From the IMG/VR virus record IMGVR_UViG_3300042935_001404: a stretch of DNA of 64,000 bases, one strand, 5' to 3'. The position numbers were made by a program, and so were the translations under genes. The DNA is from a virus. Taxonomy: Duplodnaviria; Caudoviricetes. This document shows positions 1 through 64,000 of the stretch, one piece after another (within the stretch, counting starts at the first letter, position 1; each line of letters starts with the position of its first letter). The notes below the pieces were generated by a model. That model saw nothing but the letters and a program-made list of their open reading frames with translations, ran no database searches and was not told the DNA's origin.

Positions 1-2
1 CC

Positions 3-1628
3 GTTTCCGGTGCTCCGCAACCTACTCCTGCAAGCCGATCATTGCAGCCAGCCATTAATGCCAAACAAGCTGAACTTGAACAATTTACCCGAGACAATCC
101 CAGCGACTTTGCTAGAAAAAAAGCAGGTAATCCGCCTCTCAGTCCTGAAGAAAACCAACAACGAACAGAAAAACTTGCCGCCCTGAAGGCCGAAAAGGAA
201 GCTCTTGTACGCAAACAAGAAAATGCCGAAGCACCCGGCACACCCACAGTCACCACAGTTCCAAACACAACCACTACAACTACCACAACCACCTCAGGAA
301 CTACCGCAGTAGATACTGCTGTGCAGTCGCCAGGTGGATCAGACCCTGTTATAAATCAACAAACTGACACAGCCCTGGGAGTCACAGTTGGCGCCTCTAA
401 TGTTCAGACAGCTCCAGTTGCAGTTGGAGATGAAGCACTGCAAGCCACAGAAGATGCACAGGCAGCGGCCTTGGCCGAACAAGAAGGCCGCGCATTTGCA
501 CCAGCACCAGTGTCAGGTGACGAAGCAATAGATGCAGCTAACGAAGCCGAGTTAGCACAACTGCGTGAAGCAGAAGGTGCGGCAATTTTTGCACCTAATC
601 CTGTGTTGGGCTCAGGTGATGAAGCAATAGATGCAGCCAACGAAGCTGAACTGGCACAGATACGTGAAGCAGAAGGTGCGGCAATTTTTGCACCAGACCC
701 GTTGCCAGCGGCAACTCCTTCCCCAGATTTTGCCGCCAACCCCGATGAAGAAGCCGAACGTGACAATCTCAATGCTGCCATAAAACAAGGCACCTTGGAC
801 AAGGCACGGGCACAGAATACCATTGCTAACCAGCGCAGAAATCCCAACAACGGTGATTGGCGTGTGAAACTAAGACTGGCACCCGGTGCTGATTATTTGT
901 ACAACGCCCCTGAACCTGGAATATTAAATCCTTTAAAAGGAACAGGGATAATATTTCCTTATACACCCACTATTAGCACTTCGTACAAAGCCACCTATTC
1001 AAGTTATGACCTCACACATTCAAACTACAAAGGCTACTACTATCAAAGCAGTTCAGTTGAGCCCGTTACACTGAGTTGCCCATTTACAGCACAAAGCACA
1101 GTGGAAGCTGAGTACTTGTTGGCAGTGATACACTTTTTCAAATCAGTGACAAAAATGTTCTATGGTCAAGATCCTCAACGTGGCACACCGCCGCCCCTGG
1201 TGTATCTCACCGGCCTGGGTGAATTTCAATTCAATGAGCATCCCTGTGTGGTGCAGTCGTTTACTTACGACCTGCCTGTGGATGTGGACTATATACGTGC
1301 TCGAAGTCCCAACGTCAACAACAGTAACATGCTTAACAAACGTCAAAGTGGCAATCCCACAGGTCCAGGTACAACCTTTGGTGGCGGCATACTAGGAAAT
1401 GTCTTAGGTGGAGCCATCAATCGCTTGGCCAATGCCGGATTACCCAAAGGCGGAATGAGCAAACCACCTGCGCCTGCATCATTTGGTCAAAATACTCCAA
1501 CCTATGTGCCGACCAAAATGACCATAGCCATATCACTGCTGCCGGTTCAAAGCCGCAAGCAACAAAGCCAGCAGTTCAGCCTAAGACAATATGCCAATGG
1601 TGACCTACTCAAAGGAGGATTCTGGTAA
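3..1628 (+). CDS. Baseplate/tail-tube initiator-like protein (CIS tube / gp48-gp54-like C-terminal domain) with low-complexity N-terminal region; 5'-truncated by window edge
   Basis: The frame is open from position 3. The C-terminal domain FPYTPTI...SCPFTAQS...PPPLVYLTGLGEFQFNEHPCVVQSFTYDLP resembles tube-initiator proteins, and the gene lies directly before a gp53-like gene. Confidence 0.6.
   Translation, partial: VSGAPQPTPASRSLQPAINAKQAELEQFTRDNPSDFARKKAGNPPLSPEENQQRTEKLAALKAEKEALVRKQENAEAPGTPTVTTVPNTTTTTTTTTSGTTAVDTAVQSPGGSDPVINQQTDTALGVTVGASNVQTAPVAVGDEALQATEDAQAAALAEQEGRAFAPAPVSGDEAIDAANEAELAQLREAEGAAIFAPNPVLGSGDEAIDAANEAELAQIREAEGAAIFAPDPLPAATPSPDFAANPDEEAERDNLNAAIKQGTLDKARAQNTIANQRRNPNNGDWRVKLRLAPGADYLYNAPEPGILNPLKGTGIIFPYTPTISTSYKATYSSYDLTHSNYKGYYYQSSSVEPVTLSCPFTAQSTVEAEYLLAVIHFFKSVTKMFYGQDPQRGTPPPLVYLTGLGEFQFNEHPCVVQSFTYDLPVDVDYIRARSPNVNNSNMLNKRQSGNPTGPGTTFGGGILGNVLGGAINRLANAGLPKGGMSKPPAPASFGQNTPTYVPTKMTIAISLLPVQSRKQQSQQFSLRQYANGDLLKGGFW
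421..700 (+). repeat. Intragenic tandem repeat, 99-bp (33-aa) period: two near-identical copies plus one degenerate copy
   Basis: SGDEAIDAANEAELAQ(L/I)REAEGAAIFAP starts at 513 and 612; a degenerate VGDEALQATEDAQAAALAEQEGRAFAP lies upstream. Confidence 0.85.
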
Positions 1629-1927
1629 TGGCAACTTATAATGCAACCAGTCCGTACTATACCACAGGATACAGTCAGTTCTTTTTGGATGCCATGGTCA
1701 ATAGACCAATACCCAGCCAGAGCGATGACTTGCCATTCACAATCAATCAAACATATCAGTATCGTCCAGACCTGTTGGCATTTGACCTGTACGACAATGG
1801 CGGACTGTGGTGGGTGTTTTATCAACGCAATCCCAACACACTGACAAAACCACCTTTGGATTTTAAAATCAATACGTTTATCTACGTGCCCAAGTTGAGC
1901 ACACTGCGTTCAGTACTGGGGTTTTAA
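1628..1927 (+). CDS. Baseplate wedge subunit, T4 gp53-like (LysM-like)
   Basis: Motif YQYRPDLLAFDLYDNGGLWWVF; TAATG coupling with the upstream gene. Confidence 0.8.
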   Translation: MATYNATSPYYTTGYSQFFLDAMVNRPIPSQSDDLPFTINQTYQYRPDLLAFDLYDNGGLWWVFYQRNPNTLTKPPLDFKINTFIYVPKLSTLRSVLGF

Positions 1928-1930
1928 ACG

Positions 1931-3391
1931 ATGGCAACAGTAGCAGAATTAGATGCACGTTGGGAAGCACAATATCAGATAGTGCTGGCATTGCGGCGAG
2001 AACTCACTGCTGCTCAAGCAGCCGTTGCACAATCTGCTGCCTATCAAAATGGCACAGAAGCCGAACGAGTGGCATTGGGTCAAGTTGGCGCAGTAGAAGC
2101 GGCCAGACTGGCGTTTAACGCAGAAAATCAAAAACTTACTGCATTAAAAAAAGAACTTGATGCTGCCGTGGCTGCTGAAGCCGCTGAAAAAGAAGCAACC
2201 ACATCGCCAACAACATCTGCGGCCACTGATGTTGCCAACAGTGCCGCTGGTGCTACACAGAATCCTGCACCGGCTCCGGCCAGTGCCGGACGACTCACAA
2301 CTACTGAAGCTGCCACCTTGGCACAGAATACAGAAACAGGAACCAACCCTCCTGTAAAGACTCTAACAGAAACACAGAGTGTTCCGCCAGCCAACACCGG
2401 TAACGAGACTGAAGGACGGCCAGGCGGAGCACCGGGTGTGGGCGCCAAGGGCGAAGATGGATCAACCGCGGCAAACACCAAACAAATTATAGCGGCCACA
2501 CAGGCCAACCAATCAGCATTTGCCCCAAGAGATAATGTATTGGATCAATACGCCAGTTATACCTACAACATTGGGTGGTATCTACTGACACCTGAACAAT
2601 ACACTGCTTTGCAAAAAACCAGTAAAATAACAATAAGTCAATATAATTTATTGATTCAAAGTGGAGGTGCACCGTCAACTGTTGAAGGAGTACAACCTGA
2701 ATTAACAACCGGCGGCGCAGTGGCCGGAGTTTCGCAGTCTGCTGGTCGCAACCCATTCTTTGGCCTAGATTACTATTTTGATAACTTGGAAATAAAAAGT
2801 GTTATCACTGGCAAAGGAAGCAACAGCGCACACAATGCCGCAGAACTGAGTTTTACAGTGACTGAAACTGCAGCCATAACACTGATTGACAATCTCTGGA
2901 AAGCAGTGAAGGGCGCATACAAAGATTCCAAGATACCATATTCGGCCGCAATATATGCACTGGTCATACGATTTTACGGCTACGACGAAAATGGAAAAAT
3001 TGTTCAAGCCAGCGACTCTGACAACAAAAATGCTGTTGTTGAAAAAATCATACCGTTCAAGTTGGCTGACATTGACTTTACAGTGTCTAACAAGTTGATT
3101 GAGTATCACGTTAAAGGAGTTGCTGTTCCATACACAGTGGGATTTGGAACAAACTTAGGCGTGATCAAATCAAATATTGAAATTTCAGGTGCCACTGTAA
3201 AAGATTTATTAACCAAAGGAGTTGTAGTGGCCGAAGTATCACCAGCCGACGGAAGAAAACCAACTCCAACGCCTGCCAAGCCAGCCGCCCCAGCTGCCGC
3301 ATCAACCACAACACCTCAGACTCTGGTGATCACTGGCGAGGCTGGTCAAGATGTAGGTGCTGGAACTCTTGGCGATTACGTAGGAGCATAA
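1931..3391 (+). CDS. Baseplate hub protein, N-terminal half (gp27-like), with coiled-coil/low-complexity N-terminus
   Basis: Position between gp53-like and gp5-like genes; beta-rich domain NVLDQYASYTYNI...ELSFTVTE...EKIIPFKLADIDFTV. Confidence 0.55.
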   Translation: MATVAELDARWEAQYQIVLALRRELTAAQAAVAQSAAYQNGTEAERVALGQVGAVEAARLAFNAENQKLTALKKELDAAVAAEAAEKEATTSPTTSAATDVANSAAGATQNPAPAPASAGRLTTTEAATLAQNTETGTNPPVKTLTETQSVPPANTGNETEGRPGGAPGVGAKGEDGSTAANTKQIIAATQANQSAFAPRDNVLDQYASYTYNIGWYLLTPEQYTALQKTSKITISQYNLLIQSGGAPSTVEGVQPELTTGGAVAGVSQSAGRNPFFGLDYYFDNLEIKSVITGKGSNSAHNAAELSFTVTETAAITLIDNLWKAVKGAYKDSKIPYSAAIYALVIRFYGYDENGKIVQASDSDNKNAVVEKIIPFKLADIDFTVSNKLIEYHVKGVAVPYTVGFGTNLGVIKSNIEISGATVKDLLTKGVVVAEVSPADGRKPTPTPAKPAAPAAASTTTPQTLVITGEAGQDVGAGTLGDYVGA

Positions 3392-3392
3392 C

Positions 3393-5075
3393 ATGGCAAC
3401 ACAAGCAAGCGTACGAAGTATTGATAATGCCATAGATGCCAGCACTCCAGCCGCGGCAGCACCGCCCAAGGCCAACGCGGCTCCTAGCGTCAGCAAAAAT
3501 ATTGCAGTTGGCCTAATAGAAGCACTAAACAACACAGAAGCCGAGTTGGTAAAAAAAGGTGTGTGGGAAGTAGCGAACAAGTATAGCGTAGAATTTGCCC
3601 CAGCTGCACTTGGCGACGCCCGTGTTACCAAAGGTGGAAAGCCCAACAAAGCCAAAGTTCCAATGCAACAGGCAAAAAATCCTGCAGACAAAGTGAACCC
3701 TGCAAGCAACTCTGCTGATTACGATGTTAGAACATTTGACTTTCGTGCTGGCACACCAGTTGTGGTTATCCTCAATGAAATATTAAAAAACAGCACGTAC
3801 ATTGCTGATCAGGCAGCGTATATCAACGATGAAGTCACTACTGAAGTAAAACCTCAAAAACCCCTGGGTGACCTGGTGTGGTATAAAATTTCCGTGCGAA
3901 CCACACCAATAACTCCGTTTGATACCAAGCGCAATGATTTCGCTTATGATATCACCTATGTAATTTCTGCATATCCCATAAACAGTATGCAAAGTGAATA
4001 TTTTCCCAAAAGCAAAATCCGTGGACGCCACAAAAGTTACAAATACTGGTTCACTGGACAGAACACACAGGTTCTTAAATTTGAACAAAAGTTTAATAAG
4101 TTATATGCTACAACTTTCACCAATCCAAAAATCTTAACAGATACCAGGATACAAAACAACAGAGAATCACCACCACGAGAATTTCAGGCAGCAGTGGCTG
4201 GCAGCAGTAATCAAGGTGCTGAAGGTCAGGCCAACGCAGTGGGTGCATCAGCCGCTGATTACCTGTACAGCAAAACAGACATTGCCAACTGTGAGTTAAC
4301 TATTGTTGGCGATCCGGCCTGGCTACAACAGGGCGAAGCTGCCACAGGAATCAGTTCAACAAATTATAATTTTAATCCGTTCAATGCTGACGGCTCAATT
4401 AACTTTGACGCTCAAGAAATTATTTTTGACCTACAATGGAATCCAGGTGTAGATTATGATTTGACAGGCACTGGATTGGCAAACCCCAATGTTTCTAGCG
4501 CACCACAGGCCATTTATACATACAAAGCATCACACTGTGTTAGCAAATTCAGCAGAGGTAAATTTGAACAAAATCTCAAAGGCGTGTTCATTGATCTATT
4601 AGATCCAGCCGGTGCTGCCAAAGCCGCAACAGCGGCAGCAAAAGTAGAACGAGCCGATGTGGCCGAAAGTGTGTTTGATCCTGGGGTTCGTCCGGCAGCA
4701 TTGGAAAATGCAATCGCCACACCAGCACTGCCTGATCAAGCAGAACAAGCAGAACGTAATTACGCTGCCACAGTTCTTGCTAATACTCCAACTGAAACAT
4801 TAACCAATCCTCCACAAACAGTTAACCCAACACCAGAGCAGGTTGAGTCAACTACTGCGTATCAAAATGCACTGGCTGCAGGTGCAACACCAGAAGAGGC
4901 AGCGGTTGTATCACAACAAAGTCTAGGTGCCAACACAACATCACTTGAATCAACTGCCGCGTATCAAAATGCACTGGCCGCAGGTGCAACACCAGAAGAG
5001 GCACTGATTGTAGCACAACAAAGCATTGGGCCAGCCGGGACTGCTCCAATCCAACAAATTAATAGAGAAACATAA
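3393..5075 (+). CDS. Baseplate hub protein, C-terminal half (gp27-like)
   Basis: SD AGGAG at 3382-3386; motifs YKYWFTGQNTQVLKFEQKFN, ELTIVGDPAWL, SKFSRGKFEQNL; synteny before gp5-like gene. Confidence 0.55.
   Translation: MATQASVRSIDNAIDASTPAAAAPPKANAAPSVSKNIAVGLIEALNNTEAELVKKGVWEVANKYSVEFAPAALGDARVTKGGKPNKAKVPMQQAKNPADKVNPASNSADYDVRTFDFRAGTPVVVILNEILKNSTYIADQAAYINDEVTTEVKPQKPLGDLVWYKISVRTTPITPFDTKRNDFAYDITYVISAYPINSMQSEYFPKSKIRGRHKSYKYWFTGQNTQVLKFEQKFNKLYATTFTNPKILTDTRIQNNRESPPREFQAAVAGSSNQGAEGQANAVGASAADYLYSKTDIANCELTIVGDPAWLQQGEAATGISSTNYNFNPFNADGSINFDAQEIIFDLQWNPGVDYDLTGTGLANPNVSSAPQAIYTYKASHCVSKFSRGKFEQNLKGVFIDLLDPAGAAKAATAAAKVERADVAESVFDPGVRPAALENAIATPALPDQAEQAERNYAATVLANTPTETLTNPPQTVNPTPEQVESTTAYQNALAAGATPEEAAVVSQQSLGANTTSLESTAAYQNALAAGATPEEALIVAQQSIGPAGTAPIQQINRET
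4845..5030 (+). repeat. Intragenic tandem duplication, 102-bp (34-aa) period, two copies
   Basis: EST(T/A)AYQNALAAGATPEEA...QQS(L/I)G starts at 4845 and 4947. Confidence 0.85.
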
Positions 5076-6604
5076 TGTCAGATAATATTATTAGAAATGG
5101 TGGCACTGCCCAAAACTACAAACTTGATCGTGGCGGCACGCCAGCAGACTTTGGACCATTTGTTGGCGTAGTAAAAAATAATGTTGATCCTACTAGACAA
5201 GGTCGACTACAAGTCTACATTGAGCAGTTTGCTGGACCAGACCCAGAAGATAAAACACTATGGCGTACAGTGAGTTATTGTCCAGGGTTTTATGGATCTA
5301 CTCCACCGAGCCCTGGCAAAAAAGGCGACACCACCAGCGTTGGTGGATACCTTGACGGTAATCCACAAAGTTACGGCATGTGGTTCACTCCACCTGATGT
5401 TGGAGTCAGTGTACTGGTAGTGTTTGCTGGCGGCGACCCAAGTCTGGGATATTACATAGGTTGTATTCCCAACGCAGGCATAACGCATATGGTTCCTGCA
5501 ATTGGATCAAGCAAGGCGTTTGACCTGCAAAACAGTGATCAAAAAAGCTATTACAATGGCGCCACAGTGTTGCCGGTAACTGAAATCAATCCAAACAATT
5601 CTAAAATTGATGATAACCCACAGTTCTTTAACCAGCCAAAACCAGTACACAGTTTTCTAGCCGCAGAAATGTTCCAGCAAGGAACACTTGGCGATACACA
5701 ACGTGGACCTATTGGATCAACCAGTCAGCGAGAAAGTCCCAGTGCTGTGTTTGGAGTAAGCACTCCAGGCCGCCCAGTATACCAAGGCGGCCTAACCGAA
5801 TCTGACATTAAAAAACGTATTGCTGCCGGGTCGATTGCTGCCGCTGATGTCAACGTGATTGGCCGCAAAGGCGGACACAGCATTGTGCTTGACGATGGCA
5901 ACTTGGAAGGCGACGATCAACTGGTGCGAATTCGCACTGCTGGTGGACATCAAATCACCATGAGTGATGACGGCAACTTCTTTTACATCATACATGCCAA
6001 TGGCCAAGCGTGGTTAGAATTTGGACAAGAAGGCACAGTTGATGTGTATGCCACAAACTCAGTTAATGTCCGCACTCAAGGCACAATTAATCTACACGCA
6101 GACAAAGATATCAACATGTTTGCCGGCGGCACAATCAACATGAAAAGTATGACAGGCACAACGTTAGAAAGTGAACGAACAATAACCTTGGCCAGCAACA
6201 ATGAAATGACTCTTTACAGCAAGGCCCGTATTGGTGTACGTGCCGACGGCAGTCTCGCCGTGGTCAGCAACAATGGATCTTGGAACGCAGGTGGTGCAAT
6301 GGTATTGCGAGCCGGTGGAATTGATCTCAATGGCGGATCGGCTGAAAATGTAGAACCTCCTGTTAAATTAGAAAAACGCATAATGCCCGACACTGAATTC
6401 AACAATGCAACAGGTTGGCAAATATCGGCCACAGGATTAGAAAGCATTGTGACACGAGCTCCTACACACGAACCATGGCCATTCCACAATCAAGGTGTAG
6501 AAGTCGAAGTTGCCATGGAGGAAGGACAGCCGACTACTCCGCCAAACACTCCACCATTGCCATCAGGTTGGGCAGGAACAGTAACAGGTGCGTCAAATGG
6601 CTAA
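5075..6604 (+). CDS. Baseplate central spike, gp5/VgrG-like (OB-fold plus beta-helix, no T4 lysozyme domain evident)
   Basis: GVVKNNVDPTRQGRLQVYI and YGMWFTPPDVGVSVLVVF (gp5 OB-fold); C-terminal GHSIVLDD...RIRTAGGHQITMSD beta-helix repeats. Confidence 0.85.
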   Translation: MSDNIIRNGGTAQNYKLDRGGTPADFGPFVGVVKNNVDPTRQGRLQVYIEQFAGPDPEDKTLWRTVSYCPGFYGSTPPSPGKKGDTTSVGGYLDGNPQSYGMWFTPPDVGVSVLVVFAGGDPSLGYYIGCIPNAGITHMVPAIGSSKAFDLQNSDQKSYYNGATVLPVTEINPNNSKIDDNPQFFNQPKPVHSFLAAEMFQQGTLGDTQRGPIGSTSQRESPSAVFGVSTPGRPVYQGGLTESDIKKRIAAGSIAAADVNVIGRKGGHSIVLDDGNLEGDDQLVRIRTAGGHQITMSDDGNFFYIIHANGQAWLEFGQEGTVDVYATNSVNVRTQGTINLHADKDINMFAGGTINMKSMTGTTLESERTITLASNNEMTLYSKARIGVRADGSLAVVSNNGSWNAGGAMVLRAGGIDLNGGSAENVEPPVKLEKRIMPDTEFNNATGWQISATGLESIVTRAPTHEPWPFHNQGVEVEVAMEEGQPTTPPNTPPLPSGWAGTVTGASNG

Positions 6605-7127
6605 GTTTACATTTGCATTGCCAAACGGCCAATTTTTTACACTGGACGGCCCTGCAGGTGCTACACAAGCGCAAGCAGAAAAAATATATCTTGAACAGTT
6701 GGCTGCCGGTGCATTTATTGGGCTGAGATCAGGCGACCAGTTACAGCCAATTGAAACAACACTAATACAATTTACTCAATCTCGTCTTGATCGCGGCACA
6801 GCAGGTGTTCCAGATACGCCGTTGTTGGCAATTTATAATGGTGGCGTAATATCTTCGTTGCCTGTTCTTGCCAATGTGCCCATTAACAACGGCATCACAG
6901 TGGCAGACTATGTGGATCAATCAACTGTGACAGAAGGAATTGGCCCTCTTTCAACATCGCAAGTACAGGCAGTGATGGCAGCCGTTGCAGCCAGTGTGTG
7001 TCAACCTGCTGATGTAGTAACCGACGAACTAGGTGTTGGCAAGTATGGACTAAGTGCGCAACAGTTAGAAGACGCTGGGTATTTAAAATGCGGCACCACT
7101 GCTAGATTTTTAGGACAACAACAATGA
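6597..7127 (+). CDS. Baseplate-associated protein; C-terminus resembles the first half of a degenerate lysozyme-like domain
   Basis: ATG at 6597 overlaps the gp5-like stop; GVGKYGLSAQQLEDAGYLK motif at the C-terminus. Confidence 0.5.
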   Translation: MAKFTFALPNGQFFTLDGPAGATQAQAEKIYLEQLAAGAFIGLRSGDQLQPIETTLIQFTQSRLDRGTAGVPDTPLLAIYNGGVISSLPVLANVPINNGITVADYVDQSTVTEGIGPLSTSQVQAVMAAVAASVCQPADVVTDELGVGKYGLSAQQLEDAGYLKCGTTARFLGQQQ

Positions 7128-8392
7128 TTGGATTAACTGATGTATTGAAAAGTCCCAGCGTATGGACCGGCAAAGATGGAGTTGCCGGTGTTGTAGATTT
7201 GTTGAAAAATCCTCCACTACAAGATAAAATACAGTTTGGATTAATGAAGTCTAGTTTTGACACCTTGGTTAAAACTGGAGAAATTGTAACTCCTGGTACA
7301 GATTTAAAAGCACCAACTGGCTTGTTATACAATGCGGCTGCAAATGCCGGAAAAAGTTTGATATCTCCCACTGCTGGTCTAGTAGAAGTTCCTAAAGAAC
7401 TAGGTAGTCTAGCTTCTGGCAGTTTATCTAGTTTAACCGGCGGATTGGCCAATGCGTTAAAAGGAGCAGGAGTTGACTTGGCAACAGGAAAAATTCCTGC
7501 AGTAGAATCAGCATTTGCGTCAAACGGGATTTCTGGAGCCGTTGGAGCATTGTCTGGAGCATTATCAGGTGTCACCGGAGCTCTTGGCAGCACAGCCAGT
7601 AGTATCACTAGTAACTTAGGCAGCGTGTCGACATTGGCCAACAACGGAACAGCACAACTTGGTGGACTATTGGCCAATGCCAGTAAATATGGAGTTGGCA
7701 CAGCAGTTGAATGGGCTAAAACTACATCTGGAGCCACTGGTGCGATAGCAGGAATATCTGGCGCACTATCGGGTGTAACCAATGTATTGCCTGGAGACAT
7801 TGGTGGAGCAATTAAAAGTGCCACAGGCGCATTATCCGGCGCACTCGGTGGTGCCGCCGGAGCATTAACTGGCGCCGCCAGTAAATTAACATCTGGGTTA
7901 ACATCTAAAATGGATTCGTTGGCCAAACAAGGAGAGTTTGCAGTTAACTTCAGCGACACTAAATTGCCGGCGGCAGTGACTGGTATTGTTCCGGCCGCCG
8001 GATTTAAAGGAACCATTGATAGATCTACACTAAATGCGGCAACTGCTAAATTAATTGGCAGTGATAAAATATCATTGCCTGACTTTAGCCCGCAAGCACT
8101 TGACACATCTGCACTGACTGCTGCCGCAAGCAAGGCCAAAGGATTACTGGCAGGTGGATTAGATGCAGGTGGATTGCTGGCCAGGGCGTCCGGTGCTGGC
8201 GGGTTAGGCAGTATAACAGCGTCAATAAACGGTGCTGTAAGCAGTGCTACATCTGCATTGAGCAGTGTAACAGGCAGTGCAGTGAGCGGTGCGTTGGGTA
8301 AATTACCCTATGCAGGAACAGATTCAAACACATTACTAAGACTAGGACAATCGCCTGATCCATTGGCAGCAATCAAAGCTAGATTAGGGTAA
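7124..8392 (+). CDS. Gly/Ala/Ser-rich structural protein; N-terminus resembles the second half of the lysozyme-like domain
   Basis: ATGA overlap; SPSVWTGKDGV...LLKNPPLQD followed by GALSGALSGV-type low-complexity repeats. Confidence 0.5.
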   Translation: MIGLTDVLKSPSVWTGKDGVAGVVDLLKNPPLQDKIQFGLMKSSFDTLVKTGEIVTPGTDLKAPTGLLYNAAANAGKSLISPTAGLVEVPKELGSLASGSLSSLTGGLANALKGAGVDLATGKIPAVESAFASNGISGAVGALSGALSGVTGALGSTASSITSNLGSVSTLANNGTAQLGGLLANASKYGVGTAVEWAKTTSGATGAIAGISGALSGVTNVLPGDIGGAIKSATGALSGALGGAAGALTGAASKLTSGLTSKMDSLAKQGEFAVNFSDTKLPAAVTGIVPAAGFKGTIDRSTLNAATAKLIGSDKISLPDFSPQALDTSALTAAASKAKGLLAGGLDAGGLLARASGAGGLGSITASINGAVSSATSALSSVTGSAVSGALGKLPYAGTDSNTLLRLGQSPDPLAAIKARLG

Positions 8393-8395
8393 ATA
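8390..8395 (+). promoter_or_regulatory. T4-type late promoter core TAAATA, overlapping the upstream stop codon
   Basis: TAAATA lies 5 nt before the ATG at 8401. Confidence 0.6.
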
Positions 8396-8400
8396 TTACT

Positions 8401-8775
8401 ATGACAACATTTGTAGGATTTAACACAATCAACCAGCCAAAGAAGTTTACACTAGTAGACTTTGAATTGATCAAGCGTGACTTGTTGAATGCATTTAACA
8501 TACAGCAAGGGCAACTGGTTGGACGTCCTGGTTACGGCACAGTGATCTGGAGTTACCTGTTTGAAAATCAAACACAAGATACTGAGCGAGCAATCCTGGC
8601 AGAAATACAACGTGTGGCCGGACTAGATCCAAGAATCTATATTGAATCTGCTGAACTATTCCCACAGGACAACGGCATACTCATACAACTTGCAGTAAAC
8701 ACAGTGCCTGGTCAAACAACACAGTTCTTGTCATTGTTTTTTGATCAGCAAAATCAAACTGCGGGCTACGTGTAA
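8401..8775 (+). CDS. Baseplate wedge subunit, gp25/GPW-like
   Basis: ELIKRDLLNAFNIQQGQLVGRPGYGTVIWSYLFE...DPRI motif, size 124 aa, position before gp6-like gene. Confidence 0.85.
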   Translation: MTTFVGFNTINQPKKFTLVDFELIKRDLLNAFNIQQGQLVGRPGYGTVIWSYLFENQTQDTERAILAEIQRVAGLDPRIYIESAELFPQDNGILIQLAVNTVPGQTTQFLSLFFDQQNQTAGYV

Positions 8776-8802
8776 ACATAAACTGGGTGGTTTATTTTCG
8801 CC

Positions 8803-8809
8803 ATAAATA
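8803..8809 (+). promoter_or_regulatory. T4-type late promoter core ATAAATA, preceded by a small ATAAAC/GTTTAT hairpin
   Basis: Intergenic, about 20 nt upstream of the gp6-like ATG. Confidence 0.6.
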
Positions 8810-8828
8810 ATCTACAAGATGGATTATT

Positions 8829-11800
8829 ATGGCAAAAACTACTAGACAAACTGCGGTATTTGGTGTTGAAGATTGGAAACGGATCTATCAAACCTACCAA
8901 GAAGCCAACTTCCAAAGCTATGACTTTGAAACTCTTCGCAAGAGTTTTGTTGATTACATACGACTGTACTACCCAGAAACATTCAACGACTACATTGAAA
9001 GCAGTGAATTTATTGCTCTACTAGATGTGATGGCATTTATGGGTCAGGCATTGGCCTTTCGTACTGATCTTAACACACGTGAAAATTATCTAGACACTGC
9101 TGAACGTCGTGACAGTGTGGTTAAACTTGCTAACCTGGTCAGCTACACTCCCAAGCGTAATACAGAAGCATCCGGATACCTCAAAGTATTTTCAATTCAG
9201 ACCACAGAAAACATTGTGGACTACAACGGCATTAACCTGAGCAACATCACTGTTAACTGGGCCGATCCAACCAACTTTGACTGGCAAGAACAGTTTACTG
9301 CTATCTTGAATTCCGCACTGGTCAACACACAACGTTACGGCCGTCCTGGCAACAGAACCACCATCAACGGAATTCGCACAGACGAATACACCGTTAACTT
9401 GTTGCCAGGTTTCTTGCCAGTGATCCCCTACAGTTCTGTTGTTGACGGCGTCAACATGCCATTTGAAGCTGTCAGTGCCACAGCCAGTGGCCTTGGTTAT
9501 GTATACGAACCTAGCCCACGTCCTAATGGACAATTCAATGTGTTGTTCCGTAATGACCAGTTGGGCTTTGCTTCACCCAACACAGGATTCTTCTTCTTGT
9601 TCAAGCAAGGTGTACTACAGAATCAAGATTTTAACTTGCCAGAACGCATTGCCAATCGTGCAGTGAACATCAACATTGAAGGCGTTAATAATACTGACCG
9701 TTGGTTGTATCAATTGGATAACGTAGGTACCATTAGCCGAGAGTGGGAGTTTGTTGAAAGCGTGTACACTGCCGCAGCCGAACAACTCACAACACTGCGT
9801 CCAATATACTCAGTTACTAGTAGAGCCAATGATCAGATCACCATGAACTTTGGTGATGGTGTGTTCTCTGAAATTCCTGTTGGCACTTTCCGTGCGTATG
9901 TTCGTGCATCAAATGGATTGCAGTACATTATCAATCCAGAAGAGATGCAAAATGTTCTATTGAGCATCAGTTATGTCAGCCGCAGAGGACAACTGGAAAC
10001 ACTTACAATGACATGTGGTATTACTGAACCAGTGAGCAATGCTCTTGCTCGTGAAACCATTGCTGAGATCAAACAACGAGCGCCTGCTCGTTACTACACA
10101 CAAAATCGCATGGTCAACGGCGAGGACTACAATAACTTTCCGTTCACTCAGTACAATTCAATTATCAAAAGCAAAGCATTGAACCGTGCTTCAATTGGCA
10201 CAAGTCGATATCTTGATCTAGTTGACAACACTGGAAAATATTCAAGTACCAACACATTCTCCAGTGATGGTGCTCTGTACGAGTACAATGCGTTGCCAAC
10301 TTTTTTGTTCACTTGGTTGACCACAAACGAAATCAGTGATGTTATTACCAATCAAATTGAAGTCAACTTGGCCAACAGTCCTGCCAAACAATTTTACTAT
10401 GCTAACTTCCCTCGTCCATCGTTGATACCACTGGCAGTGACCTGGAACGAAAGCACAACATTGGCTAATGAAACCACAGGTTATTTTAAAAATTCTGCAG
10501 GAAACCCAGTGTCAGTTGGACAATATGCCAGCAACAACATGCAATATGTCCAAGTTGGTAGTTTGATCAAGTTTGTTCCTCCGTCAGGATATTACTTTGA
10601 TGCCAATAATAAACTAGTGCTAGGCACACCAACTCGAGCAGATGAAAAGTTGATAATCTGGGCGGCAGCAACGGCAATATACAATGACGGAACAAATCAA
10701 GGACTTGGCAACTTTAGCAATGGTCTTGGTCCAGTGGTTCTCAATAATTTTGTGCCCACTGGCTCGGTATGCAGTCAAGTTATTCCGTTGTTTGTTACAG
10801 ATTTGGGAACAGATGTTCGTAATGATGCTGCCGCACAAATTGAATTGTATCGCAATTTTGGCCTGGGTTATAATAACCTGACCAAGACCTGGTATTTAAT
10901 TACTTCAAACAATCTTGCAATTGACGCCACCTGGAGTCAAGCATACGCAGGCAACACATCCGGCACAAACTTAGACGCCAGTTGGTTCTTGCAATTTGTA
11001 ACTGATGGCGAATCATATACAGTTACAAGTCGTGCGCTGAACTATTACTTTGGATCAGTTCTACAAACACGCTTTTTCTTCTACGGTGACGAACAAATTT
11101 ATGATAGTCGCACAGGAACTACTATTCGCGACTTTGTCAAAGTATTAAAAACAAACAGCAAGCCAGATTCAAACTTGCCACTGGAAAGCGATATTTCAAT
11201 GCGTATCATTGACCAGCCAGTTCAACCAGACGGCTATGTTGATGACTATCAAGTGTTGGTTTCATGGCAAGACAACGACGCTGACGGCGTGCCAGATGAT
11301 CCAGACTTTTTCAACACCATTGTTGCACCCAATGTAAATCCCACAACTAAAAATGTGTTCTTTCAACAAATTGTTGACTTTGACAATCTAGAACGTTATG
11401 TGTTGGTAGAGCCTGGAGTTATAAATTCTCAGTATGCCACACTAGATGACATTGAAGTGGTAAAGGCACAGTACATAGTCGGACAGGTGTTTTATGCATA
11501 TGGTGTTTACAATACCACAACACTGGTGTACACAACACCACCGGCATTTTACATCTTGTCATTGACTGCCACCGGCACTACTGAACTGGTGACCACAACT
11601 GATTACATAACTCGCATTGGCCGCCAAGACTTGTTTTTCCAATACAGACACAACAGTTCATTGACCAATCGCATTGATCCAGGATCAACCAACATCATTG
11701 ATGTCTACGTGGTCACACAGGCATACTACACTGCATATAGAAATTACATTGTAGACTCAACGGGAACAGTTCCAGAGCCAGAACCACCATCTCTGGACAC

Positions 11801-12263
11801 ACTGACCACCGAGTATGCAGGACTACAAGACTACAAAATGATTTCTGACAATATGATCATTAACTCAGTTGACTTTAAGCCGTTGTTTGGCATCAAGGCA
11901 GCACCAGAGTTACGTGCAACTATCAAAGTTATTCGTGCCAGTGGATCCACTGCATCAGTCAGCGAAATAAAGAGTTTGGTAGTGTCCTTCATCAATAGTT
12001 ATTTTGCAATTGAAAATTGGAATTTTGGTGATACGTTCTATTTCTCAGAACTATCTGGATACCTGCACCAGAACATTGGCGATGTAGTGAGTTCTGTTGT
12101 GTTAGTTCCAATAAGTCCGCAAAAGAGTTTTGGCGACTTGTATGAAATACGGTCAGCACCAAATCAGATTTTTGTTAACGCAGCCACAGTGGCAGACATT
12201 CAAGTAATTGAAGCACTGACCAGCACAAATCTTAAAACTGCCCCTGGCAGCGGAGTAATTTAA
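8829..12263 (+). CDS. Baseplate wedge subunit, T4 gp6-like (extended, 1144 aa)
   Basis: NFQSYDFETLRK...FNDYIESSEFIALLDVMAF...NTRENYLDTAERRDSVVKLA; ARETIAEIKQRAPARYYTQNRMVNGEDY. Confidence 0.9.
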   Translation: MAKTTRQTAVFGVEDWKRIYQTYQEANFQSYDFETLRKSFVDYIRLYYPETFNDYIESSEFIALLDVMAFMGQALAFRTDLNTRENYLDTAERRDSVVKLANLVSYTPKRNTEASGYLKVFSIQTTENIVDYNGINLSNITVNWADPTNFDWQEQFTAILNSALVNTQRYGRPGNRTTINGIRTDEYTVNLLPGFLPVIPYSSVVDGVNMPFEAVSATASGLGYVYEPSPRPNGQFNVLFRNDQLGFASPNTGFFFLFKQGVLQNQDFNLPERIANRAVNINIEGVNNTDRWLYQLDNVGTISREWEFVESVYTAAAEQLTTLRPIYSVTSRANDQITMNFGDGVFSEIPVGTFRAYVRASNGLQYIINPEEMQNVLLSISYVSRRGQLETLTMTCGITEPVSNALARETIAEIKQRAPARYYTQNRMVNGEDYNNFPFTQYNSIIKSKALNRASIGTSRYLDLVDNTGKYSSTNTFSSDGALYEYNALPTFLFTWLTTNEISDVITNQIEVNLANSPAKQFYYANFPRPSLIPLAVTWNESTTLANETTGYFKNSAGNPVSVGQYASNNMQYVQVGSLIKFVPPSGYYFDANNKLVLGTPTRADEKLIIWAAATAIYNDGTNQGLGNFSNGLGPVVLNNFVPTGSVCSQVIPLFVTDLGTDVRNDAAAQIELYRNFGLGYNNLTKTWYLITSNNLAIDATWSQAYAGNTSGTNLDASWFLQFVTDGESYTVTSRALNYYFGSVLQTRFFFYGDEQIYDSRTGTTIRDFVKVLKTNSKPDSNLPLESDISMRIIDQPVQPDGYVDDYQVLVSWQDNDADGVPDDPDFFNTIVAPNVNPTTKNVFFQQIVDFDNLERYVLVEPGVINSQYATLDDIEVVKAQYIVGQVFYAYGVYNTTTLVYTTPPAFYILSLTATGTTELVTTTDYITRIGRQDLFFQYRHNSSLTNRIDPGSTNIIDVYVVTQAYYTAYRNYIVDSTGTVPEPEPPSLDTLTTEYAGLQDYKMISDNMIINSVDFKPLFGIKAAPELRATIKVIRASGSTASVSEIKSLVVSFINSYFAIENWNFGDTFYFSELSGYLHQNIGDVVSSVVLVPISPQKSFGDLYEIRSAPNQIFVNAATVADIQVIEALTSTNLKTAPGSGVI

Positions 12264-15200
12264 TGGCAAAAGTGAGAACAGTAGATTTTCTACCAGAGAT
12301 ATTTCAGACATCTACCAACAAGCAATTTTTGGCTGCTACCCTGGACCAATTGGTTCAAGAGCCGCAGTTTAAAAAGACACAGGGATATGTTGGACGTCGC
12401 GTAGGGCCAGGCGTAAATGCCGACGACAAATATGTTGTTGAACCTACTCGATCTCGCACAGATTATCAATTAGAACCGGGTGTTGTATTCAGAAAAACTG
12501 ATTCCACAGTGATCAAGGACGCAGTCACGTATCCCGGCATCACTGATGCTCTAGGCACACAAGGTGCGTTTGTTGATCAAAGCGAAAGACTCTACACCAG
12601 CGAATACTATACCTGGGATCCGCAGATTAACTGGGACAAGTTTGTAAACTACAGCCAATACTATTGGTTACCTGATGGTCCGTTGTCAGTTGATGTAGGT
12701 GGCACAGCAGTTCCGCTCACTGCAGACTACACTGTCACAAGAGAAAATGGCGTATACACATTTTCAAACTATACCGGCAGCAATCCTACAATTACATTAT
12801 TGCGCAACGGCAACTACACATTCACTGTGGCACAGAATGCAACAGAAACTGTAAACTATCGTGTCACGGCAGCCACAACATCAGCATACATTATTGATTA
12901 CTTGCCAAATCCACCACTGACACTTGTGCGTGGAAACACCTATGTGTTCAATTTAAATCTTGGTGTAGTATCGCCATTCTGGATTAAAACCTCTCCGTCA
13001 CAGGGCCGTATTGATCAATACAACACTGGTGTAAGTCGCAACGGTGCAAACACCGGCAACATTACATTTACTGTGCCACAAGACGCACCTGACACCTTGT
13101 ACTACGCAAGTGAAACACAGTTTAACATGCAAGGCGTGTTGACAATTGTTGACGGAACTCCGGGCACAGGTCCGGGTTTTTGGATTCAGGCAGAACCAGG
13201 GGTCGAAGGTGTACTGCCTTATGCACCTAACATTTCTAGTAGAGATGTGCTGGGCGTAACCAACAACGGTGAAGATCTTGGAGTAGTGACATTCAATGTT
13301 CCTGAGTCTACTGCACAGAGTTTTTACTATGGGTTGACCAGCATTGGCTCTGTCGACCTGGCCACAAATTTATTATTTGATCAAATTAACAATGTTTTCT
13401 TATCTGAATTTTTTGCAGCCAACCCAACGGGCATTGATGGTACTACAAATTTAAATGGTCGAACATTGGTATTTCTCAACACAACTACGGGCGATGATGG
13501 ATGGGAAGTTGTCAGTCCATTTGATCCATTGCCTGCATCTGGAATTGGAACCGGTAGCTATGACAGCACAGCATTTGCACAGGCAATTCCACTTACTCAG
13601 CCTGACCGTTACAGTGTATGGCAAATAACATACGTAACATCATCTGGTGGCCAGCAGTACATTCAATTAAATCCAGTATTGCCAGTGGCTGAGTTGGAAA
13701 AGTTTACTATTGCCTTTGGTAATCAGTATTCAAATACTGGTTGGTATAAAGATGCATCTGGGTACTTTGAAGAAATTCCGTTGTTGACAGCAATCAAAGA
13801 TACATTGTATTATCAAGACGGAACAGACCCTGGAATTTTTGGGCAAATTCGGTTGCTTGATCAAACCAACGCAACCACAACATATATCAACGATATTATT
13901 GGAAAGCCCAACTATACCAGTTCAAATGGTGTGGTGTTTACTAATGGACTCAAAGTTCAATTTCGTGGCAGCACAATACCAGCCGAATACGAAAACCAAG
14001 AATACTATGTTGAAGGTGTAGGCACAGCAATTAAATTACTACCTGTTGGTGATTTTATCACTCCAGAGCCATATACTCAAAATGCACTTATTCCGTTTGA
14101 TAGTTTAAGATACGATGAGGGAAACTATGATGCTTCTTTGAATGCGCCACTAATTCCAGAGTATCTTACAATTGGTCGTGCTAGTCCTGATTTAAATCCC
14201 TGGACACGTAGTAATCGTTGGTTCCACATTGATGTTATCAATGCATCTGCCACTTATAACAACACAACACCAATTTTAAGCAACTCTCAAAGTGCTAAAC
14301 GTCCTATTATAGAATTTAATGCAGGAACACGCCTGTACGATTTTGGAACCCAAGGAAAACTGCCGGTTAATATTGTTGACTTTACTATCACAGATGCGCT
14401 GAGCACCATTAACGGATCACTGGGCTACGGCATTGACGGATACGAATTTGTCAACGGTACCCGTGTTATTTTTGCAGCTGATACTGACTCTGAAGTTAGA
14501 AATAAAATTTACGTTGTAAATTTCATTACGCCTGACACTGTGCCGCCATTGATTGCACAACCTATTATTGATCTAGTTCCTGCTGACGACTCCACAGTAC
14601 TGGTTGATCAAACCGTAGTCACACTTAGCGGATTAACAACACAAGGAACAAGTTATTATTACGATGGTATCACTTGGTTAAGAGCACAACAAAAGACAGC
14701 TACAAATCAAGCGCCATTGTTTAACGTGTATGATTCTGCTGGAATTAGTTTCAGTGACCGTGCCAAGTACCCTAGCTCTACATTTGCTGGCAGTAAGTTG
14801 TTCAGTTATGCCACTGGACAGGGCGCCGTGGATACTGTGCTGGGATTGCCACTGCGTTACCTAAGTATAAACAACATTGGTGACATTGTATTTGATAATA
14901 ATTTTTATACAGACCAATTTACCTATGCCATACAAAATACTGCGCAGACTATTAATATAAGTGACGGGTACTCGTATCAATATGTTGATCGAGTTATATA
15001 TGAACGCGAACTTGGCTGGCAAGTGGCAGCAACTCCAAGTTTAATTCGTCAACAATTTCAGTTTGCGTACGACGGATCCCCATTACGATTCAATATCAAT
15101 ATACCTGAGAATACCGTTGTTCCTGCAATACAACTGTATGTGGCCAACAAATATATCTTGCCTGCAGAATATACAGTAACAAGAACGGCTGCTACAACCA

Positions 15201-18200
15201 CAATCATATTGAACAATATCTATACGCCAGGATCAATCATTGAGGTTCAAGTCTTAAGCAATGATCTAAGCGACAATGGATTTTATCAAGTGCCAATTAA
15301 TTTGGCAAACAATCCCTTCAACGTTAACAGTCCTTACTTTACGCTGGGAACCATAAGAACACATTACGAAAGTATTGCTAGAAATCTAATTGACTTTACC
15401 GGTGACATTAACGGTCCAAACAACACACGCGACCTGGGCAACATTGGTCGTTACGGTACAACCATACTGGAACAGAGTGCGCCATTGACCCTGGCTGGCT
15501 TCTTTATGAGAAGCAGTGAATACAATATCTTTAAGTCGTTGGAGTTCAACGATAGAGAGTATACCAAGTTTAAAAATAGACTGTTAGAAAATGCCATTCG
15601 CAACGAATGGGGTAATTTAACAACAAGCGAAATTCTTGATTCTGTGGTTACTGATTTAAATATTGGTAAAACTAACATAAACAGTTTCTATTACAGCGAT
15701 ATGTTGCCCAGTGGCAATGTTTATACAGACACTGTTTACACAGTGACACCGATCACAGTTGGCATATTTGACACACTACAAACACACTCGTTTACTTCTG
15801 CAAACTTCTTAGGCTTATTGGTATACCTAAACGATACACTGCTGACACTAAACTATGACTACACAGTGGCCACAGATGGCCCAACACTTACTGTTACTGT
15901 TCCACTCACAGTTGGCGATGTGGTCACCATTCGTGAATATGCAGACACCGCAGGAAATTATGTTCCCAATACTCCTACCAAGATGGGCCTGTATCAGGCA
16001 TTTAAACCTGAAGTGTTCTTGGATGAAAACTATGTAAACCCAACTGTTGTTATCCGTGGCCATGATGGCAGTATTACCACAGCATTTGGTGACATGCGCG
16101 ATGATATCTTATTGGAGTTTGAACGTAGAATTTTCAACAACTTAAAGACTGAAGGCAATCCAGTACCAATACCACCTGAAGAAGTGATTCCTGGTTATTT
16201 CCGCACAACAGATTATACTCAGGCCGAGATTACAACTATTCTAGGTGAAAGTTTCTTGACCTGGGTAGGGCAAAACAAACTGGATTACAAAACACAGCAG
16301 TACATTGCCAACAATCCGTTTACCTACAATTATAGCCAAGCCGGCGATAAAGAAAAAGATTTGCCGTTGCTGGGAGCCTGGCGCGGCATCAGTAGATATT
16401 TCTATGATACACTAAGTCCCAACTACACTCCGTGGGAAATGCTGGGCTTTAGCCAACAGCCCGCATGGTGGGAAACACGCTATGGTCCTGCGCCATACAC
16501 ACAGGATAACTTGGTGTTATGGGACGACATACAAGCTGGTATCGTTGCTGATCCAGACGGATATTATATTAAACCTGACTTCGTAAGACCAAACTTATCA
16601 ACCTACTTCATACCCACCGGCACAGAAGGCCAACTACTGTCTCCATTGGACAGTGTGGTTGGGCAGTATGATCCTAATGCATTCCGCAAGAGCTGGGTAG
16701 TCGGCGATGGCGGCCCTGTAGAGGCTGCATGGTGGACCTCCAGTAGTTACCCATTTGCTGTGATGCGCCTGTTGGCACTAACACGCCCGGCAAAATTCTT
16801 TAGTTTGTTTGCGGACCGAGACCTTTACAAGTACAGCACAGAATTTGAACAGTATCTGTACAATGGGCGATATCGCTTAGATGCCAATGGCGTTGAGGTG
16901 TATGGTGGCAACGTTGATATATCAACAGGTGTTGTTACTCCTGTTAGCAAGGCCAGTTACATCAACTGGATTGTTGATTACAATCAACAGCTGGGTATTA
17001 ACTCAACACAGGCATTGGAAGAAGCACTGGCAAATCTTGACGTGCGACTGTGCTGGAGAACTGGAAGTTTCACAGATAAAGAATATCTTAAAATATACAC
17101 AGAACGTTCTAGCCCTAACAGTTTGAATTCAAGTTTGCTGTTGCCCGACGAAAGTTACGACTTGATGTTGTACAAAAACTCACCGTTTGCCAGTGTGGCA
17201 TACAGTGCAGTGATCGTTCAACTGACCGATGCAGGATATGCAGTATTTGGCTACAGCACAACTGATCCTTACTTTGACATTTATGCAAGCCGCACCAGCG
17301 GCGAGTTACAAACTATCAGCGCCGGCGGCAGTACAGTGCGTGTTCCACGACAATACACAAACGATATTGTGCAAGTTCCATACGGATTTGTGTTTACCAA
17401 CCAATCAAGTGTGGTTGATTTCTTGTTGAGTTATGGACAATACTTGACCACGCAAGGTCTAGTGTTTGACACACGAGAAAACGGTTACACACTTGACTGG
17501 AAACAAATGGCCAGTGAGTTTCTTTATTGGGCAAACCAAGGCTGGGCTGTTGACAGTTTAATTAATTTAAATCCGGCAGCACTGCAATTGACTGCAGAAA
17601 GACCCGGAGCAGTGGTTGACAGCATCAGTGTTCAAAATCCAGAAAACATGTTGTTGGATCAAAACCGTACACCGTTTGATGCTAGAAATTTGGTAATTGA
17701 ACGATTGGAAAACAGATTCACAATAAATGGCACAAACAACCAGGCAATTTCTTATGTTAAATTACAATTTGTTAGCTATGAAGACATTGTAATACTCAAC
17801 AACGTTAGTATTTTTGCAGACTTAATTTATAATCCCCCAACCGGCGCACGACAGACTCGTGTTTATGTTAGTGCTATCACAACCACTGAGTGGAACGGAA
17901 CATTAAATGCACAGGGCTTTGTGCTCAACCGAGACAATGTCAAAGAGTGGGCTCCGAATATCAAGTATGCTAAGGGCGAAATTGTTCTGTACAAAAACCT
18001 CTATTGGTCTGCACAAGATATTATTCAACCCAAGCGAGAATTTGCCTATTCTGACTGGGTCAAGAGCGATTATACCAAGATACAAAAAGGCCTTTTGCCC
18101 AACATCGCAAACAAAGCAGATCAGTTAGAGAACAGTTATAACACACAAACTGCAAACCTAGAAGCTGACAACGATCTACTGAGCTTTGGATTAATTGGAT

Positions 18201-21200
18201 TCCAACCAAGAGACTATATGGTTGCATTGAATCTTGACGATACCAGTCAAGTCAACTTGTATCAACAATTCATTGGCACCAAAGGAACAATATTAAGTGC
18301 AGAAATATTCACCGGTGCTAATCTTGCCAAAGAAATTGCTGACTATCAAATTTACGAAAACTGGGCTGTACTACGCGGCACATATGGAGCAAACGCAAAT
18401 CGCAGCTATGTTGAGTTGAGATTAAACGAAGCACTGTTACAAAGTGACCCAGCCACTGTGCAGATAATTGAGCCAGGCGAATCAAGTTTGGCAAATCAAA
18501 CTGTGCTGTTAAATGACGTATGGCGCGAAAGTTATAAATTAACTTCTCCAGACTTTTTAACAACTACCACAACTCAGATCACTGACACAGCATTGCCAAG
18601 CGCAGGCTATGTCAACATCAACGACGTTGATATAACAGTATTCTCCTTGGATGATCCAAGCACTATTGCCGCAAACTTAGACACCATCGGTAACGGCACT
18701 AAAATATGGGTGGCCAAAACCAACAGCTACGATTGGAATATATATCGTGCTACTCAAGTGCCAGGTAGAATTACTCGTGTGACCGACAACCTTGATGGCA
18801 CTAGTTTAGTAGCATTTACTCAAGTACATAAATTATCTCTAGGCGATATCCTAATTGTTCGATTCTTCAACGACGCCTTTAACGGCGTATATCGAGTACT
18901 GACTACCCCTACCCCAACCACGCTCACTGTGGCCTACACATTCCCAAATGGCAATCAAACTACCATAACTGGATCAGGGATAGGATTTTATCTTGACACC
19001 ATGCGTGTCGCCCAGGCCAGTGACATTGGCACATTGTCCTTTGCCAACGACTTGATTCCAGGTGCAATGGCCTGGGTTGATAACAACGGTTCTGGACTAT
19101 GGGAAGTACTTGAAAAACAAAATGTTTTTGCCGCCGGCTATGCACTTGAGCCAAGCAATCTAGTGCTTGACAGTGGGTATGGCACAAGTATTGCCCAAGC
19201 ATACGAAAATATTGCAGCATTGGTTGGCGCACCATTGTACGATGGTGGTGTTGGTGCAATTTACCCATACCTGCGTGGCCAGGGTAATTTATATGAAGCA
19301 AGTCCATTAATGCAACTAGGAACTGCTGACACAGTGGGATATGGCAGTGCATTGGCAATTGGTTACCAAGACTGGGCCATTGTGGGTGCCCCTCAAAGTT
19401 ATAGTGGCGTCGGTTATGTAGCGATACTCTACCGAGCACCTGCAAGTAATACATTCTTGCAAACGCAACTGTTGATTGCACCTGATTACCTAGCAAGTGC
19501 CGGCAGTTTTGGTTCGTCAGTGGCCATCAGCCGAGATGAACGTTGGGCGTATGTTGGCGCTCCTGCACAAGATGCAGTGTATGCATATGGTCGCGTTGAT
19601 TTAGAAATTCAAGAAGTAACGTATATCGGCGATAGCGTTACTACATCATTTAATTACAGCAATAATTTAGTGTTTGATCTAGCACACCCAGCACAGATCA
19701 CTGTATTGCTTAATAACTCTATACAGCAGTACGGAGTTGACTACGATCTAAGCGCGACCTCGGTAATATTTAACACTGCTCCGCTTCAAGATTTACCAAT
19801 TGTGATAACACGAAATATGTTATCACAATTGGATGCCGAAACATATTATAATGTTGAACAAGACTCAACAGACGGTTCCGGTATACTTGCAACATTTACA
19901 GTTGAGAGAGTTCGCGGAGACTATGAAGTTACAATTACCGGTCCAGGCGTATTCTACCAAATTGGAGACACACTTACCATTGACGCGGCCACCATTGGCG
20001 GAGGCACGTCGCCTGCAAATGATTTAGTCATTACTATAACTGCTATTGAAGGCAGCGGAGCAATCACTGGATTTACATATTCTGGTTCAGGCGTTTCAAA
20101 CACATCTGTATTTGATTTAAGTACAACGCTGTACACTGCTACAAATCTTAATTCTTTCAGTGTTCGTGTCAACGGCGTACTACAACGTCCTTATATTGAT
20201 TATACATTTGCAGGAACTACATTAACTTTTGTTACATTACCAGCGGCTGGCACCAAAATTGAGGTTGAAACTGGTTCATATTTTGCATACGTTGAAACTA
20301 TGACTGGTCCGGCAGGTTCTGGATTTGGAACAAGTGTAGCAACAGCAACAGATGGACAGCAAATAGTAATTGGTGCGCCAACAGATGTAAACAATGCGTT
20401 GATCAATGGCAGCACATATGTGTACGATCGCAGTGTCGCAAGATATCAAGTTGGTGTTGGTGAAACAGCAGTGACAACTTTCGCACTGCCCGCTGGGTTC
20501 AACACTCCAGTATCTGTGACGCTCAATAATGCGTTCTTAACTGATGCTGATCAAATCTTGGGCGGACAATTTACAGTGTCTGGCAGTGATGTAATATTAG
20601 AAGATAATGTAACATTGGCAGTGGGCGACATAATTGAAGTTGAAAGCAATATTTTCCAGTTGGTGCAGAAGATTACAATTAACAAGCCATTTGATCAAGC
20701 AAGTTTTGGCAGTTCGGTTGACCTGTGCTCAAATAATTGCAGTATCTATGTTGGTGCACCAACTGATGGCACAGTGTTACCAGGTGCTGGCAGTGTACAA
20801 CGCAGTGTAAATCAATCTCGTGTGTACGGAGTAATATCATCTCTAATTCCAAATCCTGTGTTGACAGGTGGCGATACACTGCGTATTGACAACTATGAAA
20901 TCGTAATTCCCAACAGCCCCAACAACACTGTAGCCGGGGTTGTTGACGCCATTAACACTGCCAACGAAGGTGTTGGCATTCCCAATGTACGAGCTTCTGC
21001 TCCGGGCGATTTATTCTTTGTAGGCGACGGGGTTGTAAAAACATATGACATTGGTGTAACTTACTCACAATACACCACTTACAATCCGTTGGTATATGTT
21101 GACACTGTAGTGCAAATTCTCAATGTTGACTATACGTACAACAACAGCACTGGTATTATTAGTTTTATTACTGCTCCTGCTGAACAATCTAGCATACGTG

Positions 21201-24200
21201 TGGTGCAAGGAATATTGACACTGAATGTTATAAATTTAGCGGCTGTGTTATCAAACACACGTTTGACTGTGTTGCCTGGTGTAGTTGGCACAGCGTTTGC
21301 TGACTTTGGATTTGTAGATTATGTTTACACACAGACCATAACAAGTCCTGCACCCACCATTGATGCATATTTTGGCGATGAAGTGGTCATTGACACAACC
21401 GCAACAACCCTAGTAGTTGGTGCGCCAAGAGGCAACTTGTACCAACCAGTTACATTTGACAACAACACAACTTATTTTGACGACCGCAGTACAGTGTTCT
21501 CAACAGTGGTTGTGCAAAGTGGTGTAACATACACATTTGATTATCTACCAAGCGCAACTGACTCTGCCACCAACCCGGGCCAGTTTGTATTTGGCCAGCA
21601 AATGTACGACGACAGCATTATTGAACTAGACCAGTACGGCACTGCTATCAGTTATGTAACAGGCAGATTGTTGATTGGATCACCTGGAAGTGATTTTGGA
21701 GACAGTAGCAATGCCAACTATGGCCGTGTTAGTGTGTTTGAAAATGCCGACAGAACCCCTGCCTGGACAGTGAAACACATACAACAACCAGTGGTTGATA
21801 TTGCGTTGTTAAATTCTGTTTATCTGTATGACAAGCTAGAATCTACTATTACGTCGTATTTGGATTTTATTGATCCGTTGCAAGGCAAAATTCTTGGTGT
21901 TGCAAGAGAAAACATTGATTACATTGGCGCAGTGGATCCTGCCAATTACAACATTGGACCTATTCGCAACGTTGGCAATCCCTGGGCCGCTGCAAGAATT
22001 GGAGAAATTTGGTGGGACACTAATTCAGTGCGCTTTATTGATCCCAACCAAGATGATATTGTGTATGCAAGTCGCCGATGGAGTCAAATATTCCCTGGCA
22101 GTAGCGTGGACATTTATCAATGGATTGAAAGTGATGTAACGCCTGCCAACTACGCAGGACCAGGTACTCCACTGAGTGTGTTAAGTTACACAGCCCGCTC
22201 TGAACTCAACACTGATAATATTTTTGCAACTCGTTATTATTTCTGGGTGCGTAATATCTCCACAGTGGTGACCACAGCAAACAAAAAGTTAAGCATAAAT
22301 GCCATTGCCAATTACATAGCAAATCCACGTGCCAGTGGAATCGCCTACCTGGCACCGCTGAATGCAAGCACTGTTGCAATTTATAATGTGATTGGTTTAA
22401 TCAGTGCCCAAGATACAATTTTGCACGTTGAGTATGATCGTATCAAGAACGATGACAATGTACACCAAGAATATGAGTTGATTGCAGATGGTGTTGCTGA
22501 CAGTTTCTTAAGTGCTAGCCTTTATTTAAAATTACAAGATAGTTTGAGTGGCATCAACGCCATTGGTTCACAGGTGCCTGATCCCAGTTTAAGTCCTGCA
22601 GAACGTTACGGTGTTGAGTTTAGACCTCGACAAAGCATGTTTGTTGATCGATTTGCAGCATTGAAAAATTATTTTGGATATGCCAATCGAATACTGGCAA
22701 ATTATCCAATATCTGAAACAAAAAGTTTCACACTGCTGAACAGCAAAGACCCTGAGCCAACTACAATTCAGGTCTACTATGCTGGAACATTCAACACAGG
22801 TAACACTTACACAATTTCCTATGTGGGCACCACTGATTTTACTGCAATCGGTGCAGCCAGTAACACAATTGGGGTTTCGTTTGTGGCCACCGGTTCAGGC
22901 GAAGGCTCGGGCACTGCTACATTTGTCAATTGGAACTTGCGTGTTGCTGACTTGACAGAATTAGGTTATCAAAATTTATCAATTGTTCCTATTGGTTACC
23001 GATACTTGGTAACCGCAGACTCCAGTAACTTTGGTTTCTGGACCATATATGATGTTACTGCTGGACCGCTTGTTGGATCTAAAGAACTCAGACTTGTTCG
23101 TGTGCAAAATTATGATACCAGCCGCTATTGGAGTTATATCAACTGGTATACGCCGGGTTACAACAGCACACTAAATCCTGTTGCAACTGTTAAAAATTAT
23201 GCAGAACTCGCCGAGATAACATTCAACACTGCCCCAGTTGGTGCAAGTGTCAAGGTAACAAATGCGCCTGCGGGTAAATTTGAAATTTATCAGCGTACAC
23301 TGACAAGTTGGGACCGTGTGGGACTTGAAGACGGAACCATTGAGCTCAGTGCAGAATTATGGAACTACGCACTTGGCAACTTTGGATTTGACGTTGAAGT
23401 GTTTGATGCACAGTATTTTGACCAAGAACCAGTGATTGAAACACGTAAGATTGTTCAGGCAATTAATCAACAACTGTTTATCGACGAATTGGCAATCAAT
23501 CGCAACCGTTCGTTGATATTGATGTTTGAGTTTATCATGAGTGAGTTTTCTGCTCCTGCTTGGTTATTAAAAACCAGCCTGATTGATGTTAACCACCGAA
23601 TTCGTTCACTGATTCCGTATCAAGCATATCGTCAAGACAATCAAGACTTTGTGTTAAATTACATTCAAGAAGTCAAGCCGTACCACACACAAATTCGTGA
23701 GTTTAATTTGCAGTACATCGGAGATGATGAGTATCCAGGCGCAGTAACTGACTTTGACAATCCTGCGTTCTTTGATGAGACCTTGACTGTGCCTCAATTC
23801 ATTGCACCGGTACTGTTGCCATACACACAGTCAACAGCAAATAGCCCAACCAATCCTGATGCAGATACTGCATCAAACGCTGAGATATGGACAGAAACTC
23901 CTTGGACAAACTGGTATAATAACTACACGTTAACAGTTCAATCAGTTGTTATCACCAACACTGGTTCGGGGTATACTGTTGCGCCAACAATTACCGTCAC
24001 TGGCGATGCCACTACGCCTGCAGAAATGACTGCTGTTGTTAACAGTGCAGGACAGGTAGTAAGCATTGACATTGTGAATTATGGCAGCGGATATATTACC
24101 ACCCCAATCATAACTTTTGTAGGCGGCAACGGATCAGGTGCCGCAGCCGCAGTTGTCATGGGCAACGACTTGGTTCGTCAGATAAAAACCACAATGAAAT

Positions 24201-26788
24201 ATGATAGATATCAGTATGTGTCTACCATTCAAGAATGGCAACCAAATGTAAATTATGACGATGGCACACAAGTTAGATATGTGGACCGTGTGTGGCAAGC
24301 AAACAGTCCAGACAGCACAGGTGTACAAACTGCTACATTTGATCCTCTAGACTGGATACTGGTAAATGCTGGCACATTGTCCGGCGTTGACCGTACTATG
24401 GGTTTCTACACTCCTACTGTTAATCAACCCGGATTGAGTTTGCCATTGCTGATTGACGGAGTTGAATATCCAGGCGTTCAGGTATTTGGTGTTGGTTACG
24501 ATCAATATCCCGGATTTGACGTGGCACCGTATGACTCAACACCGTTTGACAACTTGACATATGGTCCAGAAGGTCGTCCAACATTTGATCAGACCATACT
24601 GGATACTATTTTTGAAAGTCCCTACACAGATCCTTACCTGGGAACACGGCCCACCAGTATCAACATTGAAGGCGGTGAATACATTGATGTGTTCAGCAGT
24701 TATGCGCCAGAAGAACTGGTGCCTGGCAGTGAATTTGATACTCTTGATATACGTGTTTACACCACACCTGGGGCTGATTGGGCACGTGATGGGCACGGCT
24801 TCCGCGCAGAAGTGCGCAAGTTTACTGTTACGTCTAGCGGCCAAACTTTAAGTTTTGCCGACATTGCTCCTGTCCCTGCAACAATGTTAGTTGTAAATCA
24901 AACAACAGGACTTGACTTGATCATTGGCACAGATTACACAGCAAACTGGGCAGAACAAACTATCACGTTGGATTCCGGTGTGGTAGTTGGCAGCGAAATA
25001 GTAATCACAATGTATTCAATTGGTGGCGGCAATCAACTGTTCAAACAGTCATTTAATGGCGCAGAAGTTGGTAGTTCAGTTGTTGTACCAGTGAAATACT
25101 CGTTGATTACTCAATTTGTAATTTTTGCCAATGGTGTGTTGACCACAGACTATACATTTGTGCCTTACAGCACCACCAGCACCGAAGTGGTGTTTACCAC
25201 ACCGTACACCATCAACGATTACTTGATGATCAGTGCCATTGGACCAACAACAATTGACGACACCGAAATTGACTACAGTTGGTCCGTGCCTGTCACACAG
25301 TATATTACAGGGGTGTCAGGTGTGTTAGAGTACGACTTGACCAACAGCATGGAGTACACTAACCCAGACAATTTAGTTGTTACTTTTAACGGTATCCGTG
25401 CTAGAACGTCTGCAGGCATTGAATACCTGGCTGATGGCACAACAGACTACCTGTTACCAACACGACTGGGTTTTTCACAATCACTTATTGCAGACAACGA
25501 AGTTCGCGTGTATGTAAATAATATTCCGCAAGTGTTGGGCGTAGACTTCACAGTTGAGCCTTATGATCCTATCACTCCACGTGCAGTGATGTTTACTACA
25601 CCATTGACATTGGGTGAAAAGATTTTAATTTGTGTCACAACAAACACACAAGTGTCAGTTGTTGGCACCCAATTATTATTCAATACATATACTGGAATGA
25701 TACCATCCAATGGAGATATCATTGCAGTAACAAGTTGGAATGATACTCGTCAACAAGACATACTAACACAAGTTTACGTTGGTCCAGTAACTGGATCTGC
25801 ATTATTTGCGGAGCCCTACGACACTACTGATTATGATGTTGGACTTGTAACTGACGCAGCCGGATCTTATGACTATTCAGCAGTGCAAAGTGTCACACGC
25901 AATGATTTATATCTGAATAGAACAATTCTCAATCCTGATCGCCTGTGGGTGACACTGAATGGTCTTCAGATATTTGTCAACGATGGATTTACCATTGTCA
26001 ACAACACAATAGTATTGGCCAATGGCTATGTTATGTCCGCCACAGACGTTGTGATGATCACTGAGTTTACCAACAGCGTTGCGCCCGAAGCTATGGCATT
26101 CCGTATATTCCAAGACATGCGTGGGGTCCAGGCCACGTACCGTATCACACCTGCTACAACAACGTATCTGGTCCAACCACTCAGCACCACCGACGACGTC
26201 ATATATGTACACAATGCGGCTGCACTGAATCAACCAAATTTGGCAGCAAATATATGGGGATTACTGACTATCAATGGTGAACGTATCATGTACCGTAACC
26301 GTGACACTGCGGCCAACACAGTGAGTGGACTGCGACGCGGCACTGCTGGTACAGGCGTTGCTAGTCATGCAGTTGACACGGATGTGTATAATATCAGTCG
26401 TGGCAACTTGTTGCCACCTCAGTTCCAAGATTACCTTGTAAGTAATCTTGACAACGACATTTTGTTGTATCCAATACTGGGCAACGGAACAAATACTGTA
26501 TTTGTGGCCGAGCATGTAGATGTGTCTAATTTGGATGACAGTACCACCATAGAAGAAGCAGTGGAAGTTTACGTGGGCGGTATACGACAATACGGCGGAT
26601 ATGCTGTGATAGATCCAGGCCCAATGTGTACAGTAGAATTTGATACAGCGCCACCAGAAGGTGTACAAGTTACTATTTTGGTACGCAGAGGCGTATCTTG
26701 GTATGCACCTGGAATCAATACACCAAGTAATGGTGTGGCATTGCAAGATACTGAAACACAGGCCGCAAGGTTTTTACGTGGTGAATAA
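12263..26788 (+). CDS. Giant (4841 aa) baseplate wedge/adhesin protein, gp7-like scaffold with many inserted beta-domains
   Basis: Uninterrupted 14.5-kb ORF translationally coupled to gp6-like gene; YIQEVKPYHTQIREF motif, GSGY repeats, FG-GAP-like blades, VxVNGVxQ..DYT modules. Confidence 0.7.
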   Translation: MAKVRTVDFLPEIFQTSTNKQFLAATLDQLVQEPQFKKTQGYVGRRVGPGVNADDKYVVEPTRSRTDYQLEPGVVFRKTDSTVIKDAVTYPGITDALGTQGAFVDQSERLYTSEYYTWDPQINWDKFVNYSQYYWLPDGPLSVDVGGTAVPLTADYTVTRENGVYTFSNYTGSNPTITLLRNGNYTFTVAQNATETVNYRVTAATTSAYIIDYLPNPPLTLVRGNTYVFNLNLGVVSPFWIKTSPSQGRIDQYNTGVSRNGANTGNITFTVPQDAPDTLYYASETQFNMQGVLTIVDGTPGTGPGFWIQAEPGVEGVLPYAPNISSRDVLGVTNNGEDLGVVTFNVPESTAQSFYYGLTSIGSVDLATNLLFDQINNVFLSEFFAANPTGIDGTTNLNGRTLVFLNTTTGDDGWEVVSPFDPLPASGIGTGSYDSTAFAQAIPLTQPDRYSVWQITYVTSSGGQQYIQLNPVLPVAELEKFTIAFGNQYSNTGWYKDASGYFEEIPLLTAIKDTLYYQDGTDPGIFGQIRLLDQTNATTTYINDIIGKPNYTSSNGVVFTNGLKVQFRGSTIPAEYENQEYYVEGVGTAIKLLPVGDFITPEPYTQNALIPFDSLRYDEGNYDASLNAPLIPEYLTIGRASPDLNPWTRSNRWFHIDVINASATYNNTTPILSNSQSAKRPIIEFNAGTRLYDFGTQGKLPVNIVDFTITDALSTINGSLGYGIDGYEFVNGTRVIFAADTDSEVRNKIYVVNFITPDTVPPLIAQPIIDLVPADDSTVLVDQTVVTLSGLTTQGTSYYYDGITWLRAQQKTATNQAPLFNVYDSAGISFSDRAKYPSSTFAGSKLFSYATGQGAVDTVLGLPLRYLSINNIGDIVFDNNFYTDQFTYAIQNTAQTINISDGYSYQYVDRVIYERELGWQVAATPSLIRQQFQFAYDGSPLRFNINIPENTVVPAIQLYVANKYILPAEYTVTRTAATTTIILNNIYTPGSIIEVQVLSNDLSDNGFYQVPINLANNPFNVNSPYFTLGTIRTHYESIARNLIDFTGDINGPNNTRDLGNIGRYGTTILEQSAPLTLAGFFMRSSEYNIFKSLEFNDREYTKFKNRLLENAIRNEWGNLTTSEILDSVVTDLNIGKTNINSFYYSDMLPSGNVYTDTVYTVTPITVGIFDTLQTHSFTSANFLGLLVYLNDTLLTLNYDYTVATDGPTLTVTVPLTVGDVVTIREYADTAGNYVPNTPTKMGLYQAFKPEVFLDENYVNPTVVIRGHDGSITTAFGDMRDDILLEFERRIFNNLKTEGNPVPIPPEEVIPGYFRTTDYTQAEITTILGESFLTWVGQNKLDYKTQQYIANNPFTYNYSQAGDKEKDLPLLGAWRGISRYFYDTLSPNYTPWEMLGFSQQPAWWETRYGPAPYTQDNLVLWDDIQAGIVADPDGYYIKPDFVRPNLSTYFIPTGTEGQLLSPLDSVVGQYDPNAFRKSWVVGDGGPVEAAWWTSSSYPFAVMRLLALTRPAKFFSLFADRDLYKYSTEFEQYLYNGRYRLDANGVEVYGGNVDISTGVVTPVSKASYINWIVDYNQQLGINSTQALEEALANLDVRLCWRTGSFTDKEYLKIYTERSSPNSLNSSLLLPDESYDLMLYKNSPFASVAYSAVIVQLTDAGYAVFGYSTTDPYFDIYASRTSGELQTISAGGSTVRVPRQYTNDIVQVPYGFVFTNQSSVVDFLLSYGQYLTTQGLVFDTRENGYTLDWKQMASEFLYWANQGWAVDSLINLNPAALQLTAERPGAVVDSISVQNPENMLLDQNRTPFDARNLVIERLENRFTINGTNNQAISYVKLQFVSYEDIVILNNVSIFADLIYNPPTGARQTRVYVSAITTTEWNGTLNAQGFVLNRDNVKEWAPNIKYAKGEIVLYKNLYWSAQDIIQPKREFAYSDWVKSDYTKIQKGLLPNIANKADQLENSYNTQTANLEADNDLLSFGLIGFQPRDYMVALNLDDTSQVNLYQQFIGTKGTILSAEIFTGANLAKEIADYQIYENWAVLRGTYGANANRSYVELRLNEALLQSDPATVQIIEPGESSLANQTVLLNDVWRESYKLTSPDFLTTTTTQITDTALPSAGYVNINDVDITVFSLDDPSTIAANLDTIGNGTKIWVAKTNSYDWNIYRATQVPGRITRVTDNLDGTSLVAFTQVHKLSLGDILIVRFFNDAFNGVYRVLTTPTPTTLTVAYTFPNGNQTTITGSGIGFYLDTMRVAQASDIGTLSFANDLIPGAMAWVDNNGSGLWEVLEKQNVFAAGYALEPSNLVLDSGYGTSIAQAYENIAALVGAPLYDGGVGAIYPYLRGQGNLYEASPLMQLGTADTVGYGSALAIGYQDWAIVGAPQSYSGVGYVAILYRAPASNTFLQTQLLIAPDYLASAGSFGSSVAISRDERWAYVGAPAQDAVYAYGRVDLEIQEVTYIGDSVTTSFNYSNNLVFDLAHPAQITVLLNNSIQQYGVDYDLSATSVIFNTAPLQDLPIVITRNMLSQLDAETYYNVEQDSTDGSGILATFTVERVRGDYEVTITGPGVFYQIGDTLTIDAATIGGGTSPANDLVITITAIEGSGAITGFTYSGSGVSNTSVFDLSTTLYTATNLNSFSVRVNGVLQRPYIDYTFAGTTLTFVTLPAAGTKIEVETGSYFAYVETMTGPAGSGFGTSVATATDGQQIVIGAPTDVNNALINGSTYVYDRSVARYQVGVGETAVTTFALPAGFNTPVSVTLNNAFLTDADQILGGQFTVSGSDVILEDNVTLAVGDIIEVESNIFQLVQKITINKPFDQASFGSSVDLCSNNCSIYVGAPTDGTVLPGAGSVQRSVNQSRVYGVISSLIPNPVLTGGDTLRIDNYEIVIPNSPNNTVAGVVDAINTANEGVGIPNVRASAPGDLFFVGDGVVKTYDIGVTYSQYTTYNPLVYVDTVVQILNVDYTYNNSTGIISFITAPAEQSSIRVVQGILTLNVINLAAVLSNTRLTVLPGVVGTAFADFGFVDYVYTQTITSPAPTIDAYFGDEVVIDTTATTLVVGAPRGNLYQPVTFDNNTTYFDDRSTVFSTVVVQSGVTYTFDYLPSATDSATNPGQFVFGQQMYDDSIIELDQYGTAISYVTGRLLIGSPGSDFGDSSNANYGRVSVFENADRTPAWTVKHIQQPVVDIALLNSVYLYDKLESTITSYLDFIDPLQGKILGVARENIDYIGAVDPANYNIGPIRNVGNPWAAARIGEIWWDTNSVRFIDPNQDDIVYASRRWSQIFPGSSVDIYQWIESDVTPANYAGPGTPLSVLSYTARSELNTDNIFATRYYFWVRNISTVVTTANKKLSINAIANYIANPRASGIAYLAPLNASTVAIYNVIGLISAQDTILHVEYDRIKNDDNVHQEYELIADGVADSFLSASLYLKLQDSLSGINAIGSQVPDPSLSPAERYGVEFRPRQSMFVDRFAALKNYFGYANRILANYPISETKSFTLLNSKDPEPTTIQVYYAGTFNTGNTYTISYVGTTDFTAIGAASNTIGVSFVATGSGEGSGTATFVNWNLRVADLTELGYQNLSIVPIGYRYLVTADSSNFGFWTIYDVTAGPLVGSKELRLVRVQNYDTSRYWSYINWYTPGYNSTLNPVATVKNYAELAEITFNTAPVGASVKVTNAPAGKFEIYQRTLTSWDRVGLEDGTIELSAELWNYALGNFGFDVEVFDAQYFDQEPVIETRKIVQAINQQLFIDELAINRNRSLILMFEFIMSEFSAPAWLLKTSLIDVNHRIRSLIPYQAYRQDNQDFVLNYIQEVKPYHTQIREFNLQYIGDDEYPGAVTDFDNPAFFDETLTVPQFIAPVLLPYTQSTANSPTNPDADTASNAEIWTETPWTNWYNNYTLTVQSVVITNTGSGYTVAPTITVTGDATTPAEMTAVVNSAGQVVSIDIVNYGSGYITTPIITFVGGNGSGAAAAVVMGNDLVRQIKTTMKYDRYQYVSTIQEWQPNVNYDDGTQVRYVDRVWQANSPDSTGVQTATFDPLDWILVNAGTLSGVDRTMGFYTPTVNQPGLSLPLLIDGVEYPGVQVFGVGYDQYPGFDVAPYDSTPFDNLTYGPEGRPTFDQTILDTIFESPYTDPYLGTRPTSINIEGGEYIDVFSSYAPEELVPGSEFDTLDIRVYTTPGADWARDGHGFRAEVRKFTVTSSGQTLSFADIAPVPATMLVVNQTTGLDLIIGTDYTANWAEQTITLDSGVVVGSEIVITMYSIGGGNQLFKQSFNGAEVGSSVVVPVKYSLITQFVIFANGVLTTDYTFVPYSTTSTEVVFTTPYTINDYLMISAIGPTTIDDTEIDYSWSVPVTQYITGVSGVLEYDLTNSMEYTNPDNLVVTFNGIRARTSAGIEYLADGTTDYLLPTRLGFSQSLIADNEVRVYVNNIPQVLGVDFTVEPYDPITPRAVMFTTPLTLGEKILICVTTNTQVSVVGTQLLFNTYTGMIPSNGDIIAVTSWNDTRQQDILTQVYVGPVTGSALFAEPYDTTDYDVGLVTDAAGSYDYSAVQSVTRNDLYLNRTILNPDRLWVTLNGLQIFVNDGFTIVNNTIVLANGYVMSATDVVMITEFTNSVAPEAMAFRIFQDMRGVQATYRITPATTTYLVQPLSTTDDVIYVHNAAALNQPNLAANIWGLLTINGERIMYRNRDTAANTVSGLRRGTAGTGVASHAVDTDVYNISRGNLLPPQFQDYLVSNLDNDILLYPILGNGTNTVFVAEHVDVSNLDDSTTIEEAVEVYVGGIRQYGGYAVIDPGPMCTVEFDTAPPEGVQVTILVRRGVSWYAPGINTPSNGVALQDTETQAARFLRGE

Positions 26789-26794
26789 TCAAGG

Positions 26795-26800
26795 TAAATA
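26795..26800 (+). promoter_or_regulatory. T4-type late promoter core TAAATA
   Basis: Intergenic, 4 nt before the ATG at 26805. Confidence 0.6.
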
Positions 26801-26804
26801 AAGC

Positions 26805-26942
26805 ATGAATCAAAGTACACAACCTCAACAGCCAGTGGCACCGGCTAAGAAACCCAATGAAACAGGATCGATTTCTGTTGAAGGGCATATTCGTATTTTT
26901 GACCCAAAAACCAAGGAAGTCATAGTGGAGAAGCGAGCATGA
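26805..26942 (+). CDS. 45-aa small protein not in the ORF track (MNQSTQPQQPVAPAKKPNETGSISVEGHIRIFDPKTKEVIVEKRA)
   Basis: Fills the gap exactly: late promoter upstream, ATGA overlap with the next gene, and similarity to the N-terminus of the next protein. Confidence 0.75.
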   Translation: MNQSTQPQQPVAPAKKPNETGSISVEGHIRIFDPKTKEVIVEKRA

Positions 26943-27559
26943 TAATTCAGCCCGGCCTGGCCAAAATTGAAGGATTTGTAAAAATCCATGACCCTGTTAC
27001 CGGCAAAGTATTGGTAGACAAAAAGAACGCAATTCATTACGAAAATATATCCTATGCCATGGCTCAAACGCTGAGCAATCGCACTAGTGCTCAGGGCGGC
27101 GGCTGGATATATTCCATGGCGTTTGGCAACGGTGGATCCAGTGTAGACCCCACAGGTATTATCACCTATTTGCCCCCTAACACAACAGGACAAAATGCCA
27201 CATTGTATAATGAAACTTATGCCAAAGTGGTAGATGATAATTCTGCAGCCAACACTGACAGTGCCAATAACAAAATGACAGTGTTGCACACATCTGGTAA
27301 AGTTTACACAGATATTTTAGTAACATGCCTGTTGGACTACGGCGAACCACCCGGTCAACAAGCATTTGATAACAGTACAAACTTCAACGGTGAGTACGTG
27401 TTTGACGAACTAGGACTTAAAACATGGAACGGAGCGGCAGATAATTTGCGTCTTATCACCCATGTAATATTTCATCCGGTACAAAAGAGTTTGAACAGAC
27501 AGATACAGATTGATTATACAATTCGTATCCAGACGCTGACAAACCTTAGTGCGGCATAA
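26939..27559 (+). CDS. Baseplate/tail-collar-associated structural protein
   Basis: YVFDELGL...LITHVIFHPVQKSLNRQIQIDYTIRI; position between wedge and fibre genes. Confidence 0.5.
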   Translation: MIIQPGLAKIEGFVKIHDPVTGKVLVDKKNAIHYENISYAMAQTLSNRTSAQGGGWIYSMAFGNGGSSVDPTGIITYLPPNTTGQNATLYNETYAKVVDDNSAANTDSANNKMTVLHTSGKVYTDILVTCLLDYGEPPGQQAFDNSTNFNGEYVFDELGLKTWNGAADNLRLITHVIFHPVQKSLNRQIQIDYTIRIQTLTNLSAA

Positions 27560-27587
27560 ATATAGATATATAATTGCATTATAAATA
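27556..27587 (+). promoter_or_regulatory. Tandem late promoters: ATAAATA (27556-27562) and perfect TATAAATA (27580-27587)
   Basis: Exact T4 late consensus upstream of the fibre gene; GGAG SD before the ATG at 27610. Confidence 0.75.
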
Positions 27588-27609
27588 CAATTAACGGAGT
27601 AAGATACAA

Positions 27610-28893
27610 ATGGCATATACAATCAATCTAACTGACGGTACCTTATTTGCTACTATTGCAGATGGTACCATTAACACTTCTAGTAACATGGTACTAGTTG
27701 GTAAAAATTACGCAGGTTACGGTGAATTTTTAGACGAGAACTTTATCCACTTGTTGGAAAATGCGTCTAACACAACTGCCCCAACTGCGCCGTTGACTGG
27801 TCAACTTTGGTGGGACAAAGCCAATGGATTGATGAAAGTATACAATGGTTCTGCGTTCAAAGTTGTTTCGGCCGCAACTGCATCATCCACTGCACCAACT
27901 GGCAACGTGCAAGGTGATCTGTGGTACGACACAGTAAATGCACAGTTAAAAGTATGGACAGGCACAGCCTGGTTGTTGGTTGGTCCGCAGTTTACAGCAG
28001 GCACAGGCACAACAGGTGCTATTGTTGGCACAATCACTGACAATACTTCTGTTAGTCACGTGGTAATTGAATTGTATGTGAACAACAGCATTGTGGGAAT
28101 TGTCAGTAAAGATGCCGCATTTACTCCACAAGTACCTCTTACAGGATTTACAACAGTACGCCCGGGTATTACATTAAGCACACTGGTAGGAGCGCAGGTT
28201 CCGTTGTTCCAAGGCACAGCAACAGATTCACAATTGCTCGACGGTATTGACTCAACTGGTTTCTTGCTAAGAAATCAAAATCAAACTACAACAGGCACGT
28301 TCGGTGTGTTAAACAACACTGGACTCACAGTTGGTGTAAATCAAGATTTCCGTATTGGTGTCACTGGAACAGCGGCAACAATTTATAATCAAACTACCAA
28401 TGGTAACATTGCATTTAATGTCAACATTGCAGGTACACCAACACAGGTAATGTTGATCAATGGTGCAACTGGTATTGTGTCAGGTGCAAACGGCATCTAT
28501 GCCAACTACGCCGACGTTGCTGAACGCTTTGCTGCTGATGAAGTGTTGACAGCAGGAACAGTGGTTGAACTAGGCGGCTCCAACGAAATTACCAGAGTTA
28601 CCGACGAATTAAGCGAAAGTGTGTTCGGAGTCATAAGTACACGAGCAGCCTATTTAATGAATGCCGTTGCTGGAACTGACGAAACTCACCCCCCTGTTGC
28701 GATGACAGGTCGCGTTCCGGTTAACACCATCGGTGTTGTACGCAAAGGAGATAGGCTAGTATCTGCAGGCAATGGACTTGCTCGAGCTGCCCAACCAGGC
28801 GAAGCTACAGCGTTTAATGTTATTGGCAGATCCTTAGACAACAAAGCATCCACTGAGCAAGGCACAGTAGAAGCAATTGTTAAGATTAATTAA
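27610..28893 (+). CDS. Tail fibre-like protein with C-terminal chaperone/peptidase-like domain
   Basis: LVGKNYAGYGEFLDENFIHLLEN N-terminus, GQLWWD/GDLWYD repeats, C-terminal YADVAERF...VFGVIST...PVAMTGRVPV. Confidence 0.7.
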   Translation: MAYTINLTDGTLFATIADGTINTSSNMVLVGKNYAGYGEFLDENFIHLLENASNTTAPTAPLTGQLWWDKANGLMKVYNGSAFKVVSAATASSTAPTGNVQGDLWYDTVNAQLKVWTGTAWLLVGPQFTAGTGTTGAIVGTITDNTSVSHVVIELYVNNSIVGIVSKDAAFTPQVPLTGFTTVRPGITLSTLVGAQVPLFQGTATDSQLLDGIDSTGFLLRNQNQTTTGTFGVLNNTGLTVGVNQDFRIGVTGTAATIYNQTTNGNIAFNVNIAGTPTQVMLINGATGIVSGANGIYANYADVAERFAADEVLTAGTVVELGGSNEITRVTDELSESVFGVISTRAAYLMNAVAGTDETHPPVAMTGRVPVNTIGVVRKGDRLVSAGNGLARAAQPGEATAFNVIGRSLDNKASTEQGTVEAIVKIN

Positions 28894-28904
28894 TAGGATA
28901 AAAA

Positions 28905-29900
28905 ATGACATATACCGCAGGAAGTCTAATAGTAGCCACAGACTACAACGGATTCGTTAGCACCAACGGAGCAAACGTAAACGGAATTTGGTCCACTGGC
29001 GCTGCCACAGCCGGATACGGCGAAACAGCACTGAGCACAGTGAGCACTGGAGCCACTATTTCGGCCACTGAGTGGTCCACATTGAATAGTAAAGTTTCAG
29101 CAATGGCCAGCCATCAAGGCACTACCATCACCAGCAGAACAAACCCTGTTGTTGGTGACACCATTGCAATTTTAGCCAACATGAACACTGACATCACAAA
29201 CATTACTTCTGCACGTGGTAATGCCGCTGCTAGTGGCGCACAAACAACTACATTCTCTGGTACTACCAGCAAAACATCTAACACAGGTTCTGGATCTACT
29301 GCTTGGACAATTACTTTTACTCACACTATAACCTGGGCCAGTGCCAATGCTGCTCGTTATTTCTTCAACGCTGGCGGCCGTATCAAGTGGGAAACAAGCA
29401 AGACTTCAACAGGTAACTTGGCTGATGCTGAATGGAATGACTTGGCCAACACACTGGTTGGTGACATCTATATCACAGCCGGCAGTGTACTAAGCCCGCA
29501 AACAATTGCTGCCACCAGTTATACCGGCACTACAAAGGTAGGCGGAACTGGTACACCGGTTACATTAACTACCTCAACTGGCTGGTATAATTTACTAACA
29601 TCGGACACACTAATTTATAAACAATTTGCAGATACTGCTCCGTACACAGGACAGTTTATTGCAGTAAATGCCAAAACAGCAGGTTCTGGAACACAACTAG
29701 TATTGACCACAACCTGGGTTGATCCAGGCGGTTCTGGCACAGGTTCCAGCGACGTGATTACAGGCGGAACTGCAACTACATCACCATTCTCAGCATTTGG
29801 CACAGCACCTGCCACAGTGGTCACACTGTTTGTTCCAAGCTCAACTTACTTGACCAGCGCCGCTTGGGGAACACCAACTATTGCAGCCGCAGTTGCTTGA
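28905..29900 (+). CDS. Thr/Gly-rich virion structural protein (fibre-associated)
   Basis: MTYTAGSLIVATDYN N-terminus, NAARYFFNAGGRI motif; last gene before the terminator; AGGA SD. Confidence 0.55.
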   Translation: MTYTAGSLIVATDYNGFVSTNGANVNGIWSTGAATAGYGETALSTVSTGATISATEWSTLNSKVSAMASHQGTTITSRTNPVVGDTIAILANMNTDITNITSARGNAAASGAQTTTFSGTTSKTSNTGSGSTAWTITFTHTITWASANAARYFFNAGGRIKWETSKTSTGNLADAEWNDLANTLVGDIYITAGSVLSPQTIAATSYTGTTKVGGTGTPVTLTTSTGWYNLLTSDTLIYKQFADTAPYTGQFIAVNAKTAGSGTQLVLTTTWVDPGGSGTGSSDVITGGTATTSPFSAFGTAPATVVTLFVPSSTYLTSAAWGTPTIAAAVA

Positions 29901-29921
29901 TTGAACTGTAGCGGTTTACCA

Positions 29922-29947
29922 AAAGGGCCTCCGGGCCCTTTACTTTT
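29922..29947 (+). terminator. Rho-independent terminator closing the structural module
   Basis: AAAGGGCC-TCCG-GGCCCTTT hairpin followed by ACTTTT. Confidence 0.85.
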
Positions 29948-29967
29948 ATCTACATTTCCTGTATAAT
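29939..29967 (+). promoter_or_regulatory. Sigma70-like promoter TTTACT-N17-TATAAT driving the enzyme island
   Basis: -10 element TATAAT at 29962-29967, 7 nt before the ATG at 29975. Confidence 0.65.
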
Positions 29968-29974
29968 AAACAAT

Positions 29975-30283
29975 ATGAATACTGAACAATTGATTGCACA
30001 CGGTCGTGCCCGTTTTGATCACGTGGCCGCCCGACGACTGCTAAAAGAAAAATATCAAGCCCGAATGTTATTTGCTTATGCTGGTGGTATGTGGTGTGCC
30101 GGCCCGGAATTACATAATATGATATTCACTAGTGGCCGCATAGGTGAAATTGTACTGCCAGACTTGTACGAAAACCCAGTTAAAATTGATTCAAAAGAAT
30201 TAATGACATTGAGTCAACAACGTTGGCAAGAACAGATGAATGCCTGGTTGATCGAATACGAAGAACTTAACAAACAAAGATGA
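29975..30283 (+). CDS. Hypothetical protein (102 aa)
   Basis: ORF begins right after the promoter and is ATGA-coupled to the next gene. Confidence 0.7.
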   Translation: MNTEQLIAHGRARFDHVAARRLLKEKYQARMLFAYAGGMWCAGPELHNMIFTSGRIGEIVLPDLYENPVKIDSKELMTLSQQRWQEQMNAWLIEYEELNKQR

Positions 30284-31077
30284 CCACTGGCGCACTAATA
30301 TTTGCATTTAACAACGAGCAAACTGATTATCTTTCTATGGCAGCATGGTCTGCCAAAAACATACACAGGCATCTTGGAATCCCTGTGGCTGTTGTAACTG
30401 ATTATGAAAACCCGCTAGGCGACTTTGATTATGTTATAAACGCCCAAGCACAAAGTGGTGGTCAACGTTATTTTTCAGATTATGATACCAATGTAACCTG
30501 GCACAATACCAATCGCATGGATGCGTACACATTAAGCCCCTGGAATCAAACACTTGTGTTAGACGCTGACTATGTTGTAGCAAGCAATCATCTGTCTAGT
30601 ATATTAAAAAGCCGTCAAGATTTCATGTGCTATCGCTGGGCTCGGGATGTAACAGGACTGCAAACTTTTGAAGATTTAAACTACTTTGGCAATCATCGCA
30701 TGCCCATGTGGTGGGCCACTGTAATGATGTTCCGTCGTAGTGCCAGCACAGAATTGTTATTTGACACAATGCAAATGGTACGAGACAACTGGACACACTA
30801 CAGGAACTTGTACAAGAATCCCGTTTCAACCTATAGAAATGATCACGCACTTAGCATTGCGTTAAATACTTTAAATGGACACACATTGTGTGTTGATGAG
30901 ATTCCAGGGACACTAGCAAGTCTTACCCCAGAACATCGCTTGACTCAACTTGATGCGGATTCTTACAGAGTAGACTTTTTGACACCCGACAAAAAAGCAC
31001 GATGGATTACACTAACACAAGATTTCCATGCCATGGGCAAACAACAACTAGGAGCCATCGTTGCCAATAGTCTCTGA
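30280..31077 (+). CDS. Glycosyltransferase, GT-A fold (GT8-like)
   Basis: TLVLDADYVV DxD motif, WWATVMMF, YRNDHALSIA, C-terminal H (QDFHAMGK). Confidence 0.7.
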   Translation: MTTGALIFAFNNEQTDYLSMAAWSAKNIHRHLGIPVAVVTDYENPLGDFDYVINAQAQSGGQRYFSDYDTNVTWHNTNRMDAYTLSPWNQTLVLDADYVVASNHLSSILKSRQDFMCYRWARDVTGLQTFEDLNYFGNHRMPMWWATVMMFRRSASTELLFDTMQMVRDNWTHYRNLYKNPVSTYRNDHALSIALNTLNGHTLCVDEIPGTLASLTPEHRLTQLDADSYRVDFLTPDKKARWITLTQDFHAMGKQQLGAIVANSL

Positions 31078-31801
31078 ACGTGGATATCTTATTCCTGCTG
31101 TTAACACAGACACAGTAGATTATGTTGCTTGCGCCGAGCAGTTGGCTGATAGTATACGAGTATGGCATCCAGATGCCAACATAACAATACTGACAAAAGA
31201 AATGTTGCCATATGGCGACTTAGGCGGCTATGCCAATGACTGGCAGGTGTTTCGTGCCAGTCCATATAGACAAACAATCAAACTAGAAGCAGACATGATT
31301 GCTGCCAGCCCTGTTGACCACTGGTGGACTCTGTTTGAGCATCGTGATGTTGTGATCAGTCAAGGTTGTAGAGACTTTTATGATCAACCTGGTACCAGTA
31401 GATATTATCGTCGACTGTTTGACGAAAACAATTTGCCAGATGTATACAACGCAATAACTTATTGGCGTTTAAGTAAAACAGCACAGGATTTTTTTAATCT
31501 AGTAGAGAAAATTTTTTCAAACTGGAGTTCCTACAAGACTTTGTTGAAGTTTCCAGAAGAAGTTCCCAGTACAGATGTGGTGTATGCTATGGCCGCACAG
31601 ATCATTGGTCCAGAACTGGTCACACTGCCCCCGGGTCTTGGTCCAACCATAGTGCATATGAAACAACATATAATCAGCACCCACACTGATGATTGGACCG
31701 AAGAACTAGTGTGGGAAAATACCGATCCGGGTGTGCGGATCAACACAGTAGCACAATGGGGACTTGTGCATTATCATAATAAAGATTGGAGATTGCTTTG
31801 A
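31061..31801 (+). CDS. Glycosyltransferase, GT-A fold (GT8-like), paralogue of the upstream gene
   Basis: SPYRQTIKLEADM, LPDVYNAITYW, STDVVYAMA, IVHMK. Confidence 0.65.
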   Translation: MPIVSERGYLIPAVNTDTVDYVACAEQLADSIRVWHPDANITILTKEMLPYGDLGGYANDWQVFRASPYRQTIKLEADMIAASPVDHWWTLFEHRDVVISQGCRDFYDQPGTSRYYRRLFDENNLPDVYNAITYWRLSKTAQDFFNLVEKIFSNWSSYKTLLKFPEEVPSTDVVYAMAAQIIGPELVTLPPGLGPTIVHMKQHIISTHTDDWTEELVWENTDPGVRINTVAQWGLVHYHNKDWRLL

Positions 31802-32100
31802 GTAAAGAAGAAGATAAATTTAAAAAAAGTAAACGTCTATTAAAAGATGAAAATGCAGTGGCCCGACAAGTTAAGATTGCTAAAGCACACGGCATGACCG
31901 ACAAAGATCTAGCAGTAAAAGAACCACACCGATTGGCCAAGCATCATGTGATGGATTGTGGTAATCCACAATGTCCATTGTGCGGTAATCCTCGCAGAAC
32001 ACACAAAGACACACTGACAGCACAGGAAAAAAGACTTTTCCAAGATGTTGACAAAACAACAGACCGACACTCAAACGGTATTCCGCCTGCAGATGAATGA
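31798..32100 (+). CDS. Basic hypothetical protein with His/Cys cluster (possible Zn-binding)
   Basis: TTG start with GGAG SD; HRLAKHHVMDCGNPQCPLCGNPR. Confidence 0.6.
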   Translation: MSKEEDKFKKSKRLLKDENAVARQVKIAKAHGMTDKDLAVKEPHRLAKHHVMDCGNPQCPLCGNPRRTHKDTLTAQEKRLFQDVDKTTDRHSNGIPPADE

Positions 32101-32440
32101 AACAACTGAAAATTTTTGGCTGGCACTAGCAGAGCCTGCACCGGAACCTGTGCCTATCTTTTTTAGGTTATACTACAATGAGCGTGGTGAGCCAGTATCT
32201 TACAGCATGGAAGATTTGCCAGGTAATTATATAGAGATTGATGCAGAAACATACCACCGCAGTTCTTTTAATGTTCGAGTTGTTGACGGCAAATTAGTGC
32301 CGGTTGTGTACAAAAGACCCGTTAGCAAGTTAAAACCCAGCACAGCAGGAACCGCGTGTGCGCCTAACAATGTTTCTGTTGTTGTTGCAGAAGATCGCCC
32401 ACATACTAAATGGAGTTTAAAATCAAATGAATCAAATTGA
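32093..32440 (+). CDS. Hypothetical protein (115 aa)
   Basis: Overlap-coupled ORF; FRLYYNERGEPVSYSMEDLPGNYIEID. Confidence 0.65.
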   Translation: MNETTENFWLALAEPAPEPVPIFFRLYYNERGEPVSYSMEDLPGNYIEIDAETYHRSSFNVRVVDGKLVPVVYKRPVSKLKPSTAGTACAPNNVSVVVAEDRPHTKWSLKSNESN

Positions 32441-33353
32441 TGTAGCAGACCTAGACTGCATCTACTTAACCTACGACGAACCACAGAAGGAAGAATTCTG
32501 GGTAAAGATTCGCAACATGGTGCCTTGGGCAAAACGTGTTGACGGAGTCAAAGGGTCAGATGCCGCACACAAAGCTGCCGCAGCCGCAAGTGACACAGAG
32601 CGTTTTATCTTAATTGATGGCGACAACATGCCGTACCCAGAGTTCTTTAATCAAACCCTAACGTTCCCTACCGCTGACTATGAACGTGCAGTATTCCGTT
32701 GGAGAGCATGTAACAACATCAACGGACTCATGTATGGCAATGGAGGTATGAGTTCTTGGACACGCACATTTGTCAACGAAATGAAAACACACGAGAACAC
32801 AGATGGCACAGCCGCTACCGAAGTAGAGTTTTGTTTTGATCCTTTATACTGGGCCATGCATGATTGCTACAGCACAACCTATCCCAATGGTTCAGCGTTT
32901 CATGCTTGGCGAGCCGGCTTCCGTGAAGGTGTTAAGATGTGCTTGAACAAGGGTGTGCGTCCCACTGTGGCAGAGTTCAAGAACCGTGTGCACCAACGCA
33001 ACCTAGACAACTTGACTGTGTGGCACAACGTAGGTCGTGATGCTGAACATGGAGTTTGGGCCATTGCTGGCGCAAGAATGGGCACATACATGACCATGCT
33101 GACCAACTGGGACTACAAACAAGTACAATGGTTTGATTCGTTAAATGAGTTGTGGGAAACAGTCAAAGATACCGAGCCTGAACTACTGTTGGGCCGTGTA
33201 GCCGAAGAACTAAGCACACAGTTAGACTTGCCAATGGTGTGGTATGAAGAAGAAGCCAGCAAGTTCTTTAAACATCATTATCGTAGCGGCTGGCATAACC
33301 AAGGTGTTATGATTCGCGAAATTGATGTAATTAGAAAGCAAGAAGGCTGGTAA
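32427..33353 (+). CDS. Glycosyltransferase, GT-A fold (GT2-like)
   Basis: LDCIYLTYDEP, GVKGSDAAHKAAA, FILIDGDN (DxD), NGLMYGNGG, AWRAGFREGVKM. Confidence 0.7.
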   Translation: MNQIDVADLDCIYLTYDEPQKEEFWVKIRNMVPWAKRVDGVKGSDAAHKAAAAASDTERFILIDGDNMPYPEFFNQTLTFPTADYERAVFRWRACNNINGLMYGNGGMSSWTRTFVNEMKTHENTDGTAATEVEFCFDPLYWAMHDCYSTTYPNGSAFHAWRAGFREGVKMCLNKGVRPTVAEFKNRVHQRNLDNLTVWHNVGRDAEHGVWAIAGARMGTYMTMLTNWDYKQVQWFDSLNELWETVKDTEPELLLGRVAEELSTQLDLPMVWYEEEASKFFKHHYRSGWHNQGVMIREIDVIRKQEGW

Positions 33354-33928
33354 TGCAAAAACGATTGCTTTTAGATGGGTGTAGTTTTACCTATGGACTT
33401 AATTTGCTACACAATCAAAAATTAGAGCAGCACTTTGTTGAATCAGGATACGAAGTAGTTAATTTGTCACGCCCAGGTAAAAGCAATTCGGCTATTTCGT
33501 TAGACCTGTACAACAATATGGATTCTTGCGACTTATTAGTAGTAGGATGGACCTTTAGTTCTCGGTGGCATTTAAAATACCACAATCTTGACATTGATTT
33601 ACTAGCCACTAGAGAACATGTAGAATTGCCCTACACGGTAGACAGTAGATTAATAGAACAAAGTTATCAAGAGTTGCATCGGTCTTTCTACAGTTTATTT
33701 GATGCAACACATTGGAATCAACAAAGTGATATGCTAATAGACAATACAGCGGCACTGGCAGCACATCGCGGCAAACAAGCAGTATTTTTCAGCTGGGAAT
33801 CTAGAAAAGTTGCATGTGATATGCATTACCCGCATGTGCCATCCTCGCATCGACTGCCTTGTGGACACTTAAATGCAGACGGCACAACCAATCTATATAA
33901 TACGTTAACACATCTAATAGAACAATGA
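33353..33928 (+). CDS. SGNH/GDSL-fold hydrolase or acyltransferase-like protein
   Basis: DGCSFTYG (block I), NLSRPGKSN (block II), CGHLNADG (block V). Confidence 0.65.
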   Translation: MQKRLLLDGCSFTYGLNLLHNQKLEQHFVESGYEVVNLSRPGKSNSAISLDLYNNMDSCDLLVVGWTFSSRWHLKYHNLDIDLLATREHVELPYTVDSRLIEQSYQELHRSFYSLFDATHWNQQSDMLIDNTAALAAHRGKQAVFFSWESRKVACDMHYPHVPSSHRLPCGHLNADGTTNLYNTLTHLIEQ

Positions 33929-35310
33929 GCACCGGCGATCAAAGTAAATTTATGAGTCTGGCAGAGCAGATGAAAGAGGATCTTGGTCCTGCATTGTGCC
34001 TGGCCAAGTGGAAGCAAGTAAGTCTACATCTACCCACCGGGCTTAATAATTCGTGTTACCATCCGCCATTACATCCAATCTCTGCCAACGATTTACAACG
34101 CCCAGGCGGCATACATAATACTGAGCATAAAAAACAACAACGCATGATGATGATTCGCGGCGAAAAGCCCACTGAGTGTCAGTACTGTTGGAACATGGAA
34201 AATCTAGGCAAACTTTCAGACAGACATTACCGGTCGGGCGAGGCCTGGGCCGCAGTGGACTTTGAAAAAATTAAAAACAGCGTAGGCAATGAAGATGATG
34301 TTGTTCCTTCCTATGTAGAAGTTAATTTTAATCATGCATGTAATCTAAAGTGTAGTTATTGCAGTCCACAGTTTAGCAGTAGTTGGGGCGAAGAAATAGA
34401 CCGATATGGTGCGTTCCCTACTAGCAAGCCGCACAATGCTCCGGAACATTTTGTAGGCAATCGTAAACCTATTCCTGTAAGAGAAGACAATCCTTATGTG
34501 GATGCATTTTGGGAATGGTGGCCCGCCCTGTACCCACAGTTAGAACATTTCCGTATGACCGGTGGCGAACCGCTAATGGATCGAAACACTTATCGAGTGT
34601 TTGATTATGTATTAGAGCATCCTAGTCCCAAACTACACTTAAATGTAACGTCAAACTTTAGTGTAGAAGATCAACTGTTTAAAAAGTACATGTCCTATGT
34701 AAAGCGGTTGTGTACACCCAACATCGAACACTTCATGCAATATGTTAGTTTGGACTCTGGCATAGCACCACAAGCAGAATATATACGTCACGGATTAGAT
34801 TATGATCGCATGTCCAAGAACGTTGTGGAGTTCCTACAAGACATTCCTTATCGCAACAGTTTGACATTTATTGTTACAATGAATAACTTAACAGTAACAG
34901 GACTACAACCTTTGTTAGAATGGATATTAAACCTACGCAAACTATATTCTAACACATATCAACGTGTGTGGTTTGATACTCCTGTGCTACGTGAACCTGC
35001 TTGGCAAAGTTTACAAATACTTCCAGAAAGTTATGCACAACAATTAGAACGTGCTAGAGATTACATGCTGGCTAACATGATTACAGAAGCTAACCCTTTA
35101 CACGGATTTAAAGATTACGAAGTGCAACGTATTGAACGTGATATTGCGTGGATGCGTGAAGGACAACACAAAGATAACTTGGTAGCAAAAGCAGATTTTT
35201 ATCGTTTCTTTAACGAGCACGATCGCCGACGCGGCACCGACTTTTTAACAGCTTTTCCTGAAATGCGATCATGGTGGGCAGAATGTGAGTACCATGCTCG
35301 GCAATCGTAA
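33925..35310 (+). CDS. Radical SAM enzyme with N-terminal Twitch/SPASM-like Cys domain (rSAM-1)
   Basis: CNLKCSYC (CxxxCxxC), RMTGGEPLM; N-terminal LCLAKW...SCYHP...ECQYCW. Confidence 0.9.
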   Translation: MSTGDQSKFMSLAEQMKEDLGPALCLAKWKQVSLHLPTGLNNSCYHPPLHPISANDLQRPGGIHNTEHKKQQRMMMIRGEKPTECQYCWNMENLGKLSDRHYRSGEAWAAVDFEKIKNSVGNEDDVVPSYVEVNFNHACNLKCSYCSPQFSSSWGEEIDRYGAFPTSKPHNAPEHFVGNRKPIPVREDNPYVDAFWEWWPALYPQLEHFRMTGGEPLMDRNTYRVFDYVLEHPSPKLHLNVTSNFSVEDQLFKKYMSYVKRLCTPNIEHFMQYVSLDSGIAPQAEYIRHGLDYDRMSKNVVEFLQDIPYRNSLTFIVTMNNLTVTGLQPLLEWILNLRKLYSNTYQRVWFDTPVLREPAWQSLQILPESYAQQLERARDYMLANMITEANPLHGFKDYEVQRIERDIAWMREGQHKDNLVAKADFYRFFNEHDRRRGTDFLTAFPEMRSWWAECEYHARQS

Positions 35311-36433
35311 ATTTATTATTGACACCATGAGCGAGGTTTACAGTATGATGAAACCTTACTCAGATGACGAGTTGTGGGATCTAGGCGCTCATGAAATTCA
35401 ACCCAACTCAATCTATCTGTTAGGCCGCAAGCAAATGGTAGAACACACAGATCGTGTTAGAGAAATGGCTGCTGACCCAACTATAACTGTGATATTTGGT
35501 AACAGTGCCGAAGGATCTAAAACGATTGTAGATCAATTGCGTGTGTTAAAAATAGAAGACTTAGTGCTGTCAGGGAAGATATTGCTGTTGAGTGGCGGCG
35601 AAATTGAACCTCAATATCCATATTTGTTGCATGAACATTTTATCACACACATACTAGATTATAAAGAAAACATTCAAGCACAACAACGCACTGATGAAAT
35701 TTTTAACAAAAAAATTAAACCTTATAAATTTTTATTTTTAAACGGGCGGGTACGTTCTCATAGAAAATATCTGCTTGAAAGATTGCGTCAACTGGGCATT
35801 TTAGACAGTGCAATCTGGACCATGTTAGATGGCCGAATTCCAACTAATCAATATTTTAGTCTACATGAAAACGGCATAGATGTAATTGGCCAAAATACTG
35901 CGATTAAACAGTTGCCTTCAGAATACGAATTTAAATTTTTTAAGAATAAATCTATTGTGTTGGATTACCCACATAAATTTGCCAAAAATGAATTGTTTGA
36001 TACTCACTGGGGTGAAATTTATTTAGAACCTGCTCCGTACATTGACACTTATTTTAGTTTGGTAACTGAAACTGTGTTTGAATATCCTTATAGTTTTAGA
36101 ACAGAAAAAATTGCCAAACCATTGGCAATGGGCCATCCGTGGATCTGTGCTGCCAGTGTGGGATTTTATCGAGACATGCACAAATTGGGATTTCAAACAT
36201 TTGGACATGTGATAGATGAAAGTTTTGATACAATCGACAATCATCAAGATCGAATGGAAAGAATAGCAATGATAGTCAAAGATTTATGTCAACAAGATCT
36301 TGCAAGTTTTCTAAATGAATGCTATAATGTATGTAAATACAATCAACAACACCTTGCAGAATTGCGCACACAGTGTCGCAAAGAGTTTCCTGACCGTTTC
36401 CAACAATTTATCAATGAACGATTTAGATTTTAA
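35294..36433 (+). CDS. Glycosyltransferase-like protein (GT-B-type C-terminal domain)
   Basis: FLFLNGRVRSHR; FSLVTETVF...RTEKIAKPLAMGHPW...GFQTFGHVIDESFD. Confidence 0.55.
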   Translation: MLGNRKFIIDTMSEVYSMMKPYSDDELWDLGAHEIQPNSIYLLGRKQMVEHTDRVREMAADPTITVIFGNSAEGSKTIVDQLRVLKIEDLVLSGKILLLSGGEIEPQYPYLLHEHFITHILDYKENIQAQQRTDEIFNKKIKPYKFLFLNGRVRSHRKYLLERLRQLGILDSAIWTMLDGRIPTNQYFSLHENGIDVIGQNTAIKQLPSEYEFKFFKNKSIVLDYPHKFAKNELFDTHWGEIYLEPAPYIDTYFSLVTETVFEYPYSFRTEKIAKPLAMGHPWICAASVGFYRDMHKLGFQTFGHVIDESFDTIDNHQDRMERIAMIVKDLCQQDLASFLNECYNVCKYNQQHLAELRTQCRKEFPDRFQQFINERFRF

Positions 36434-37772
36434 ACATGAAATTTTAGACACCAAGAGTGCAAGTTTTTGTGCGGCCAAATGGTACAATGCTACCATATGG
36501 TTGGGAAGTGGACAAACTACCAGTTGCCACCATCCACCGGCACACTCAATTGATCTGGATGCGTTGGCCGCCAATCCTTCTGCGCTACACAACACCGCAA
36601 AGAAAAAAGATGATCGGCGACTGATGTTAGCGGGCAAACGTCCCACAGGTTGTGAATACTGCTGGAAGATTGAAGACATGGGCAAAGATTCCGTATCTGA
36701 CCGTGTGTACAAAAGTAAAATTTACCCTATAGAGGCCTTAAATGATGCATACCAAACCCCCCACACAGAAGATGTCAATCTTCGCACACTTGAAATTGCG
36801 TTCGACCGCACTTGCCAATTTGCTTGTTCTTATTGTAACCCTGCTTTCAGTAGCACATGGGTTAATGACATTAAAAAGCACGGACCTTATGTCGGTCTGG
36901 TGTCAGATGGGCGTAATCACTTTACTCATGCTCATGCTAGCAGTCAACTATACCGATTTGGTGAAACAAATCCCTACGTTGAAGCGTTCTTTAAATGGTG
37001 GGAAACTGACCTACACCGAACGCTCCAAGAACTGAGAATAACCGGTGGCGAGCCGCTGATGAGTGCTGAGACATGGAAACTGATTGATTGGTTTAAAAAC
37101 AATCCAGGCAGATCAACCACTCGGTTAGCAATCAATTCTAATCTTGGCGCAGATGTTGATGTAGATAGACTTATTGAAAGCACACGTGGCCTGGATGTAG
37201 AAATTTACACATCTATGGAGGCTGTTGGTGCTCACGCAGAATACATTCGAGATGGACTAGATTATCACGCTTGGGAAAATAATGTAACTAAACTGTTAGA
37301 CAGTCACGTAGGTGCAGTACACGTAATGGCCACTATTAATGCATTGTGCTTGACAACATTGCCAATGCTTCTGCATTATGTAGTACAACTTAAATCAAAG
37401 TATGGTCGTAAACGTGTTAACTTTACATTAAATATACTGAGATTTCCTAGTTTTCAAAGTCCACTGGTACTGCCCCGGGCATTGCTTACACGTCATATGC
37501 TTGACTTATCTAATTTCTTAAAGCGTTGGAAAACGGTTCCAGACATACTGCACGAACACGAAATTAATCACCTACAGCGATTAATTGATTATTTAGATGT
37601 AGTAAAAACTCCGCATTCAGACGCATTTGACATGCCTAAGTTACACAATGACTTTAAGCAGTTTTACACACAGTATGACCAACGCCGCGGAAAAAGTTTT
37701 AAAGATACATTTAAAGACAGTTATCCAATAGACGTAACATTATCAACATGGTATGACTCAATACAAATATAA
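36414..37772 (+). CDS. Radical SAM enzyme with N-terminal Twitch/SPASM-like domain (rSAM-2)
   Basis: CQFACSYC, RITGGEPLM; FCAAKW...SCHHP...GCEYCW. Start at 36414 chosen to minimise overlap. Confidence 0.9.
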   Translation: MNDLDFKHEILDTKSASFCAAKWYNATIWLGSGQTTSCHHPPAHSIDLDALAANPSALHNTAKKKDDRRLMLAGKRPTGCEYCWKIEDMGKDSVSDRVYKSKIYPIEALNDAYQTPHTEDVNLRTLEIAFDRTCQFACSYCNPAFSSTWVNDIKKHGPYVGLVSDGRNHFTHAHASSQLYRFGETNPYVEAFFKWWETDLHRTLQELRITGGEPLMSAETWKLIDWFKNNPGRSTTRLAINSNLGADVDVDRLIESTRGLDVEIYTSMEAVGAHAEYIRDGLDYHAWENNVTKLLDSHVGAVHVMATINALCLTTLPMLLHYVVQLKSKYGRKRVNFTLNILRFPSFQSPLVLPRALLTRHMLDLSNFLKRWKTVPDILHEHEINHLQRLIDYLDVVKTPHSDAFDMPKLHNDFKQFYTQYDQRRGKSFKDTFKDSYPIDVTLSTWYDSIQI

Positions 37773-39036
37773 TTCAACAGACCTGGTACGTCCAACAGAA
37801 CTTTCGGAACGTGAAGAATTTTTATTAAAAGATTCCAAAACATTCTGCATCTACCCTTGGATACACTTACACGCATATCCCACAGGCGAAGCATATCCTT
37901 GCTGTCATGCTGAAATGGGTGTGGGCCAAATTGGCAACTGCAGATCAAACACACTGGCAGAAATATGGAACAGTCCAGAACAAAAACAACTCAGAGTTGA
38001 CATGCTGTCAGAAACCCCCAACCCGGCCTGTGGTCGTTGCTACGAACAGGAAGAGTCGGGATTTTTCAGTGGCCGCAAAAGTGCCAACAAGCACCACGGG
38101 CATCATATCAATCGAGTAGGTAATACCAATGCTGCCGGGCAGGTTGATCAATTTGAAATGACCTATTGGGATCTGCGATTTAGTAATCTTTGCAATTTAA
38201 GTTGCCGTAGTTGTGGGCATATCTTTAGTAGCAGTTGGTATAAAGATCAATCCGAGTTGGCCGGGCCTGCTTGGGCCAGTCAAAACAAACCTCTTAACTA
38301 TGCTGGTCGTTATGCCACTGACTTGTGGGAACAACTGATCGAGCATATTGATCACGTGGAGCAGATTTACTTTGCCGGCGGCGAGCCCCTGATGATGGAA
38401 GAGCACTACCTGATTCTAGAAGAACTAGAACGTCGTGGTCGCTTTGATGTTAGACTAATATACAATACTAACTTTACACAAACACGACTTAAAGACCGTA
38501 CAGTATTTGATTACTGGCGCAAGTTTGACAGTGTAGCAGTTGGGGCAAGCCTTGATGCGTCTGGTCCACGCGGTGAGTACATACGCAAAGGCACAGACTG
38601 GGCTGTGGTAGAATCAAATCGCAGACAAATGATGGAAATATGCCCCAGAGTAGACTTTTACATCAGTCCCACACTTAGTATTATGAACGCATTACATCTT
38701 CCAGACTTTCATAGAGACTGGGTAGAGAAAGGTATGTTAACGCCTCAAGACCTTAATGTAAACATACTGCAAGACCCTGCATATTTAAGAATTGATATTG
38801 CGCCCAGCGAATACAAACAACGAATACAGTCTAAATATGAACAGCATTTAGAATGGTTACGACCGTTGGATCAACTGAATCGTGCCACTGTGGGATTTGA
38901 AAGCGCCATTACATTTATGAACAGCACTGACAACACACAGCTACTTGACACTTTTTGGCGTAAGACGCACGAGCTTGACAGCATTAGACGAGAACATGTA
39001 CTTGATGTGTTACCAGAATTAAGAGCAATTAAATGA
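37753..39036 (+). CDS. Radical SAM enzyme with N-terminal Twitch/SPASM-like domain (rSAM-3)
   Basis: CNLSCRSC, YFAGGEPLM; FCIYPWIH...YPCC...ACGRCY. Confidence 0.9.
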   Translation: MTQYKYNSTDLVRPTELSEREEFLLKDSKTFCIYPWIHLHAYPTGEAYPCCHAEMGVGQIGNCRSNTLAEIWNSPEQKQLRVDMLSETPNPACGRCYEQEESGFFSGRKSANKHHGHHINRVGNTNAAGQVDQFEMTYWDLRFSNLCNLSCRSCGHIFSSSWYKDQSELAGPAWASQNKPLNYAGRYATDLWEQLIEHIDHVEQIYFAGGEPLMMEEHYLILEELERRGRFDVRLIYNTNFTQTRLKDRTVFDYWRKFDSVAVGASLDASGPRGEYIRKGTDWAVVESNRRQMMEICPRVDFYISPTLSIMNALHLPDFHRDWVEKGMLTPQDLNVNILQDPAYLRIDIAPSEYKQRIQSKYEQHLEWLRPLDQLNRATVGFESAITFMNSTDNTQLLDTFWRKTHELDSIRREHVLDVLPELRAIK

Positions 39037-40427
39037 GTACATGGAACGAATTTTACAATCAGATACGTGATCCGTTGTGGCCCGATTGTGAAAATGAATA
39101 CGAGTTTAAATCTCTTCCAGAAAACATACAAAAAGAGTGCATTGAAATTTTTGGATATGCGCCAGGCTCTTTTAAAAATAAATCTAAATTACTTAATAAG
39201 AAATTTCCTATTGTAACTGATACCGCATGTCAACTTAAATGGACGTGGAGTACTATATTTCTATCCACTGGCAAAACTGCCAGTTGTCACAGAACAAACC
39301 ATCATAAATTTAACACAGATACGTTTGAATTTCACAATACACCGAGCAAATTAGATGATCGTACTAACATGCTCAACGGGGAATGGCCCAACATTGGATG
39401 TGACTATTGTAAAAACATCGAAAAAGCAGGCGGACAAAGTGATAGGATTACCAACTTGGATTTTCCTGGGATTCATGCGCCACCAGAATTAGACCAAGAC
39501 CCAACAGCAATTCATGTCACTCCGAGAATACTTGAAGTTTATTTTGATAATACATGCAATTTAAAATGTCTTTATTGTGGCCCACATTTCAGTAGCTTGT
39601 GGGATGCAGAAAATATTAAATTTGGAGATGCTGCATTTCTTAAAGATGCAAACTTGGAACACAACAAGAAAAAGTTATTTGAATGGTTAAAAATCAACGG
39701 TCACAATCTTTCAGTATTTAATATACTAGGCGGTGAACCACTTTATCAAGAAGAATTAGAACAATGCTTGACATTATTTGAACAACATCCATCGCCTGAA
39801 TTAAAAATACAAATTTTTACCAATTTAAATATTAAACTGTCACGTTTGCAAAAAATTATTGATCGCATTAAACAATTAATTGATAATAACTGTATTAGAG
39901 AATTTGAAATTACTGCCAGTCTTGACTGCTGGGGACCGCAACAAGAGTATGTTAGGTATCCGTTAGATCTTCAGGAATGGGAAAAAAACTTTGAATACTT
40001 ACTAAGTAACTCCTGGATAAATTTAATTGTAAGTTCCACTGTTACTCCTCTAACTATTAAAACACTTCCAGATTTATTGATAAAAATTGCCCAATGGAAT
40101 AAAGTCAGAACAGTATATCATTATCAAAATTCAGTCAACGACCCAGGCTATATGTTTATTGATATATTTGGAGATATATTTAAAGATGATTTTGATCAAA
40201 TAATTAAATTAAAACCAGCAAACACACCGGAAGAAATATCTAGTAGAGATTACCTAATAGGCATAGCAAAACAAAGTCAGTCGGTTGCTCCTGACGTTTT
40301 TAAAATTGGTCAATTGTTTAATTTTTTAAATAAAATGGATCTACGAAGAAATACCAGTTGGAAGTTTACATTTCCTTGGTTAATTGATGAATTTAAAAAA
40401 TATGACCTACACACAGAAAGCAATTGA
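39033..40427 (+). CDS. Radical SAM enzyme with N-terminal Twitch/SPASM-like domain and extra ~55-aa N-terminal module (rSAM-4)
   Basis: CNLKCLYC, NILGGEPLY; ACQLKW...SCHRT...GCDYC. Confidence 0.9.
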   Translation: MSTWNEFYNQIRDPLWPDCENEYEFKSLPENIQKECIEIFGYAPGSFKNKSKLLNKKFPIVTDTACQLKWTWSTIFLSTGKTASCHRTNHHKFNTDTFEFHNTPSKLDDRTNMLNGEWPNIGCDYCKNIEKAGGQSDRITNLDFPGIHAPPELDQDPTAIHVTPRILEVYFDNTCNLKCLYCGPHFSSLWDAENIKFGDAAFLKDANLEHNKKKLFEWLKINGHNLSVFNILGGEPLYQEELEQCLTLFEQHPSPELKIQIFTNLNIKLSRLQKIIDRIKQLIDNNCIREFEITASLDCWGPQQEYVRYPLDLQEWEKNFEYLLSNSWINLIVSSTVTPLTIKTLPDLLIKIAQWNKVRTVYHYQNSVNDPGYMFIDIFGDIFKDDFDQIIKLKPANTPEEISSRDYLIGIAKQSQSVAPDVFKIGQLFNFLNKMDLRRNTSWKFTFPWLIDEFKKYDLHTESN

Positions 40428-41009
40428 ATGAAGGGACTAGCATTAGGATGTAGTCACACTGCAGGAGTAGGAGTATCGGCAACAGAATGTTATGTTTCTT
40501 TGTTGTCGACGCATTATAACTGCGAGATTATTAATACTGCTGTGCCAGGCGGAAATGCAGAAAACTGTTTAAAACACCTAGTAGCACAGTTACGTGCAAG
40601 AACTCCAGATTTTGTAATAGCACAATGGCCAAATCCCATTAGACGAACACTTTGGATTAATAACAAACCTCAGTGTGAAACTATACAAAGTTCTAGTACT
40701 ACGTTTCATTTGTTGTTAAAGTCAGGAATTGACAATTTTATTCAGCCTTGGTTGCAGTGTATTATTACTGCAGATACTTTATGTAAGTTTGCCAGAATTA
40801 AAATTGTGCATATTATGCTAGAAGATTTAGATTCTAAATATGTTGATGTTCTACATAACAATGATATAACATTACATAGAGATTTAAAAAAACCTGGGCA
40901 AACATGGTTATTTGATTCAGCCGGGTCAGACAACCTACATCACTCACCACGTTGTCACGCCCAATGGGCAGAACGATTAATTGGACTATTAAATGAACAT
41001 ACCACATGA
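40428..41009 (+). CDS. SGNH/GDSL-fold hydrolase or acyltransferase-like protein
   Basis: LGCSHTAG, NTAVPGGN, DNLHHS. Confidence 0.65.
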   Translation: MKGLALGCSHTAGVGVSATECYVSLLSTHYNCEIINTAVPGGNAENCLKHLVAQLRARTPDFVIAQWPNPIRRTLWINNKPQCETIQSSSTTFHLLLKSGIDNFIQPWLQCIITADTLCKFARIKIVHIMLEDLDSKYVDVLHNNDITLHRDLKKPGQTWLFDSAGSDNLHHSPRCHAQWAERLIGLLNEHTT

Positions 41010-42213
41010 CACTTTTTGCGTGTTGCCTTGGATCTCACTGGAGGCCAGTCCTGTTGGGACTGTACGTCCTTGCTGTCTGGCCATGGACGAAATCACTGAC
41101 AGCAACGGAGACAAATATAAACTAGCAACAACTGGATTGGGCGAAATACAAAATAGCCGAGCAATGAAAACTCTGCGAGAAGACTTTCTTGCTGGTAAAA
41201 AACCGCAGAACTGCCGTCGTTGCTGGAATGAAGAACGTGCCGGTCGTACCAGCAAACGTATGCACACACTGGACAGACTCAAGCACATGATCGATCGTGA
41301 TGTTGATTGGACCCAGGATGCAATGCCATTGATGTTCCTGGATCTTAAACTAGGCAACATTTGTAATTTAAAATGTCGTATTTGCGGCTCGTGGAGTAGT
41401 AGTCAGTTTGCCGCAGAAGAAATCAAATACAATCGTGCTGAAGATACTCGTGGTAGCTTTGCGTATCAGATGCTTCGAGACGGCGCCTGGCCCAGAGAAA
41501 GTGTAGAGTTTTGGACGGACCTGGACCAACACTTGGACAACATACGCTACATTGAGTTCACCGGTGGCGAGCCTTTTATGATTCAAGAGCATTTTCAACT
41601 GCTACAAAAATTAGTAGACACTGGCCGTGCAGCACAAGTTGAAATACACTACAACACCAATGGTACACAGTATCCAGAAGAAGGCGAAGCCATCTGGAAA
41701 CACTTCAAGAATGTTGAAATTGCCATCAGCATCGACGATGTAGCAGAACGGTTTGAATACCAGCGTACCAATGCTGTGTGGTACGAAGTGGTTGAGAATG
41801 TAGAGCGTTTTCGCCAACTACGCAGTCGTAACAGTAACATCACATTACAGGCCTGTTGCACTATCAACGTGTTCAATGTGTACTATCTTGAAACTGTGGC
41901 CAATTGGTTAATACAACAGGGATTTGATTTTATCTACTGGAACATGATGCACGATGCCTATTACTTTAGTATTAGTACATTGCCAGAATCAGCCAAAGCA
42001 GAAATCACTACAAAACTAACCTCTGCAACTGTTCCGCCTAAGATACTTAAAGAGTTTGTCAGTGCGGCCGAGTTTATGAATCGTGGCAACAGTCTAGATG
42101 GACATTTGTTACGTATGAATCTACGTGACCTTGACCATAAGAGAAAGCAAAACTTAGCACAAGTGGCACCAGAGTTTGCGGCATTGATCGACTATGACTA
42201 CAACAAAACCTGA
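40993..42213 (+). CDS. Radical SAM enzyme with N-terminal Twitch/SPASM-like domain (rSAM-5)
   Basis: CNLKCRIC, EFTGGEPFM; FCVLPW...RPCC...NCRRCW. Confidence 0.9.
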   Translation: MNIPHDTFCVLPWISLEASPVGTVRPCCLAMDEITDSNGDKYKLATTGLGEIQNSRAMKTLREDFLAGKKPQNCRRCWNEERAGRTSKRMHTLDRLKHMIDRDVDWTQDAMPLMFLDLKLGNICNLKCRICGSWSSSQFAAEEIKYNRAEDTRGSFAYQMLRDGAWPRESVEFWTDLDQHLDNIRYIEFTGGEPFMIQEHFQLLQKLVDTGRAAQVEIHYNTNGTQYPEEGEAIWKHFKNVEIAISIDDVAERFEYQRTNAVWYEVVENVERFRQLRSRNSNITLQACCTINVFNVYYLETVANWLIQQGFDFIYWNMMHDAYYFSISTLPESAKAEITTKLTSATVPPKILKEFVSAAEFMNRGNSLDGHLLRMNLRDLDHKRKQNLAQVAPEFAALIDYDYNKT

Positions 42214-43492
42214 CATACTGTGCATGGCGCCATGGACACACACGTATCTAAGTCCACAAACAGAACGGCGTATGTGTTGTGCGTCGAGAGAACCTGCGCA
42301 GAGTTTTGAACAGTACATCGACACCGGTGCTGGAACAGGACGTTACACTCCTATTACTTTGGATCAACACTGGAACGGTGAGCACATGCGATCAGTGCGA
42401 CGTCGCATGATGTCTGGCGAAACATTGCCCGAATGCGATGTATGCAATAGCAAATTGCTAAACACCGACGTTTATCGTAGTTATTTTTGGCATTTGTTCC
42501 GACACAAGTATGACGATGTTGTTGCTTCAACAGATGACACCGGGTATACCACAATGAAACCTGTAAGCTGGGACTATCGTTTTAGTAATCTTTGTAACTT
42601 TAAATGCAGAACCTGTGGTGATATGCTATCCAGTGCCTGGGAAACAGAACAAAAAACACATGACATGATCAACTGGCACAATCCTAAAAACAATTGGATG
42701 CGATCAGATGTACGTCAAGAAATAACTAAGTTTCAGGATAAACAAATTGAGGCAGAATTTGCCGACGCAGTTGAACAACATCGTGTAGAAGAAGTATACT
42801 GGGTAGGCGGCGAACCATTGATGTATGAACAGCACTGGCGCTACATGAAAAGAATAGTAGAACTTGGAGATGGAGAAAGAGTATATGCTAGGTACAACAC
42901 CAATCTTAGTCGCATTGAGTATCGTGGCATTAATTTATATCGTGATATTTTATCTAATATACGCGACTGGCAGATTTGCGCTTCCTTGGACGGAACAGAA
43001 GATATCGGAGAATACATACGTACAGGTTTGGAGTATGTATCCTTTTTAAATAATTTTGAGCAAGGACTAGCTTATCAAAAGAACCGAAGACAAATGCGTC
43101 TAGACTTTACACTAACACTGCCCGGAATGTTTGAGATTATCAAAATGGAAAAGTTAGCGCAAAAGTATAATGTAGAGTTGCTGGCCAAAGTGATATTCAG
43201 TTTCGGTCCTGATATTGTTATGAGTCCATTATCATTGCCACGTGATTTACTAGAACCCTGGATTGACGAGTTATTGCCGCAATGTCACACACAAGTAATG
43301 CGAAACATGCTTGCTCAATTGCGCACTCGCCCTACGTTTGCTGAACAATGGCCAGATCAATATGCCGCAGGCATTGCAAAAGGCAAAGCTCGTGTGTTAA
43401 AATTAGAACAGATACGTACACAACCAGTCACAATGACAGACATACTGAGCACCCGGCCTGATGTATTAACGTGGTGGATGAATATACAATGA
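42194..43492 (+). CDS. Radical SAM enzyme with N-terminal Twitch/SPASM-like domain (rSAM-6)
   Basis: CNFKCRTC, YWVGGEPLM; LCMAPW...RMCC...ECDVC. Confidence 0.9.
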   Translation: MTTTKPDILCMAPWTHTYLSPQTERRMCCASREPAQSFEQYIDTGAGTGRYTPITLDQHWNGEHMRSVRRRMMSGETLPECDVCNSKLLNTDVYRSYFWHLFRHKYDDVVASTDDTGYTTMKPVSWDYRFSNLCNFKCRTCGDMLSSAWETEQKTHDMINWHNPKNNWMRSDVRQEITKFQDKQIEAEFADAVEQHRVEEVYWVGGEPLMYEQHWRYMKRIVELGDGERVYARYNTNLSRIEYRGINLYRDILSNIRDWQICASLDGTEDIGEYIRTGLEYVSFLNNFEQGLAYQKNRRQMRLDFTLTLPGMFEIIKMEKLAQKYNVELLAKVIFSFGPDIVMSPLSLPRDLLEPWIDELLPQCHTQVMRNMLAQLRTRPTFAEQWPDQYAAGIAKGKARVLKLEQIRTQPVTMTDILSTRPDVLTWWMNIQ

Positions 43493-44532
43493 TAGATCAA
43501 ATTGAAATTACTTTAAAAGGCAATGACAACAGCACTACGACAGTGTGGATTGATGTTGCAGATAACAGCTTGAGTCACAAATGGCTTGCCGCATTAAATA
43601 CCCTAATCCGTAACAATTATCATTTGGAAAAGAATTACTGTTTTTTTGGATTTGTGCAAAGTCAACGCAACGCAGAATACTTAACCGAACAAATGAACAG
43701 TAGTATTGCTGCCATTAATGCTGCCAACATTGGATATCATATTGACGATTATTTTTCAACTGCTAATACTATTGCGCCCGATGTAAAGTTAATACATGAT
43801 AAGTTAAACTATCTACATCGTTACTTTGAAGATTTGCAAGGTATATCGGGTGCAATGAGTCCTTTTTATACCAAAGCAGATCCCGTGACACGATGGCATA
43901 TAAGACAATTAAATTTGTTATGTCATGAATACGAAAGTCTTGTTCTCAGTATGCGCAAAGCACTTTATACACCTGAATGGCAACGACCTAGTCAACTCAT
44001 GTGTTGGTTACACGCACCGCGATTTGTGTTAGATGAACAAGATTATGAACTGTTTGGAGTTGAAACAATCAATAGGCCACTGGGTGGAGTTTTTGTAGGC
44101 GTAAATAAAGCTGTAGGCAAACACCATTGGGAAGTGTTCAATGATGAAGGACGAGACAGCCGTGTAGGAGAGTTAATAACTACAACGCTAAAACCACAAA
44201 CAGAAGCCGCCGGCGACTTTGACATTGAATGGGCCAACAATCCTGGCACATTTCCGTGGCAGCAAAAAACCTTGACAGATTTTAGAGTATGGTTAACAAA
44301 CAACGGGTTTGATCCAGAAGATAAAAGTCTAACCATTGGACATCCGCAGGTGGCACAGGTAGATTTAATCCGTAGTTTTGGAACAGATAACTATGTAGAT
44401 ATATGGAACACCTTAGGAAGTCATCTTAACGTGCATAAAATACGCACCAGTGATGCAACAGCTACATACAGTTATAATTGGACAGATGCAGATTATGCAG
44501 ATCAACAAATTAAAATAATACAAGGGACATGA
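43489..44532 (+). CDS. Hypothetical protein (347 aa)
   Basis: Long ORF with ATGA coupling; His-containing segments (LNYLHRYFE, LLCHEYE); no family recognised. Confidence 0.7.
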   Translation: MIDQIEITLKGNDNSTTTVWIDVADNSLSHKWLAALNTLIRNNYHLEKNYCFFGFVQSQRNAEYLTEQMNSSIAAINAANIGYHIDDYFSTANTIAPDVKLIHDKLNYLHRYFEDLQGISGAMSPFYTKADPVTRWHIRQLNLLCHEYESLVLSMRKALYTPEWQRPSQLMCWLHAPRFVLDEQDYELFGVETINRPLGGVFVGVNKAVGKHHWEVFNDEGRDSRVGELITTTLKPQTEAAGDFDIEWANNPGTFPWQQKTLTDFRVWLTNNGFDPEDKSLTIGHPQVAQVDLIRSFGTDNYVDIWNTLGSHLNVHKIRTSDATATYSYNWTDADYADQQIKIIQGT

Positions 44533-44533
44533 T

Positions 44534-44635
44534 ATGAACTGGATTAAAAATTTATACAATCGTATTCGTTTAGAAATACGCTATCGTAAAAAACTAAAAG
44601 AACTACGTAAACGAGATCCTTTTATCTACAAATGA
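44534..44635 (+). CDS. 33-aa basic peptide not in the ORF track (MNWIKNLYNRIRLEIRYRKKLKELRKRDPFIYK)
   Basis: Fills the gap exactly and is ATGA-coupled to the carbamoyltransferase. Confidence 0.7.
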   Translation: MNWIKNLYNRIRLEIRYRKKLKELRKRDPFIYK

Positions 44636-46143
44636 AGTTGAAAACATATTTGGGTGTCAGTGCCGGGTTTCACGATGCCGCTGTGAGTGTAATTCAGTCT
44701 GACGGCAGTGTACTTTTTGCCGGGCATGCAGAACGCTACAGCAAAAACAAAAACGATGCACATCTAAATGATTCGATCATTGCAGAAGCAATGTCATACG
44801 CAACTCCGGATGTGATTGCATACTATGAACGTCCGTGGGTCAAAAAACTACAACAACTATATTCGGGACAATATGAGGAAGCCTTTGATTTTGGGAATTT
44901 TACTTTGGATCAGTATTTGCATAAACATCTATCTGATACTGTTCATCGGCAGCAACTACTACGATGCCCTAGAAAATATATGTCCCATCATCATAGTCAC
45001 GCCGCCGCAGGATTCCAATCCAGCCCCTATAACAGGGCCACAGTGGTTGTAATTGATGCCATTGGTGAATTAGACACCGTAACTATCTGGGGAGCAGAAT
45101 ATGATCGATCAGGCATGGCAACGTATAAAAAACTTTGGACACAGCGTTACCCACATTCAATTGGATTGTTCTACTCTGCGGCTACTGGCAGCGTTGGCCT
45201 ACGCCCACTAGACGAAGAATATATCTTGATGGGTATGGCCGCATATGGCAATGCTAGTCACGCTGTTAAAATGCAAGCATTGGTAGAAGATGTAGACACC
45301 ATACGCTTTTGTGAAAATCTACACACAGGAATAGACAGTCAATACCTGCAAGATTTAACTGAGTTTGATATTGCCGCAGGTGCACAAGCCATTGCGGAAC
45401 AATTGATCAACAGCGTGATGCGCAGAGCCAGAGACTTTGGCTGGAGCAACAACTTGGTCTACATGGGCGGTGTTGCTCTCAACTGTAGTGCTAACCGCAA
45501 CCTAGGAGAATACTTTGATAATATTTGGATTATGCCTTGTCCTGGTGACGCTGGCAGTAGTTTGGGCGCGGCAGCACTTGCATACGGAAAACAGATACAT
45601 TGGAAAAACGCCTATTTGGGTTGTGTTATTCCGGGTGCTTATCCTGTTGCTGATATTGTATCTTGCTTACTAAGCGATAAAATTGTTGGTGTTGCTAGTG
45701 GTCGTGCTGAGTTTGGCCCTAGGGCTCTCGGCAATAGGAGTTTATTAGCAGACCCGCGTGGTGCAGACATAAAGGATCGTGTAAATGATATTAAAAGACG
45801 ACAGCAATTCAGACCATTTGCGCCGGTTATTTTGGAGGAGCATGTTGATATGTATTTTGATATGCCTCATGGCTTCCATAACAGTAGGTATATGCAAGTC
45901 ATCGCTCGCTGTAGGCATCCTCACATATTTCCTGCTATCGTTCATAGGGACGGCACTAGTAGGGTACAGACTGTTCCTAAGGATGGCTCCGGAATAAGAC
46001 AACTGCTAGAAGAATGGTACAAGGCAACAGGTTGTCCTATGTTGCTTAACACAAGTCTTAACATACGTGGCGAACCCATGGTAAATGATCGTGCAGACGC
46101 AGATAGATTTGAACAATTATACGGAGTAAAAGTCTGCTCATGA
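44632..46143 (+). CDS. O-carbamoyltransferase, NodU/CmcH/TobZ family
   Basis: GFHDAAV, ERYSKNKND, HHHSHAAAG, MGGVALNC, GDAGSSLGAA, GRAEFGPRALGNRS, FRPFAP, LLNTSLN. Confidence 0.95.
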   Translation: MKLKTYLGVSAGFHDAAVSVIQSDGSVLFAGHAERYSKNKNDAHLNDSIIAEAMSYATPDVIAYYERPWVKKLQQLYSGQYEEAFDFGNFTLDQYLHKHLSDTVHRQQLLRCPRKYMSHHHSHAAAGFQSSPYNRATVVVIDAIGELDTVTIWGAEYDRSGMATYKKLWTQRYPHSIGLFYSAATGSVGLRPLDEEYILMGMAAYGNASHAVKMQALVEDVDTIRFCENLHTGIDSQYLQDLTEFDIAAGAQAIAEQLINSVMRRARDFGWSNNLVYMGGVALNCSANRNLGEYFDNIWIMPCPGDAGSSLGAAALAYGKQIHWKNAYLGCVIPGAYPVADIVSCLLSDKIVGVASGRAEFGPRALGNRSLLADPRGADIKDRVNDIKRRQQFRPFAPVILEEHVDMYFDMPHGFHNSRYMQVIARCRHPHIFPAIVHRDGTSRVQTVPKDGSGIRQLLEEWYKATGCPMLLNTSLNIRGEPMVNDRADADRFEQLYGVKVCS

Positions 46144-47405
46144 CTGATAAACAAGTATTTCCAATCAAAACAGACACAGGATGCTTGCTCAAGTGGGCCT
46201 GGAGCACTGTGTACTTAAATCAAGGCACAAGTGCTAGTTGTCACCGTACAGACCAACAACCCATACCTCCAGACAACTTTGAAAGTTTTCATAATCTGCC
46301 AAACAAAATAGAAGCCAGGCAAATGATGTTGCGTGGCGAATGGCCACAGGGTGGTTGTCAGTACTGCGAAAAGATTGAAACAGCTGGCGGCATGAGCGAC
46401 AGACAATATCAATTACATGCTCGTCATGACCTGGATCGTACTCCGCACGAGTTGTTTAAAGATCCAACTACGTTGGAAGTTGTACCTACCATATTAGAAG
46501 TATATTTCAACAATGTATGCAACATGGCCTGCTTGTATTGCGGCAGTCACTTTAGTACAAAATGGGAAGAAGAGAACCGACGATTTGGTGTGTTTACACA
46601 AGGCAATGTAAACTTTGGGCACAACACACAATCTAATCCCAACTATGAGCGCATGCTGGCAGACTTTTGGCGCTACCTGGAAGAGAAAGATCGTTACAAA
46701 CACATACGCTACTATCAAATACTGGGTGGCGAGCCTTTCTTCCAGGATGAGTTTGACATCAGCATGGACTTCTGGGAAAGTCATCCCAATCCAGAACTTA
46801 CATTTAACATTATTACCAACCTAAAGGTACCACCTAAAAAGTTCCAAGCCTACATTGATCGCTTTGGCAAGATGGTTGAGTCTGGCGCACTAAAACGATT
46901 GCAAATCACAGGTAGTATAGATGCCTGGGGACCACAAGAAGAATATGTGCGGTGGGGATTAGACTTGGCCGAGTGGACAGAAAACTGGGAATATCTACTA
47001 GACAAAGACTGGGTTGTGATGTGCGTGAACAGTGCAGTGTCGGCATTGACAATTAAAACAGCACCTGAGCTAGTGGAAAAGATAAACGAGTGGAACGATC
47101 GTCGCAATCCGTGGAATCCTATTAGCTACAGTTTCATGAGTGTGATGACCCCGCCTGAAATGGTTCCAGACATATTTGGACCAGGCGTGTTTGAACAGGA
47201 CTTTGCACGTTTACTGGCCGCAATGCGAGAACGCAATCCCAGCGAAGTCAGTGCTAAAGAACACATGCGTGGCATTATGAAACAGATTGTAGCAGGACCT
47301 CGCAACGCAGAACGTATTGCTGATTTGAAAGTTTATCTGACTGAAATAGATCGACGTCGTGTCACTGATTGGAAACTGTTGTTTCCGTGGCTGATAGAAC
47401 TATAA
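46140..47405 (+). CDS. Radical SAM enzyme with N-terminal Twitch/SPASM-like domain (rSAM-7)
   Basis: CNMACLYC, QILGGEPFF; GCLLKW...SCHRT...GCQYC; closest to rSAM-4. Confidence 0.9.
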   Translation: MTDKQVFPIKTDTGCLLKWAWSTVYLNQGTSASCHRTDQQPIPPDNFESFHNLPNKIEARQMMLRGEWPQGGCQYCEKIETAGGMSDRQYQLHARHDLDRTPHELFKDPTTLEVVPTILEVYFNNVCNMACLYCGSHFSTKWEEENRRFGVFTQGNVNFGHNTQSNPNYERMLADFWRYLEEKDRYKHIRYYQILGGEPFFQDEFDISMDFWESHPNPELTFNIITNLKVPPKKFQAYIDRFGKMVESGALKRLQITGSIDAWGPQEEYVRWGLDLAEWTENWEYLLDKDWVVMCVNSAVSALTIKTAPELVEKINEWNDRRNPWNPISYSFMSVMTPPEMVPDIFGPGVFEQDFARLLAAMRERNPSEVSAKEHMRGIMKQIVAGPRNAERIADLKVYLTEIDRRRVTDWKLLFPWLIEL

Positions 47406-48199
47406 TAGTCTAGGTTGCTGGGTGCGGACCGTTGGTTGTCCATCTGTTCAAGATCTAATGCTGCCAACACATCCTTACTAGTGGTTGGTTCACGCAATGC
47501 TCGGCCTTGTACATGAATCAAGTCCTGTGCTTGATTATAATGCCAACCCGGATCAATTAGTTCTAACCTATTATTTAATAATACGCCAATACTGGTAAAA
47601 ACACACTTAGGTGGAATTAACAAATTTTTAACGTTGTCAAATTGTTCCAAGGATATTGCGTTTATTAATGATGTCAGCCCAATAGGTCGATCCTGGAAGC
47701 ACAGTTCAAATGCTCCGCCGCATAGATATACATTTTCAACGTCAGGATACTGTGAATTGAGCAAATATACCACCTGGTCCAGAGTCCAGGCCGCAAACAT
47801 TTTCTGATCCTGTCTGAGAGGCATAGTTAACACAGCCGGATTAGTGACTGGTGTATCATGAAGTATAAATTGATTTACAACAGGTCCATGATGGTTGTCA
47901 GAGATTATCTGTGCATGTTCTTGTGCCAACCAGGCTGAACCTGTGTAGGCTGGAACAGCAGGATTGAGATCGGGATTGAACACCTGTCTACTGTTGTGCC
48001 AAATTGGCGATTCTATTGGCGTTGCTGATGTTCCGTGCAATTCGTATTCTGTGTAAGATGCAACCACTATGCACTTTACAAAATCTTGTTGAATAAACTC
48101 GGCTAAGTGTTTAAACATTTGATGCGGCCGATGGCCAACTGGATCTAGCCATGCATCAATGACAATAACCGCACTTGGAGTTCGAAACTTACTGGACAT
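47333..48199 (-). CDS. Cysteine hydrolase (isochorismatase)-like protein
   Basis: AVIVIDAW near the N-terminus and VYLCGGAFELCFQDRPIG resemble the catalytic Asp and Cys segments. Confidence 0.45.
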   Translation of the reverse strand: MSSKFRTPSAVIVIDAWLDPVGHRPHQMFKHLAEFIQQDFVKCIVVASYTEYELHGTSATPIESPIWHNSRQVFNPDLNPAVPAYTGSAWLAQEHAQIISDNHHGPVVNQFILHDTPVTNPAVLTMPLRQDQKMFAAWTLDQVVYLLNSQYPDVENVYLCGGAFELCFQDRPIGLTSLINAISLEQFDNVKNLLIPPKCVFTSIGVLLNNRLELIDPGWHYNQAQDLIHVQGRALREPTTSKDVLAALDLEQMDNQRSAPSNLDYYSSISHGNNSFQSVTRRRSISVR

Positions 48200-49220
48200 G
48201 ACACAGTTCTACTAAACTGGGATTAAACTGTATGCGTCCTGCATATTCCGAATATGCTGTGCCTAAAAAGTACATGGCTGCTGAATGATCTGTATGAGAG
48301 ATGTTGCCAATCACATCATGTTCAGCATAATTGACCCATGTGCCCCAATCTTCTAAGCGGTTAATCACTCCGCTAAATCCCATATCAACACATAGTCGAC
48401 AGAAGTTCTGCATGTCTTGATAGTTGTCTTGCTGTAGCACAAACTTTAACAGTACTTCTGCACCTGTACGTTCTACAGTGCCCTGCAACCAAGTTAAGTT
48501 GGTAATCAACTGTGACCACTGTCCTCCTAGACGCACACGTTCATATACTGGAGCAGAGCCTGCATCTATGCTGATAAAATACTGTGTAATGTGATCAAGT
48601 ATAGGAGAATCATCCAGTTGTTTTTTCAATAACAAGCCATTGGTGAACAACCGAATAGTTTGATTGGGGCCTGGACAAAATTCTCGTATCAATGGTCGCA
48701 TAATAGCACTGGCCAACGGATCGCCGTTGCCACTCATTACAATGTGGCAAGGTTCTTTAAATTCTTCTAACAAACGACGTATGTGTTGTACCTGTGCTAG
48801 TTTGCGATCATACTCGTCGCCAGAGTTGATCATTATTGCCGCAGGCCTGCAACTTGGGCAACGTAGATTACAACTTTCGTCAACGTTGATGCTGACCACG
48901 TGTGTTGTATCTATTTTGCTAGAGTGTACCACACCACATCGATCAACAGCACAATGTGTATAAGCACCAGAATCAATGTCGGCTTGTAATGCCAATGCTG
49001 ACTTGCTGTTCCATACACTGGCCAATGAATCAAAGTCTGAAATTTGTCCTACACTGATTGGCAACCATGCTTCGCATCCACATACAAAACAATCACCTTT
49101 CCAGTCTATAACCAATTGGCGACTGGGTGCATTGCAGTGATTGTCAATTGTTAATTTTAAATCTGCATTGCGCGGTATTGAATTGTAGGAGTGCCGGTTA
49201 GCAATTGGAATGACAAACAT
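48189..49220 (-). CDS. Radical SAM enzyme with N-terminal Twitch/SPASM-like domain (rSAM-8, divergent)
   Basis: CNLRCPSC, SGNGDPLAS; HCNAP...DCFVCGC...HCAVDRC; ATG at 49220 coupled by TAATG. Confidence 0.85.
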   Translation of the reverse strand: MFVIPIANRHSYNSIPRNADLKLTIDNHCNAPSRQLVIDWKGDCFVCGCEAWLPISVGQISDFDSLASVWNSKSALALQADIDSGAYTHCAVDRCGVVHSSKIDTTHVVSINVDESCNLRCPSCRPAAIMINSGDEYDRKLAQVQHIRRLLEEFKEPCHIVMSGNGDPLASAIMRPLIREFCPGPNQTIRLFTNGLLLKKQLDDSPILDHITQYFISIDAGSAPVYERVRLGGQWSQLITNLTWLQGTVERTGAEVLLKFVLQQDNYQDMQNFCRLCVDMGFSGVINRLEDWGTWVNYAEHDVIGNISHTDHSAAMYFLGTAYSEYAGRIQFNPSLVELCHVQ

Positions 49221-50239
49221 TATAGATATGTTTCTAAGCCGCCTCGGCGTGTCAAGTCCTGTGTACAGCAACTGATGCCACCATCCCAGAAGTAACTATG
49301 ACGCAGTTCACTAATAATTGGATTGATACGATGCCGTTTACAGAAATCAAACACATCTCTGTTGTACGCACTGAAGATAACATTTTCTTCGTCCAGCACT
49401 AAACAATTGACATCAAACACTGTTTCGGCAACAAAGCCGGTCCATTTGTTCAAGTATGTGTCAACAAACTTTGTAAACTCCTGTGTGGGGGTTTGTCCTT
49501 GCACATACCATGCTCCAGGGCTTTGTTCGTACTTGAACTTGCCTATTTCCATGGCTGCCCAGATACTGCTATCCCAAATCTTTAGCACTTCCCATCCTGG
49601 AAAGTCCTTGGCAAGATCTAAGTTGACATCGTGCTTGCTAGACAAAATAACACCGGGCTTGAGAATAGCAAACACAGCATCGCCGTGGCCGTCTGTTACT
49701 GCTTCGTGTATACGATACTCTGGGCCCAAGCAGTTGTCCACAATCCAACGTGTTTGTTCTGGCTTTAGATAATCACTGTTGTCAAAGAATACGTCACGCC
49801 CTACACGCACAATACAACTAGCACTTGCTTGGTTAAGAATGCAGTCAGCATCCCACCGACCGTTATGTGGACTGATCACTTGGTCTGCATATTCTGCACA
49901 AATGTCGTCCAGTTCTTCCATTGGTAACACACGCAGTAACTTTTGTCCCAGACTAATTTGCCAATCACGTGGAGTCAACGGAGGCAAAGGTGCACCACCG
50001 TTTTCTGTTTGCCACCACACAAATTGATCCTTGGGTGGTAAGTTGGGACGACGTACACGAGCACCATAGGTTTCGATGGTCTTTTGCAGGTTGTTTAAAT
50101 CTTCCTCAGTCTCGGCTAGAATTTGTTGTAGTTGATTGCGCACCTGCGGATTGTCAATAAAGTCAAAATAATCTGGACTGTAAGCACGACCCACAATAAC
50201 TTCTTCTAAGGGTTGCCAACTGGTGTAGGAATTAATCAT
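49220..50239 (-). CDS. Amidinotransferase (glycine / inosamine-phosphate amidinotransferase, StrB1/GATM-like)
   Basis: WQPLEEVIVG, PRD, GHGD, VFDVNCLV, DGGISCCTQDLTRRG (catalytic Cys segment). Confidence 0.85.
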   Translation of the reverse strand: MINSYTSWQPLEEVIVGRAYSPDYFDFIDNPQVRNQLQQILAETEEDLNNLQKTIETYGARVRRPNLPPKDQFVWWQTENGGAPLPPLTPRDWQISLGQKLLRVLPMEELDDICAEYADQVISPHNGRWDADCILNQASASCIVRVGRDVFFDNSDYLKPEQTRWIVDNCLGPEYRIHEAVTDGHGDAVFAILKPGVILSSKHDVNLDLAKDFPGWEVLKIWDSSIWAAMEIGKFKYEQSPGAWYVQGQTPTQEFTKFVDTYLNKWTGFVAETVFDVNCLVLDEENVIFSAYNRDVFDFCKRHRINPIISELRHSYFWDGGISCCTQDLTRRGGLETYL

Positions 50240-51419
50240 TGTGTATTCTTTCTAATAGAGTATTTAATCTGTGGGCTTTTGAGCTACAAAATAACTGTTG
50301 GTTGTGTTCAACATCTGATCGGCAAGATTCAAACCAGGTGTGCAAGTCTTGCGACTTTAGTTGTGCAATTGTTTTACGCACAGCAATCCAACGTTCAGTA
50401 TTATCTTGTATTGTATCGTAACTGTTGTCTACGACATGATCAAATGTACGATAACCTAGGTCTCGCAATGCAGACAAGGATCCAGGGCATCCTACTACAA
50501 CAAAAGGTTGTCCGTGTTTGATTGCTTTGAATGTTTTTTCAGTTAAAAACGCACCACCTGATCCGTCTGCATCAAAGTGTGTTTCTAATACTATATTACA
50601 GTAACTATCTGTAAAATGATTGGTTTCTATTAGGTGATGATCGTTGTGTTGTTCGTGTGTGAGTGCATCGCATGTGTATGGACCGTTGCTTAAAAACTGT
50701 TTGATGTCTTCTCGAATTTCAAGAGTATCAACCTCAATGGGATTGTCAGTTTCGGCTTCATCTGTCACAATGTCAGTTCCGTAACTCCAGTAACTGTTGT
50801 CTAGTAATCCCTCACGGTGTAGGTCTGTCATCACAGTGGCCCTCCACCATTTGTGTGTTCTGCTTAGTACTGTAAAGTCACGCAATCGTCGATTGGTGTG
50901 TACAGGTGTTGGGGGTATTTGTTGATTGCGATGCCAGTATAGAAGTTCGTGATCTGGAAAATACACAAAGCCTGGAATGCCATTGGCTGCTGTATTGCCA
51001 CTGACAAACCGGTAGCAGTTGGGTGGCAGCAAATGATTTTGACACAGTTCGTCTAGTCGATCTTTGATACGGAATGGATTGTCACCTTCGTGATAGTAAA
51101 ACAGCACAGTTAGTTCTTCTCGACGCAACTGACGTCGTACCACCTCAGTCATTAAAGCAAAGTAATCAACATCAAAGTTAAAAAAGCCTAGTCCTACTGT
51201 GTAGTAAGCACCACTTGTAAGATTGCTAAGATCAGATAACTTATACTTGATGCCGTGTGTGTTGAAATGTTCGTACAACTCAGCAGGAACTGTATTGGGC
51301 CAATGCTGTACAAATTCACGCCATTCTGCAGTGTAAGGTTGTGCCTGCCACCGTGCTAGTGCAGGATATGCTTTGTTACGAACTACGCGGTCAGCAACAA
51401 AGTTATTTGCGTAGTCCAT
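50232..51419 (-). CDS. Glycosyltransferase-like protein, paralogue of 35294
   Basis: FTVLSRTHKWWR; CNIVLETHF...FLTEKTFKAIKHGQPF...GYRTFDHVVDNSYD. Confidence 0.55.
   Translation of the reverse strand: MDYANNFVADRVVRNKAYPALARWQAQPYTAEWREFVQHWPNTVPAELYEHFNTHGIKYKLSDLSNLTSGAYYTVGLGFFNFDVDYFALMTEVVRRQLRREELTVLFYYHEGDNPFRIKDRLDELCQNHLLPPNCYRFVSGNTAANGIPGFVYFPDHELLYWHRNQQIPPTPVHTNRRLRDFTVLSRTHKWWRATVMTDLHREGLLDNSYWSYGTDIVTDEAETDNPIEVDTLEIREDIKQFLSNGPYTCDALTHEQHNDHHLIETNHFTDSYCNIVLETHFDADGSGGAFLTEKTFKAIKHGQPFVVVGCPGSLSALRDLGYRTFDHVVDNSYDTIQDNTERWIAVRKTIAQLKSQDLHTWFESCRSDVEHNQQLFCSSKAHRLNTLLERIHND
50261..50266 (-). promoter_or_regulatory. Possible late promoter core TAAATA upstream of the amidinotransferase
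   Basis: TATTTA on the + strand, 21 nt upstream of the start and inside the upstream CDS. Confidence 0.35.
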
Positions 51420-52518
51420 GGAGCATGCTAGTTAGTTCTGGCCATAATACGTTTGTCAGGCCACCCCTGTAAAAATGGCGGAAGTTGTGTTCCACGAGAG
51501 GTAAACACGCACGATGTATTGATTGGCGCTCTCTTGCACTTTGATTGTCTAGATCTTTTAGTAATCGAGCGACCTTTTCCACACGTAGCACGTCGTCGGT
51601 TTCGGCATCATAGCTTTCATCAAATATGTCATCAAAAGTTTTAAATCCGTAACTGCGCATATACTCTAAGCTGTGGGCAGGTGCAACCAATACAAATGGC
51701 ATTTCTAATGCAATAGCTTTAAATGTTTTTTCTGTTATGTGTGTTCTGCGTCCAAAGTATACAGTTTCGGTAGGAACATATACCAAACTGTCTTGTGCTT
51801 CTGCATAGTTACCTAGCCAGCAACTGGTCATCTGTTGTGATTCTTCTCCTGCAAACAATCTTGGCAAGGCAGCATGTTCAAACACTTGCGAAATATCTGG
51901 ATATGTGTTACAATACTTGTTGGCCACAACACTTATATCAACATTTTCGTATTGGCATACTCGTGGCACACTGATATGATTGTGTTCTAAACCTTGTTTG
52001 AATACATTATACAAAAACAACACACGATGATCACGCTTGCCACCTACAATACGATTGGGACTCATAAAAGTCCGTGTGGGCGCACGATCTCTTGCTCGAG
52101 GAATTAAGAATGACTTGTCATAACCGCGGAACCAGTCTTGACAGGCCCAGCCGTGGTAAAAATAATAGTGACTTTTCCATCCGTATGTTTCACATAGACG
52201 TTCAACATACTCGCCATGTTCACTTACAACAACATGACCAAATTGGGTTGGCTTTACTTGATTATGTTGATGCCACCACAAATCTATATTCCGTCTTGCT
52301 ACATCATCAAACAATGGCCGATATTCTTCCGTCCAGCACGGCTCTTGATCGTGCATCCATACATAGTCAGTTTCTATAATGTCATCACTGCCCAAGTTAA
52401 ATAAAGCATCCGGGTCAGTTTGTCCTGGCGGATCACAAAAAAACAATCTCGTACCTGGTAGATTTTTTTCTATCCAAGGCCAAAAAGTATTATTATAAAT
52501 CTCGTCTATTCTTATCAT
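51403..52518 (-). CDS. Glycosyltransferase-like protein, paralogue of 35294
   Basis: FMSPNRIVGGKRDHR; VYVPTETVY...ITEKTFKAIALEMPF...GFKTFDDIFDESYD. Confidence 0.55.
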   Translation of the reverse strand: MIRIDEIYNNTFWPWIEKNLPGTRLFFCDPPGQTDPDALFNLGSDDIIETDYVWMHDQEPCWTEEYRPLFDDVARRNIDLWWHQHNQVKPTQFGHVVVSEHGEYVERLCETYGWKSHYYFYHGWACQDWFRGYDKSFLIPRARDRAPTRTFMSPNRIVGGKRDHRVLFLYNVFKQGLEHNHISVPRVCQYENVDISVVANKYCNTYPDISQVFEHAALPRLFAGEESQQMTSCWLGNYAEAQDSLVYVPTETVYFGRRTHITEKTFKAIALEMPFVLVAPAHSLEYMRSYGFKTFDDIFDESYDAETDDVLRVEKVARLLKDLDNQSARERQSIHRACLPLVEHNFRHFYRGGLTNVLWPELTSMLHGLRK

Positions 52519-55348
52519 GTTTGATGTATTTTATTCTGGAACAAAGCCCAATTTGTTTGCGCATGAGCAGGCAGTAGATACCATTGAACAGGCACAACAG
52601 CAGAGTCGCACTCGTTTCTTTTGGTTTGTAAATTACTTATCTGACTACACCGGCTTTGATTTTCTTTGGGAACCTGTGCCTTGGCAAGCACACCAGCGAC
52701 ATGCCTGGGCAAGTCAACACCAACCAGATTCGGGCACATATCTTGTGCCTACAGTAGGCTACACAGATACAAACTATCACACCGATGTAGTATTGCAAAG
52801 AATCAACAATGAAGATTCATGGAAAATACACGAAGCAATAGATCAAGAGTCATGGGATTGGTCCTGGCATCCTGATCCGGCAGAGCCTCCTTACATCTAC
52901 GTGTTTGGTAATCAGTGGAACTTTCCTGAATACAAGGCCAGTGTAGAGTATGTTGTACCTGGAGCGACTGAACGCAAGTACATGGATCTAAAAACAACTA
53001 GACTACCGCTGCCGCAGTTATTTGCACATAATCTAGCAGTGAGCAAGTTTGATTATTCGTGGGAACCTAATCCGTTTGATCCTCCTTATGTGTATGTGTT
53101 TGGCAATCAGTGGAACCCTGGTGTACTAGAGCCCACGATAATTTATACAGTACCCGGAGCAACAGAACACAAGTATGTAGATGACATTGTGGCCACTGTA
53201 GCATCCAGTCCTGCAGACTTTGATGTGTTGCACGATATTGCTGACTTTGATTATTCCTGGAGACCCAATCCTACAGATCCAGATTACATATATGTGTTCG
53301 GCAATGAATGGCACACAGCAGAGATCATGCCCACAGTGGAATATCAAGTGGGCAGTGCCACTGAACGCAAATATGTAGAATACCCTCGAGCTAAACTGCC
53401 ACAGCACCGCAATAATAAATGGCACACAGTAGAAGATTGTGATTGGAATTATTCCTGGATACCAGATCCAGGTGATCCTCCTTACACGTATGTGTTTGGC
53501 AATCAGCATTGGTCTGCTGAAATTATGCCTACTGTCACATACACAGTTCCTGGCGCAACTGAACGCAAGTACATGGATTATCCACGTGCTCAACTGTTAG
53601 AAACACACCTACACTGGGACACTATTACACATCATGACTATGAGTTTGATCGATCTTGGCGACCCGATCCTGGTGAGCCGCCTATGATATATGTGTTTGG
53701 CAACCAACACTGGCCTGCAGAGAAAATGCCCGTGTTGCGTTACTGTTCCGAGCCTGCGGATCAAGACTTGCCCATCAAGTACATGGACTACCCTCGAGCC
53801 ACACTACTGCCCAACAAAACAATGTGGGTGCTACCTGAGGGTGTGCGTGAAGAACACGTGGACTTCTCTTGGGTTCCTGATCCTGGTGAACCTGCCTACA
53901 TCTATCAGTTTGCTACACAGTGGCAAAAAACCGGCGGCCCACAGTATCATGTGCCTGGTGCAACTGAAATCAAGTACCTTGAGCATGTAGAAATCAAAAT
54001 TGAAACTACCACAGTTCCTATTGTGGAGATTGATCACTTGGATGGTAGTGCAGGTAACATTCCCGATACCGTCAAACGCATACGTTACTTTGACAACTAT
54101 AGGGATACACTTGTACGTTTAGCCAAAAGTCTAGTTGGTGAGCATGAGTTTGTATGGGTATGTAGCAGTATTTGTGACTACACTGACTTTGACTTTTCGT
54201 GGCACCCGGAAAAATGGCAAAGCACTATGCTACATGTATTTGCCTCCAATGAACAAAAGTTTGGAGATACATTCTACATGCACGTTCCTACATTTGCGGC
54301 TCGTGCAGAGAAGAAAGCCCTGTTGGAATGGTACAGCGTAAACTATGTGCCACGGATTCGTGTTTCACGCAGACCCATGCCTGTGATACAGCACACAGAA
54401 GACAGTCATGTAGATGCAGTCAAGAACGCAACATGGTCAGGTCCATTGGCCACATTTACCACAACTGATTGTGTGTCGGATAATGTAGTCACAGTTCCGC
54501 TGTGGCGCACTGAAACCAAAACTATTGTGCCATTGAGTAAAGGTGCTGCCAGTGTGATTGTTCCGCGAGTGGCAGTAGGTGATATTCGTACACAGTTATA
54601 TGATTACCCGTACATTAATAAAACACAACGCATGGGCAAAGAACATCCGTTGGACATTGTGTTTATAAGCAATGGCGAAAAGTATGCTGGTTTTCATGAA
54701 CAACAGTTATATCGATCAGTACAAAGAGACGGGCTTGACTGCAATCACATACATCATTCTACAGGCGTAAACGGTCGAGTGGCAGCATACCAAGCAGCCG
54801 CTAGGTCAAGTACAACACCTTGGTTCTTTGCTGTGTTTGCCAAGCTAGAAGTTGATCCCAAGTTTGACTGGACATGGCAACCTGATCGTATGCAACAGGC
54901 CAAGCACTACATCTTTCACGCATACAATCCTGTGAATGGATTGACATATGGTCACCAAGCTATGATTGCATACAATAAGAAAATGGTGTTGGAGAACGTT
55001 GGAGCAGGATTAGACTTTACACTGGATCAACCGCATGAAGTTGTGCCCGTGCTCAGTGGTGTAGCTAATTATAATGAAACACCTTGGACAGCTTGGCGCA
55101 CTGCATTCCGTGAAGTGCTTAAATTAAAGGCCAGTCTGCCAGATGTAGAAAGTGAATACCGACTCCGTATGTGGCTCAGTAATGCTGGCGAAGTTCCAAA
55201 TGCAGAATGGAGTCAGTGGGGCGCCGAAGATGCAGTAGAGTACTACGACGAAGTAGGCGGCGACTTTGCGGCTCTAAAGAAAAGTTACGAGTGGACTTGG
55301 TTGGCCAGTTATGCGTTTATGCGACGCAGTTTACAACCTGATCGCTGA
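52517..55348 (+). CDS. Tandem-repeat protein with C-terminal degenerate GT-A (GT2-like) domain
   Basis: Six ~66-aa repeats; C-terminal LDIVFISNGE...GVNGRVAAYQAAA...NPVNGLTYGH...AWRTAFREVLKL is paralogous to 32427. Confidence 0.7.
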   Translation: MFDVFYSGTKPNLFAHEQAVDTIEQAQQQSRTRFFWFVNYLSDYTGFDFLWEPVPWQAHQRHAWASQHQPDSGTYLVPTVGYTDTNYHTDVVLQRINNEDSWKIHEAIDQESWDWSWHPDPAEPPYIYVFGNQWNFPEYKASVEYVVPGATERKYMDLKTTRLPLPQLFAHNLAVSKFDYSWEPNPFDPPYVYVFGNQWNPGVLEPTIIYTVPGATEHKYVDDIVATVASSPADFDVLHDIADFDYSWRPNPTDPDYIYVFGNEWHTAEIMPTVEYQVGSATERKYVEYPRAKLPQHRNNKWHTVEDCDWNYSWIPDPGDPPYTYVFGNQHWSAEIMPTVTYTVPGATERKYMDYPRAQLLETHLHWDTITHHDYEFDRSWRPDPGEPPMIYVFGNQHWPAEKMPVLRYCSEPADQDLPIKYMDYPRATLLPNKTMWVLPEGVREEHVDFSWVPDPGEPAYIYQFATQWQKTGGPQYHVPGATEIKYLEHVEIKIETTTVPIVEIDHLDGSAGNIPDTVKRIRYFDNYRDTLVRLAKSLVGEHEFVWVCSSICDYTDFDFSWHPEKWQSTMLHVFASNEQKFGDTFYMHVPTFAARAEKKALLEWYSVNYVPRIRVSRRPMPVIQHTEDSHVDAVKNATWSGPLATFTTTDCVSDNVVTVPLWRTETKTIVPLSKGAASVIVPRVAVGDIRTQLYDYPYINKTQRMGKEHPLDIVFISNGEKYAGFHEQQLYRSVQRDGLDCNHIHHSTGVNGRVAAYQAAARSSTTPWFFAVFAKLEVDPKFDWTWQPDRMQQAKHYIFHAYNPVNGLTYGHQAMIAYNKKMVLENVGAGLDFTLDQPHEVVPVLSGVANYNETPWTAWRTAFREVLKLKASLPDVESEYRLRMWLSNAGEVPNAEWSQWGAEDAVEYYDEVGGDFAALKKSYEWTWLASYAFMRRSLQPDR
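52850..53990 (+). repeat. Six intragenic repeats, about 198-bp (66-aa) period
   Basis: (F/W)DYSWxP(D/N)PxDPPYxYVFGNQ...PTVxYxVPGATERKY units start near 52853, 53048, 53246, 53444, 53645 and 53864. Confidence 0.9.
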
Positions 55349-56423
55349 TGTATTCAACTTCTAAGTCTGTTAGTTCGGGATAGATAGGCAGACTTAGTAC
55401 ACGACGAGCAAGACTAGAACTTGCGGCCAACATGTCTGGGCCAGGATATGCTCTATACAACGGTAGTTCGTGCAATGGGTTTATATAATGTACTCGTGTA
55501 TCAATCTTGCGCAGTGCAAGATTTGCTCGTAGCGTATCACGTCCATCAACATCTATAACAAACTTATGAACAGCATGATTGTGTGCATTGGTATCGTTAA
55601 TCAAACACCGTATGTCTGTATGTTTAAAACGATCACGCCAATGATCTGCAATCTTTTGTCTACGTGCTTGCCAATAATCAATATGTCGAGATTTAACCAA
55701 CATGTGCGCACAGTCCAGTTCGCTCATACGACTGTTGGTACCTGGATTTCGATGTGTAGGTTTACCATTGTCTCGCCATGCTCGGGCATATTCTGCTAGA
55801 TCCAAATTGTCTGTAACAACGGCACCACCATTGCCATAACAAGCCAAGTTTTTCATAGGATCAAAACTAATTGCCGCACCACCTTTGCCTATTCTTGTGC
55901 AGTCAGCCGATAACCAATGTTGTGCGGCATCTTCGATTATAAGAGTATCATGTTGTACCCATTGATGCCAGGCGCGAACATCACCGTGATGCGTAACTGC
56001 GGCACCGTACAATCCAACCATTACAATTGCCTGATAACTTAACCCTGTTGGTATTGAATTAGTGTTTAATAAACCCTGCGCATCTGTATCAATGATGTGT
56101 ATATCCCAGCCTGCACGTACGAATGCATTGGCAGTGGCCACATAGGTCATTGCAGGGATCAACACAGTGGGAGGATGCGGCACAGGAGATTCCATGGCCC
56201 AGTAATTGGCTAAGATTTCAAGTGCATGTGTGCCTGAATGGCAAGTTACAGCATAACGCACATGATTCTTTCGAGCAAGCCATGCTTCAAACTCCACAGT
56301 GTTGTTGCCGTTCATGAGTTGACCACTGCGAAGAACTTCGTCAGTCACATCTAGAATTTCTGTGCGGAGATTGTTATACTGTTTTTTTAAACCAGTAAAC
56401 GGGATTGTAAGTCCAGTATTCAT
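55317..56423 (-). CDS. DegT/DnrJ/EryC1/StrS PLP-dependent sugar aminotransferase
   Basis: SGTHAL, TYVATANA, IIEDAAQ, SFDPMKNLACYGNGGAVVT (PLP Lys), NSRMSEL, LSLPIYPEL. Confidence 0.95.
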   Translation of the reverse strand: MNTGLTIPFTGLKKQYNNLRTEILDVTDEVLRSGQLMNGNNTVEFEAWLARKNHVRYAVTCHSGTHALEILANYWAMESPVPHPPTVLIPAMTYVATANAFVRAGWDIHIIDTDAQGLLNTNSIPTGLSYQAIVMVGLYGAAVTHHGDVRAWHQWVQHDTLIIEDAAQHWLSADCTRIGKGGAAISFDPMKNLACYGNGGAVVTDNLDLAEYARAWRDNGKPTHRNPGTNSRMSELDCAHMLVKSRHIDYWQARRQKIADHWRDRFKHTDIRCLINDTNAHNHAVHKFVIDVDGRDTLRANLALRKIDTRVHYINPLHELPLYRAYPGPDMLAASSSLARRVLSLPIYPELTDLEVEYISDQVVNCVA

Positions 56424-56599
56424 GCATTCTTTGCCCAGGCAATATACCCACCATTGGCATTGCTCCACGGGCAATACTGTTCCCACAATACAGTTGCTTG
56501 CTCTGGATTCTCTTTCATCAAGAGGTCTAGACTATGCCTGGTCTTGTATCCATCAAGACTCCAGTCATGATTTTTCAATGCAGTTTCTAAGTCATTCAT
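56420..56599 (-). CDS. Hypothetical protein (59 aa)
   Basis: Fills the gap between the epimerase and aminotransferase genes; ATGA coupling. Confidence 0.6.
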   Translation of the reverse strand: MNDLETALKNHDWSLDGYKTRHSLDLLMKENPEQATVLWEQYCPWSNANGGYIAWAKNA

Positions 56600-56610
56600 T
56601 TTGTTTATCT

Positions 56611-57579
56611 TTAAAAAGTAGTTTGCCAGTAGGAAGATTCGCTCAGCCACTTGTAGTAATTTTGGAATCCCTCTTCTACATCTACTCGAGGATCATATCC
56701 AAGCACAGTCCTTGCCTTCGTGATATTTAATGCACCTCGACTGGGAAAGTCCGCATCCTTGTCACGACATTCTATTGTTCCTTTGCCAACAATTTTAACA
56801 ATCATTTCTGCGGCTTCTAACAAACTCACTGAATGTGATTTGGTGATGTTGTAGGTCATATTTTTACTCATGATACGAGTTGCGGCAGACACAATGCCGT
56901 CGGCCGCGTCATCTACATAGGTAAAGTCTAACGTCTCCCCTGCCCCATTAACTCGGAGAACGCTGCCTCGCATTGCTGTGAGCATAAATTTTGCAACAAC
57001 TCGGTCCTCCACATCCAAGGGGCCGTATACAGCACTAGGCCTAATAATAGCGTAATCAAAAGCGCCGCGACGATGGTAGTCTTTGACAATGTCTTCTCCT
57101 GTTAATTTTAAGATGCCGTATTGGCCAATGGGTCGGCAATTGTAGTCCTCTTCAACTTGATCTTCAAAGTCGCCATACACCATTGAACTTGAGATGTATA
57201 CCACACGTTCTACATTGTGAGTTTTGGCACTCTCACAAATGTTAATCAACCCCTCCATCATAACTCTAGCACCCCAAGCTGGATTGGCATTTACAACCTT
57301 TTGTCGGGGGAAACTTGCCATGTGTATTACTACTTCTGGCTTGTGCTCAGCCATAACAAAGTCCATGTCACTGGCATCGGTAATATCGTATGGATAAATT
57401 TTGGTGTCTGGCGCAAGTTTTTTCATACGCTCGTGCATTAAATAGTCAATTTCTGATTGTGGAATAATACCATAGTTGGTTTTTGTATCCACAATTACAA
57501 CATTGTCTCCTCGAGCTTGTAAACGTTGTACCACGTTGTGACCAATAAGACCCAGGCCGCCTGTTACTAATATCTTCAT
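56611..57579 (-). CDS. NAD-dependent NDP-sugar epimerase/dehydratase (extended SDR)
   Basis: ILVTGGLGLIG, YISSSMVYG, YGILK (YxxxK), IRPSAVYGP, LDFTYVDD; SD AAGGAA. Confidence 0.95.
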   Translation of the reverse strand: MKILVTGGLGLIGHNVVQRLQARGDNVVIVDTKTNYGIIPQSEIDYLMHERMKKLAPDTKIYPYDITDASDMDFVMAEHKPEVVIHMASFPRQKVVNANPAWGARVMMEGLINICESAKTHNVERVVYISSSMVYGDFEDQVEEDYNCRPIGQYGILKLTGEDIVKDYHRRGAFDYAIIRPSAVYGPLDVEDRVVAKFMLTAMRGSVLRVNGAGETLDFTYVDDAADGIVSAATRIMSKNMTYNITKSHSVSLLEAAEMIVKIVGKGTIECRDKDADFPSRGALNITKARTVLGYDPRVDVEEGFQNYYKWLSESSYWQTTF

Positions 57580-57590
57580 TTCTTTCCTTA

Positions 57591-57941
57591 TTATATTAGA
57601 TGTTGTGCAAGTACCATGCAACTAATCCAGACCCAAATTGTATTAAACCCTACCAAAGTTGGCAATGCTTTTTTATTGCTAGCCCAAATAAGTGTTAGAC
57701 TTGTTGCTAGTGTAAAGAAATACAACCACCAAATAGTAATGCCAAAGATCAAGCCAGGAACAATAATGGTAGCTTTTGCCGCCCAACTTAAAAACTCTAC
57801 AGTATTATAGTCAGTCCAATATTCTTTTGTAAACCACATGCCATAACATTCTTTAATCTTGACAAATGTGATATGTTTGTAGCTGATTAATATCAATACT
57901 GCCCACACAACTGTGCCAGCTAACATTTGATTCTCACTCAT
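57591..57941 (-). CDS. Small integral membrane protein
   Basis: Three to four hydrophobic segments. Confidence 0.65.
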   Translation of the reverse strand: MSENQMLAGTVVWAVLILISYKHITFVKIKECYGMWFTKEYWTDYNTVEFLSWAAKATIIVPGLIFGITIWWLYFFTLATSLTLIWASNKKALPTLVGFNTIWVWISCMVLAQHLI

Positions 57942-58485
57942 ATATTTTTCCTATTATAATTGATCCAATGAACATTCCTATAGCATACTCTGCCCATAGT
58001 AGTAAACTATCCGTCATATTATCCCATTGTGCGTAGCTAATCCAGTAACCGGCCATAATACAAGCAGGCAATAAGCTAGACATTCCTGCAATCATAACAA
58101 TGATGTTGATACGGGTTGCATGATCCCAAAAGTAATTTAATGCCATTCCAAGTCCAATGGCTATTATAAAATCTGTTGTTGATGGCACAAAATTTTTAGT
58201 GAGCTCTGTGGCCAACACAACCGGAAACTGATAAAAATACAACCATCCGACTACAATCAAAATTGACACGTATAGAATTAAATGTATTAAATTTTTTATG
58301 TTGTTTCTAACAGCACAAATTACAACTGCCATTGGAAATCCGACTTTGCTAGCAAATACCAACAGCAAGGTATTATTAACAAACCCCCAACAACATCCGA
58401 TACCACACAATATACACAGCAATATCTTGGAAGTCAACGACAAGTCGTCAAGTACCGTGAATTTCATGTTTTCTTTAAACTCCAT
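57934..58485 (-). CDS. Multi-pass membrane protein, DUF389-like
   Basis: About five TM segments; TELTKNFVPSTTDFIIAIGLGMA and IAGMSSLLPACIMAG resemble DUF389 motifs. Exact start uncertain. Confidence 0.5.
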   Translation of the reverse strand: MEFKENMKFTVLDDLSLTSKILLCILCGIGCCWGFVNNTLLLVFASKVGFPMAVVICAVRNNIKNLIHLILYVSILIVVGWLYFYQFPVVLATELTKNFVPSTTDFIIAIGLGMALNYFWDHATRINIIVMIAGMSSLLPACIMAGYWISYAQWDNMTDSLLLWAEYAIGMFIGSIIIGKIYE

Positions 58486-58799
58486 TTTAGTGTCCAAAAA
58501 GTTTCGTGTTGTTCGCTAAGTCTGGCCATGATACGATACAGGTGTCCGTAACTAGACATATCTGCTTGGCGAGTCCAGTAAGGTTTCTCCACAGCATGTT
58601 CCATGATAAATTTACCAGCATCGCTTTGCTGCCATTTCCATATGGGATCGGCTACCATGATGTCAGGATCTTCTACATCACCCATGCGTATCTCATGAAC
58701 ACACACGTCACGAAACTTTACGGCCCGGTCATTGATAATTTTGACCTGTTCAGGTTGCCAGTGTTTGTATTCGTCTGGATAAGTGCTTGTTATTGCCAT
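58464..58799 (-). CDS. Hypothetical protein (111 aa)
   Basis: ORF with its own promoter; VHEIRMGDVEDPDI...WQQSDAGKFIMEH. Confidence 0.7.
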   Translation of the reverse strand: MAITSTYPDEYKHWQPEQVKIINDRAVKFRDVCVHEIRMGDVEDPDIMVADPIWKWQQSDAGKFIMEHAVEKPYWTRQADMSSYGHLYRIMARLSEQHETFWTLKWSLKKT

Positions 58800-58804
58800 A
58801 CACT

Positions 58805-58833
58805 AGTATAGCATGAGGATTAGTTTTTAGCAA
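58805..58833 (-). promoter_or_regulatory. Sigma70-like promoter TTGCTA-N17-TATACT
   Basis: -10 element ends 5 nt before the ATG at 58799. Confidence 0.6.
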
Positions 58834-59512
58834 CCAAGTCGGCTGCCATTGGAAAGATTGCTGTAATGGCTAGAGCGCAAGCTCTTGCAATTTCCATGTG
58901 CTCTTTTTGTGTGCCATTGGCCGCACGTAGTTCAATGTAATGAATCCATGAACGTAGTGTACCATTCATGTACATACGGCTAATGGTAAGGCCTTCTGGT
59001 AGAACAGCACGGGCCTGTTCTTTGGCAATGCCATTTTTAATTGCCCAAGAGTATTCTTGTTTGACACTAAACAGCACACGCCGCTGAGCACGTTCCCATT
59101 CAAATGCAATTAACCGTTGCTGTTCATCTGACAGATCTAGTTCTACACTGTTCTGACGATTCCGTGTGTCTTGGAATCGTGCTTCACGCAGAACGAACGC
59201 TTCGTCGAGTTCTTGTGTAGGATCAGCATAACGCTGAGAGAACTCTTGAAAACTAAAACTACGATGACGTAAGATCTGTCTTGCAATATCACGTGTGGTT
59301 GTAATTTCCATACAGGCCGAAACCATTTCCAGTGGGCTCCAATGTTGGTGTCGAACTAGATACTTGATTAGTCGTTCGCTTGTTTCTGTGTTTAACTGAT
59401 TGGCAGGATTGCTGACACGGGCGCAATACGCAATTAGTTCTTGCGCATCTGCAACACCCTGGTCAGCAAACTCCGTAGTCGGCTGACTGTACGATACGAG
59501 TTGAATTTTCAT
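58820..59512 (-). CDS. thyX: FAD-dependent thymidylate synthase
   Basis: HWSPLE, RQILRHRSFSFQEFSQRY (ThyX motif), ARAVLPEG, TQKEH. Confidence 0.95.
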   Translation of the reverse strand: MKIQLVSYSQPTTEFADQGVADAQELIAYCARVSNPANQLNTETSERLIKYLVRHQHWSPLEMVSACMEITTTRDIARQILRHRSFSFQEFSQRYADPTQELDEAFVLREARFQDTRNRQNSVELDLSDEQQRLIAFEWERAQRRVLFSVKQEYSWAIKNGIAKEQARAVLPEGLTISRMYMNGTLRSWIHYIELRAANGTQKEHMEIARACALAITAIFPMAADLVAKN

Positions 59513-60198
59513 TTTTGTTTTGGTAAAGTTGTCCAGGAAACAATGGCTCTTTTGTATTTAAGTCCATTGGCCAGAAAGTTGTCACTGGTGTGAAATTTTT
59601 TGCGGCTTGCGGCAAATAATGATCCCTTGGTCCAAGGAAAAATCTTTTCAATACTGAACCATTGGAAATCTCCCATTGGGATATGTGAAAAATATTTTTG
59701 TCGGGTTTCTTCAGTGATGTGATACTTGCCAGGTTGTTTCAATGGATGTGCATCCATGTAGTCTTGCGGAATATTGTTTTCGCTTTCCTGTTCAAACACA
59801 ATAGTATTGCTATCAAATGTATCCAATGGGATAATGAAAGTCCATGCAGGATCTGAATCAACTGGATTTGCTCTTAAATTTGAATGATCGTAATCAGTGT
59901 GTATGTTGTAAGGATTTACTGAATTGAATATGTGAATCTGTTGCATAAACAAATCAGCACCAAAGTGCTCGGCAAACTTTGGTGCTAAAATGTCATGAAT
60001 TATTTTGTTATCTTGATTGTAGAAATCAAAATTGTAATAATTAGCGTACAAATATTTTTCACCAGGTTTACCACGAGGATGATCGCCTTCGTGATAACTA
60101 TCGACCGGATCAACTGTAGTCATAACAAATTTTTCAATTGTTTCAACTTCTTTGTCAGACAGAAAATTATCAATAACTCTGGTATCAATATTTCGCAT
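59509..60198 (-). CDS. 2OG-Fe(II) oxygenase-like protein
   Basis: NIHTD (HxD), WTFIIPL, distal FHTS, KRAIV. Confidence 0.55.
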   Translation of the reverse strand: MRNIDTRVIDNFLSDKEVETIEKFVMTTVDPVDSYHEGDHPRGKPGEKYLYANYYNFDFYNQDNKIIHDILAPKFAEHFGADLFMQQIHIFNSVNPYNIHTDYDHSNLRANPVDSDPAWTFIIPLDTFDSNTIVFEQESENNIPQDYMDAHPLKQPGKYHITEETRQKYFSHIPMGDFQWFSIEKIFPWTKGSLFAASRKKFHTSDNFLANGLKYKRAIVSWTTLPKQK

Positions 60199-60203
60199 AC
60201 AAA

Positions 60204-60211
60204 TATTTATA
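60204..60211 (-). promoter_or_regulatory. Perfect T4 late promoter TATAAATA, overlapping the upstream stop codon
   Basis: TATTTATA on the + strand; 5 nt before the ATG at 60198. Confidence 0.75.
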
Positions 60212-60509
60212 ACCCATTTAGAATTTTATTAGTTTCGGGTTGAACAAGATTGGCCACAGCACCAACATCTACCACAAAGTCTATGTCGCGAATTTCGTCA
60301 TCTAATTCTGCAAGGGTACGAGTCAACATCACCTCAATCTCATCCACACTCATACCTTGCTTTTGCAGTGTAGACAAGTTAAACGTCTTCTGACGACCGC
60401 CGTGAAATTTAAGAATTACTTTCTTGATACATTCTAACGGTACATCAGTTTTGGATACGTCGGCAATAATGTGTTCCCAAGCAGTCAGGAAGTCTTTATT
60501 GTGTTCCAT
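60207..60509 (-). CDS. Hypothetical protein (100 aa)
   Basis: ATG at 60509 overlaps the end of the upstream gene. Confidence 0.7.
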   Translation of the reverse strand: MEHNKDFLTAWEHIIADVSKTDVPLECIKKVILKFHGGRQKTFNLSTLQKQGMSVDEIEVMLTRTLAELDDEIRDIDFVVDVGAVANLVQPETNKILNGL

Positions 60510-61245
60510 CGGCAACAGCAGTCTTAACTTTGTTAGGGCCACGTGTGCGTTTTGCAGGCACAGCCGGCTCGGTTGCTACTGGTTTGCTTTTGCTTGGGCG
60601 ACTAACTGTGGGATCCATGCGTTCAGCATCTTTCTTCATACGTGCCGCTTCTGCGATCATTGACTTGGCATTTGCTTCCATTACCTGTGCTTGTGACAAC
60701 ATGTTGGCAGCAATGTCGCGATCAGTCAACGCACCACCTTCACCGGCTCGCAGTACTGGAGGAGCAACATAACCAGGTGCTGACTTGGCAGCCTGTCCGG
60801 CTTTGTATTCTGCTTCTGCTTTGCGTTTGACTTCTGGCGCTACCATTCCGCGGCTGGCATCATTTTGTGCCATACGCTTGATGGCTTCTTCGCCTTGCTT
60901 CATTTCATTCAACATCTTGTTGAGTTCATCTAGGCGAATTCTTGCATCGCCGGAAGGTGTAACAATGATGTCACTAGAACGTACCTTCTTGATCATGCGC
61001 TCTTGGTGCAGAGTTTCCAAGATAGGACGACCATCTGGGAAGTAACTGCGATGTAGCGCATCGGCAAATTCTTCTGCTGATTGACCAATTGTACTTTCCA
61101 ATACCTTTTGCACAGAATCTTGCCAGTGTGCCTGTAGCGTTTCGGGATAGACAACTAGACTCATGTGATCTTCTCCGGGTACCTGACGGAACAAAATGCA
61201 GACCTTACGGTCACCGTGTTTACCAACGTGTTTCATAAATGCCAT
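60496..61245 (-). CDS. Hypothetical protein (249 aa)
   Basis: GGAG SD; globular N-terminal half, coiled-coil segment and basic tail. Confidence 0.75.
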   Translation of the reverse strand: MAFMKHVGKHGDRKVCILFRQVPGEDHMSLVVYPETLQAHWQDSVQKVLESTIGQSAEEFADALHRSYFPDGRPILETLHQERMIKKVRSSDIIVTPSGDARIRLDELNKMLNEMKQGEEAIKRMAQNDASRGMVAPEVKRKAEAEYKAGQAAKSAPGYVAPPVLRAGEGGALTDRDIAANMLSQAQVMEANAKSMIAEAARMKKDAERMDPTVSRPSKSKPVATEPAVPAKRTRGPNKVKTAVADGTQ

Positions 61246-61247
61246 TG

Positions 61248-61451
61248 TTACTCTCCTTGTGTGTTACTGGCCGCAGATTCTTCCTGGGCCTTGGCTTGTG
61301 CTACTACTGCTTCAAGGAAACTGGTTAGTTTGTTGTAAACTTCTCCAATCTCCTTCATTTCTGCGGCACGGAAGGCACCGCGTGTGCTTGCTAAGTCAAC
61401 GATATCTTTTAACAGATTTAAATCGGCGATAGTAATTTCTTTGTTTTCCAT
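61248..61451 (-). CDS. Hypothetical protein (67 aa)
   Basis: Late promoter directly upstream; IVDLASTRGAFRAAEM. Confidence 0.7.
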   Translation of the reverse strand: MENKEITIADLNLLKDIVDLASTRGAFRAAEMKEIGEVYNKLTSFLEAVVAQAKAQEESAASNTQGE

Positions 61452-61456
61452 ATAGA

Positions 61457-61462
61457 TATTTA
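61457..61462 (-). promoter_or_regulatory. T4-type late promoter core TAAATA
   Basis: 5 nt before the ATG at 61451. Confidence 0.6.
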
Positions 61463-61549
61463 ATAAAAAAATGTGCAGTGCAAAAGTTTTTTACTGTGGA
61501 TTACACTCAAAACTGGTCACTTAGGACAAATTGATCATCCTAAACTAGA

Positions 61550-61783
61550 TTAAAATTCTACCAATTGCTTTACATCTTTTGTTGGAACCCACATGACATT
61601 GTGAATGTCTTGTTTGACTTTTACCGGAAGATCAGCATGCACCAACACACGTTTTTCCTGTTCTCTTACTACAGTACCGATAAATGGCACTCCAGCAAAA
61701 CGTCCAAATACTCTGGATCCAAGATCAAACTTTGACCCTGGAGCATCTTTGTTTTTGTTGGCAAAGTATTCGGCGTAGCCCAT
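61550..61783 (-). CDS. Hypothetical protein (77 aa; possible SH3/KOW-like beta barrel)
   Basis: FDLGSRVFG...FIGTVV; TAATG coupling. Confidence 0.6.
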   Translation of the reverse strand: MGYAEYFANKNKDAPGSKFDLGSRVFGRFAGVPFIGTVVREQEKRVLVHADLPVKVKQDIHNVMWVPTKDVKQLVEF

Positions 61784-62010
61784 TATTCAAAATGCTCTTT
61801 TAATGTTTTTACACTTTCACTAATTGTGCATTTAACAATGCCTTGTTGGAATGTGGTCATGGCACAATGCATAGGTGTTGCATCTACAACTTGAATGCAT
61901 TCTTCAATTAACAATTCTGCAAATTTTTCCAATGGAATATACACATCGTCGGGTAAGTTGTCTATTTTTAATCCTGCCTGCAATGCAAGATCGTGTAGTT
62001 TTTGTTTCAT
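61783..62010 (-). CDS. Hypothetical protein (75 aa)
   Basis: TAATG coupling on both sides; LEKFAELLIEEC. Confidence 0.65.
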   Translation of the reverse strand: MKQKLHDLALQAGLKIDNLPDDVYIPLEKFAELLIEECIQVVDATPMHCAMTTFQQGIVKCTISESVKTLKEHFE

Positions 62011-62330
62011 TATTTAACTCCAAATTCTTGTTCCAGGTCTCCATCATTATAAAAGAAACCTTGTCCTTGATCGTATTTGTTCTGTGCCAGTTGTTCAAAT
62101 GTTTCTCCGTCGTAAAATTTCTCAATGACCATACGCCATCGTTCTTCAGGATAATCAATTAGTTCAAATTCGTCAACTCGGCCGTAGCCGTCATAGGTGC
62201 CACGTACACGATCGCCGTTCTTAAACAGCACAACAACACCCGAAGCAAATGCCCAAGGTGTGTTTCTTACTGCAACCTCTGCCATTACAGGCTTGTCTGA
62301 TTTGGCACAACGCCAACTGAAGAATCCCAT
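62010..62330 (-). CDS. Hypothetical protein (106 aa)
   Basis: ATG at 62330 just after the vWA gene stop; MGFFSWRCAKS...GTYDGYGRV. Confidence 0.65.
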   Translation of the reverse strand: MGFFSWRCAKSDKPVMAEVAVRNTPWAFASGVVVLFKNGDRVRGTYDGYGRVDEFELIDYPEERWRMVIEKFYDGETFEQLAQNKYDQGQGFFYNDGDLEQEFGVK

Positions 62331-62334
62331 TTTA

Positions 62335-63642
62335 TTATGCCTCTTCATCTTCACCATAGTAGGCATATTGCCCGAATGGTGGAACAATAGATCTGGTACC
62401 GTGCAAGATGAACACTGTTTCTGTATAGTTTTCGTCGCCCCAACTACCAAATGGGTATCCGTCTGTAAACATAACCAATCTCTTGGGCTCAATTTCGTTG
62501 TGTTTCAAGTACTGGTACACGCAATCGAAGTCTGTGCCGCCGCCACCTGCTGGCTCGTAGTCACAAATGGTATCCAAGTTGTCACTATCGTATTGCACAG
62601 GATTGTAAGTCTCTGTATCAAAGCTAACCACATGGATCTTGTATGCCGGGAACGATTCCATAATGCCTTGGATCTCACTTAAGAAGTCCTTTAACATGGC
62701 CTCGCCAATAGAACCCGATGTGTCGATTGCCACTGCAATATCGATCATGGGCTCCAGCTTCATACCAGGCATAATAGCATCCATGTCCCAACCTTTACGG
62801 CCGGTTCGCATCCAGGTGTAGTCACTCTTAATAGTGCTTTCTAACTGCATACGGAGCAGTTCGCGCCAGTTCATTTTGGGCTCAGTCAAGTCCTTTAAGA
62901 TACGACGAACACCTGCGGGCAAGTTACCTGCGCCATCTGCGTCTGCGGCCACAGCCGACAACATAGCTTCTTTAATCTCGTCTTTAATTTGCTGACGATC
63001 CTCGGCACTTAACTTGGGACGACCCTTGCCTTTTTTGTCGCCTTCTTCGCCTTCCTCACCAGAGCCGCCACTGTCGTCATCACCCTCACCATCCAAGTGC
63101 TCGTCAATCATCTGTTCCATCAATTTGCCAATGTCGATTTTGTCTGCTTTTTCATACAAGATATCGTACACTTCCTCGGCACATAGGCCTTCATACTTTT
63201 TGTCGTACAAGCAAGGAACACTGGTAATGAACTCGCCGACACCGTGCTTCTTCAAGTCCCCGTTCACACAATAGTCGTCTGCAATATTCCACAACATGGG
63301 ATCCCGCTCACCTCTGCGTCCAAAGTGGTCATACACACAATGCAACACCTCGTGCCCAAACAGGAACTCTACTTCTTTGGGCTTCAGCAGTTTAATAAAC
63401 TTGCAATTATAATAAAAATTACGGCCATCTGTTGCGGCAGTAGGGCACCATTCGTCTGCGTTGACAAGCTTCAACCGAGTTGCCAAGTTACCAAAGAAAC
63501 TGGCCTTAAGCAACAGGCCCACACGGGCAGTGGTCAAAATTTCTCGTACTTCTCGATCCAGTTTAGGATCCATTTTACCTACGAGATCTTTAAACTTGTC
63601 GTTTTCTTTAGAATCTGCGGTAGTACCTTTTTTGGCGCTCAT
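62335..63642 (-). CDS. Putative metallopeptidase-vWA domain protein (DUF2201-like)
   Basis: PTAATDG, GHEVLH (HExxH), acidic/Gly linker, VAIDTSGSI (MIDAS), GGGGTDF, MFTDGY. Confidence 0.85.
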   Translation of the reverse strand: MSAKKGTTADSKENDKFKDLVGKMDPKLDREVREILTTARVGLLLKASFFGNLATRLKLVNADEWCPTAATDGRNFYYNCKFIKLLKPKEVEFLFGHEVLHCVYDHFGRRGERDPMLWNIADDYCVNGDLKKHGVGEFITSVPCLYDKKYEGLCAEEVYDILYEKADKIDIGKLMEQMIDEHLDGEGDDDSGGSGEEGEEGDKKGKGRPKLSAEDRQQIKDEIKEAMLSAVAADADGAGNLPAGVRRILKDLTEPKMNWRELLRMQLESTIKSDYTWMRTGRKGWDMDAIMPGMKLEPMIDIAVAIDTSGSIGEAMLKDFLSEIQGIMESFPAYKIHVVSFDTETYNPVQYDSDNLDTICDYEPAGGGGTDFDCVYQYLKHNEIEPKRLVMFTDGYPFGSWGDENYTETVFILHGTRSIVPPFGQYAYYGEDEEA

Positions 63643-63669
63643 AACATTCCTTTTGTTGCTTATGTATGT

Positions 63670-63698
63670 ATTATAGCAGAATATGCATTATTCGTCAA
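63670..63698 (-). promoter_or_regulatory. Strong sigma70 (early-type) promoter TTGACG-N17-TATAAT
   Basis: Near-consensus elements with 17-nt spacer, followed by AAGGAA SD before the ATG at 63642. Confidence 0.85.
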
Positions 63699-63700
63699 GC

Positions 63701-64000
63701 TCAAACAGTGTTAGGATGACTCAACATAAACCAATTTAGTTCTTTGTCTGTGGCCACATAGATTCTATAATCATTGTACCGAGCACTGTATGCCCACAAA
63801 GGATTGACGTCATCCGGCTCAAACAGCAGGGGATTGGCACTACCGCTTTTGATCATGGCAACACGGGTTTCAACATCTTGGCTCCATCCGAATGTCTTAT
63901 TAAACCATTTCCGACCATGATCAAAATCTAACACACCTGTGCCTTTCCAGTGTGCCTTTGAGAATTCAATCATGTACTGAAAATATTCTTTTTGACTGTA
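63701..64000 (-). CDS. Hypothetical protein, probably 5'-truncated by window edge
   Basis: The frame is open from 64000 through the ATG at 63973 to the TGA at 63701. Confidence 0.6.
   Translation of the reverse strand, partial: YSQKEYFQYMIEFSKAHWKGTGVLDFDHGRKWFNKTFGWSQDVETRVAMIKSGSANPLLFEPDDVNPLWAYSARYNDYRIYVATDKELNWFMLSHPNTV

Follow-up and report, generated by a model that had tools for sequence, protein, structure and literature searches.

Organization and boundaries of the island

The window analyzed here, a 64,000-nt stretch of Caudoviricetes DNA (IMG/VR record IMGVR_UViG_3300042935_001404), contains an island of soluble enzymes of ~27 kb (29975-57621), preceded by baseplate and fibre genes, including the gene of a giant 4841-aa fibre protein (Table 1; genes are cited by their start positions). 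Our analysis confirmed the enzyme block noted in a preliminary description made from the sequence alone. The tight gene coupling described there is evident from the dense packing of the ORFs, with overlaps of 1-20 nt, and the proposed cytoplasmic, soluble character agrees with the absence of TM-like segments from all island proteins. Its gene inventory was recovered for eight radical SAM (rSAM) proteins, the carbamoyltransferase, the amidinotransferase, the DegT enzyme, the SDR enzyme and three GT-B paralogs, whereas the GT-A-like and SGNH assignments are weaker.

A synteny survey, which had been proposed as a check, showed an identical core gene order in all of the 56 related 21-kb IMG/VR loci compared, with accessory genes gained and lost; the accessory slots vary even among phages that are 85-99% identical. 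Based on this synteny and on the paralogy among its genes, the island is not a chance assembly. It constitutes a vertically inherited tailoring module, and the phages that carry it form an uncultured aquatic clade of T4-core jumbo phages with genomes of ~320-365 kb.

Table 1. Predicted features of the island and of its left boundary.
Feature	Position	Strand	Evidence and remarks
Intrinsic-terminator-like hairpin	29922-29941	+	Left boundary, between island and fibre genes
Sigma70-like promoter	29939-29967	+	TTTACT-17-TATAAT; left boundary, directly after the hairpin
102-aa ORF	29975-30283	+	Variable left arm
GT-A(GT8)-like paralog	30280-31077	+	LDAD motif only
GT-A(GT8)-like paralog	31061-31801	+	LEAD motif only
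Two small ORFs (104 and 131 aa)	31786-32440	+	
GT2-like protein	32427-33353	+	IDGDN motif
GCS-motif (DUF6071/SGNH-like) protein	33353-33928	+	Accessory; other genes instead in G001
N-terminal-twitch rSAM	33925-35310	+	NF033640, 309 bits
GT-B-fold family paralog	35285-36433	+	Placed by paralogy alone
N-twitch rSAM	36315-37772	+	Core; 293 bits; 53% identical to RsoM2USA_202
N-twitch rSAM	37753-39036	+	Core; 404 bits; SPASM 32-97 N-terminal to rSAM core 143-280
N-twitch rSAM	39033-40427	+	Accessory; 223 bits; 42% identical to 46140
GCS-motif (DUF6071/SGNH-like) protein	40428-41009	+	Accessory
N-twitch rSAM	40993-42213	+	Core; 350 bits
N-twitch rSAM	42194-43492	+	Core; 275 bits
Conserved core protein	43471-44532	+	Cyclophilin-like beta-barrel, helical insert at residues 61-170
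33-codon ORF	44534-44635	+	MNWIKNLYNRIRLEIRYRKKLKELRKRDPFIYK; absent from the preliminary description
NodU/CmcH/TobZ-type carbamoyltransferase	44632-46143	+	Pfam
N-twitch rSAM	46140-47405	+	Accessory; 222 bits
288-aa ORF	47333-48199	-	Accessory
Divergent rSAM/SPASM protein	48189-49271	-	Accessory; SPASM-like segment N-terminal; in 9/56 loci
AGAT/StrB1-type amidinotransferase	49220-50239	-	phmmer
GT-B-fold GT-like paralog	50232-51419	-	Predicted structure
GT-B-fold GT-like paralog	51403-52518	-	Placed by paralogy alone
943-aa repeat protein	52517-55348	+	About six 66-aa repeats; C-terminal GT-A-like domain without DxD
DegT/PseC-type PLP sugar aminotransferase	55317-56486	-	Pfam
Extended SDR NDP-sugar enzyme	56611-57621	-	GGLGLIG, SSSMVYG, YGILK; Pfam Epimerase, 146 bits

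The island lies directly behind the tail-fibre genes in position, as first described, but the hairpin and the promoter intervene (29922-29967), and these predicted signals set it apart from the fibre genes as its own transcription unit. This separation bears on the possibility that the decorated sugars are placed on the 4841-aa fibre protein or on other structural proteins from the genes immediately before the island, in the manner of mycobacteriophage and giant-virus virion glycosylation. The solubility of all the enzymes, the position behind the baseplate and fibre genes, and an accessory turnover like that of surface-antigen loci are consistent with such a role, and the "host recognition clusters" of pelagimyophages combine fibres, GTs and rSAM cassettes (PMC7029224). 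Nevertheless, no GT is tied to a structural protein and the island shows no enrichment of the T4 late-promoter motif; together with the boundary elements, this makes virion proteins, an acceptor proposed in the preliminary description, quite improbable.

Host envelope glycans (LPS or capsule), which had also been proposed as acceptors, might be modified to block superinfection. This is the usual reading of jumbo cyanophage and pelagiphage sugar clusters in the literature (PMC7824862, PMC7029224), and the polymorphic gene content among close relatives fits it. However, the island contains no initiating phosphoglycosyltransferase, flippase, polymerase, ABC transporter or membrane protein, and its combination of rSAM, amidino- and carbamoyltransferases is unusual for O-antigen loci; we consider this acceptor very unlikely.

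Radical SAM enzymes

The CX3CX2C motif is present in all eight rSAM genes of the island. Seven of them encode paralogous N-terminal-twitch enzymes that match the whole 398-position NF033640 model (N_Twi_rSAM) with 222-404 bits, above its curated cut-off of 170 bits. In these seven members, the motif is located at residues 124-175 and a Cys-rich SPASM/twitch segment is N-terminal to the rSAM core; in 37753, 40993 and 42194, Pfam SPASM at 9-97 precedes Radical_SAM at 120-282. The eighth protein, 48189, reaches 34 bits, below the cut-off, and is a divergent rSAM/SPASM protein outside the family. The true start of 36315 is probably near codon 36. No gene scored above the NF033640 cut-off in any of 14 control cellular genomes, whereas the family is expanded in these phages, with seven copies in 14 kb of the island and 16 in a complete close relative, G001. 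Ten of the G001 copies are located outside the island, where the Pfam tally holds few sugar-related families, which counts against the reading that we favour below. The Fe-S enzymes are presumably functional, since G001 carries NifU- and IscA-like Fe-S scaffold genes. We found no paper on the NF033640 reaction, and the model name does not include a function.

Group-transfer and sugar-branch enzymes

The carbamoyltransferase matches Carbam_trans_N (109.3 bits, cut-off 24) and Carbam_trans_C (165.4 bits, cut-off 27), and it is below the NodU equivalog cut-off (135 vs 1000). The amidinotransferase, which has no Pfam or NCBIfam match, was aligned by phmmer in three stretches covering residues 2-339 with AGAT, StrB1, HsvA and SxtG (E 7e-15 to 2e-10). 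Its alignment to AGAT pairs GGISCCT with GGGFHCWT, GHGDAVF with MHIDATF and VGRDVF with AGRDIF, in which we take the aligned Cys, His and Asp to be the catalytic residues. With a median identity of 86%, it exceeds all other island enzymes in conservation. In 33353 and 40428, GCS replaces the GDS of SGNH block I; these proteins have no direct Pfam match, and a weak TesA match (E 0.067); BLAST connects them weakly, through L175_293 (E 9e-5 and 0.002), with DUF6071 proteins that share the GCS motif. The fold of 43471 is of a non-carbohydrate type, a point against the favoured reading.

A sugar branch composed of the SDR, the DegT enzyme and the three GT-B proteins is well supported. The DegT match to Pfam (208 bits) covers positions 4-359 of 360; no NCBIfam equivalog cut-off was reached, the best being PseC (147 vs 423). 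The SDR motifs SSSMVYG at 144 and YGILK at 168 form what we take to be a GalE-like signature, as opposed to the dehydratase Asp-Glu pair. We rejected an RmlB-type NDP-sugar 4,6-dehydratase, since the Asp-Glu pair of the T-D-E-V-Y-G block is absent, and for these reasons we classify the protein simply as an extended SDR. The "dehydratase plus DegT" aminosugar step claimed earlier is therefore not established, and the epimerase-like motif leaves DegT with no assigned keto donor, which also weighs against the favoured reading.

Genes 50232, 51403 and 35285 are mutual paralogs. The predicted structure of 50232 (pLDDT 85.9) has two Rossmann-like domains, Foldseek matched it with probability 1.0 to SdgB, T4 BGT, BshA and SenB, and the matching AFDB clusters are named GT1/GT4; in this model, the protein has a GT-B fold. 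The GT-A-like genes have no Pfam, NCBIfam or PDB profile match, including 30280 and 31061, for which one was specifically sought; 32427 adjoins an Atlas cluster named "GT2-like". DxD-like motifs occur in 30280 (LDAD) and 32427 (DGD), whereas 31061 reads EAD. The repeats of 52517 follow the pattern D-x-SW-x-PDP...YVFGN...PGATE-x-KY, its C-terminus is a DxD-less paralog of 32427, and its orthologs are 737-1395 aa long.

The T4 beta-glucosyltransferase among the GT-B matches is one of the observations that would fit a transfer of sugars, or of guanidino or carbamoyl groups, onto phage DNA bases. Known thymidine hypermodification pathways include rSAM and PLP enzymes, and ThyX and nucleotide-metabolism genes adjoin the island. 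However, the GT-B matches are generic, with similar scores for SdgB, BshA, SenB and glycogen synthases, and the complete G001 has neither a ThyA-family protein (dCMP/dUMP hydroxymethylase) nor TGT/DpdA. For the latter reason, base-glycosylation routes are disfavoured, and DNA, the remaining acceptor named in the preliminary description, is extremely improbable.

A conserved 33-residue peptide gene

The 33-codon ORF begins 1 nt past the stop codon of 43471, its own TGA overlaps the ATG of the carbamoyltransferase, and it is translationally coupled within the operon. Its last 21 residues (13-33) are near-invariant and its N-terminus is variable, with codon use that varies freely (six codons for Leu24, five for Arg25 and four for Pro29). 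In these comparisons, the 33-aa peptide is shown to be under strong purifying selection at the peptide level. The peptide, which is highly basic and contains no Cys, is covered by no Pfam or NCBIfam model. Of 79 amidinotransferase loci, 73 contain it, and the six others are short loci. Clustered at 50% identity, the family of the peptide gives no fewer than 201 groups (E<=0.001). Peptides ending in RK-x-DP(F/Y)IY(K/E)-stop are also found in the Ralstonia phage RsoM2USA, a marine virus, a MAG contig and metagenome contigs, with rSAM, DUF6071 or carbamoyltransferase genes as neighbours.

Peptide and rSAM/SPASM genes occur together in at least five lineages, and the rSAM paralogs weakly match the YhhB, XyeB, DynA, PapB and SkfB models; SPASM/twitch enzymes are typically peptide maturases. 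Together with the selection and the translational coupling, this is consistent with a RiPP-like or scaffold-peptide pathway in which the peptide would be the primary substrate. The twitch rSAMs would crosslink or oxidise its invariant C-terminal region (DPFIYK), Tyr, Lys or an attached unit would be modified by the carbamoyl- and amidinotransferases, and the GTs would glycosylate the peptide. This overlaps with the favoured reading, the core of the product being a peptide instead of a sugar. Of the parts expected of a RiPP cluster, a candidate peptide and rSAM/SPASM enzymes are present, but an RRE domain, a leader peptidase and an exporter were not found by Pfam or NCBIfam. Additionally, the peptide lacks Cys, one peptide stands against up to 16 rSAMs per genome (a single DPFIY peptide was present in the G001 stretches fetched), and in L189 it is accompanied by sugar-activation enzymes and a carbamoyltransferase, with no rSAM within 6 kb upstream. 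We consider a peptide core unlikely.

The micro-ORF may instead encode a small accessory subunit of the NodU-type carbamoyltransferase, or a ribosome-arrest or leader peptide that adjusts the translation of the gene behind it, the island being devoted purely to sugar tailoring. Its stop overlaps or abuts the carbamoyltransferase start in this clade, in L189 and in the P0227 contig, and the carbamoyltransferase is located 49 nt downstream in the marine virus and one gene further on in RsoM2USA. The invariant ~21-residue C-terminus with a variable N-terminus would suit a nascent-chain element, and the short uncharacterised ORFs sxtJ and sxtK adjoin sxtI (PMC2885083). In contrast, no carbamoyltransferase is found within 5 kb of the peptide in the abundant marine P0143 context, none follows it in L185, and no Pfam or NCBIfam model describes it; such a role appears decidedly unlikely. 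The 33-aa peptide is a candidate acceptor or partner of the island enzymes.

Comparison with known systems

We found no characterised pathway of this composition, in agreement with the preliminary description, although partial versions with no assigned function occur in CP220/CPt10, S-SCSM2R and Mosig. The T4-like Campylobacter phages CP220 and CPt10 carry 11-12 rSAMs per genome and an interchangeable 10-12-gene module with five rSAM genes and a glycine-amidinotransferase, to which no function was assigned (PMC2853527). This rSAM-amidinotransferase combination is shared with the island, but the two amidinotransferases have no sequence match at E<=1e-5, and the sugar, GT, carbamoyl and peptide parts of the island are not reported for that module. 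In T4-core jumbo cyanophages and pelagimyophages (P-SSM2, S-SSM6a, Mosig and S-SCSM2R), sugar/LPS-type and carbamoyltransferase clusters whose function is inferred only (PMC7824862, PMC7029224, PMC12801897) share with the island a polymorphic set of SDR epimerase/dehydratase, GT, carbamoyltransferase, DegT-like and rSAM genes. Mosig has a DegT-rSAM-carbamoyltransferase-methyltransferase arrangement, and S-SCSM2R combines DegT-like, rSAM and amidinotransferase genes (PMC12801897). Unlike the island, these clusters contain 2OG-Fe oxygenases or single rSAMs, and neither the seven-fold N-twitch expansion nor the 33-aa peptide occurs in them.

Aminocyclitol and aminoglycoside tailoring employs the dehydrogenase BtrN, the aminotransferases StsC/BtrR, the amidinotransferase StrB1 and the carbamoyltransferase TobZ. 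The island shares all four enzyme classes, and among relatives of solved structure, 49220 is best matched by StrB1 and AGAT; by analogy, the enzyme set suggests a logic of oxidation, amination, and amidination or carbamoylation. The likeness is one of low identities, with NCBIfam scores far under the equivalog cut-offs and no sign of an antibiotic product. The twitch domain is N-terminal in the island enzymes and C-terminal in BtrN, and neither an inositol-phosphate synthase nor a 2-deoxy-scyllo-inosose synthase was found.

Mycofactocin (MftA/C/F) combines a peptide, an rSAM-SPASM enzyme and a GT, and PQQ relies on PqqA/E. As in these systems, SPASM/twitch rSAM genes are accompanied by the gene of a short peptide whose C-terminal aromatic motif is invariant; in contrast to them, we found neither an RRE chaperone (PqqD/MftB) nor a peptidase or flavoenzyme, and the basic, Cys-free composition of the peptide differs. 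In gene layout, the NodU-type O-carbamoyltransferase beside a short ORF resembles sxtI-sxtJ-sxtK of the saxitoxin cluster, whose amidinotransferase SxtG is also a PDB match of 49220, but the remaining sxt pathway is absent from the island.

Proposed pathway

Our preferred reading, which we hold tentatively and at somewhat less than even confidence, is a cytoplasmic pathway leading to an aminosugar conjugate decorated with guanidino or carbamoyl groups, the acceptor being a protein or peptide, possibly the 33-aa peptide. Hydroxyls of a nucleotide-sugar, or of a cyclitol-like compound, would be oxidised to ketones. This step would fall to the SDR or, by analogy with the twitch rSAM BtrN, to the N-twitch rSAM paralogs. 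The DegT enzyme would convert the ketone to an amine, and the amidinotransferase would convert the amine to a guanidino group with arginine as the donor. A hydroxyl or an amine may be carbamoylated by the carbamoyltransferase, and acyl groups may be added or removed by the GCS-motif proteins. The decorated sugars would then be transferred by the three GT-B enzymes, together with the GT-A-like proteins, to a cytoplasmic acceptor, for which we infer a protein or peptide over DNA or an envelope lipid. Against this pathway, genes for a nucleotidyltransferase, a peptidase and an exporter are missing from the island, and the neighbours of the peptide differ by lineage. The heavily modified cytoplasmic glycan of the preliminary description is retained as far as the sugar branch and the soluble enzymes are concerned, with a glycan as a putative end product.

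The 33-aa peptide would be the most specific acceptor candidate, and could enter the rSAM and carbamoyltransferase steps as their substrate, scaffold or partner. What is new at this locus is an overlooked, almost invariant 33-residue peptide gene within a conserved enzyme island.

Setting and conservation of the island

The island (29975-57621; its ORFs are named here by their start coordinates in the window) is a real, conserved and uncharacterised phage tailoring module. The window spans positions 33668-97667 of an IMG/VR viral contig of 114 kb whose estimated completeness is 29%; a close, near-identical complete relative, IMGVR_UViG_3300027759_000045 (G001), measures 346,856 bp and has direct terminal repeats. 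The left part of the window carries virion and baseplate protein genes, among them a baseplate wedge protein ~34% identical to its counterparts in Rak2-, CBB- and Atu_ph07-type jumbo myoviruses, together with fibre-like proteins and a 4841-aa ORF with FG-GAP repeats. This single ORF (12263-26788, +) lies immediately 3′ of the wedge gene, has the repeats (around residue 2700) as its sole Pfam signal, and presumably encodes a giant fibre or adhesin.

The preliminary description placed the island directly behind the fibre genes; the two do adjoin, but a terminator-like hairpin and a sigma70-like promoter lie in between (see the table). The island ORFs are closely spaced with short overlaps. Over the whole window, sigma70-like and terminator-like sites showed no overall enrichment, and the T4 late-promoter motif TATAAATA occurred twice, not above chance. 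ORFs 51403-52518 (-) and 52517-55348 (+) are divergent with overlapping start codons (CATG, 52516-52519); thus, the promoter of each must sit within the other gene. Among the metatranscriptome runs, only one had a 5% share of sequence words. To the right of the island, two small membrane proteins and then ThyX are encoded on the minus strand (57591-59512).

Features bordering the island (window coordinates) and NF033640 radical SAM genes outside the island in G001
Feature	Position	Strand	Remark
Strong terminator-like hairpin	29922-29941		Divides island from fibre genes
Sigma70-like promoter	29939-29967		Divides island from fibre genes
Small membrane protein	57591-57941	-	Not conserved among relatives
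Small membrane protein with DUF389	57934-58497	-	Not conserved among relatives
ThyX thymidylate synthase	58820-59512	-	Conserved among relatives
Ten further NF033640 radical SAM genes, e.g.	C1:191531, 248924, 257607, 271951, 279432		G001, outside island
Also among these, e.g.	C1:281977, 292983, 318146, 337731, 340288		G001, outside island

A synteny survey anchored on the amidinotransferase gave 56 full 21-kb related loci. Orthologs of 36315, 37753, 40993, 42194, 43471, the carbamoyltransferase, 51403, 52517, the DegT aminotransferase and the extended SDR were found in all 56, with median identities of 58-72%, and the gene order was that of the window, as expected if the set is not a random assemblage; 50232 and 35285 had orthologs in 54 and 45 loci, respectively. 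Accessory genes are 39033, 40428, 46140, 47333 and 48189, along with those of the left arm (29975-33928). In G001, where protein identity is 85-99%, four other genes replace 33353, and 39033 and 40428 are missing.

Radical SAM enzymes

Pfam identified eight radical SAM (rSAM) proteins in the island; in several of them a SPASM match precedes the rSAM core, and all eight contain CX3CX2C. Based on NCBIfam, seven belong to NF033640, 'twitch domain-containing radical SAM protein' (N_Twi_rSAM), with scores of 222-404 bits where the cut-off is 170 bits; these are mutually paralogous, with 22-43% identity. The eighth (48189-49271, -) is a distinct rSAM/SPASM protein outside this family. The longest ORF of rSAM 36315 overlaps 35285 by 119 nt (36315-36433); because ortholog alignments begin only at about codon 36, its true start is probably internal.

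The complete relative G001 encodes 16 NF033640 genes above the cut-off, dispersed across the genome; one of the ten outside the island has an in-frame TAG. Fe-S scaffold genes, NifU-like and IscA-like (NifU_N and Fe-S_biosyn), lie near these non-island rSAMs, and this 16-copy expansion alongside Fe-S scaffold genes is new. The regions with scattered rSAMs also encode Clp protease, ClpS and ribonucleotide reductase. On the parent contig of the window, ~6-10 kb before the window start (C1:24016-27500), there are three additional radical SAM genes, which are non-NF033640 (Pfam, 38-49 bits).

Sugar and group-transfer enzymes

The gene inventory of the preliminary description was essentially correct. 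Pfam identified a two-domain carbamoyltransferase, a DegT aminotransferase and an extended SDR. ORF 49220-50239 (-) had no Pfam match; it matches human AGAT, StrB1, HsvA and SxtG with E-values of 7e-15 to 2e-10, with the active-site Cys, His and GRD blocks of these amidinotransferases aligned. An epimerase/dehydratase had been proposed as the partner of DegT: both an SDR and DegT are present, but the SDR signature is GalE-like (SSSMVYG/YGILK) and the Asp-Glu pair is absent, motifs that we take to mark GalE-like enzymes and dehydratases, respectively.

The glycosyltransferase (GT) assignments held in part. ORFs 50232, 51403 and 35285 form one paralog family, and the AlphaFold model of 50232 is a GT-B fold (pLDDT 85.9) that matched SdgB, T4 beta-glucosyltransferase, BshA and SenB in fold comparison, each with probability 1.0. 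For 30280 and 31061, GT-A likeness was seen at the motif level only. ORF 32427 adjoins a viral 'GT2-like' cluster in the Atlas and has a paralog in the C-terminal part of the 943-aa protein 52517; the 52517 copy follows about six 66-residue repeats and has lost the DxD motif. No match was obtained when profiles of the GT-B family, 43471, the 30280/31061 family and the 32427 family were run against the PDB. The two supposed SGNH genes, 33353 and 40428, proved to encode proteins with a G-C-S block, weakly linked to Pfam DUF6071 proteins, which have the motif as well; this tentative connection is new.

The model of 43471 (pLDDT 91) shows a barrel like that of cyclophilin, carrying a helical insert. 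Its sole structural match, by VIA-align, was to cyclophilin-like structures with a middling Z of ~7; Foldseek against the PDB gave no match, a feature search of the Atlas returned nothing, and its AFDB relatives are uncharacterised. No TM-like segments were detected among the island proteins.

A constrained 33-codon ORF

Between 43471 and the carbamoyltransferase gene, the apparent 100-bp 'gap' is in fact a 33-codon ORF (44534-44635), which the preliminary description did not list; it starts 1 nt past the 43471 stop, and its TGA overlaps the carbamoyltransferase ATG. Of 79 amidinotransferase loci, 73 contain this ORF, and the other six are short. Residues 13-33 (LEIRYRKKLKELRKRDPFIYK) are nearly invariant among 66 distinct nucleotide versions, while the codons vary (six for Leu24, five for Arg25 and four for Pro29), which shows that the micro-ORF is under purifying selection at the peptide level. 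This selection is far stronger than that on the flanking enzymes (36-70% identical), and the micro-ORF is among the most strongly constrained small ORFs of the region.

An exhaustive profile search (E<=0.001) recovered 201 peptide clusters at 50% identity, nearly all of 30-70 aa and terminating at the motif. The homologs are labelled hypothetical in every source, and the peptide has no Pfam or NCBIfam model. Both the peptide-level selection and the wide distribution of the micro-ORF are new.

Ralstonia phage RsoM2USA (MG752970.1) contains an unannotated 36-codon ORF (L001, the phage locus, 19026-19136) between RsoM2USA_201 and _200, with the C-terminus RKQDPFIYK. It is flanked by the DUF6071 paralogs _200, _201 and _203, the N-twitch rSAM _202 (53% identical to 36315) and the carbamoyltransferase _199 (45% identical to that of the island), all annotated as hypothetical. 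On a marine single-virus contig, the signature lies 5′ of genes for a carbamoyltransferase and an rSAM; an AT-rich MAG contig has the peptide immediately 3′ of a classical rSAM/SPASM gene and 5′ of a GCS-motif protein.

Scanning the peptide DNA pattern across genome contigs gave nine matches. Two (L181 and L184) were chance matches with no ORF present; the remaining seven are on MAG-binned contigs, six with the same island and one (L185) with a different context. Contigs L177-L183 and L185, carrying island or peptide, were binned to Haliscomenobacter, Legionellales, Legionella, beta proteobacterium, Lishizhenia and Pacearchaeota MAGs, and probably belong to phages, their place in cellular MAGs being a binning error.

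The peptide is a candidate acceptor (see below) but may just as well serve the carbamoyltransferase as a small partner or regulatory leader. Some metagenome contigs couple its gene to that of a carbamoyltransferase, and the sxtI/sxtJ/sxtK arrangement is attested in the literature (PMC2885083). Other contigs carry the peptide amid an rSAM/SPASM gene and four GCS/DUF6071 paralogs, and the carbamoyltransferases of P-SSM2, S-CAM8, Mosig and C48C1 have no adjoining micro-ORF.

Proposed pathway and relation to known systems

The conserved enzymes are soluble: SDR, DegT and GT-B proteins form a sugar branch, accompanied by group-transfer enzymes and numerous twitch rSAMs, and a constrained peptide is encoded with them. 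On the model of BtrN, StsC, StrB1 and TobZ, the chemistry would proceed by oxidation, amination and then amidination/carbamoylation, after which the GTs may join the decorated sugars to an acceptor in the cytoplasm, either a protein or a peptide. An aminoglycoside-antibiotic reading was dropped, with no cyclitol synthase and no match at the equivalog cut-off.

Of the candidate acceptors, the peptide encoded in the island is the most specific. That it serves as the ribosomally made substrate or scaffold of a phage pathway in which many rSAMs are joined by glycosylation, amidination and carbamoylation steps is a speculative proposal that we consider rather unlikely. Virion glycosylation and host-envelope modification are both possible. 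Phage DNA bases, also put forward as acceptors, are unlikely: G001 lacks both a ThyA-family gene and TGT/DpdA, which disfavours hmC/hmU-based or 7-deazaguanine modification, and this negative evidence on base-modification routes is new.

Sugar clusters of phages are commonly written off as 'LPS genes'. Unlike these, the island is soluble, is dominated by an uncharacterised radical-SAM family and brings guanidino- and carbamoyl-forming enzymes together. Partial versions, with no function given, occur in CP220/CPt10 (five rSAMs and an amidinotransferase; PMC2853527), S-SCSM2R (DegT-like enzyme, rSAM and amidinotransferase; PMC12801897) and Mosig (DegT, rSAM, carbamoyltransferase and methyltransferase). 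Carbamoyltransferase and LPS clusters have been described in cyanophages (PMC7824862), and host-recognition clusters containing rSAM cassettes in pelagimyophages (PMC7029224). The island is best classed as a variant of phage sugar-tailoring islands; there is a modest chance that it represents a new kind of pathway centred on the peptide.

The module abounds in metagenomes, where one rSAM has more than 7,000 homologs beside the 201 peptide clusters, and its reduced, unannotated version in the cultured phage RsoM2USA opens the question of its product to direct test. A defined product would give function to NF033640 and DUF6071 and also to the rSAM clusters, long left unexplained, that Campylobacter phages and marine myophages carry. 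If the peptide is indeed the substrate or scaffold, the island would represent a so far undescribed class of product made by phages, either a modified (glyco)peptide or a small molecule derived from a peptide, and such products would be widespread in aquatic jumbo phages and present also in Ralstonia phage RsoM2USA.

Follow-up and report, generated by a model that had tools for sequence, protein, structure and literature searches.

Radical SAM paralogues with an N-terminal Twitch domain in a conserved, putatively sugar-modifying gene island of a giant lake-water phage

Analysis of a 64,000-nt stretch of phage DNA (IMG/VR record IMGVR_UViG_3300042935_001404; hereafter, the window) showed that seven of its radical SAM (rSAM) proteins, rS1-rS7, belong to an already catalogued family, NCBIfam NF033640 (N_Twi_rSAM, "twitch domain-containing radical SAM protein"), while an eighth, rS8, is a divergent rSAM protein whose SPASM-like domain also stands in front of the core. 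Proteins counted as members if they reached the curated cut-off (170 bits) over the full length of the HMM (398 positions). rS1-rS7 matched the model over positions ~1-397, well outside chance expectation, with E-values of 1e-65 to 1e-121 and scores of 308.6, 292.6, 403.7, 223.3, 350.3, 274.8, and 221.8 bits, respectively, and they have the family's domain order, i.e., N-terminal Twitch domain, rSAM core, and helical tail. rS8 was ruled out as a member (34.3 bits, core only); its Pfam matches are to SPASM at the N-terminus (27.5 bits) and to Radical_SAM (31.6 bits). The rSAM profile PF04055 matched 8/8 proteins at E ≤ 0.01, above cut-off in rS5 and rS8, and most copies also gave weak NCBIfam matches to prokaryotic viperin and MoaA. 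Since NF033640 already curates such proteins, the architecture is not novel. Literature searches on the family gave no characterised member, so the concern in an earlier note on this DNA that the architecture might already belong to a characterised enzyme was not borne out. What is new here is a conserved array of five rSAM orthogroups with carbamoyl- and amidinotransferases, together with the 6-16 NF033640 matches carried by each jumbo-phage genome among the complete relatives (330-350 kb).

All eight ORFs were present at the starts given in the earlier note, each with an N-terminal Cys set, a CxxxCxxC motif, and GGEP or, in the eighth, GNGDP. The + strand carries seven of the open frames: rS1 (33925..35310; 461 aa; Twitch Cys 25, 44, 85, 88; CX3CX2C at window 34339; GGEP at residue 213), rS2 (36414..37772; 452 aa from 36414; Cys 19, 38, 80, 83; CX3CX2C at window 36813), rS3 (37753..39036; 427 aa; Cys 32, 50, 51, 93, 96; CX3CX2C at window 38191), rS4 (39033..40427; 464 aa), rS5 (40993..42213; 406 aa; Cys 9, 27, 28, 74, 77; CX3CX2C at window 41362), rS6 (42194..43492; 432 aa; Cys 10, 28, 29, 81, 84; CX3CX2C at window 42593), and rS7 (46140..47405; 421 aa). 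The ORF of rS8 (48189..49220; 343 aa) is open on the - strand from 49220 to 48189. Longer ORFs are possible for rS2 (from 36315) and rS8 (from 49271), but 36414 and 49220 were preferred: with these starts, the overlaps with the upstream gene come to 20 nt and 1-3 nt, in line with the other overlaps of the block. A motif scan located a single CxxxCxxC per protein, at residues 139, 134, 147, 175, 124, 134, 127, and 117 of rS1-rS8, with GGEP in rS1-rS7 and GNGDP in rS8, and no conserved Cys cluster C-terminal to the core in any of the eight. The N-terminal Cys are spaced C-x17/18-C(C)-x37-51-C-x2-C in rS1-rS7, whereas rS8 deviates (C-x14-CxxCxC-x40-C-x4-C). The subfamily motifs reported previously (AKW..SC.HP, C..PW..CC, and FPI.TDT.C.LKW..SCHRT) were all found and agree with the tree.

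In all eight proteins, the N-terminal Cys domain occupies residues ~5-100, ahead of CX3CX2C; it is ~100 residues long, and its conserved Cys number four, or five in the CC subgroup. The whole Pfam SPASM profile matched this region above cut-off in rS3 (residues 32-97, 46 bits), rS5, and rS8, and slightly below it in rS6. When a profile of the N-terminal domain only was searched against 177,635 PDB sequences, the sole match was BtrN (E 2.6e-4), the 2-deoxy-scyllo-inosamine dehydrogenase of the butirosin pathway (PDB 4M7S/4M7T). The matched region is BtrN's C-terminal Twitch domain, with the four Cys in register. A model of the N-terminal domain (pLDDT 96.4) returned only two of 48,161 chains at Z ≥ 2 in a VIA fold search, the top one being BtrN residues 163-249 (Z 3.9, 82 residues aligned), and Foldseek, the check proposed in the earlier note, placed BtrN at ranks 1 and 2 (prob 0.99, TMq 0.54). 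The scores to BtrN are significant yet modest (Z 3.9; E 2.6e-4). The profile and fold searches agree in identifying the N-terminal Cys module as a homologue of BtrN's Twitch domain, and the reading of a permuted Twitch holds. In SPASM/Twitch enzymes the auxiliary domain is described as a C-terminal extension of the core (PMC9012708), as it is in BtrN; the eight proteins here, by contrast, carry it in front and do not conform to that placement. BtrN's auxiliary cluster is fully ligated by four Cys and has been proposed to act as an electron acceptor (PMC9012708). A C...C...CxxC pattern could also bind Zn, and the module might then be a structural, degenerate Twitch without a redox role. We consider this most improbable, as the four Cys map one-to-one onto the ligands of the BtrN Twitch cluster, are invariant or almost so in 59 deeply diverged family members, and lie in a domain that scores above the Pfam SPASM cut-off, while the phage's relatives encode Fe-S carriers of their own.

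The core was analyzed with rS5, the copy chosen for modelling (AF2; pLDDT 95.8, pTM 0.92). Residues 111-370 only, compared with known structures, matched BlsE (Z 13.0), anSME (12.4), viperin (12.1), and SkfB (12.0), with DesII at 10.4; the alignments span only ~210 residues at 16-19% identity. The CX3CX2C/GGEP partial-barrel core is closest to the SPASM/Twitch subgroup and viperin. With Z values that differ from each other by only about 1, no substrate class is singled out: BlsE, DesII, anSME, and viperin, the best core matches, act on nucleoside-linked sugars, NDP-sugars, proteins, and CTP, respectively, and, unlike the phage proteins, none has an N-terminal auxiliary domain. BtrN is not especially close in its core and is absent among the core matches. 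The C-terminal part is helical and ends in a conserved D-x2-R motif. An alignment of 59 family members, including all seven window copies, shows R89, R258, and R384 (rS5 numbering) to be invariant along with the Cys; the arginines suggest a shared anionic handle on the substrates, e.g., a nucleotide diphosphate.

The rSAM copies are only 22-30% identical to each other. The tree groups rS1 with rS2, and rS3 with rS5 and rS6; rS4 and rS7 are sisters (43-45% identity, support 100/100), and rS8 sits on a very long branch. Counting orthologues at ≥45% identity among 86 related loci, the core orthogroups included rS1 (77/86), rS2 (78), rS3 (80), and rS6 (78), whereas rS4 (6 loci) and rS7 (7 loci) are accessory copies and rS8 was found in 7 loci. 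Overall, five rSAM orthogroups, the carbamoyltransferase, and the amidinotransferase are kept in 56-81 of the 86 loci; the five orthogroups recur in about 80 contigs from related jumbo phages, with these two transferases beside them. A single metatranscriptome contig from a relative (n = 1) joins 38633 to 41230 and lacks rS4 and the next gene. The copies are ancient paralogues rather than recent duplicates. The earlier claim of a family "expanded in a virus" stands as to the number of family matches per complete relative, but these orthogroups are old, and in the tree the sister group of rS3 consists of paralogues encoded at a MAG locus (L083) that does not look phage-like. The relatives have 13-19 PF04055 matches each, and two A-type Fe-S carriers were found in each of the five complete relatives searched (5/5), indirect support for the heavy Fe-S demand that had been predicted. 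Nishimura et al. (2017) described a T4-like genome of 183 kb that encodes 12 rSAM proteins and an A-type carrier (PMC5332604). Their rSAM-rich phages resemble the relatives described here in this respect, although that work left the rSAM family, its architecture, and a conserved island undefined, and its genomes are marine whereas the present phage occurs in lake metagenomes.

The island comes after baseplate and fibre genes. Its + strand block comprises 18 abutting or overlapping genes, including the seven rSAM genes, and directly upstream (29922..29967, +) a terminator-like hairpin precedes a sigma70-type promoter, TTTACT-17-TGTATAAT. Of 35 related loci, 24 retain the hairpin, whose stem shows compensating changes, as well as an exact TATAAT. 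The T4-type late box TATAAATA occurs in the window only at 27580 and 60204. The whole promoter scan was not above chance (56 sites vs. 49 expected), so any inference on timing rests on position and conservation. A sigma70-type promoter is at odds with simple co-expression with the late virion genes.

Co-transcribed with the rSAM genes is an O-carbamoyltransferase of the NovN/GdmN/TobZ type (44632..46143, +; 69 loci), identified by Pfam (Carbam_trans_N, 109 bits; Carbam_trans_C, 165 bits) and by PDB matches to NovN (2e-46) and to GdmN and TobZ (4e-35). On the opposite strand, an amidinotransferase of the AGAT/StrB1/HsvA/SxtG type (49220..50239, -; 56 loci; phmmer vs. PDB: AGAT 7e-15, StrB1 2e-13, HsvA 2e-12, SxtG 2e-10) has a stop codon that overlaps the rS8 start codon. 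Further along are a DegT/DnrJ/EryC1/StrS sugar aminotransferase (55317-56486, -; PF01041, 208 bits) and an SDR NDP-sugar epimerase/dehydratase (56611-57621, -; PF01370, 146.5 bits; PF16363, 114 bits). Three proteins share an invariant ET...TEK..K..P motif by alignment (35285..36433, +, 53 loci; 50232-51419 and 51403-52518, -, 45 and 41 loci). They are GT10-like by motif only, and the copy at 50232-51419 also has an atlas feature score to GT10 of 0.80; Pfam and PDB sequence searches gave no match and so did not confirm the three as glycosyltransferases. The conserved protein at 32427..33353 (+; 66/86 loci at ≥45% identity) had no Pfam or PHROG match and only a weak glycosyltransferase-like lead (atlas feature scores to GT2/GT92/CgtA of 0.83-0.87); that at 43471..44532 (+; 58 loci at ≥45% identity) had no match in Pfam, PHROGs, or the atlas. 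A small accessory protein (40428..41009, +; 1-2 loci), also without a Pfam or PHROG match, has an N-terminal G-C-S-x-T-x-G that is SGNH-like by eye only, and a paralogue-like gene lies at 33353-33928.

Elsewhere, the family occurs in varied surroundings. Two of these are independent sugar settings: on a Bacteroidota chromosome, four copies are bordered by a GDSL-like gene and by genes for an MT-GT2 fusion and a GT22-like protein, and locus L083 combines a sugar nucleotidyltransferase with about 10 rSAMs, GDSL, and AsnB. One bacterial context, with five PhyH-type oxygenases and a WelO5-like halogenase beside the family, looks like natural-product or peptide tailoring. In the phage's relatives, some copies are found amid replication and packaging genes: the closest complete relative has 16 family matches, and several of these have terminase, RecA-like, and helicase genes as neighbours instead of sugar genes. 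Another phage has one copy between Mre11- and Rad50-like genes. A PF00483 sugar nucleotidyltransferase was absent from six near-complete relatives. DOI synthase (DHQS family, PF01761) was absent from the 114-kb fragment and six near-complete relatives, and membership of a BtrN/NeoN-type 2-deoxy-scyllo-inosose pathway was rejected on that basis.

We propose, with a probability of roughly 0.5, that these enzymes carry out radical tailoring of a nucleotide-linked amino-sugar or of a glycan built from it. As NF033640 has no member of known reaction, the chemistry is drawn by analogy only. The core cluster would cleave SAM, and the resulting 5'-deoxyadenosyl radical would abstract an H atom from the substrate; the predicted N-terminal Twitch [4Fe-4S] cluster, fully Cys-ligated, would then accept the substrate-radical electron, as proposed for BtrN. 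The outcome may be a ketone by oxidation; some paralogues might instead epimerise, dehydrate, or decarboxylate the substrate. The seven island copies could thereby provide successive or alternative steps on the amino-sugar or derived glycan, a suggestion based on the paralogues being old and non-redundant, on the co-transcribed carbamoyltransferase, and on the nearby amidinotransferase, DegT aminotransferase, and SDR. The independent sugar settings elsewhere agree with it, whereas several points count against it: the copies beside non-sugar genes in other phages, the bacterial context with PhyH-type oxygenases, the missing PF00483 nucleotidyltransferase in six near-complete relatives, the unconfirmed TEK-motif proteins, and the sigma70-type promoter. 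That each copy might act at a different sugar position, as suggested earlier, is plausible, since this context of carbamoyl-, amidino-, and aminotransferase and SDR genes would fit it.

Most SPASM/Twitch rSAMs (e.g., anSME, SkfB, CteB, SuiB, and PqqE) act on proteins or peptides, and the copies might likewise cross-link, epimerise, or oxidise residues of a phage protein, such as the 4841-aa fibre-like protein or the products of the fibre genes just upstream, or of a small precursor. The RiPP maturases TigE, SkfB, CteB, and ChlB are among the best matches of the core by sequence and fold, TPR repeats (a protein-binding module) are fused to some NF033640 members, and both the position of the island behind baseplate and fibre genes and the stand-alone copies scattered among core phage genes could be read in the same way. 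We nevertheless find maturation of such a substrate rather unlikely. Pfam detected no RRE/PqqD-like domain, the tightly packed block has no room for small ORFs and none that is Cys/Ser-rich or repetitive (though a protein encoded elsewhere may be the substrate), the promoter is of the sigma70 rather than the late type, the enzymes conserved alongside the copies are transferases for small molecules or sugars, and the N-terminal domain matches the small-molecule enzyme BtrN rather than a peptide SPASM.

The same carbohydrate chemistry could instead serve a product outside the virion, i.e., remodelling of the host envelope (superinfection exclusion) or a free aminoglycoside-like metabolite, expressed from a host-type promoter. 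The conserved promoter directly upstream, which is of the sigma70 type and not a T4-type late box, fits this possibility, and a BtrN-like Twitch rSAM, StrS/DegT-type aminotransferase, StrB1-like amidinotransferase, and TobZ-like carbamoyltransferase together make an aminoglycoside-like set. However, the absence of DOI synthase from the fragment and six near-complete relatives, the lack of an identified exporter or flippase, and a promoter scan that overall did not exceed expectation make it unlikely. rSAM, aminotransferase, and carbamoyl steps also occur in thymidine and cytosine hypermodification, and similar radical chemistry on a sugar or side chain attached to bases of the phage's own DNA would suit an early-type promoter, the presence of ThyX 1.2 kb past the island, and the family copies found amid replication and recombination genes. 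Against this very unlikely alternative, a ThyA-family hydroxymethylase was absent from the fragment and five complete relatives, none of the island's genes was recognised as a DNA glycosylase, DpdA-type, or kinase gene, and DegT and SDR are NDP-sugar enzymes. Under the proposed tailoring of a nucleotide-linked amino-sugar or glycan, an already catalogued enzyme type would here be placed in a sugar-modifying gene island of a giant lake-water phage.

All eight radical SAM (rSAM) ORFs proposed in the earlier note (rS1-rS7 at 33925, 36414, 37753, 39033, 40993, 42194, and 46140 on the + strand, and rS8 from 49220 to 48189 on the - strand) proved to be real, and each encodes one CxxxCxxC motif, a GGEP motif (GNGDP in rS8), and an N-terminal set of cysteines. 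Spacing within this set is C-x17/18-C(C)-x37-51-C-x2-C in rS1-rS7, a pattern from which rS8 departs, and no conserved cysteine cluster was found C-terminal to the core in any of the eight proteins. The three motif subfamilies that had been claimed were correct and agree with the tree. Comparison with NCBIfam showed that rS1-rS7 match the whole of model NF033640 (N_Twi_rSAM, twitch domain-containing radical SAM protein) at 222-404 bits (cut-off, 170); rS8 reached 34 bits, over the core only. Since seven proteins match the entire model, the N-terminal-Twitch architecture is already curated, and these seven are further members of a named, uncharacterised family. Literature searches on NF033640, on N-terminal or permuted twitch domains, and on phage or viral radical SAM proteins yielded no paper on the family or its function. 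At E ≤ 1e-30, NF033640 comprises 1,631 clusters (50% identity); some members are tandem fusions, are fused to TPR repeats, or carry a further N-terminal domain of ~125 residues. Family variants include proteins P0123, P0153, P0165, and others (510-530 aa), P0121 and P0124 (~800-870 aa), P0186, and P0221; among the variant forms, the ~125-residue domain is Cys-free (RIVFY...HIQK...LDISNFFVL), the tandems join two N_Twi units head to tail, and the TPR-linked forms carry double units. Five of the 401 Bacteroidota genomes searched had NF033640 members, one of the five being a MAG with phage-like contigs; in this phylum, the only one sampled, the family was rare among cellular genomes.

To compare the N-terminal domain with known folds, we used Pfam, a family profile, and structural models. 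The full Pfam SPASM profile matched the N-termini of rS3 (46 bits), rS5 (25 bits), and rS8 (27.5 bits), all above the cut-off. When a profile of the N-terminal ~105 residues in 47 family members was searched against 177,635 PDB sequences, the one protein retrieved was BtrN (2-deoxy-scyllo-inosamine dehydrogenase; E 2.6e-4), whose C-terminal Twitch region it matched with four of four cysteines in register. Modelled alone, the domain had a pLDDT of 96.4; by VIA-align, 2 of 48,161 chains reached Z ≥ 2, headed by BtrN residues 163-249 (Z 3.9, rmsd 4.2 Å over 82 residues). Foldseek, which the earlier note had suggested as a check on the fold, ranked two BtrN entries first (probability 0.99, TMq 0.54), and the SPASM enzymes PqqE and SuiB came next. 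The profile, Pfam, and fold tests are independent and concordant: scores are modest, and the match is specific and the same across all three. The full-length rS5 model (pLDDT 95.8, pTM 0.92) aligns to rSAM structures through residues 111-370 only (BlsE, Z 13.0; anSME, 12.4; viperin, 12.1; SkfB, 12.0), and none of the structures matched has the whole domain order of rS5. Reviews treat the SPASM/Twitch domain as an extension at the C-terminal end, and describe the auxiliary cluster of BtrN as ligated by four cysteines and a likely electron acceptor (PMC9012708). In BtrN the Twitch domain is C-terminal, whereas in the window proteins it is predicted to be N-terminal. The permuted arrangement that had been proposed is therefore upheld, in a family that already bears a name. 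The structural claim, drawn from sequence profiles and models, is solid for the predicted Twitch-type identity of the domain and for its place in the sequence.

The window corresponds to bases 33668-97667 of a 114-kb IMG/VR fragment (~29% complete), and its source is a jumbo T4-like myovirus. The baseplate wedge protein shares 34-36% identity with its counterparts in Rak2-like jumbo phages, e.g., Yersinia fHe-Yen9-04 and Xanthomonas XbC2; 3' of its gene (8829-12263), a single ORF of 4841 aa (12263-26788, + strand) probably encodes a giant fibre or baseplate-associated protein. Near-identical phage DNA occurs in at least 24 lake/freshwater metagenome runs, and the genomes of complete relatives span 317-353 kb, several of them having terminal repeats. 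Megablast with the region found no near-identical record among GenBank phages, and tblastn with rS3 gave only distant matches (21-24% identity) in Ralstonia RsoM2USA and Vibrio K566/K567. In a Haliscomenobacter sp. MAG (Bacteroidota), the rSAM island recurs at 72-74% identity on contigs L001 (183 kb) and L002 (148 kb), and a third contig has another copy; since L001 and L002 look like jumbo-phage contigs, their presence in the MAG reflects misbinning or else hints weakly at the host.

Neighbouring genes between 29975 and 47405 touch or share 1-26 nt (119 nt with the long rS2 start), the only gap being 99 nt. Directly before this block (29922-29967, + strand) are the region's strongest terminator-like hairpin and a sigma70-type extended -10 promoter, TTTACT-17-TGTATAAT; related phages retain both, and their stem substitutions compensate for one another. 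Within the window, the T4-type late box TATAAATA is confined to 27580, before a fibre-like gene (27610), and 60204. Two metatranscriptome runs yielded sequences of relatives only, mostly <95% alike, as contigs. Since read depth tracks how conserved a gene is, and DNA may have been carried over, these runs give no evidence of expression. Just past the island is the gene for ThyX (Thy1, 137 bits; 58820-59512, - strand); a DUF389 membrane-type protein is encoded at 57934-58497, and an HNH endonuclease (phrog_1314) at 62335-63642.

Pairwise identity among the window copies is 22-30%, with the exception of rS4/rS7 (43-45%), whereas each copy is 71-75% identical to its orthologue in other phages, and recent tandem duplication was therefore rejected. 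At a threshold of ≥45% identity, orthologues of rS1, rS2, rS3, rS5, and rS6 were present in 77-81 of 86 related loci. Counts for the other conserved genes were 69 for the carbamoyltransferase, 66 for gene 32427, 58 for gene 43471, 56 for the amidinotransferase, and 53 for the first TEK protein (below). In contrast to these, rS4, rS7, rS8, gene 47333, and two small SGNH-like genes (1-7 of 86) are accessory. Within the sequences sampled, rS1, rS2, and rS4 plus rS7 form a clade with phage sequences only, and rS3 is sister to paralogues of a MAG locus, L083 (support 100/99). These counts and the tree indicate that the array is an old conserved set with a few lineage-specific additions. One contig of a relative, from a metatranscriptomic library, joins window positions 38633 and 41230 without rS4 and gene 40428-41009, which fits an accessory cassette of these two genes inserted between rS3 and rS5.

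Among six near-complete relatives, NF033640 matches number 6-16 per genome. The closest relative (94-96% identity over these genes) accounts for the figure of 16, about nine of them outside the island and adjoining terminase, RecA-like, helicase, and pectate-lyase-like genes. Each of five complete relatives (G402-G406) has 13-19 PF04055 matches and two A-type Fe-S carrier genes (PF01521, 53-70 bits), a pattern in agreement with that reported for a marine T4-like genome (Nishimura et al.; PMC5332604). In genome G402, one carrier gene (291785-292087) lies ~0.9 kb from an N_Twi gene. Neither IscU nor an A-type carrier is present in the 114-kb fragment; the carrier was found in the complete relatives. 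Upstream of the window, fragment positions 22859-27540 (4859-9540 of locus L100, - strand) hold three more rSAM genes (568, 507, and 318 aa), not of the N_Twi type, which adjoin Rad50/Mre11-like genes and a SegE-type GIY-YIG endonuclease gene; the 568-aa product has a weak SDR-like tail.

The island also encodes a NovN/GdmN/TobZ-type O-carbamoyltransferase (44632-46143), an AGAT/StrB1/HsvA/SxtG-type amidinotransferase (49220-50239) whose stop overlaps the rS8 start, a DegT aminotransferase (55317-56486), and an SDR NDP-sugar epimerase/dehydratase (56611-57621). Three paralogues, the TEK proteins (35285-36433, + strand; 50232-51419 and 51403-52518, - strand), share an invariant ET...TEK..K..P motif. 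Their reading as GT10 glycosyltransferases was unconfirmed, with no PDB match by profile and no Pfam match per member; an atlas feature lead (0.80) remains. Motifs assigned by eye as SGNH-like and GT8-like had no match in Pfam or PHROGs. On a Bacteroidota chromosome, four NF033640 copies lie between a GDSL-like gene, an MT-GT2 fusion, and a GT22-like gene, and at L083 the family is found beside a sugar nucleotidyltransferase, ~ten rSAMs, GDSL, and AsnB; these two independent non-phage contexts place the family with glycan genes. A further locus (L097, on a 1.46-Mb Bacteroidota contig, G080:C2) has two N_Twi genes with five PhyH-type 2OG oxygenases, a WelO5-like halogenase, a methyltransferase, and a reductive-dehalogenase-like Fe-S protein, and looks like a tailoring cluster rich in C-H-activating enzymes.

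We give a probability of about 0.5 to the reading that the island's enzymes tailor a nucleotide-linked amino-sugar or a glycan by radical chemistry, the N-terminal cluster serving as electron sink. Arginines invariant across 59 aligned family members, including seven window copies, and weak matches of the window copies to viperin and MoaA suggest that a shared anionic substrate handle may exist. That the N-terminal domain binds zinc only is highly improbable. Maturation of a protein or peptide by the rSAM enzymes is an unlikely alternative to a sugar substrate, and it is doubtful that the same sugar chemistry is directed at the host envelope or a free metabolite. DNA hypermodification is very unlikely; it is weakened by the lack of a ThyA-type hydroxymethylase gene in the fragment and in five complete relatives.

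A fuller version of the radical-tailoring reading, which we regard as doubtful, is an rSAM-driven, NAD-independent amino-sugar factory working by BtrN logic, under a host-type promoter, with an N-terminal-Twitch toolbox of up to ~16 specificities per genome and phage Fe-S carriers. Radical oxidation of C-OH would be followed by DegT transamination and by amidino or carbamoyl capping, and the product would be a guanidino/carbamoyl-decorated glycan or an aminoglycoside-like molecule. A BtrN-type aminocyclitol pathway as such is unsupported, because no DHQS-family enzyme was found in the 114-kb fragment or six near-complete relatives.

NF033640 is a very large, uncharacterised family in which the auxiliary Fe-S domain has a permuted location. 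To this the present analysis adds direct sequence and fold evidence tying its N-terminal domain to the Twitch domain of BtrN, a defined core of five orthogroups with carbamoyl- and amidinotransferases, conservation of a host-type promoter ahead of the island, and a tally per genome of as many as 16 copies and two Fe-S carriers. The island thereby offers a defined set of conserved partner enzymes as a basis for guessing and testing substrates. That phages of this kind devote 6-16 genes to one scaffold and encode Fe-S carriers of their own suggests a role for radical chemistry in infection.
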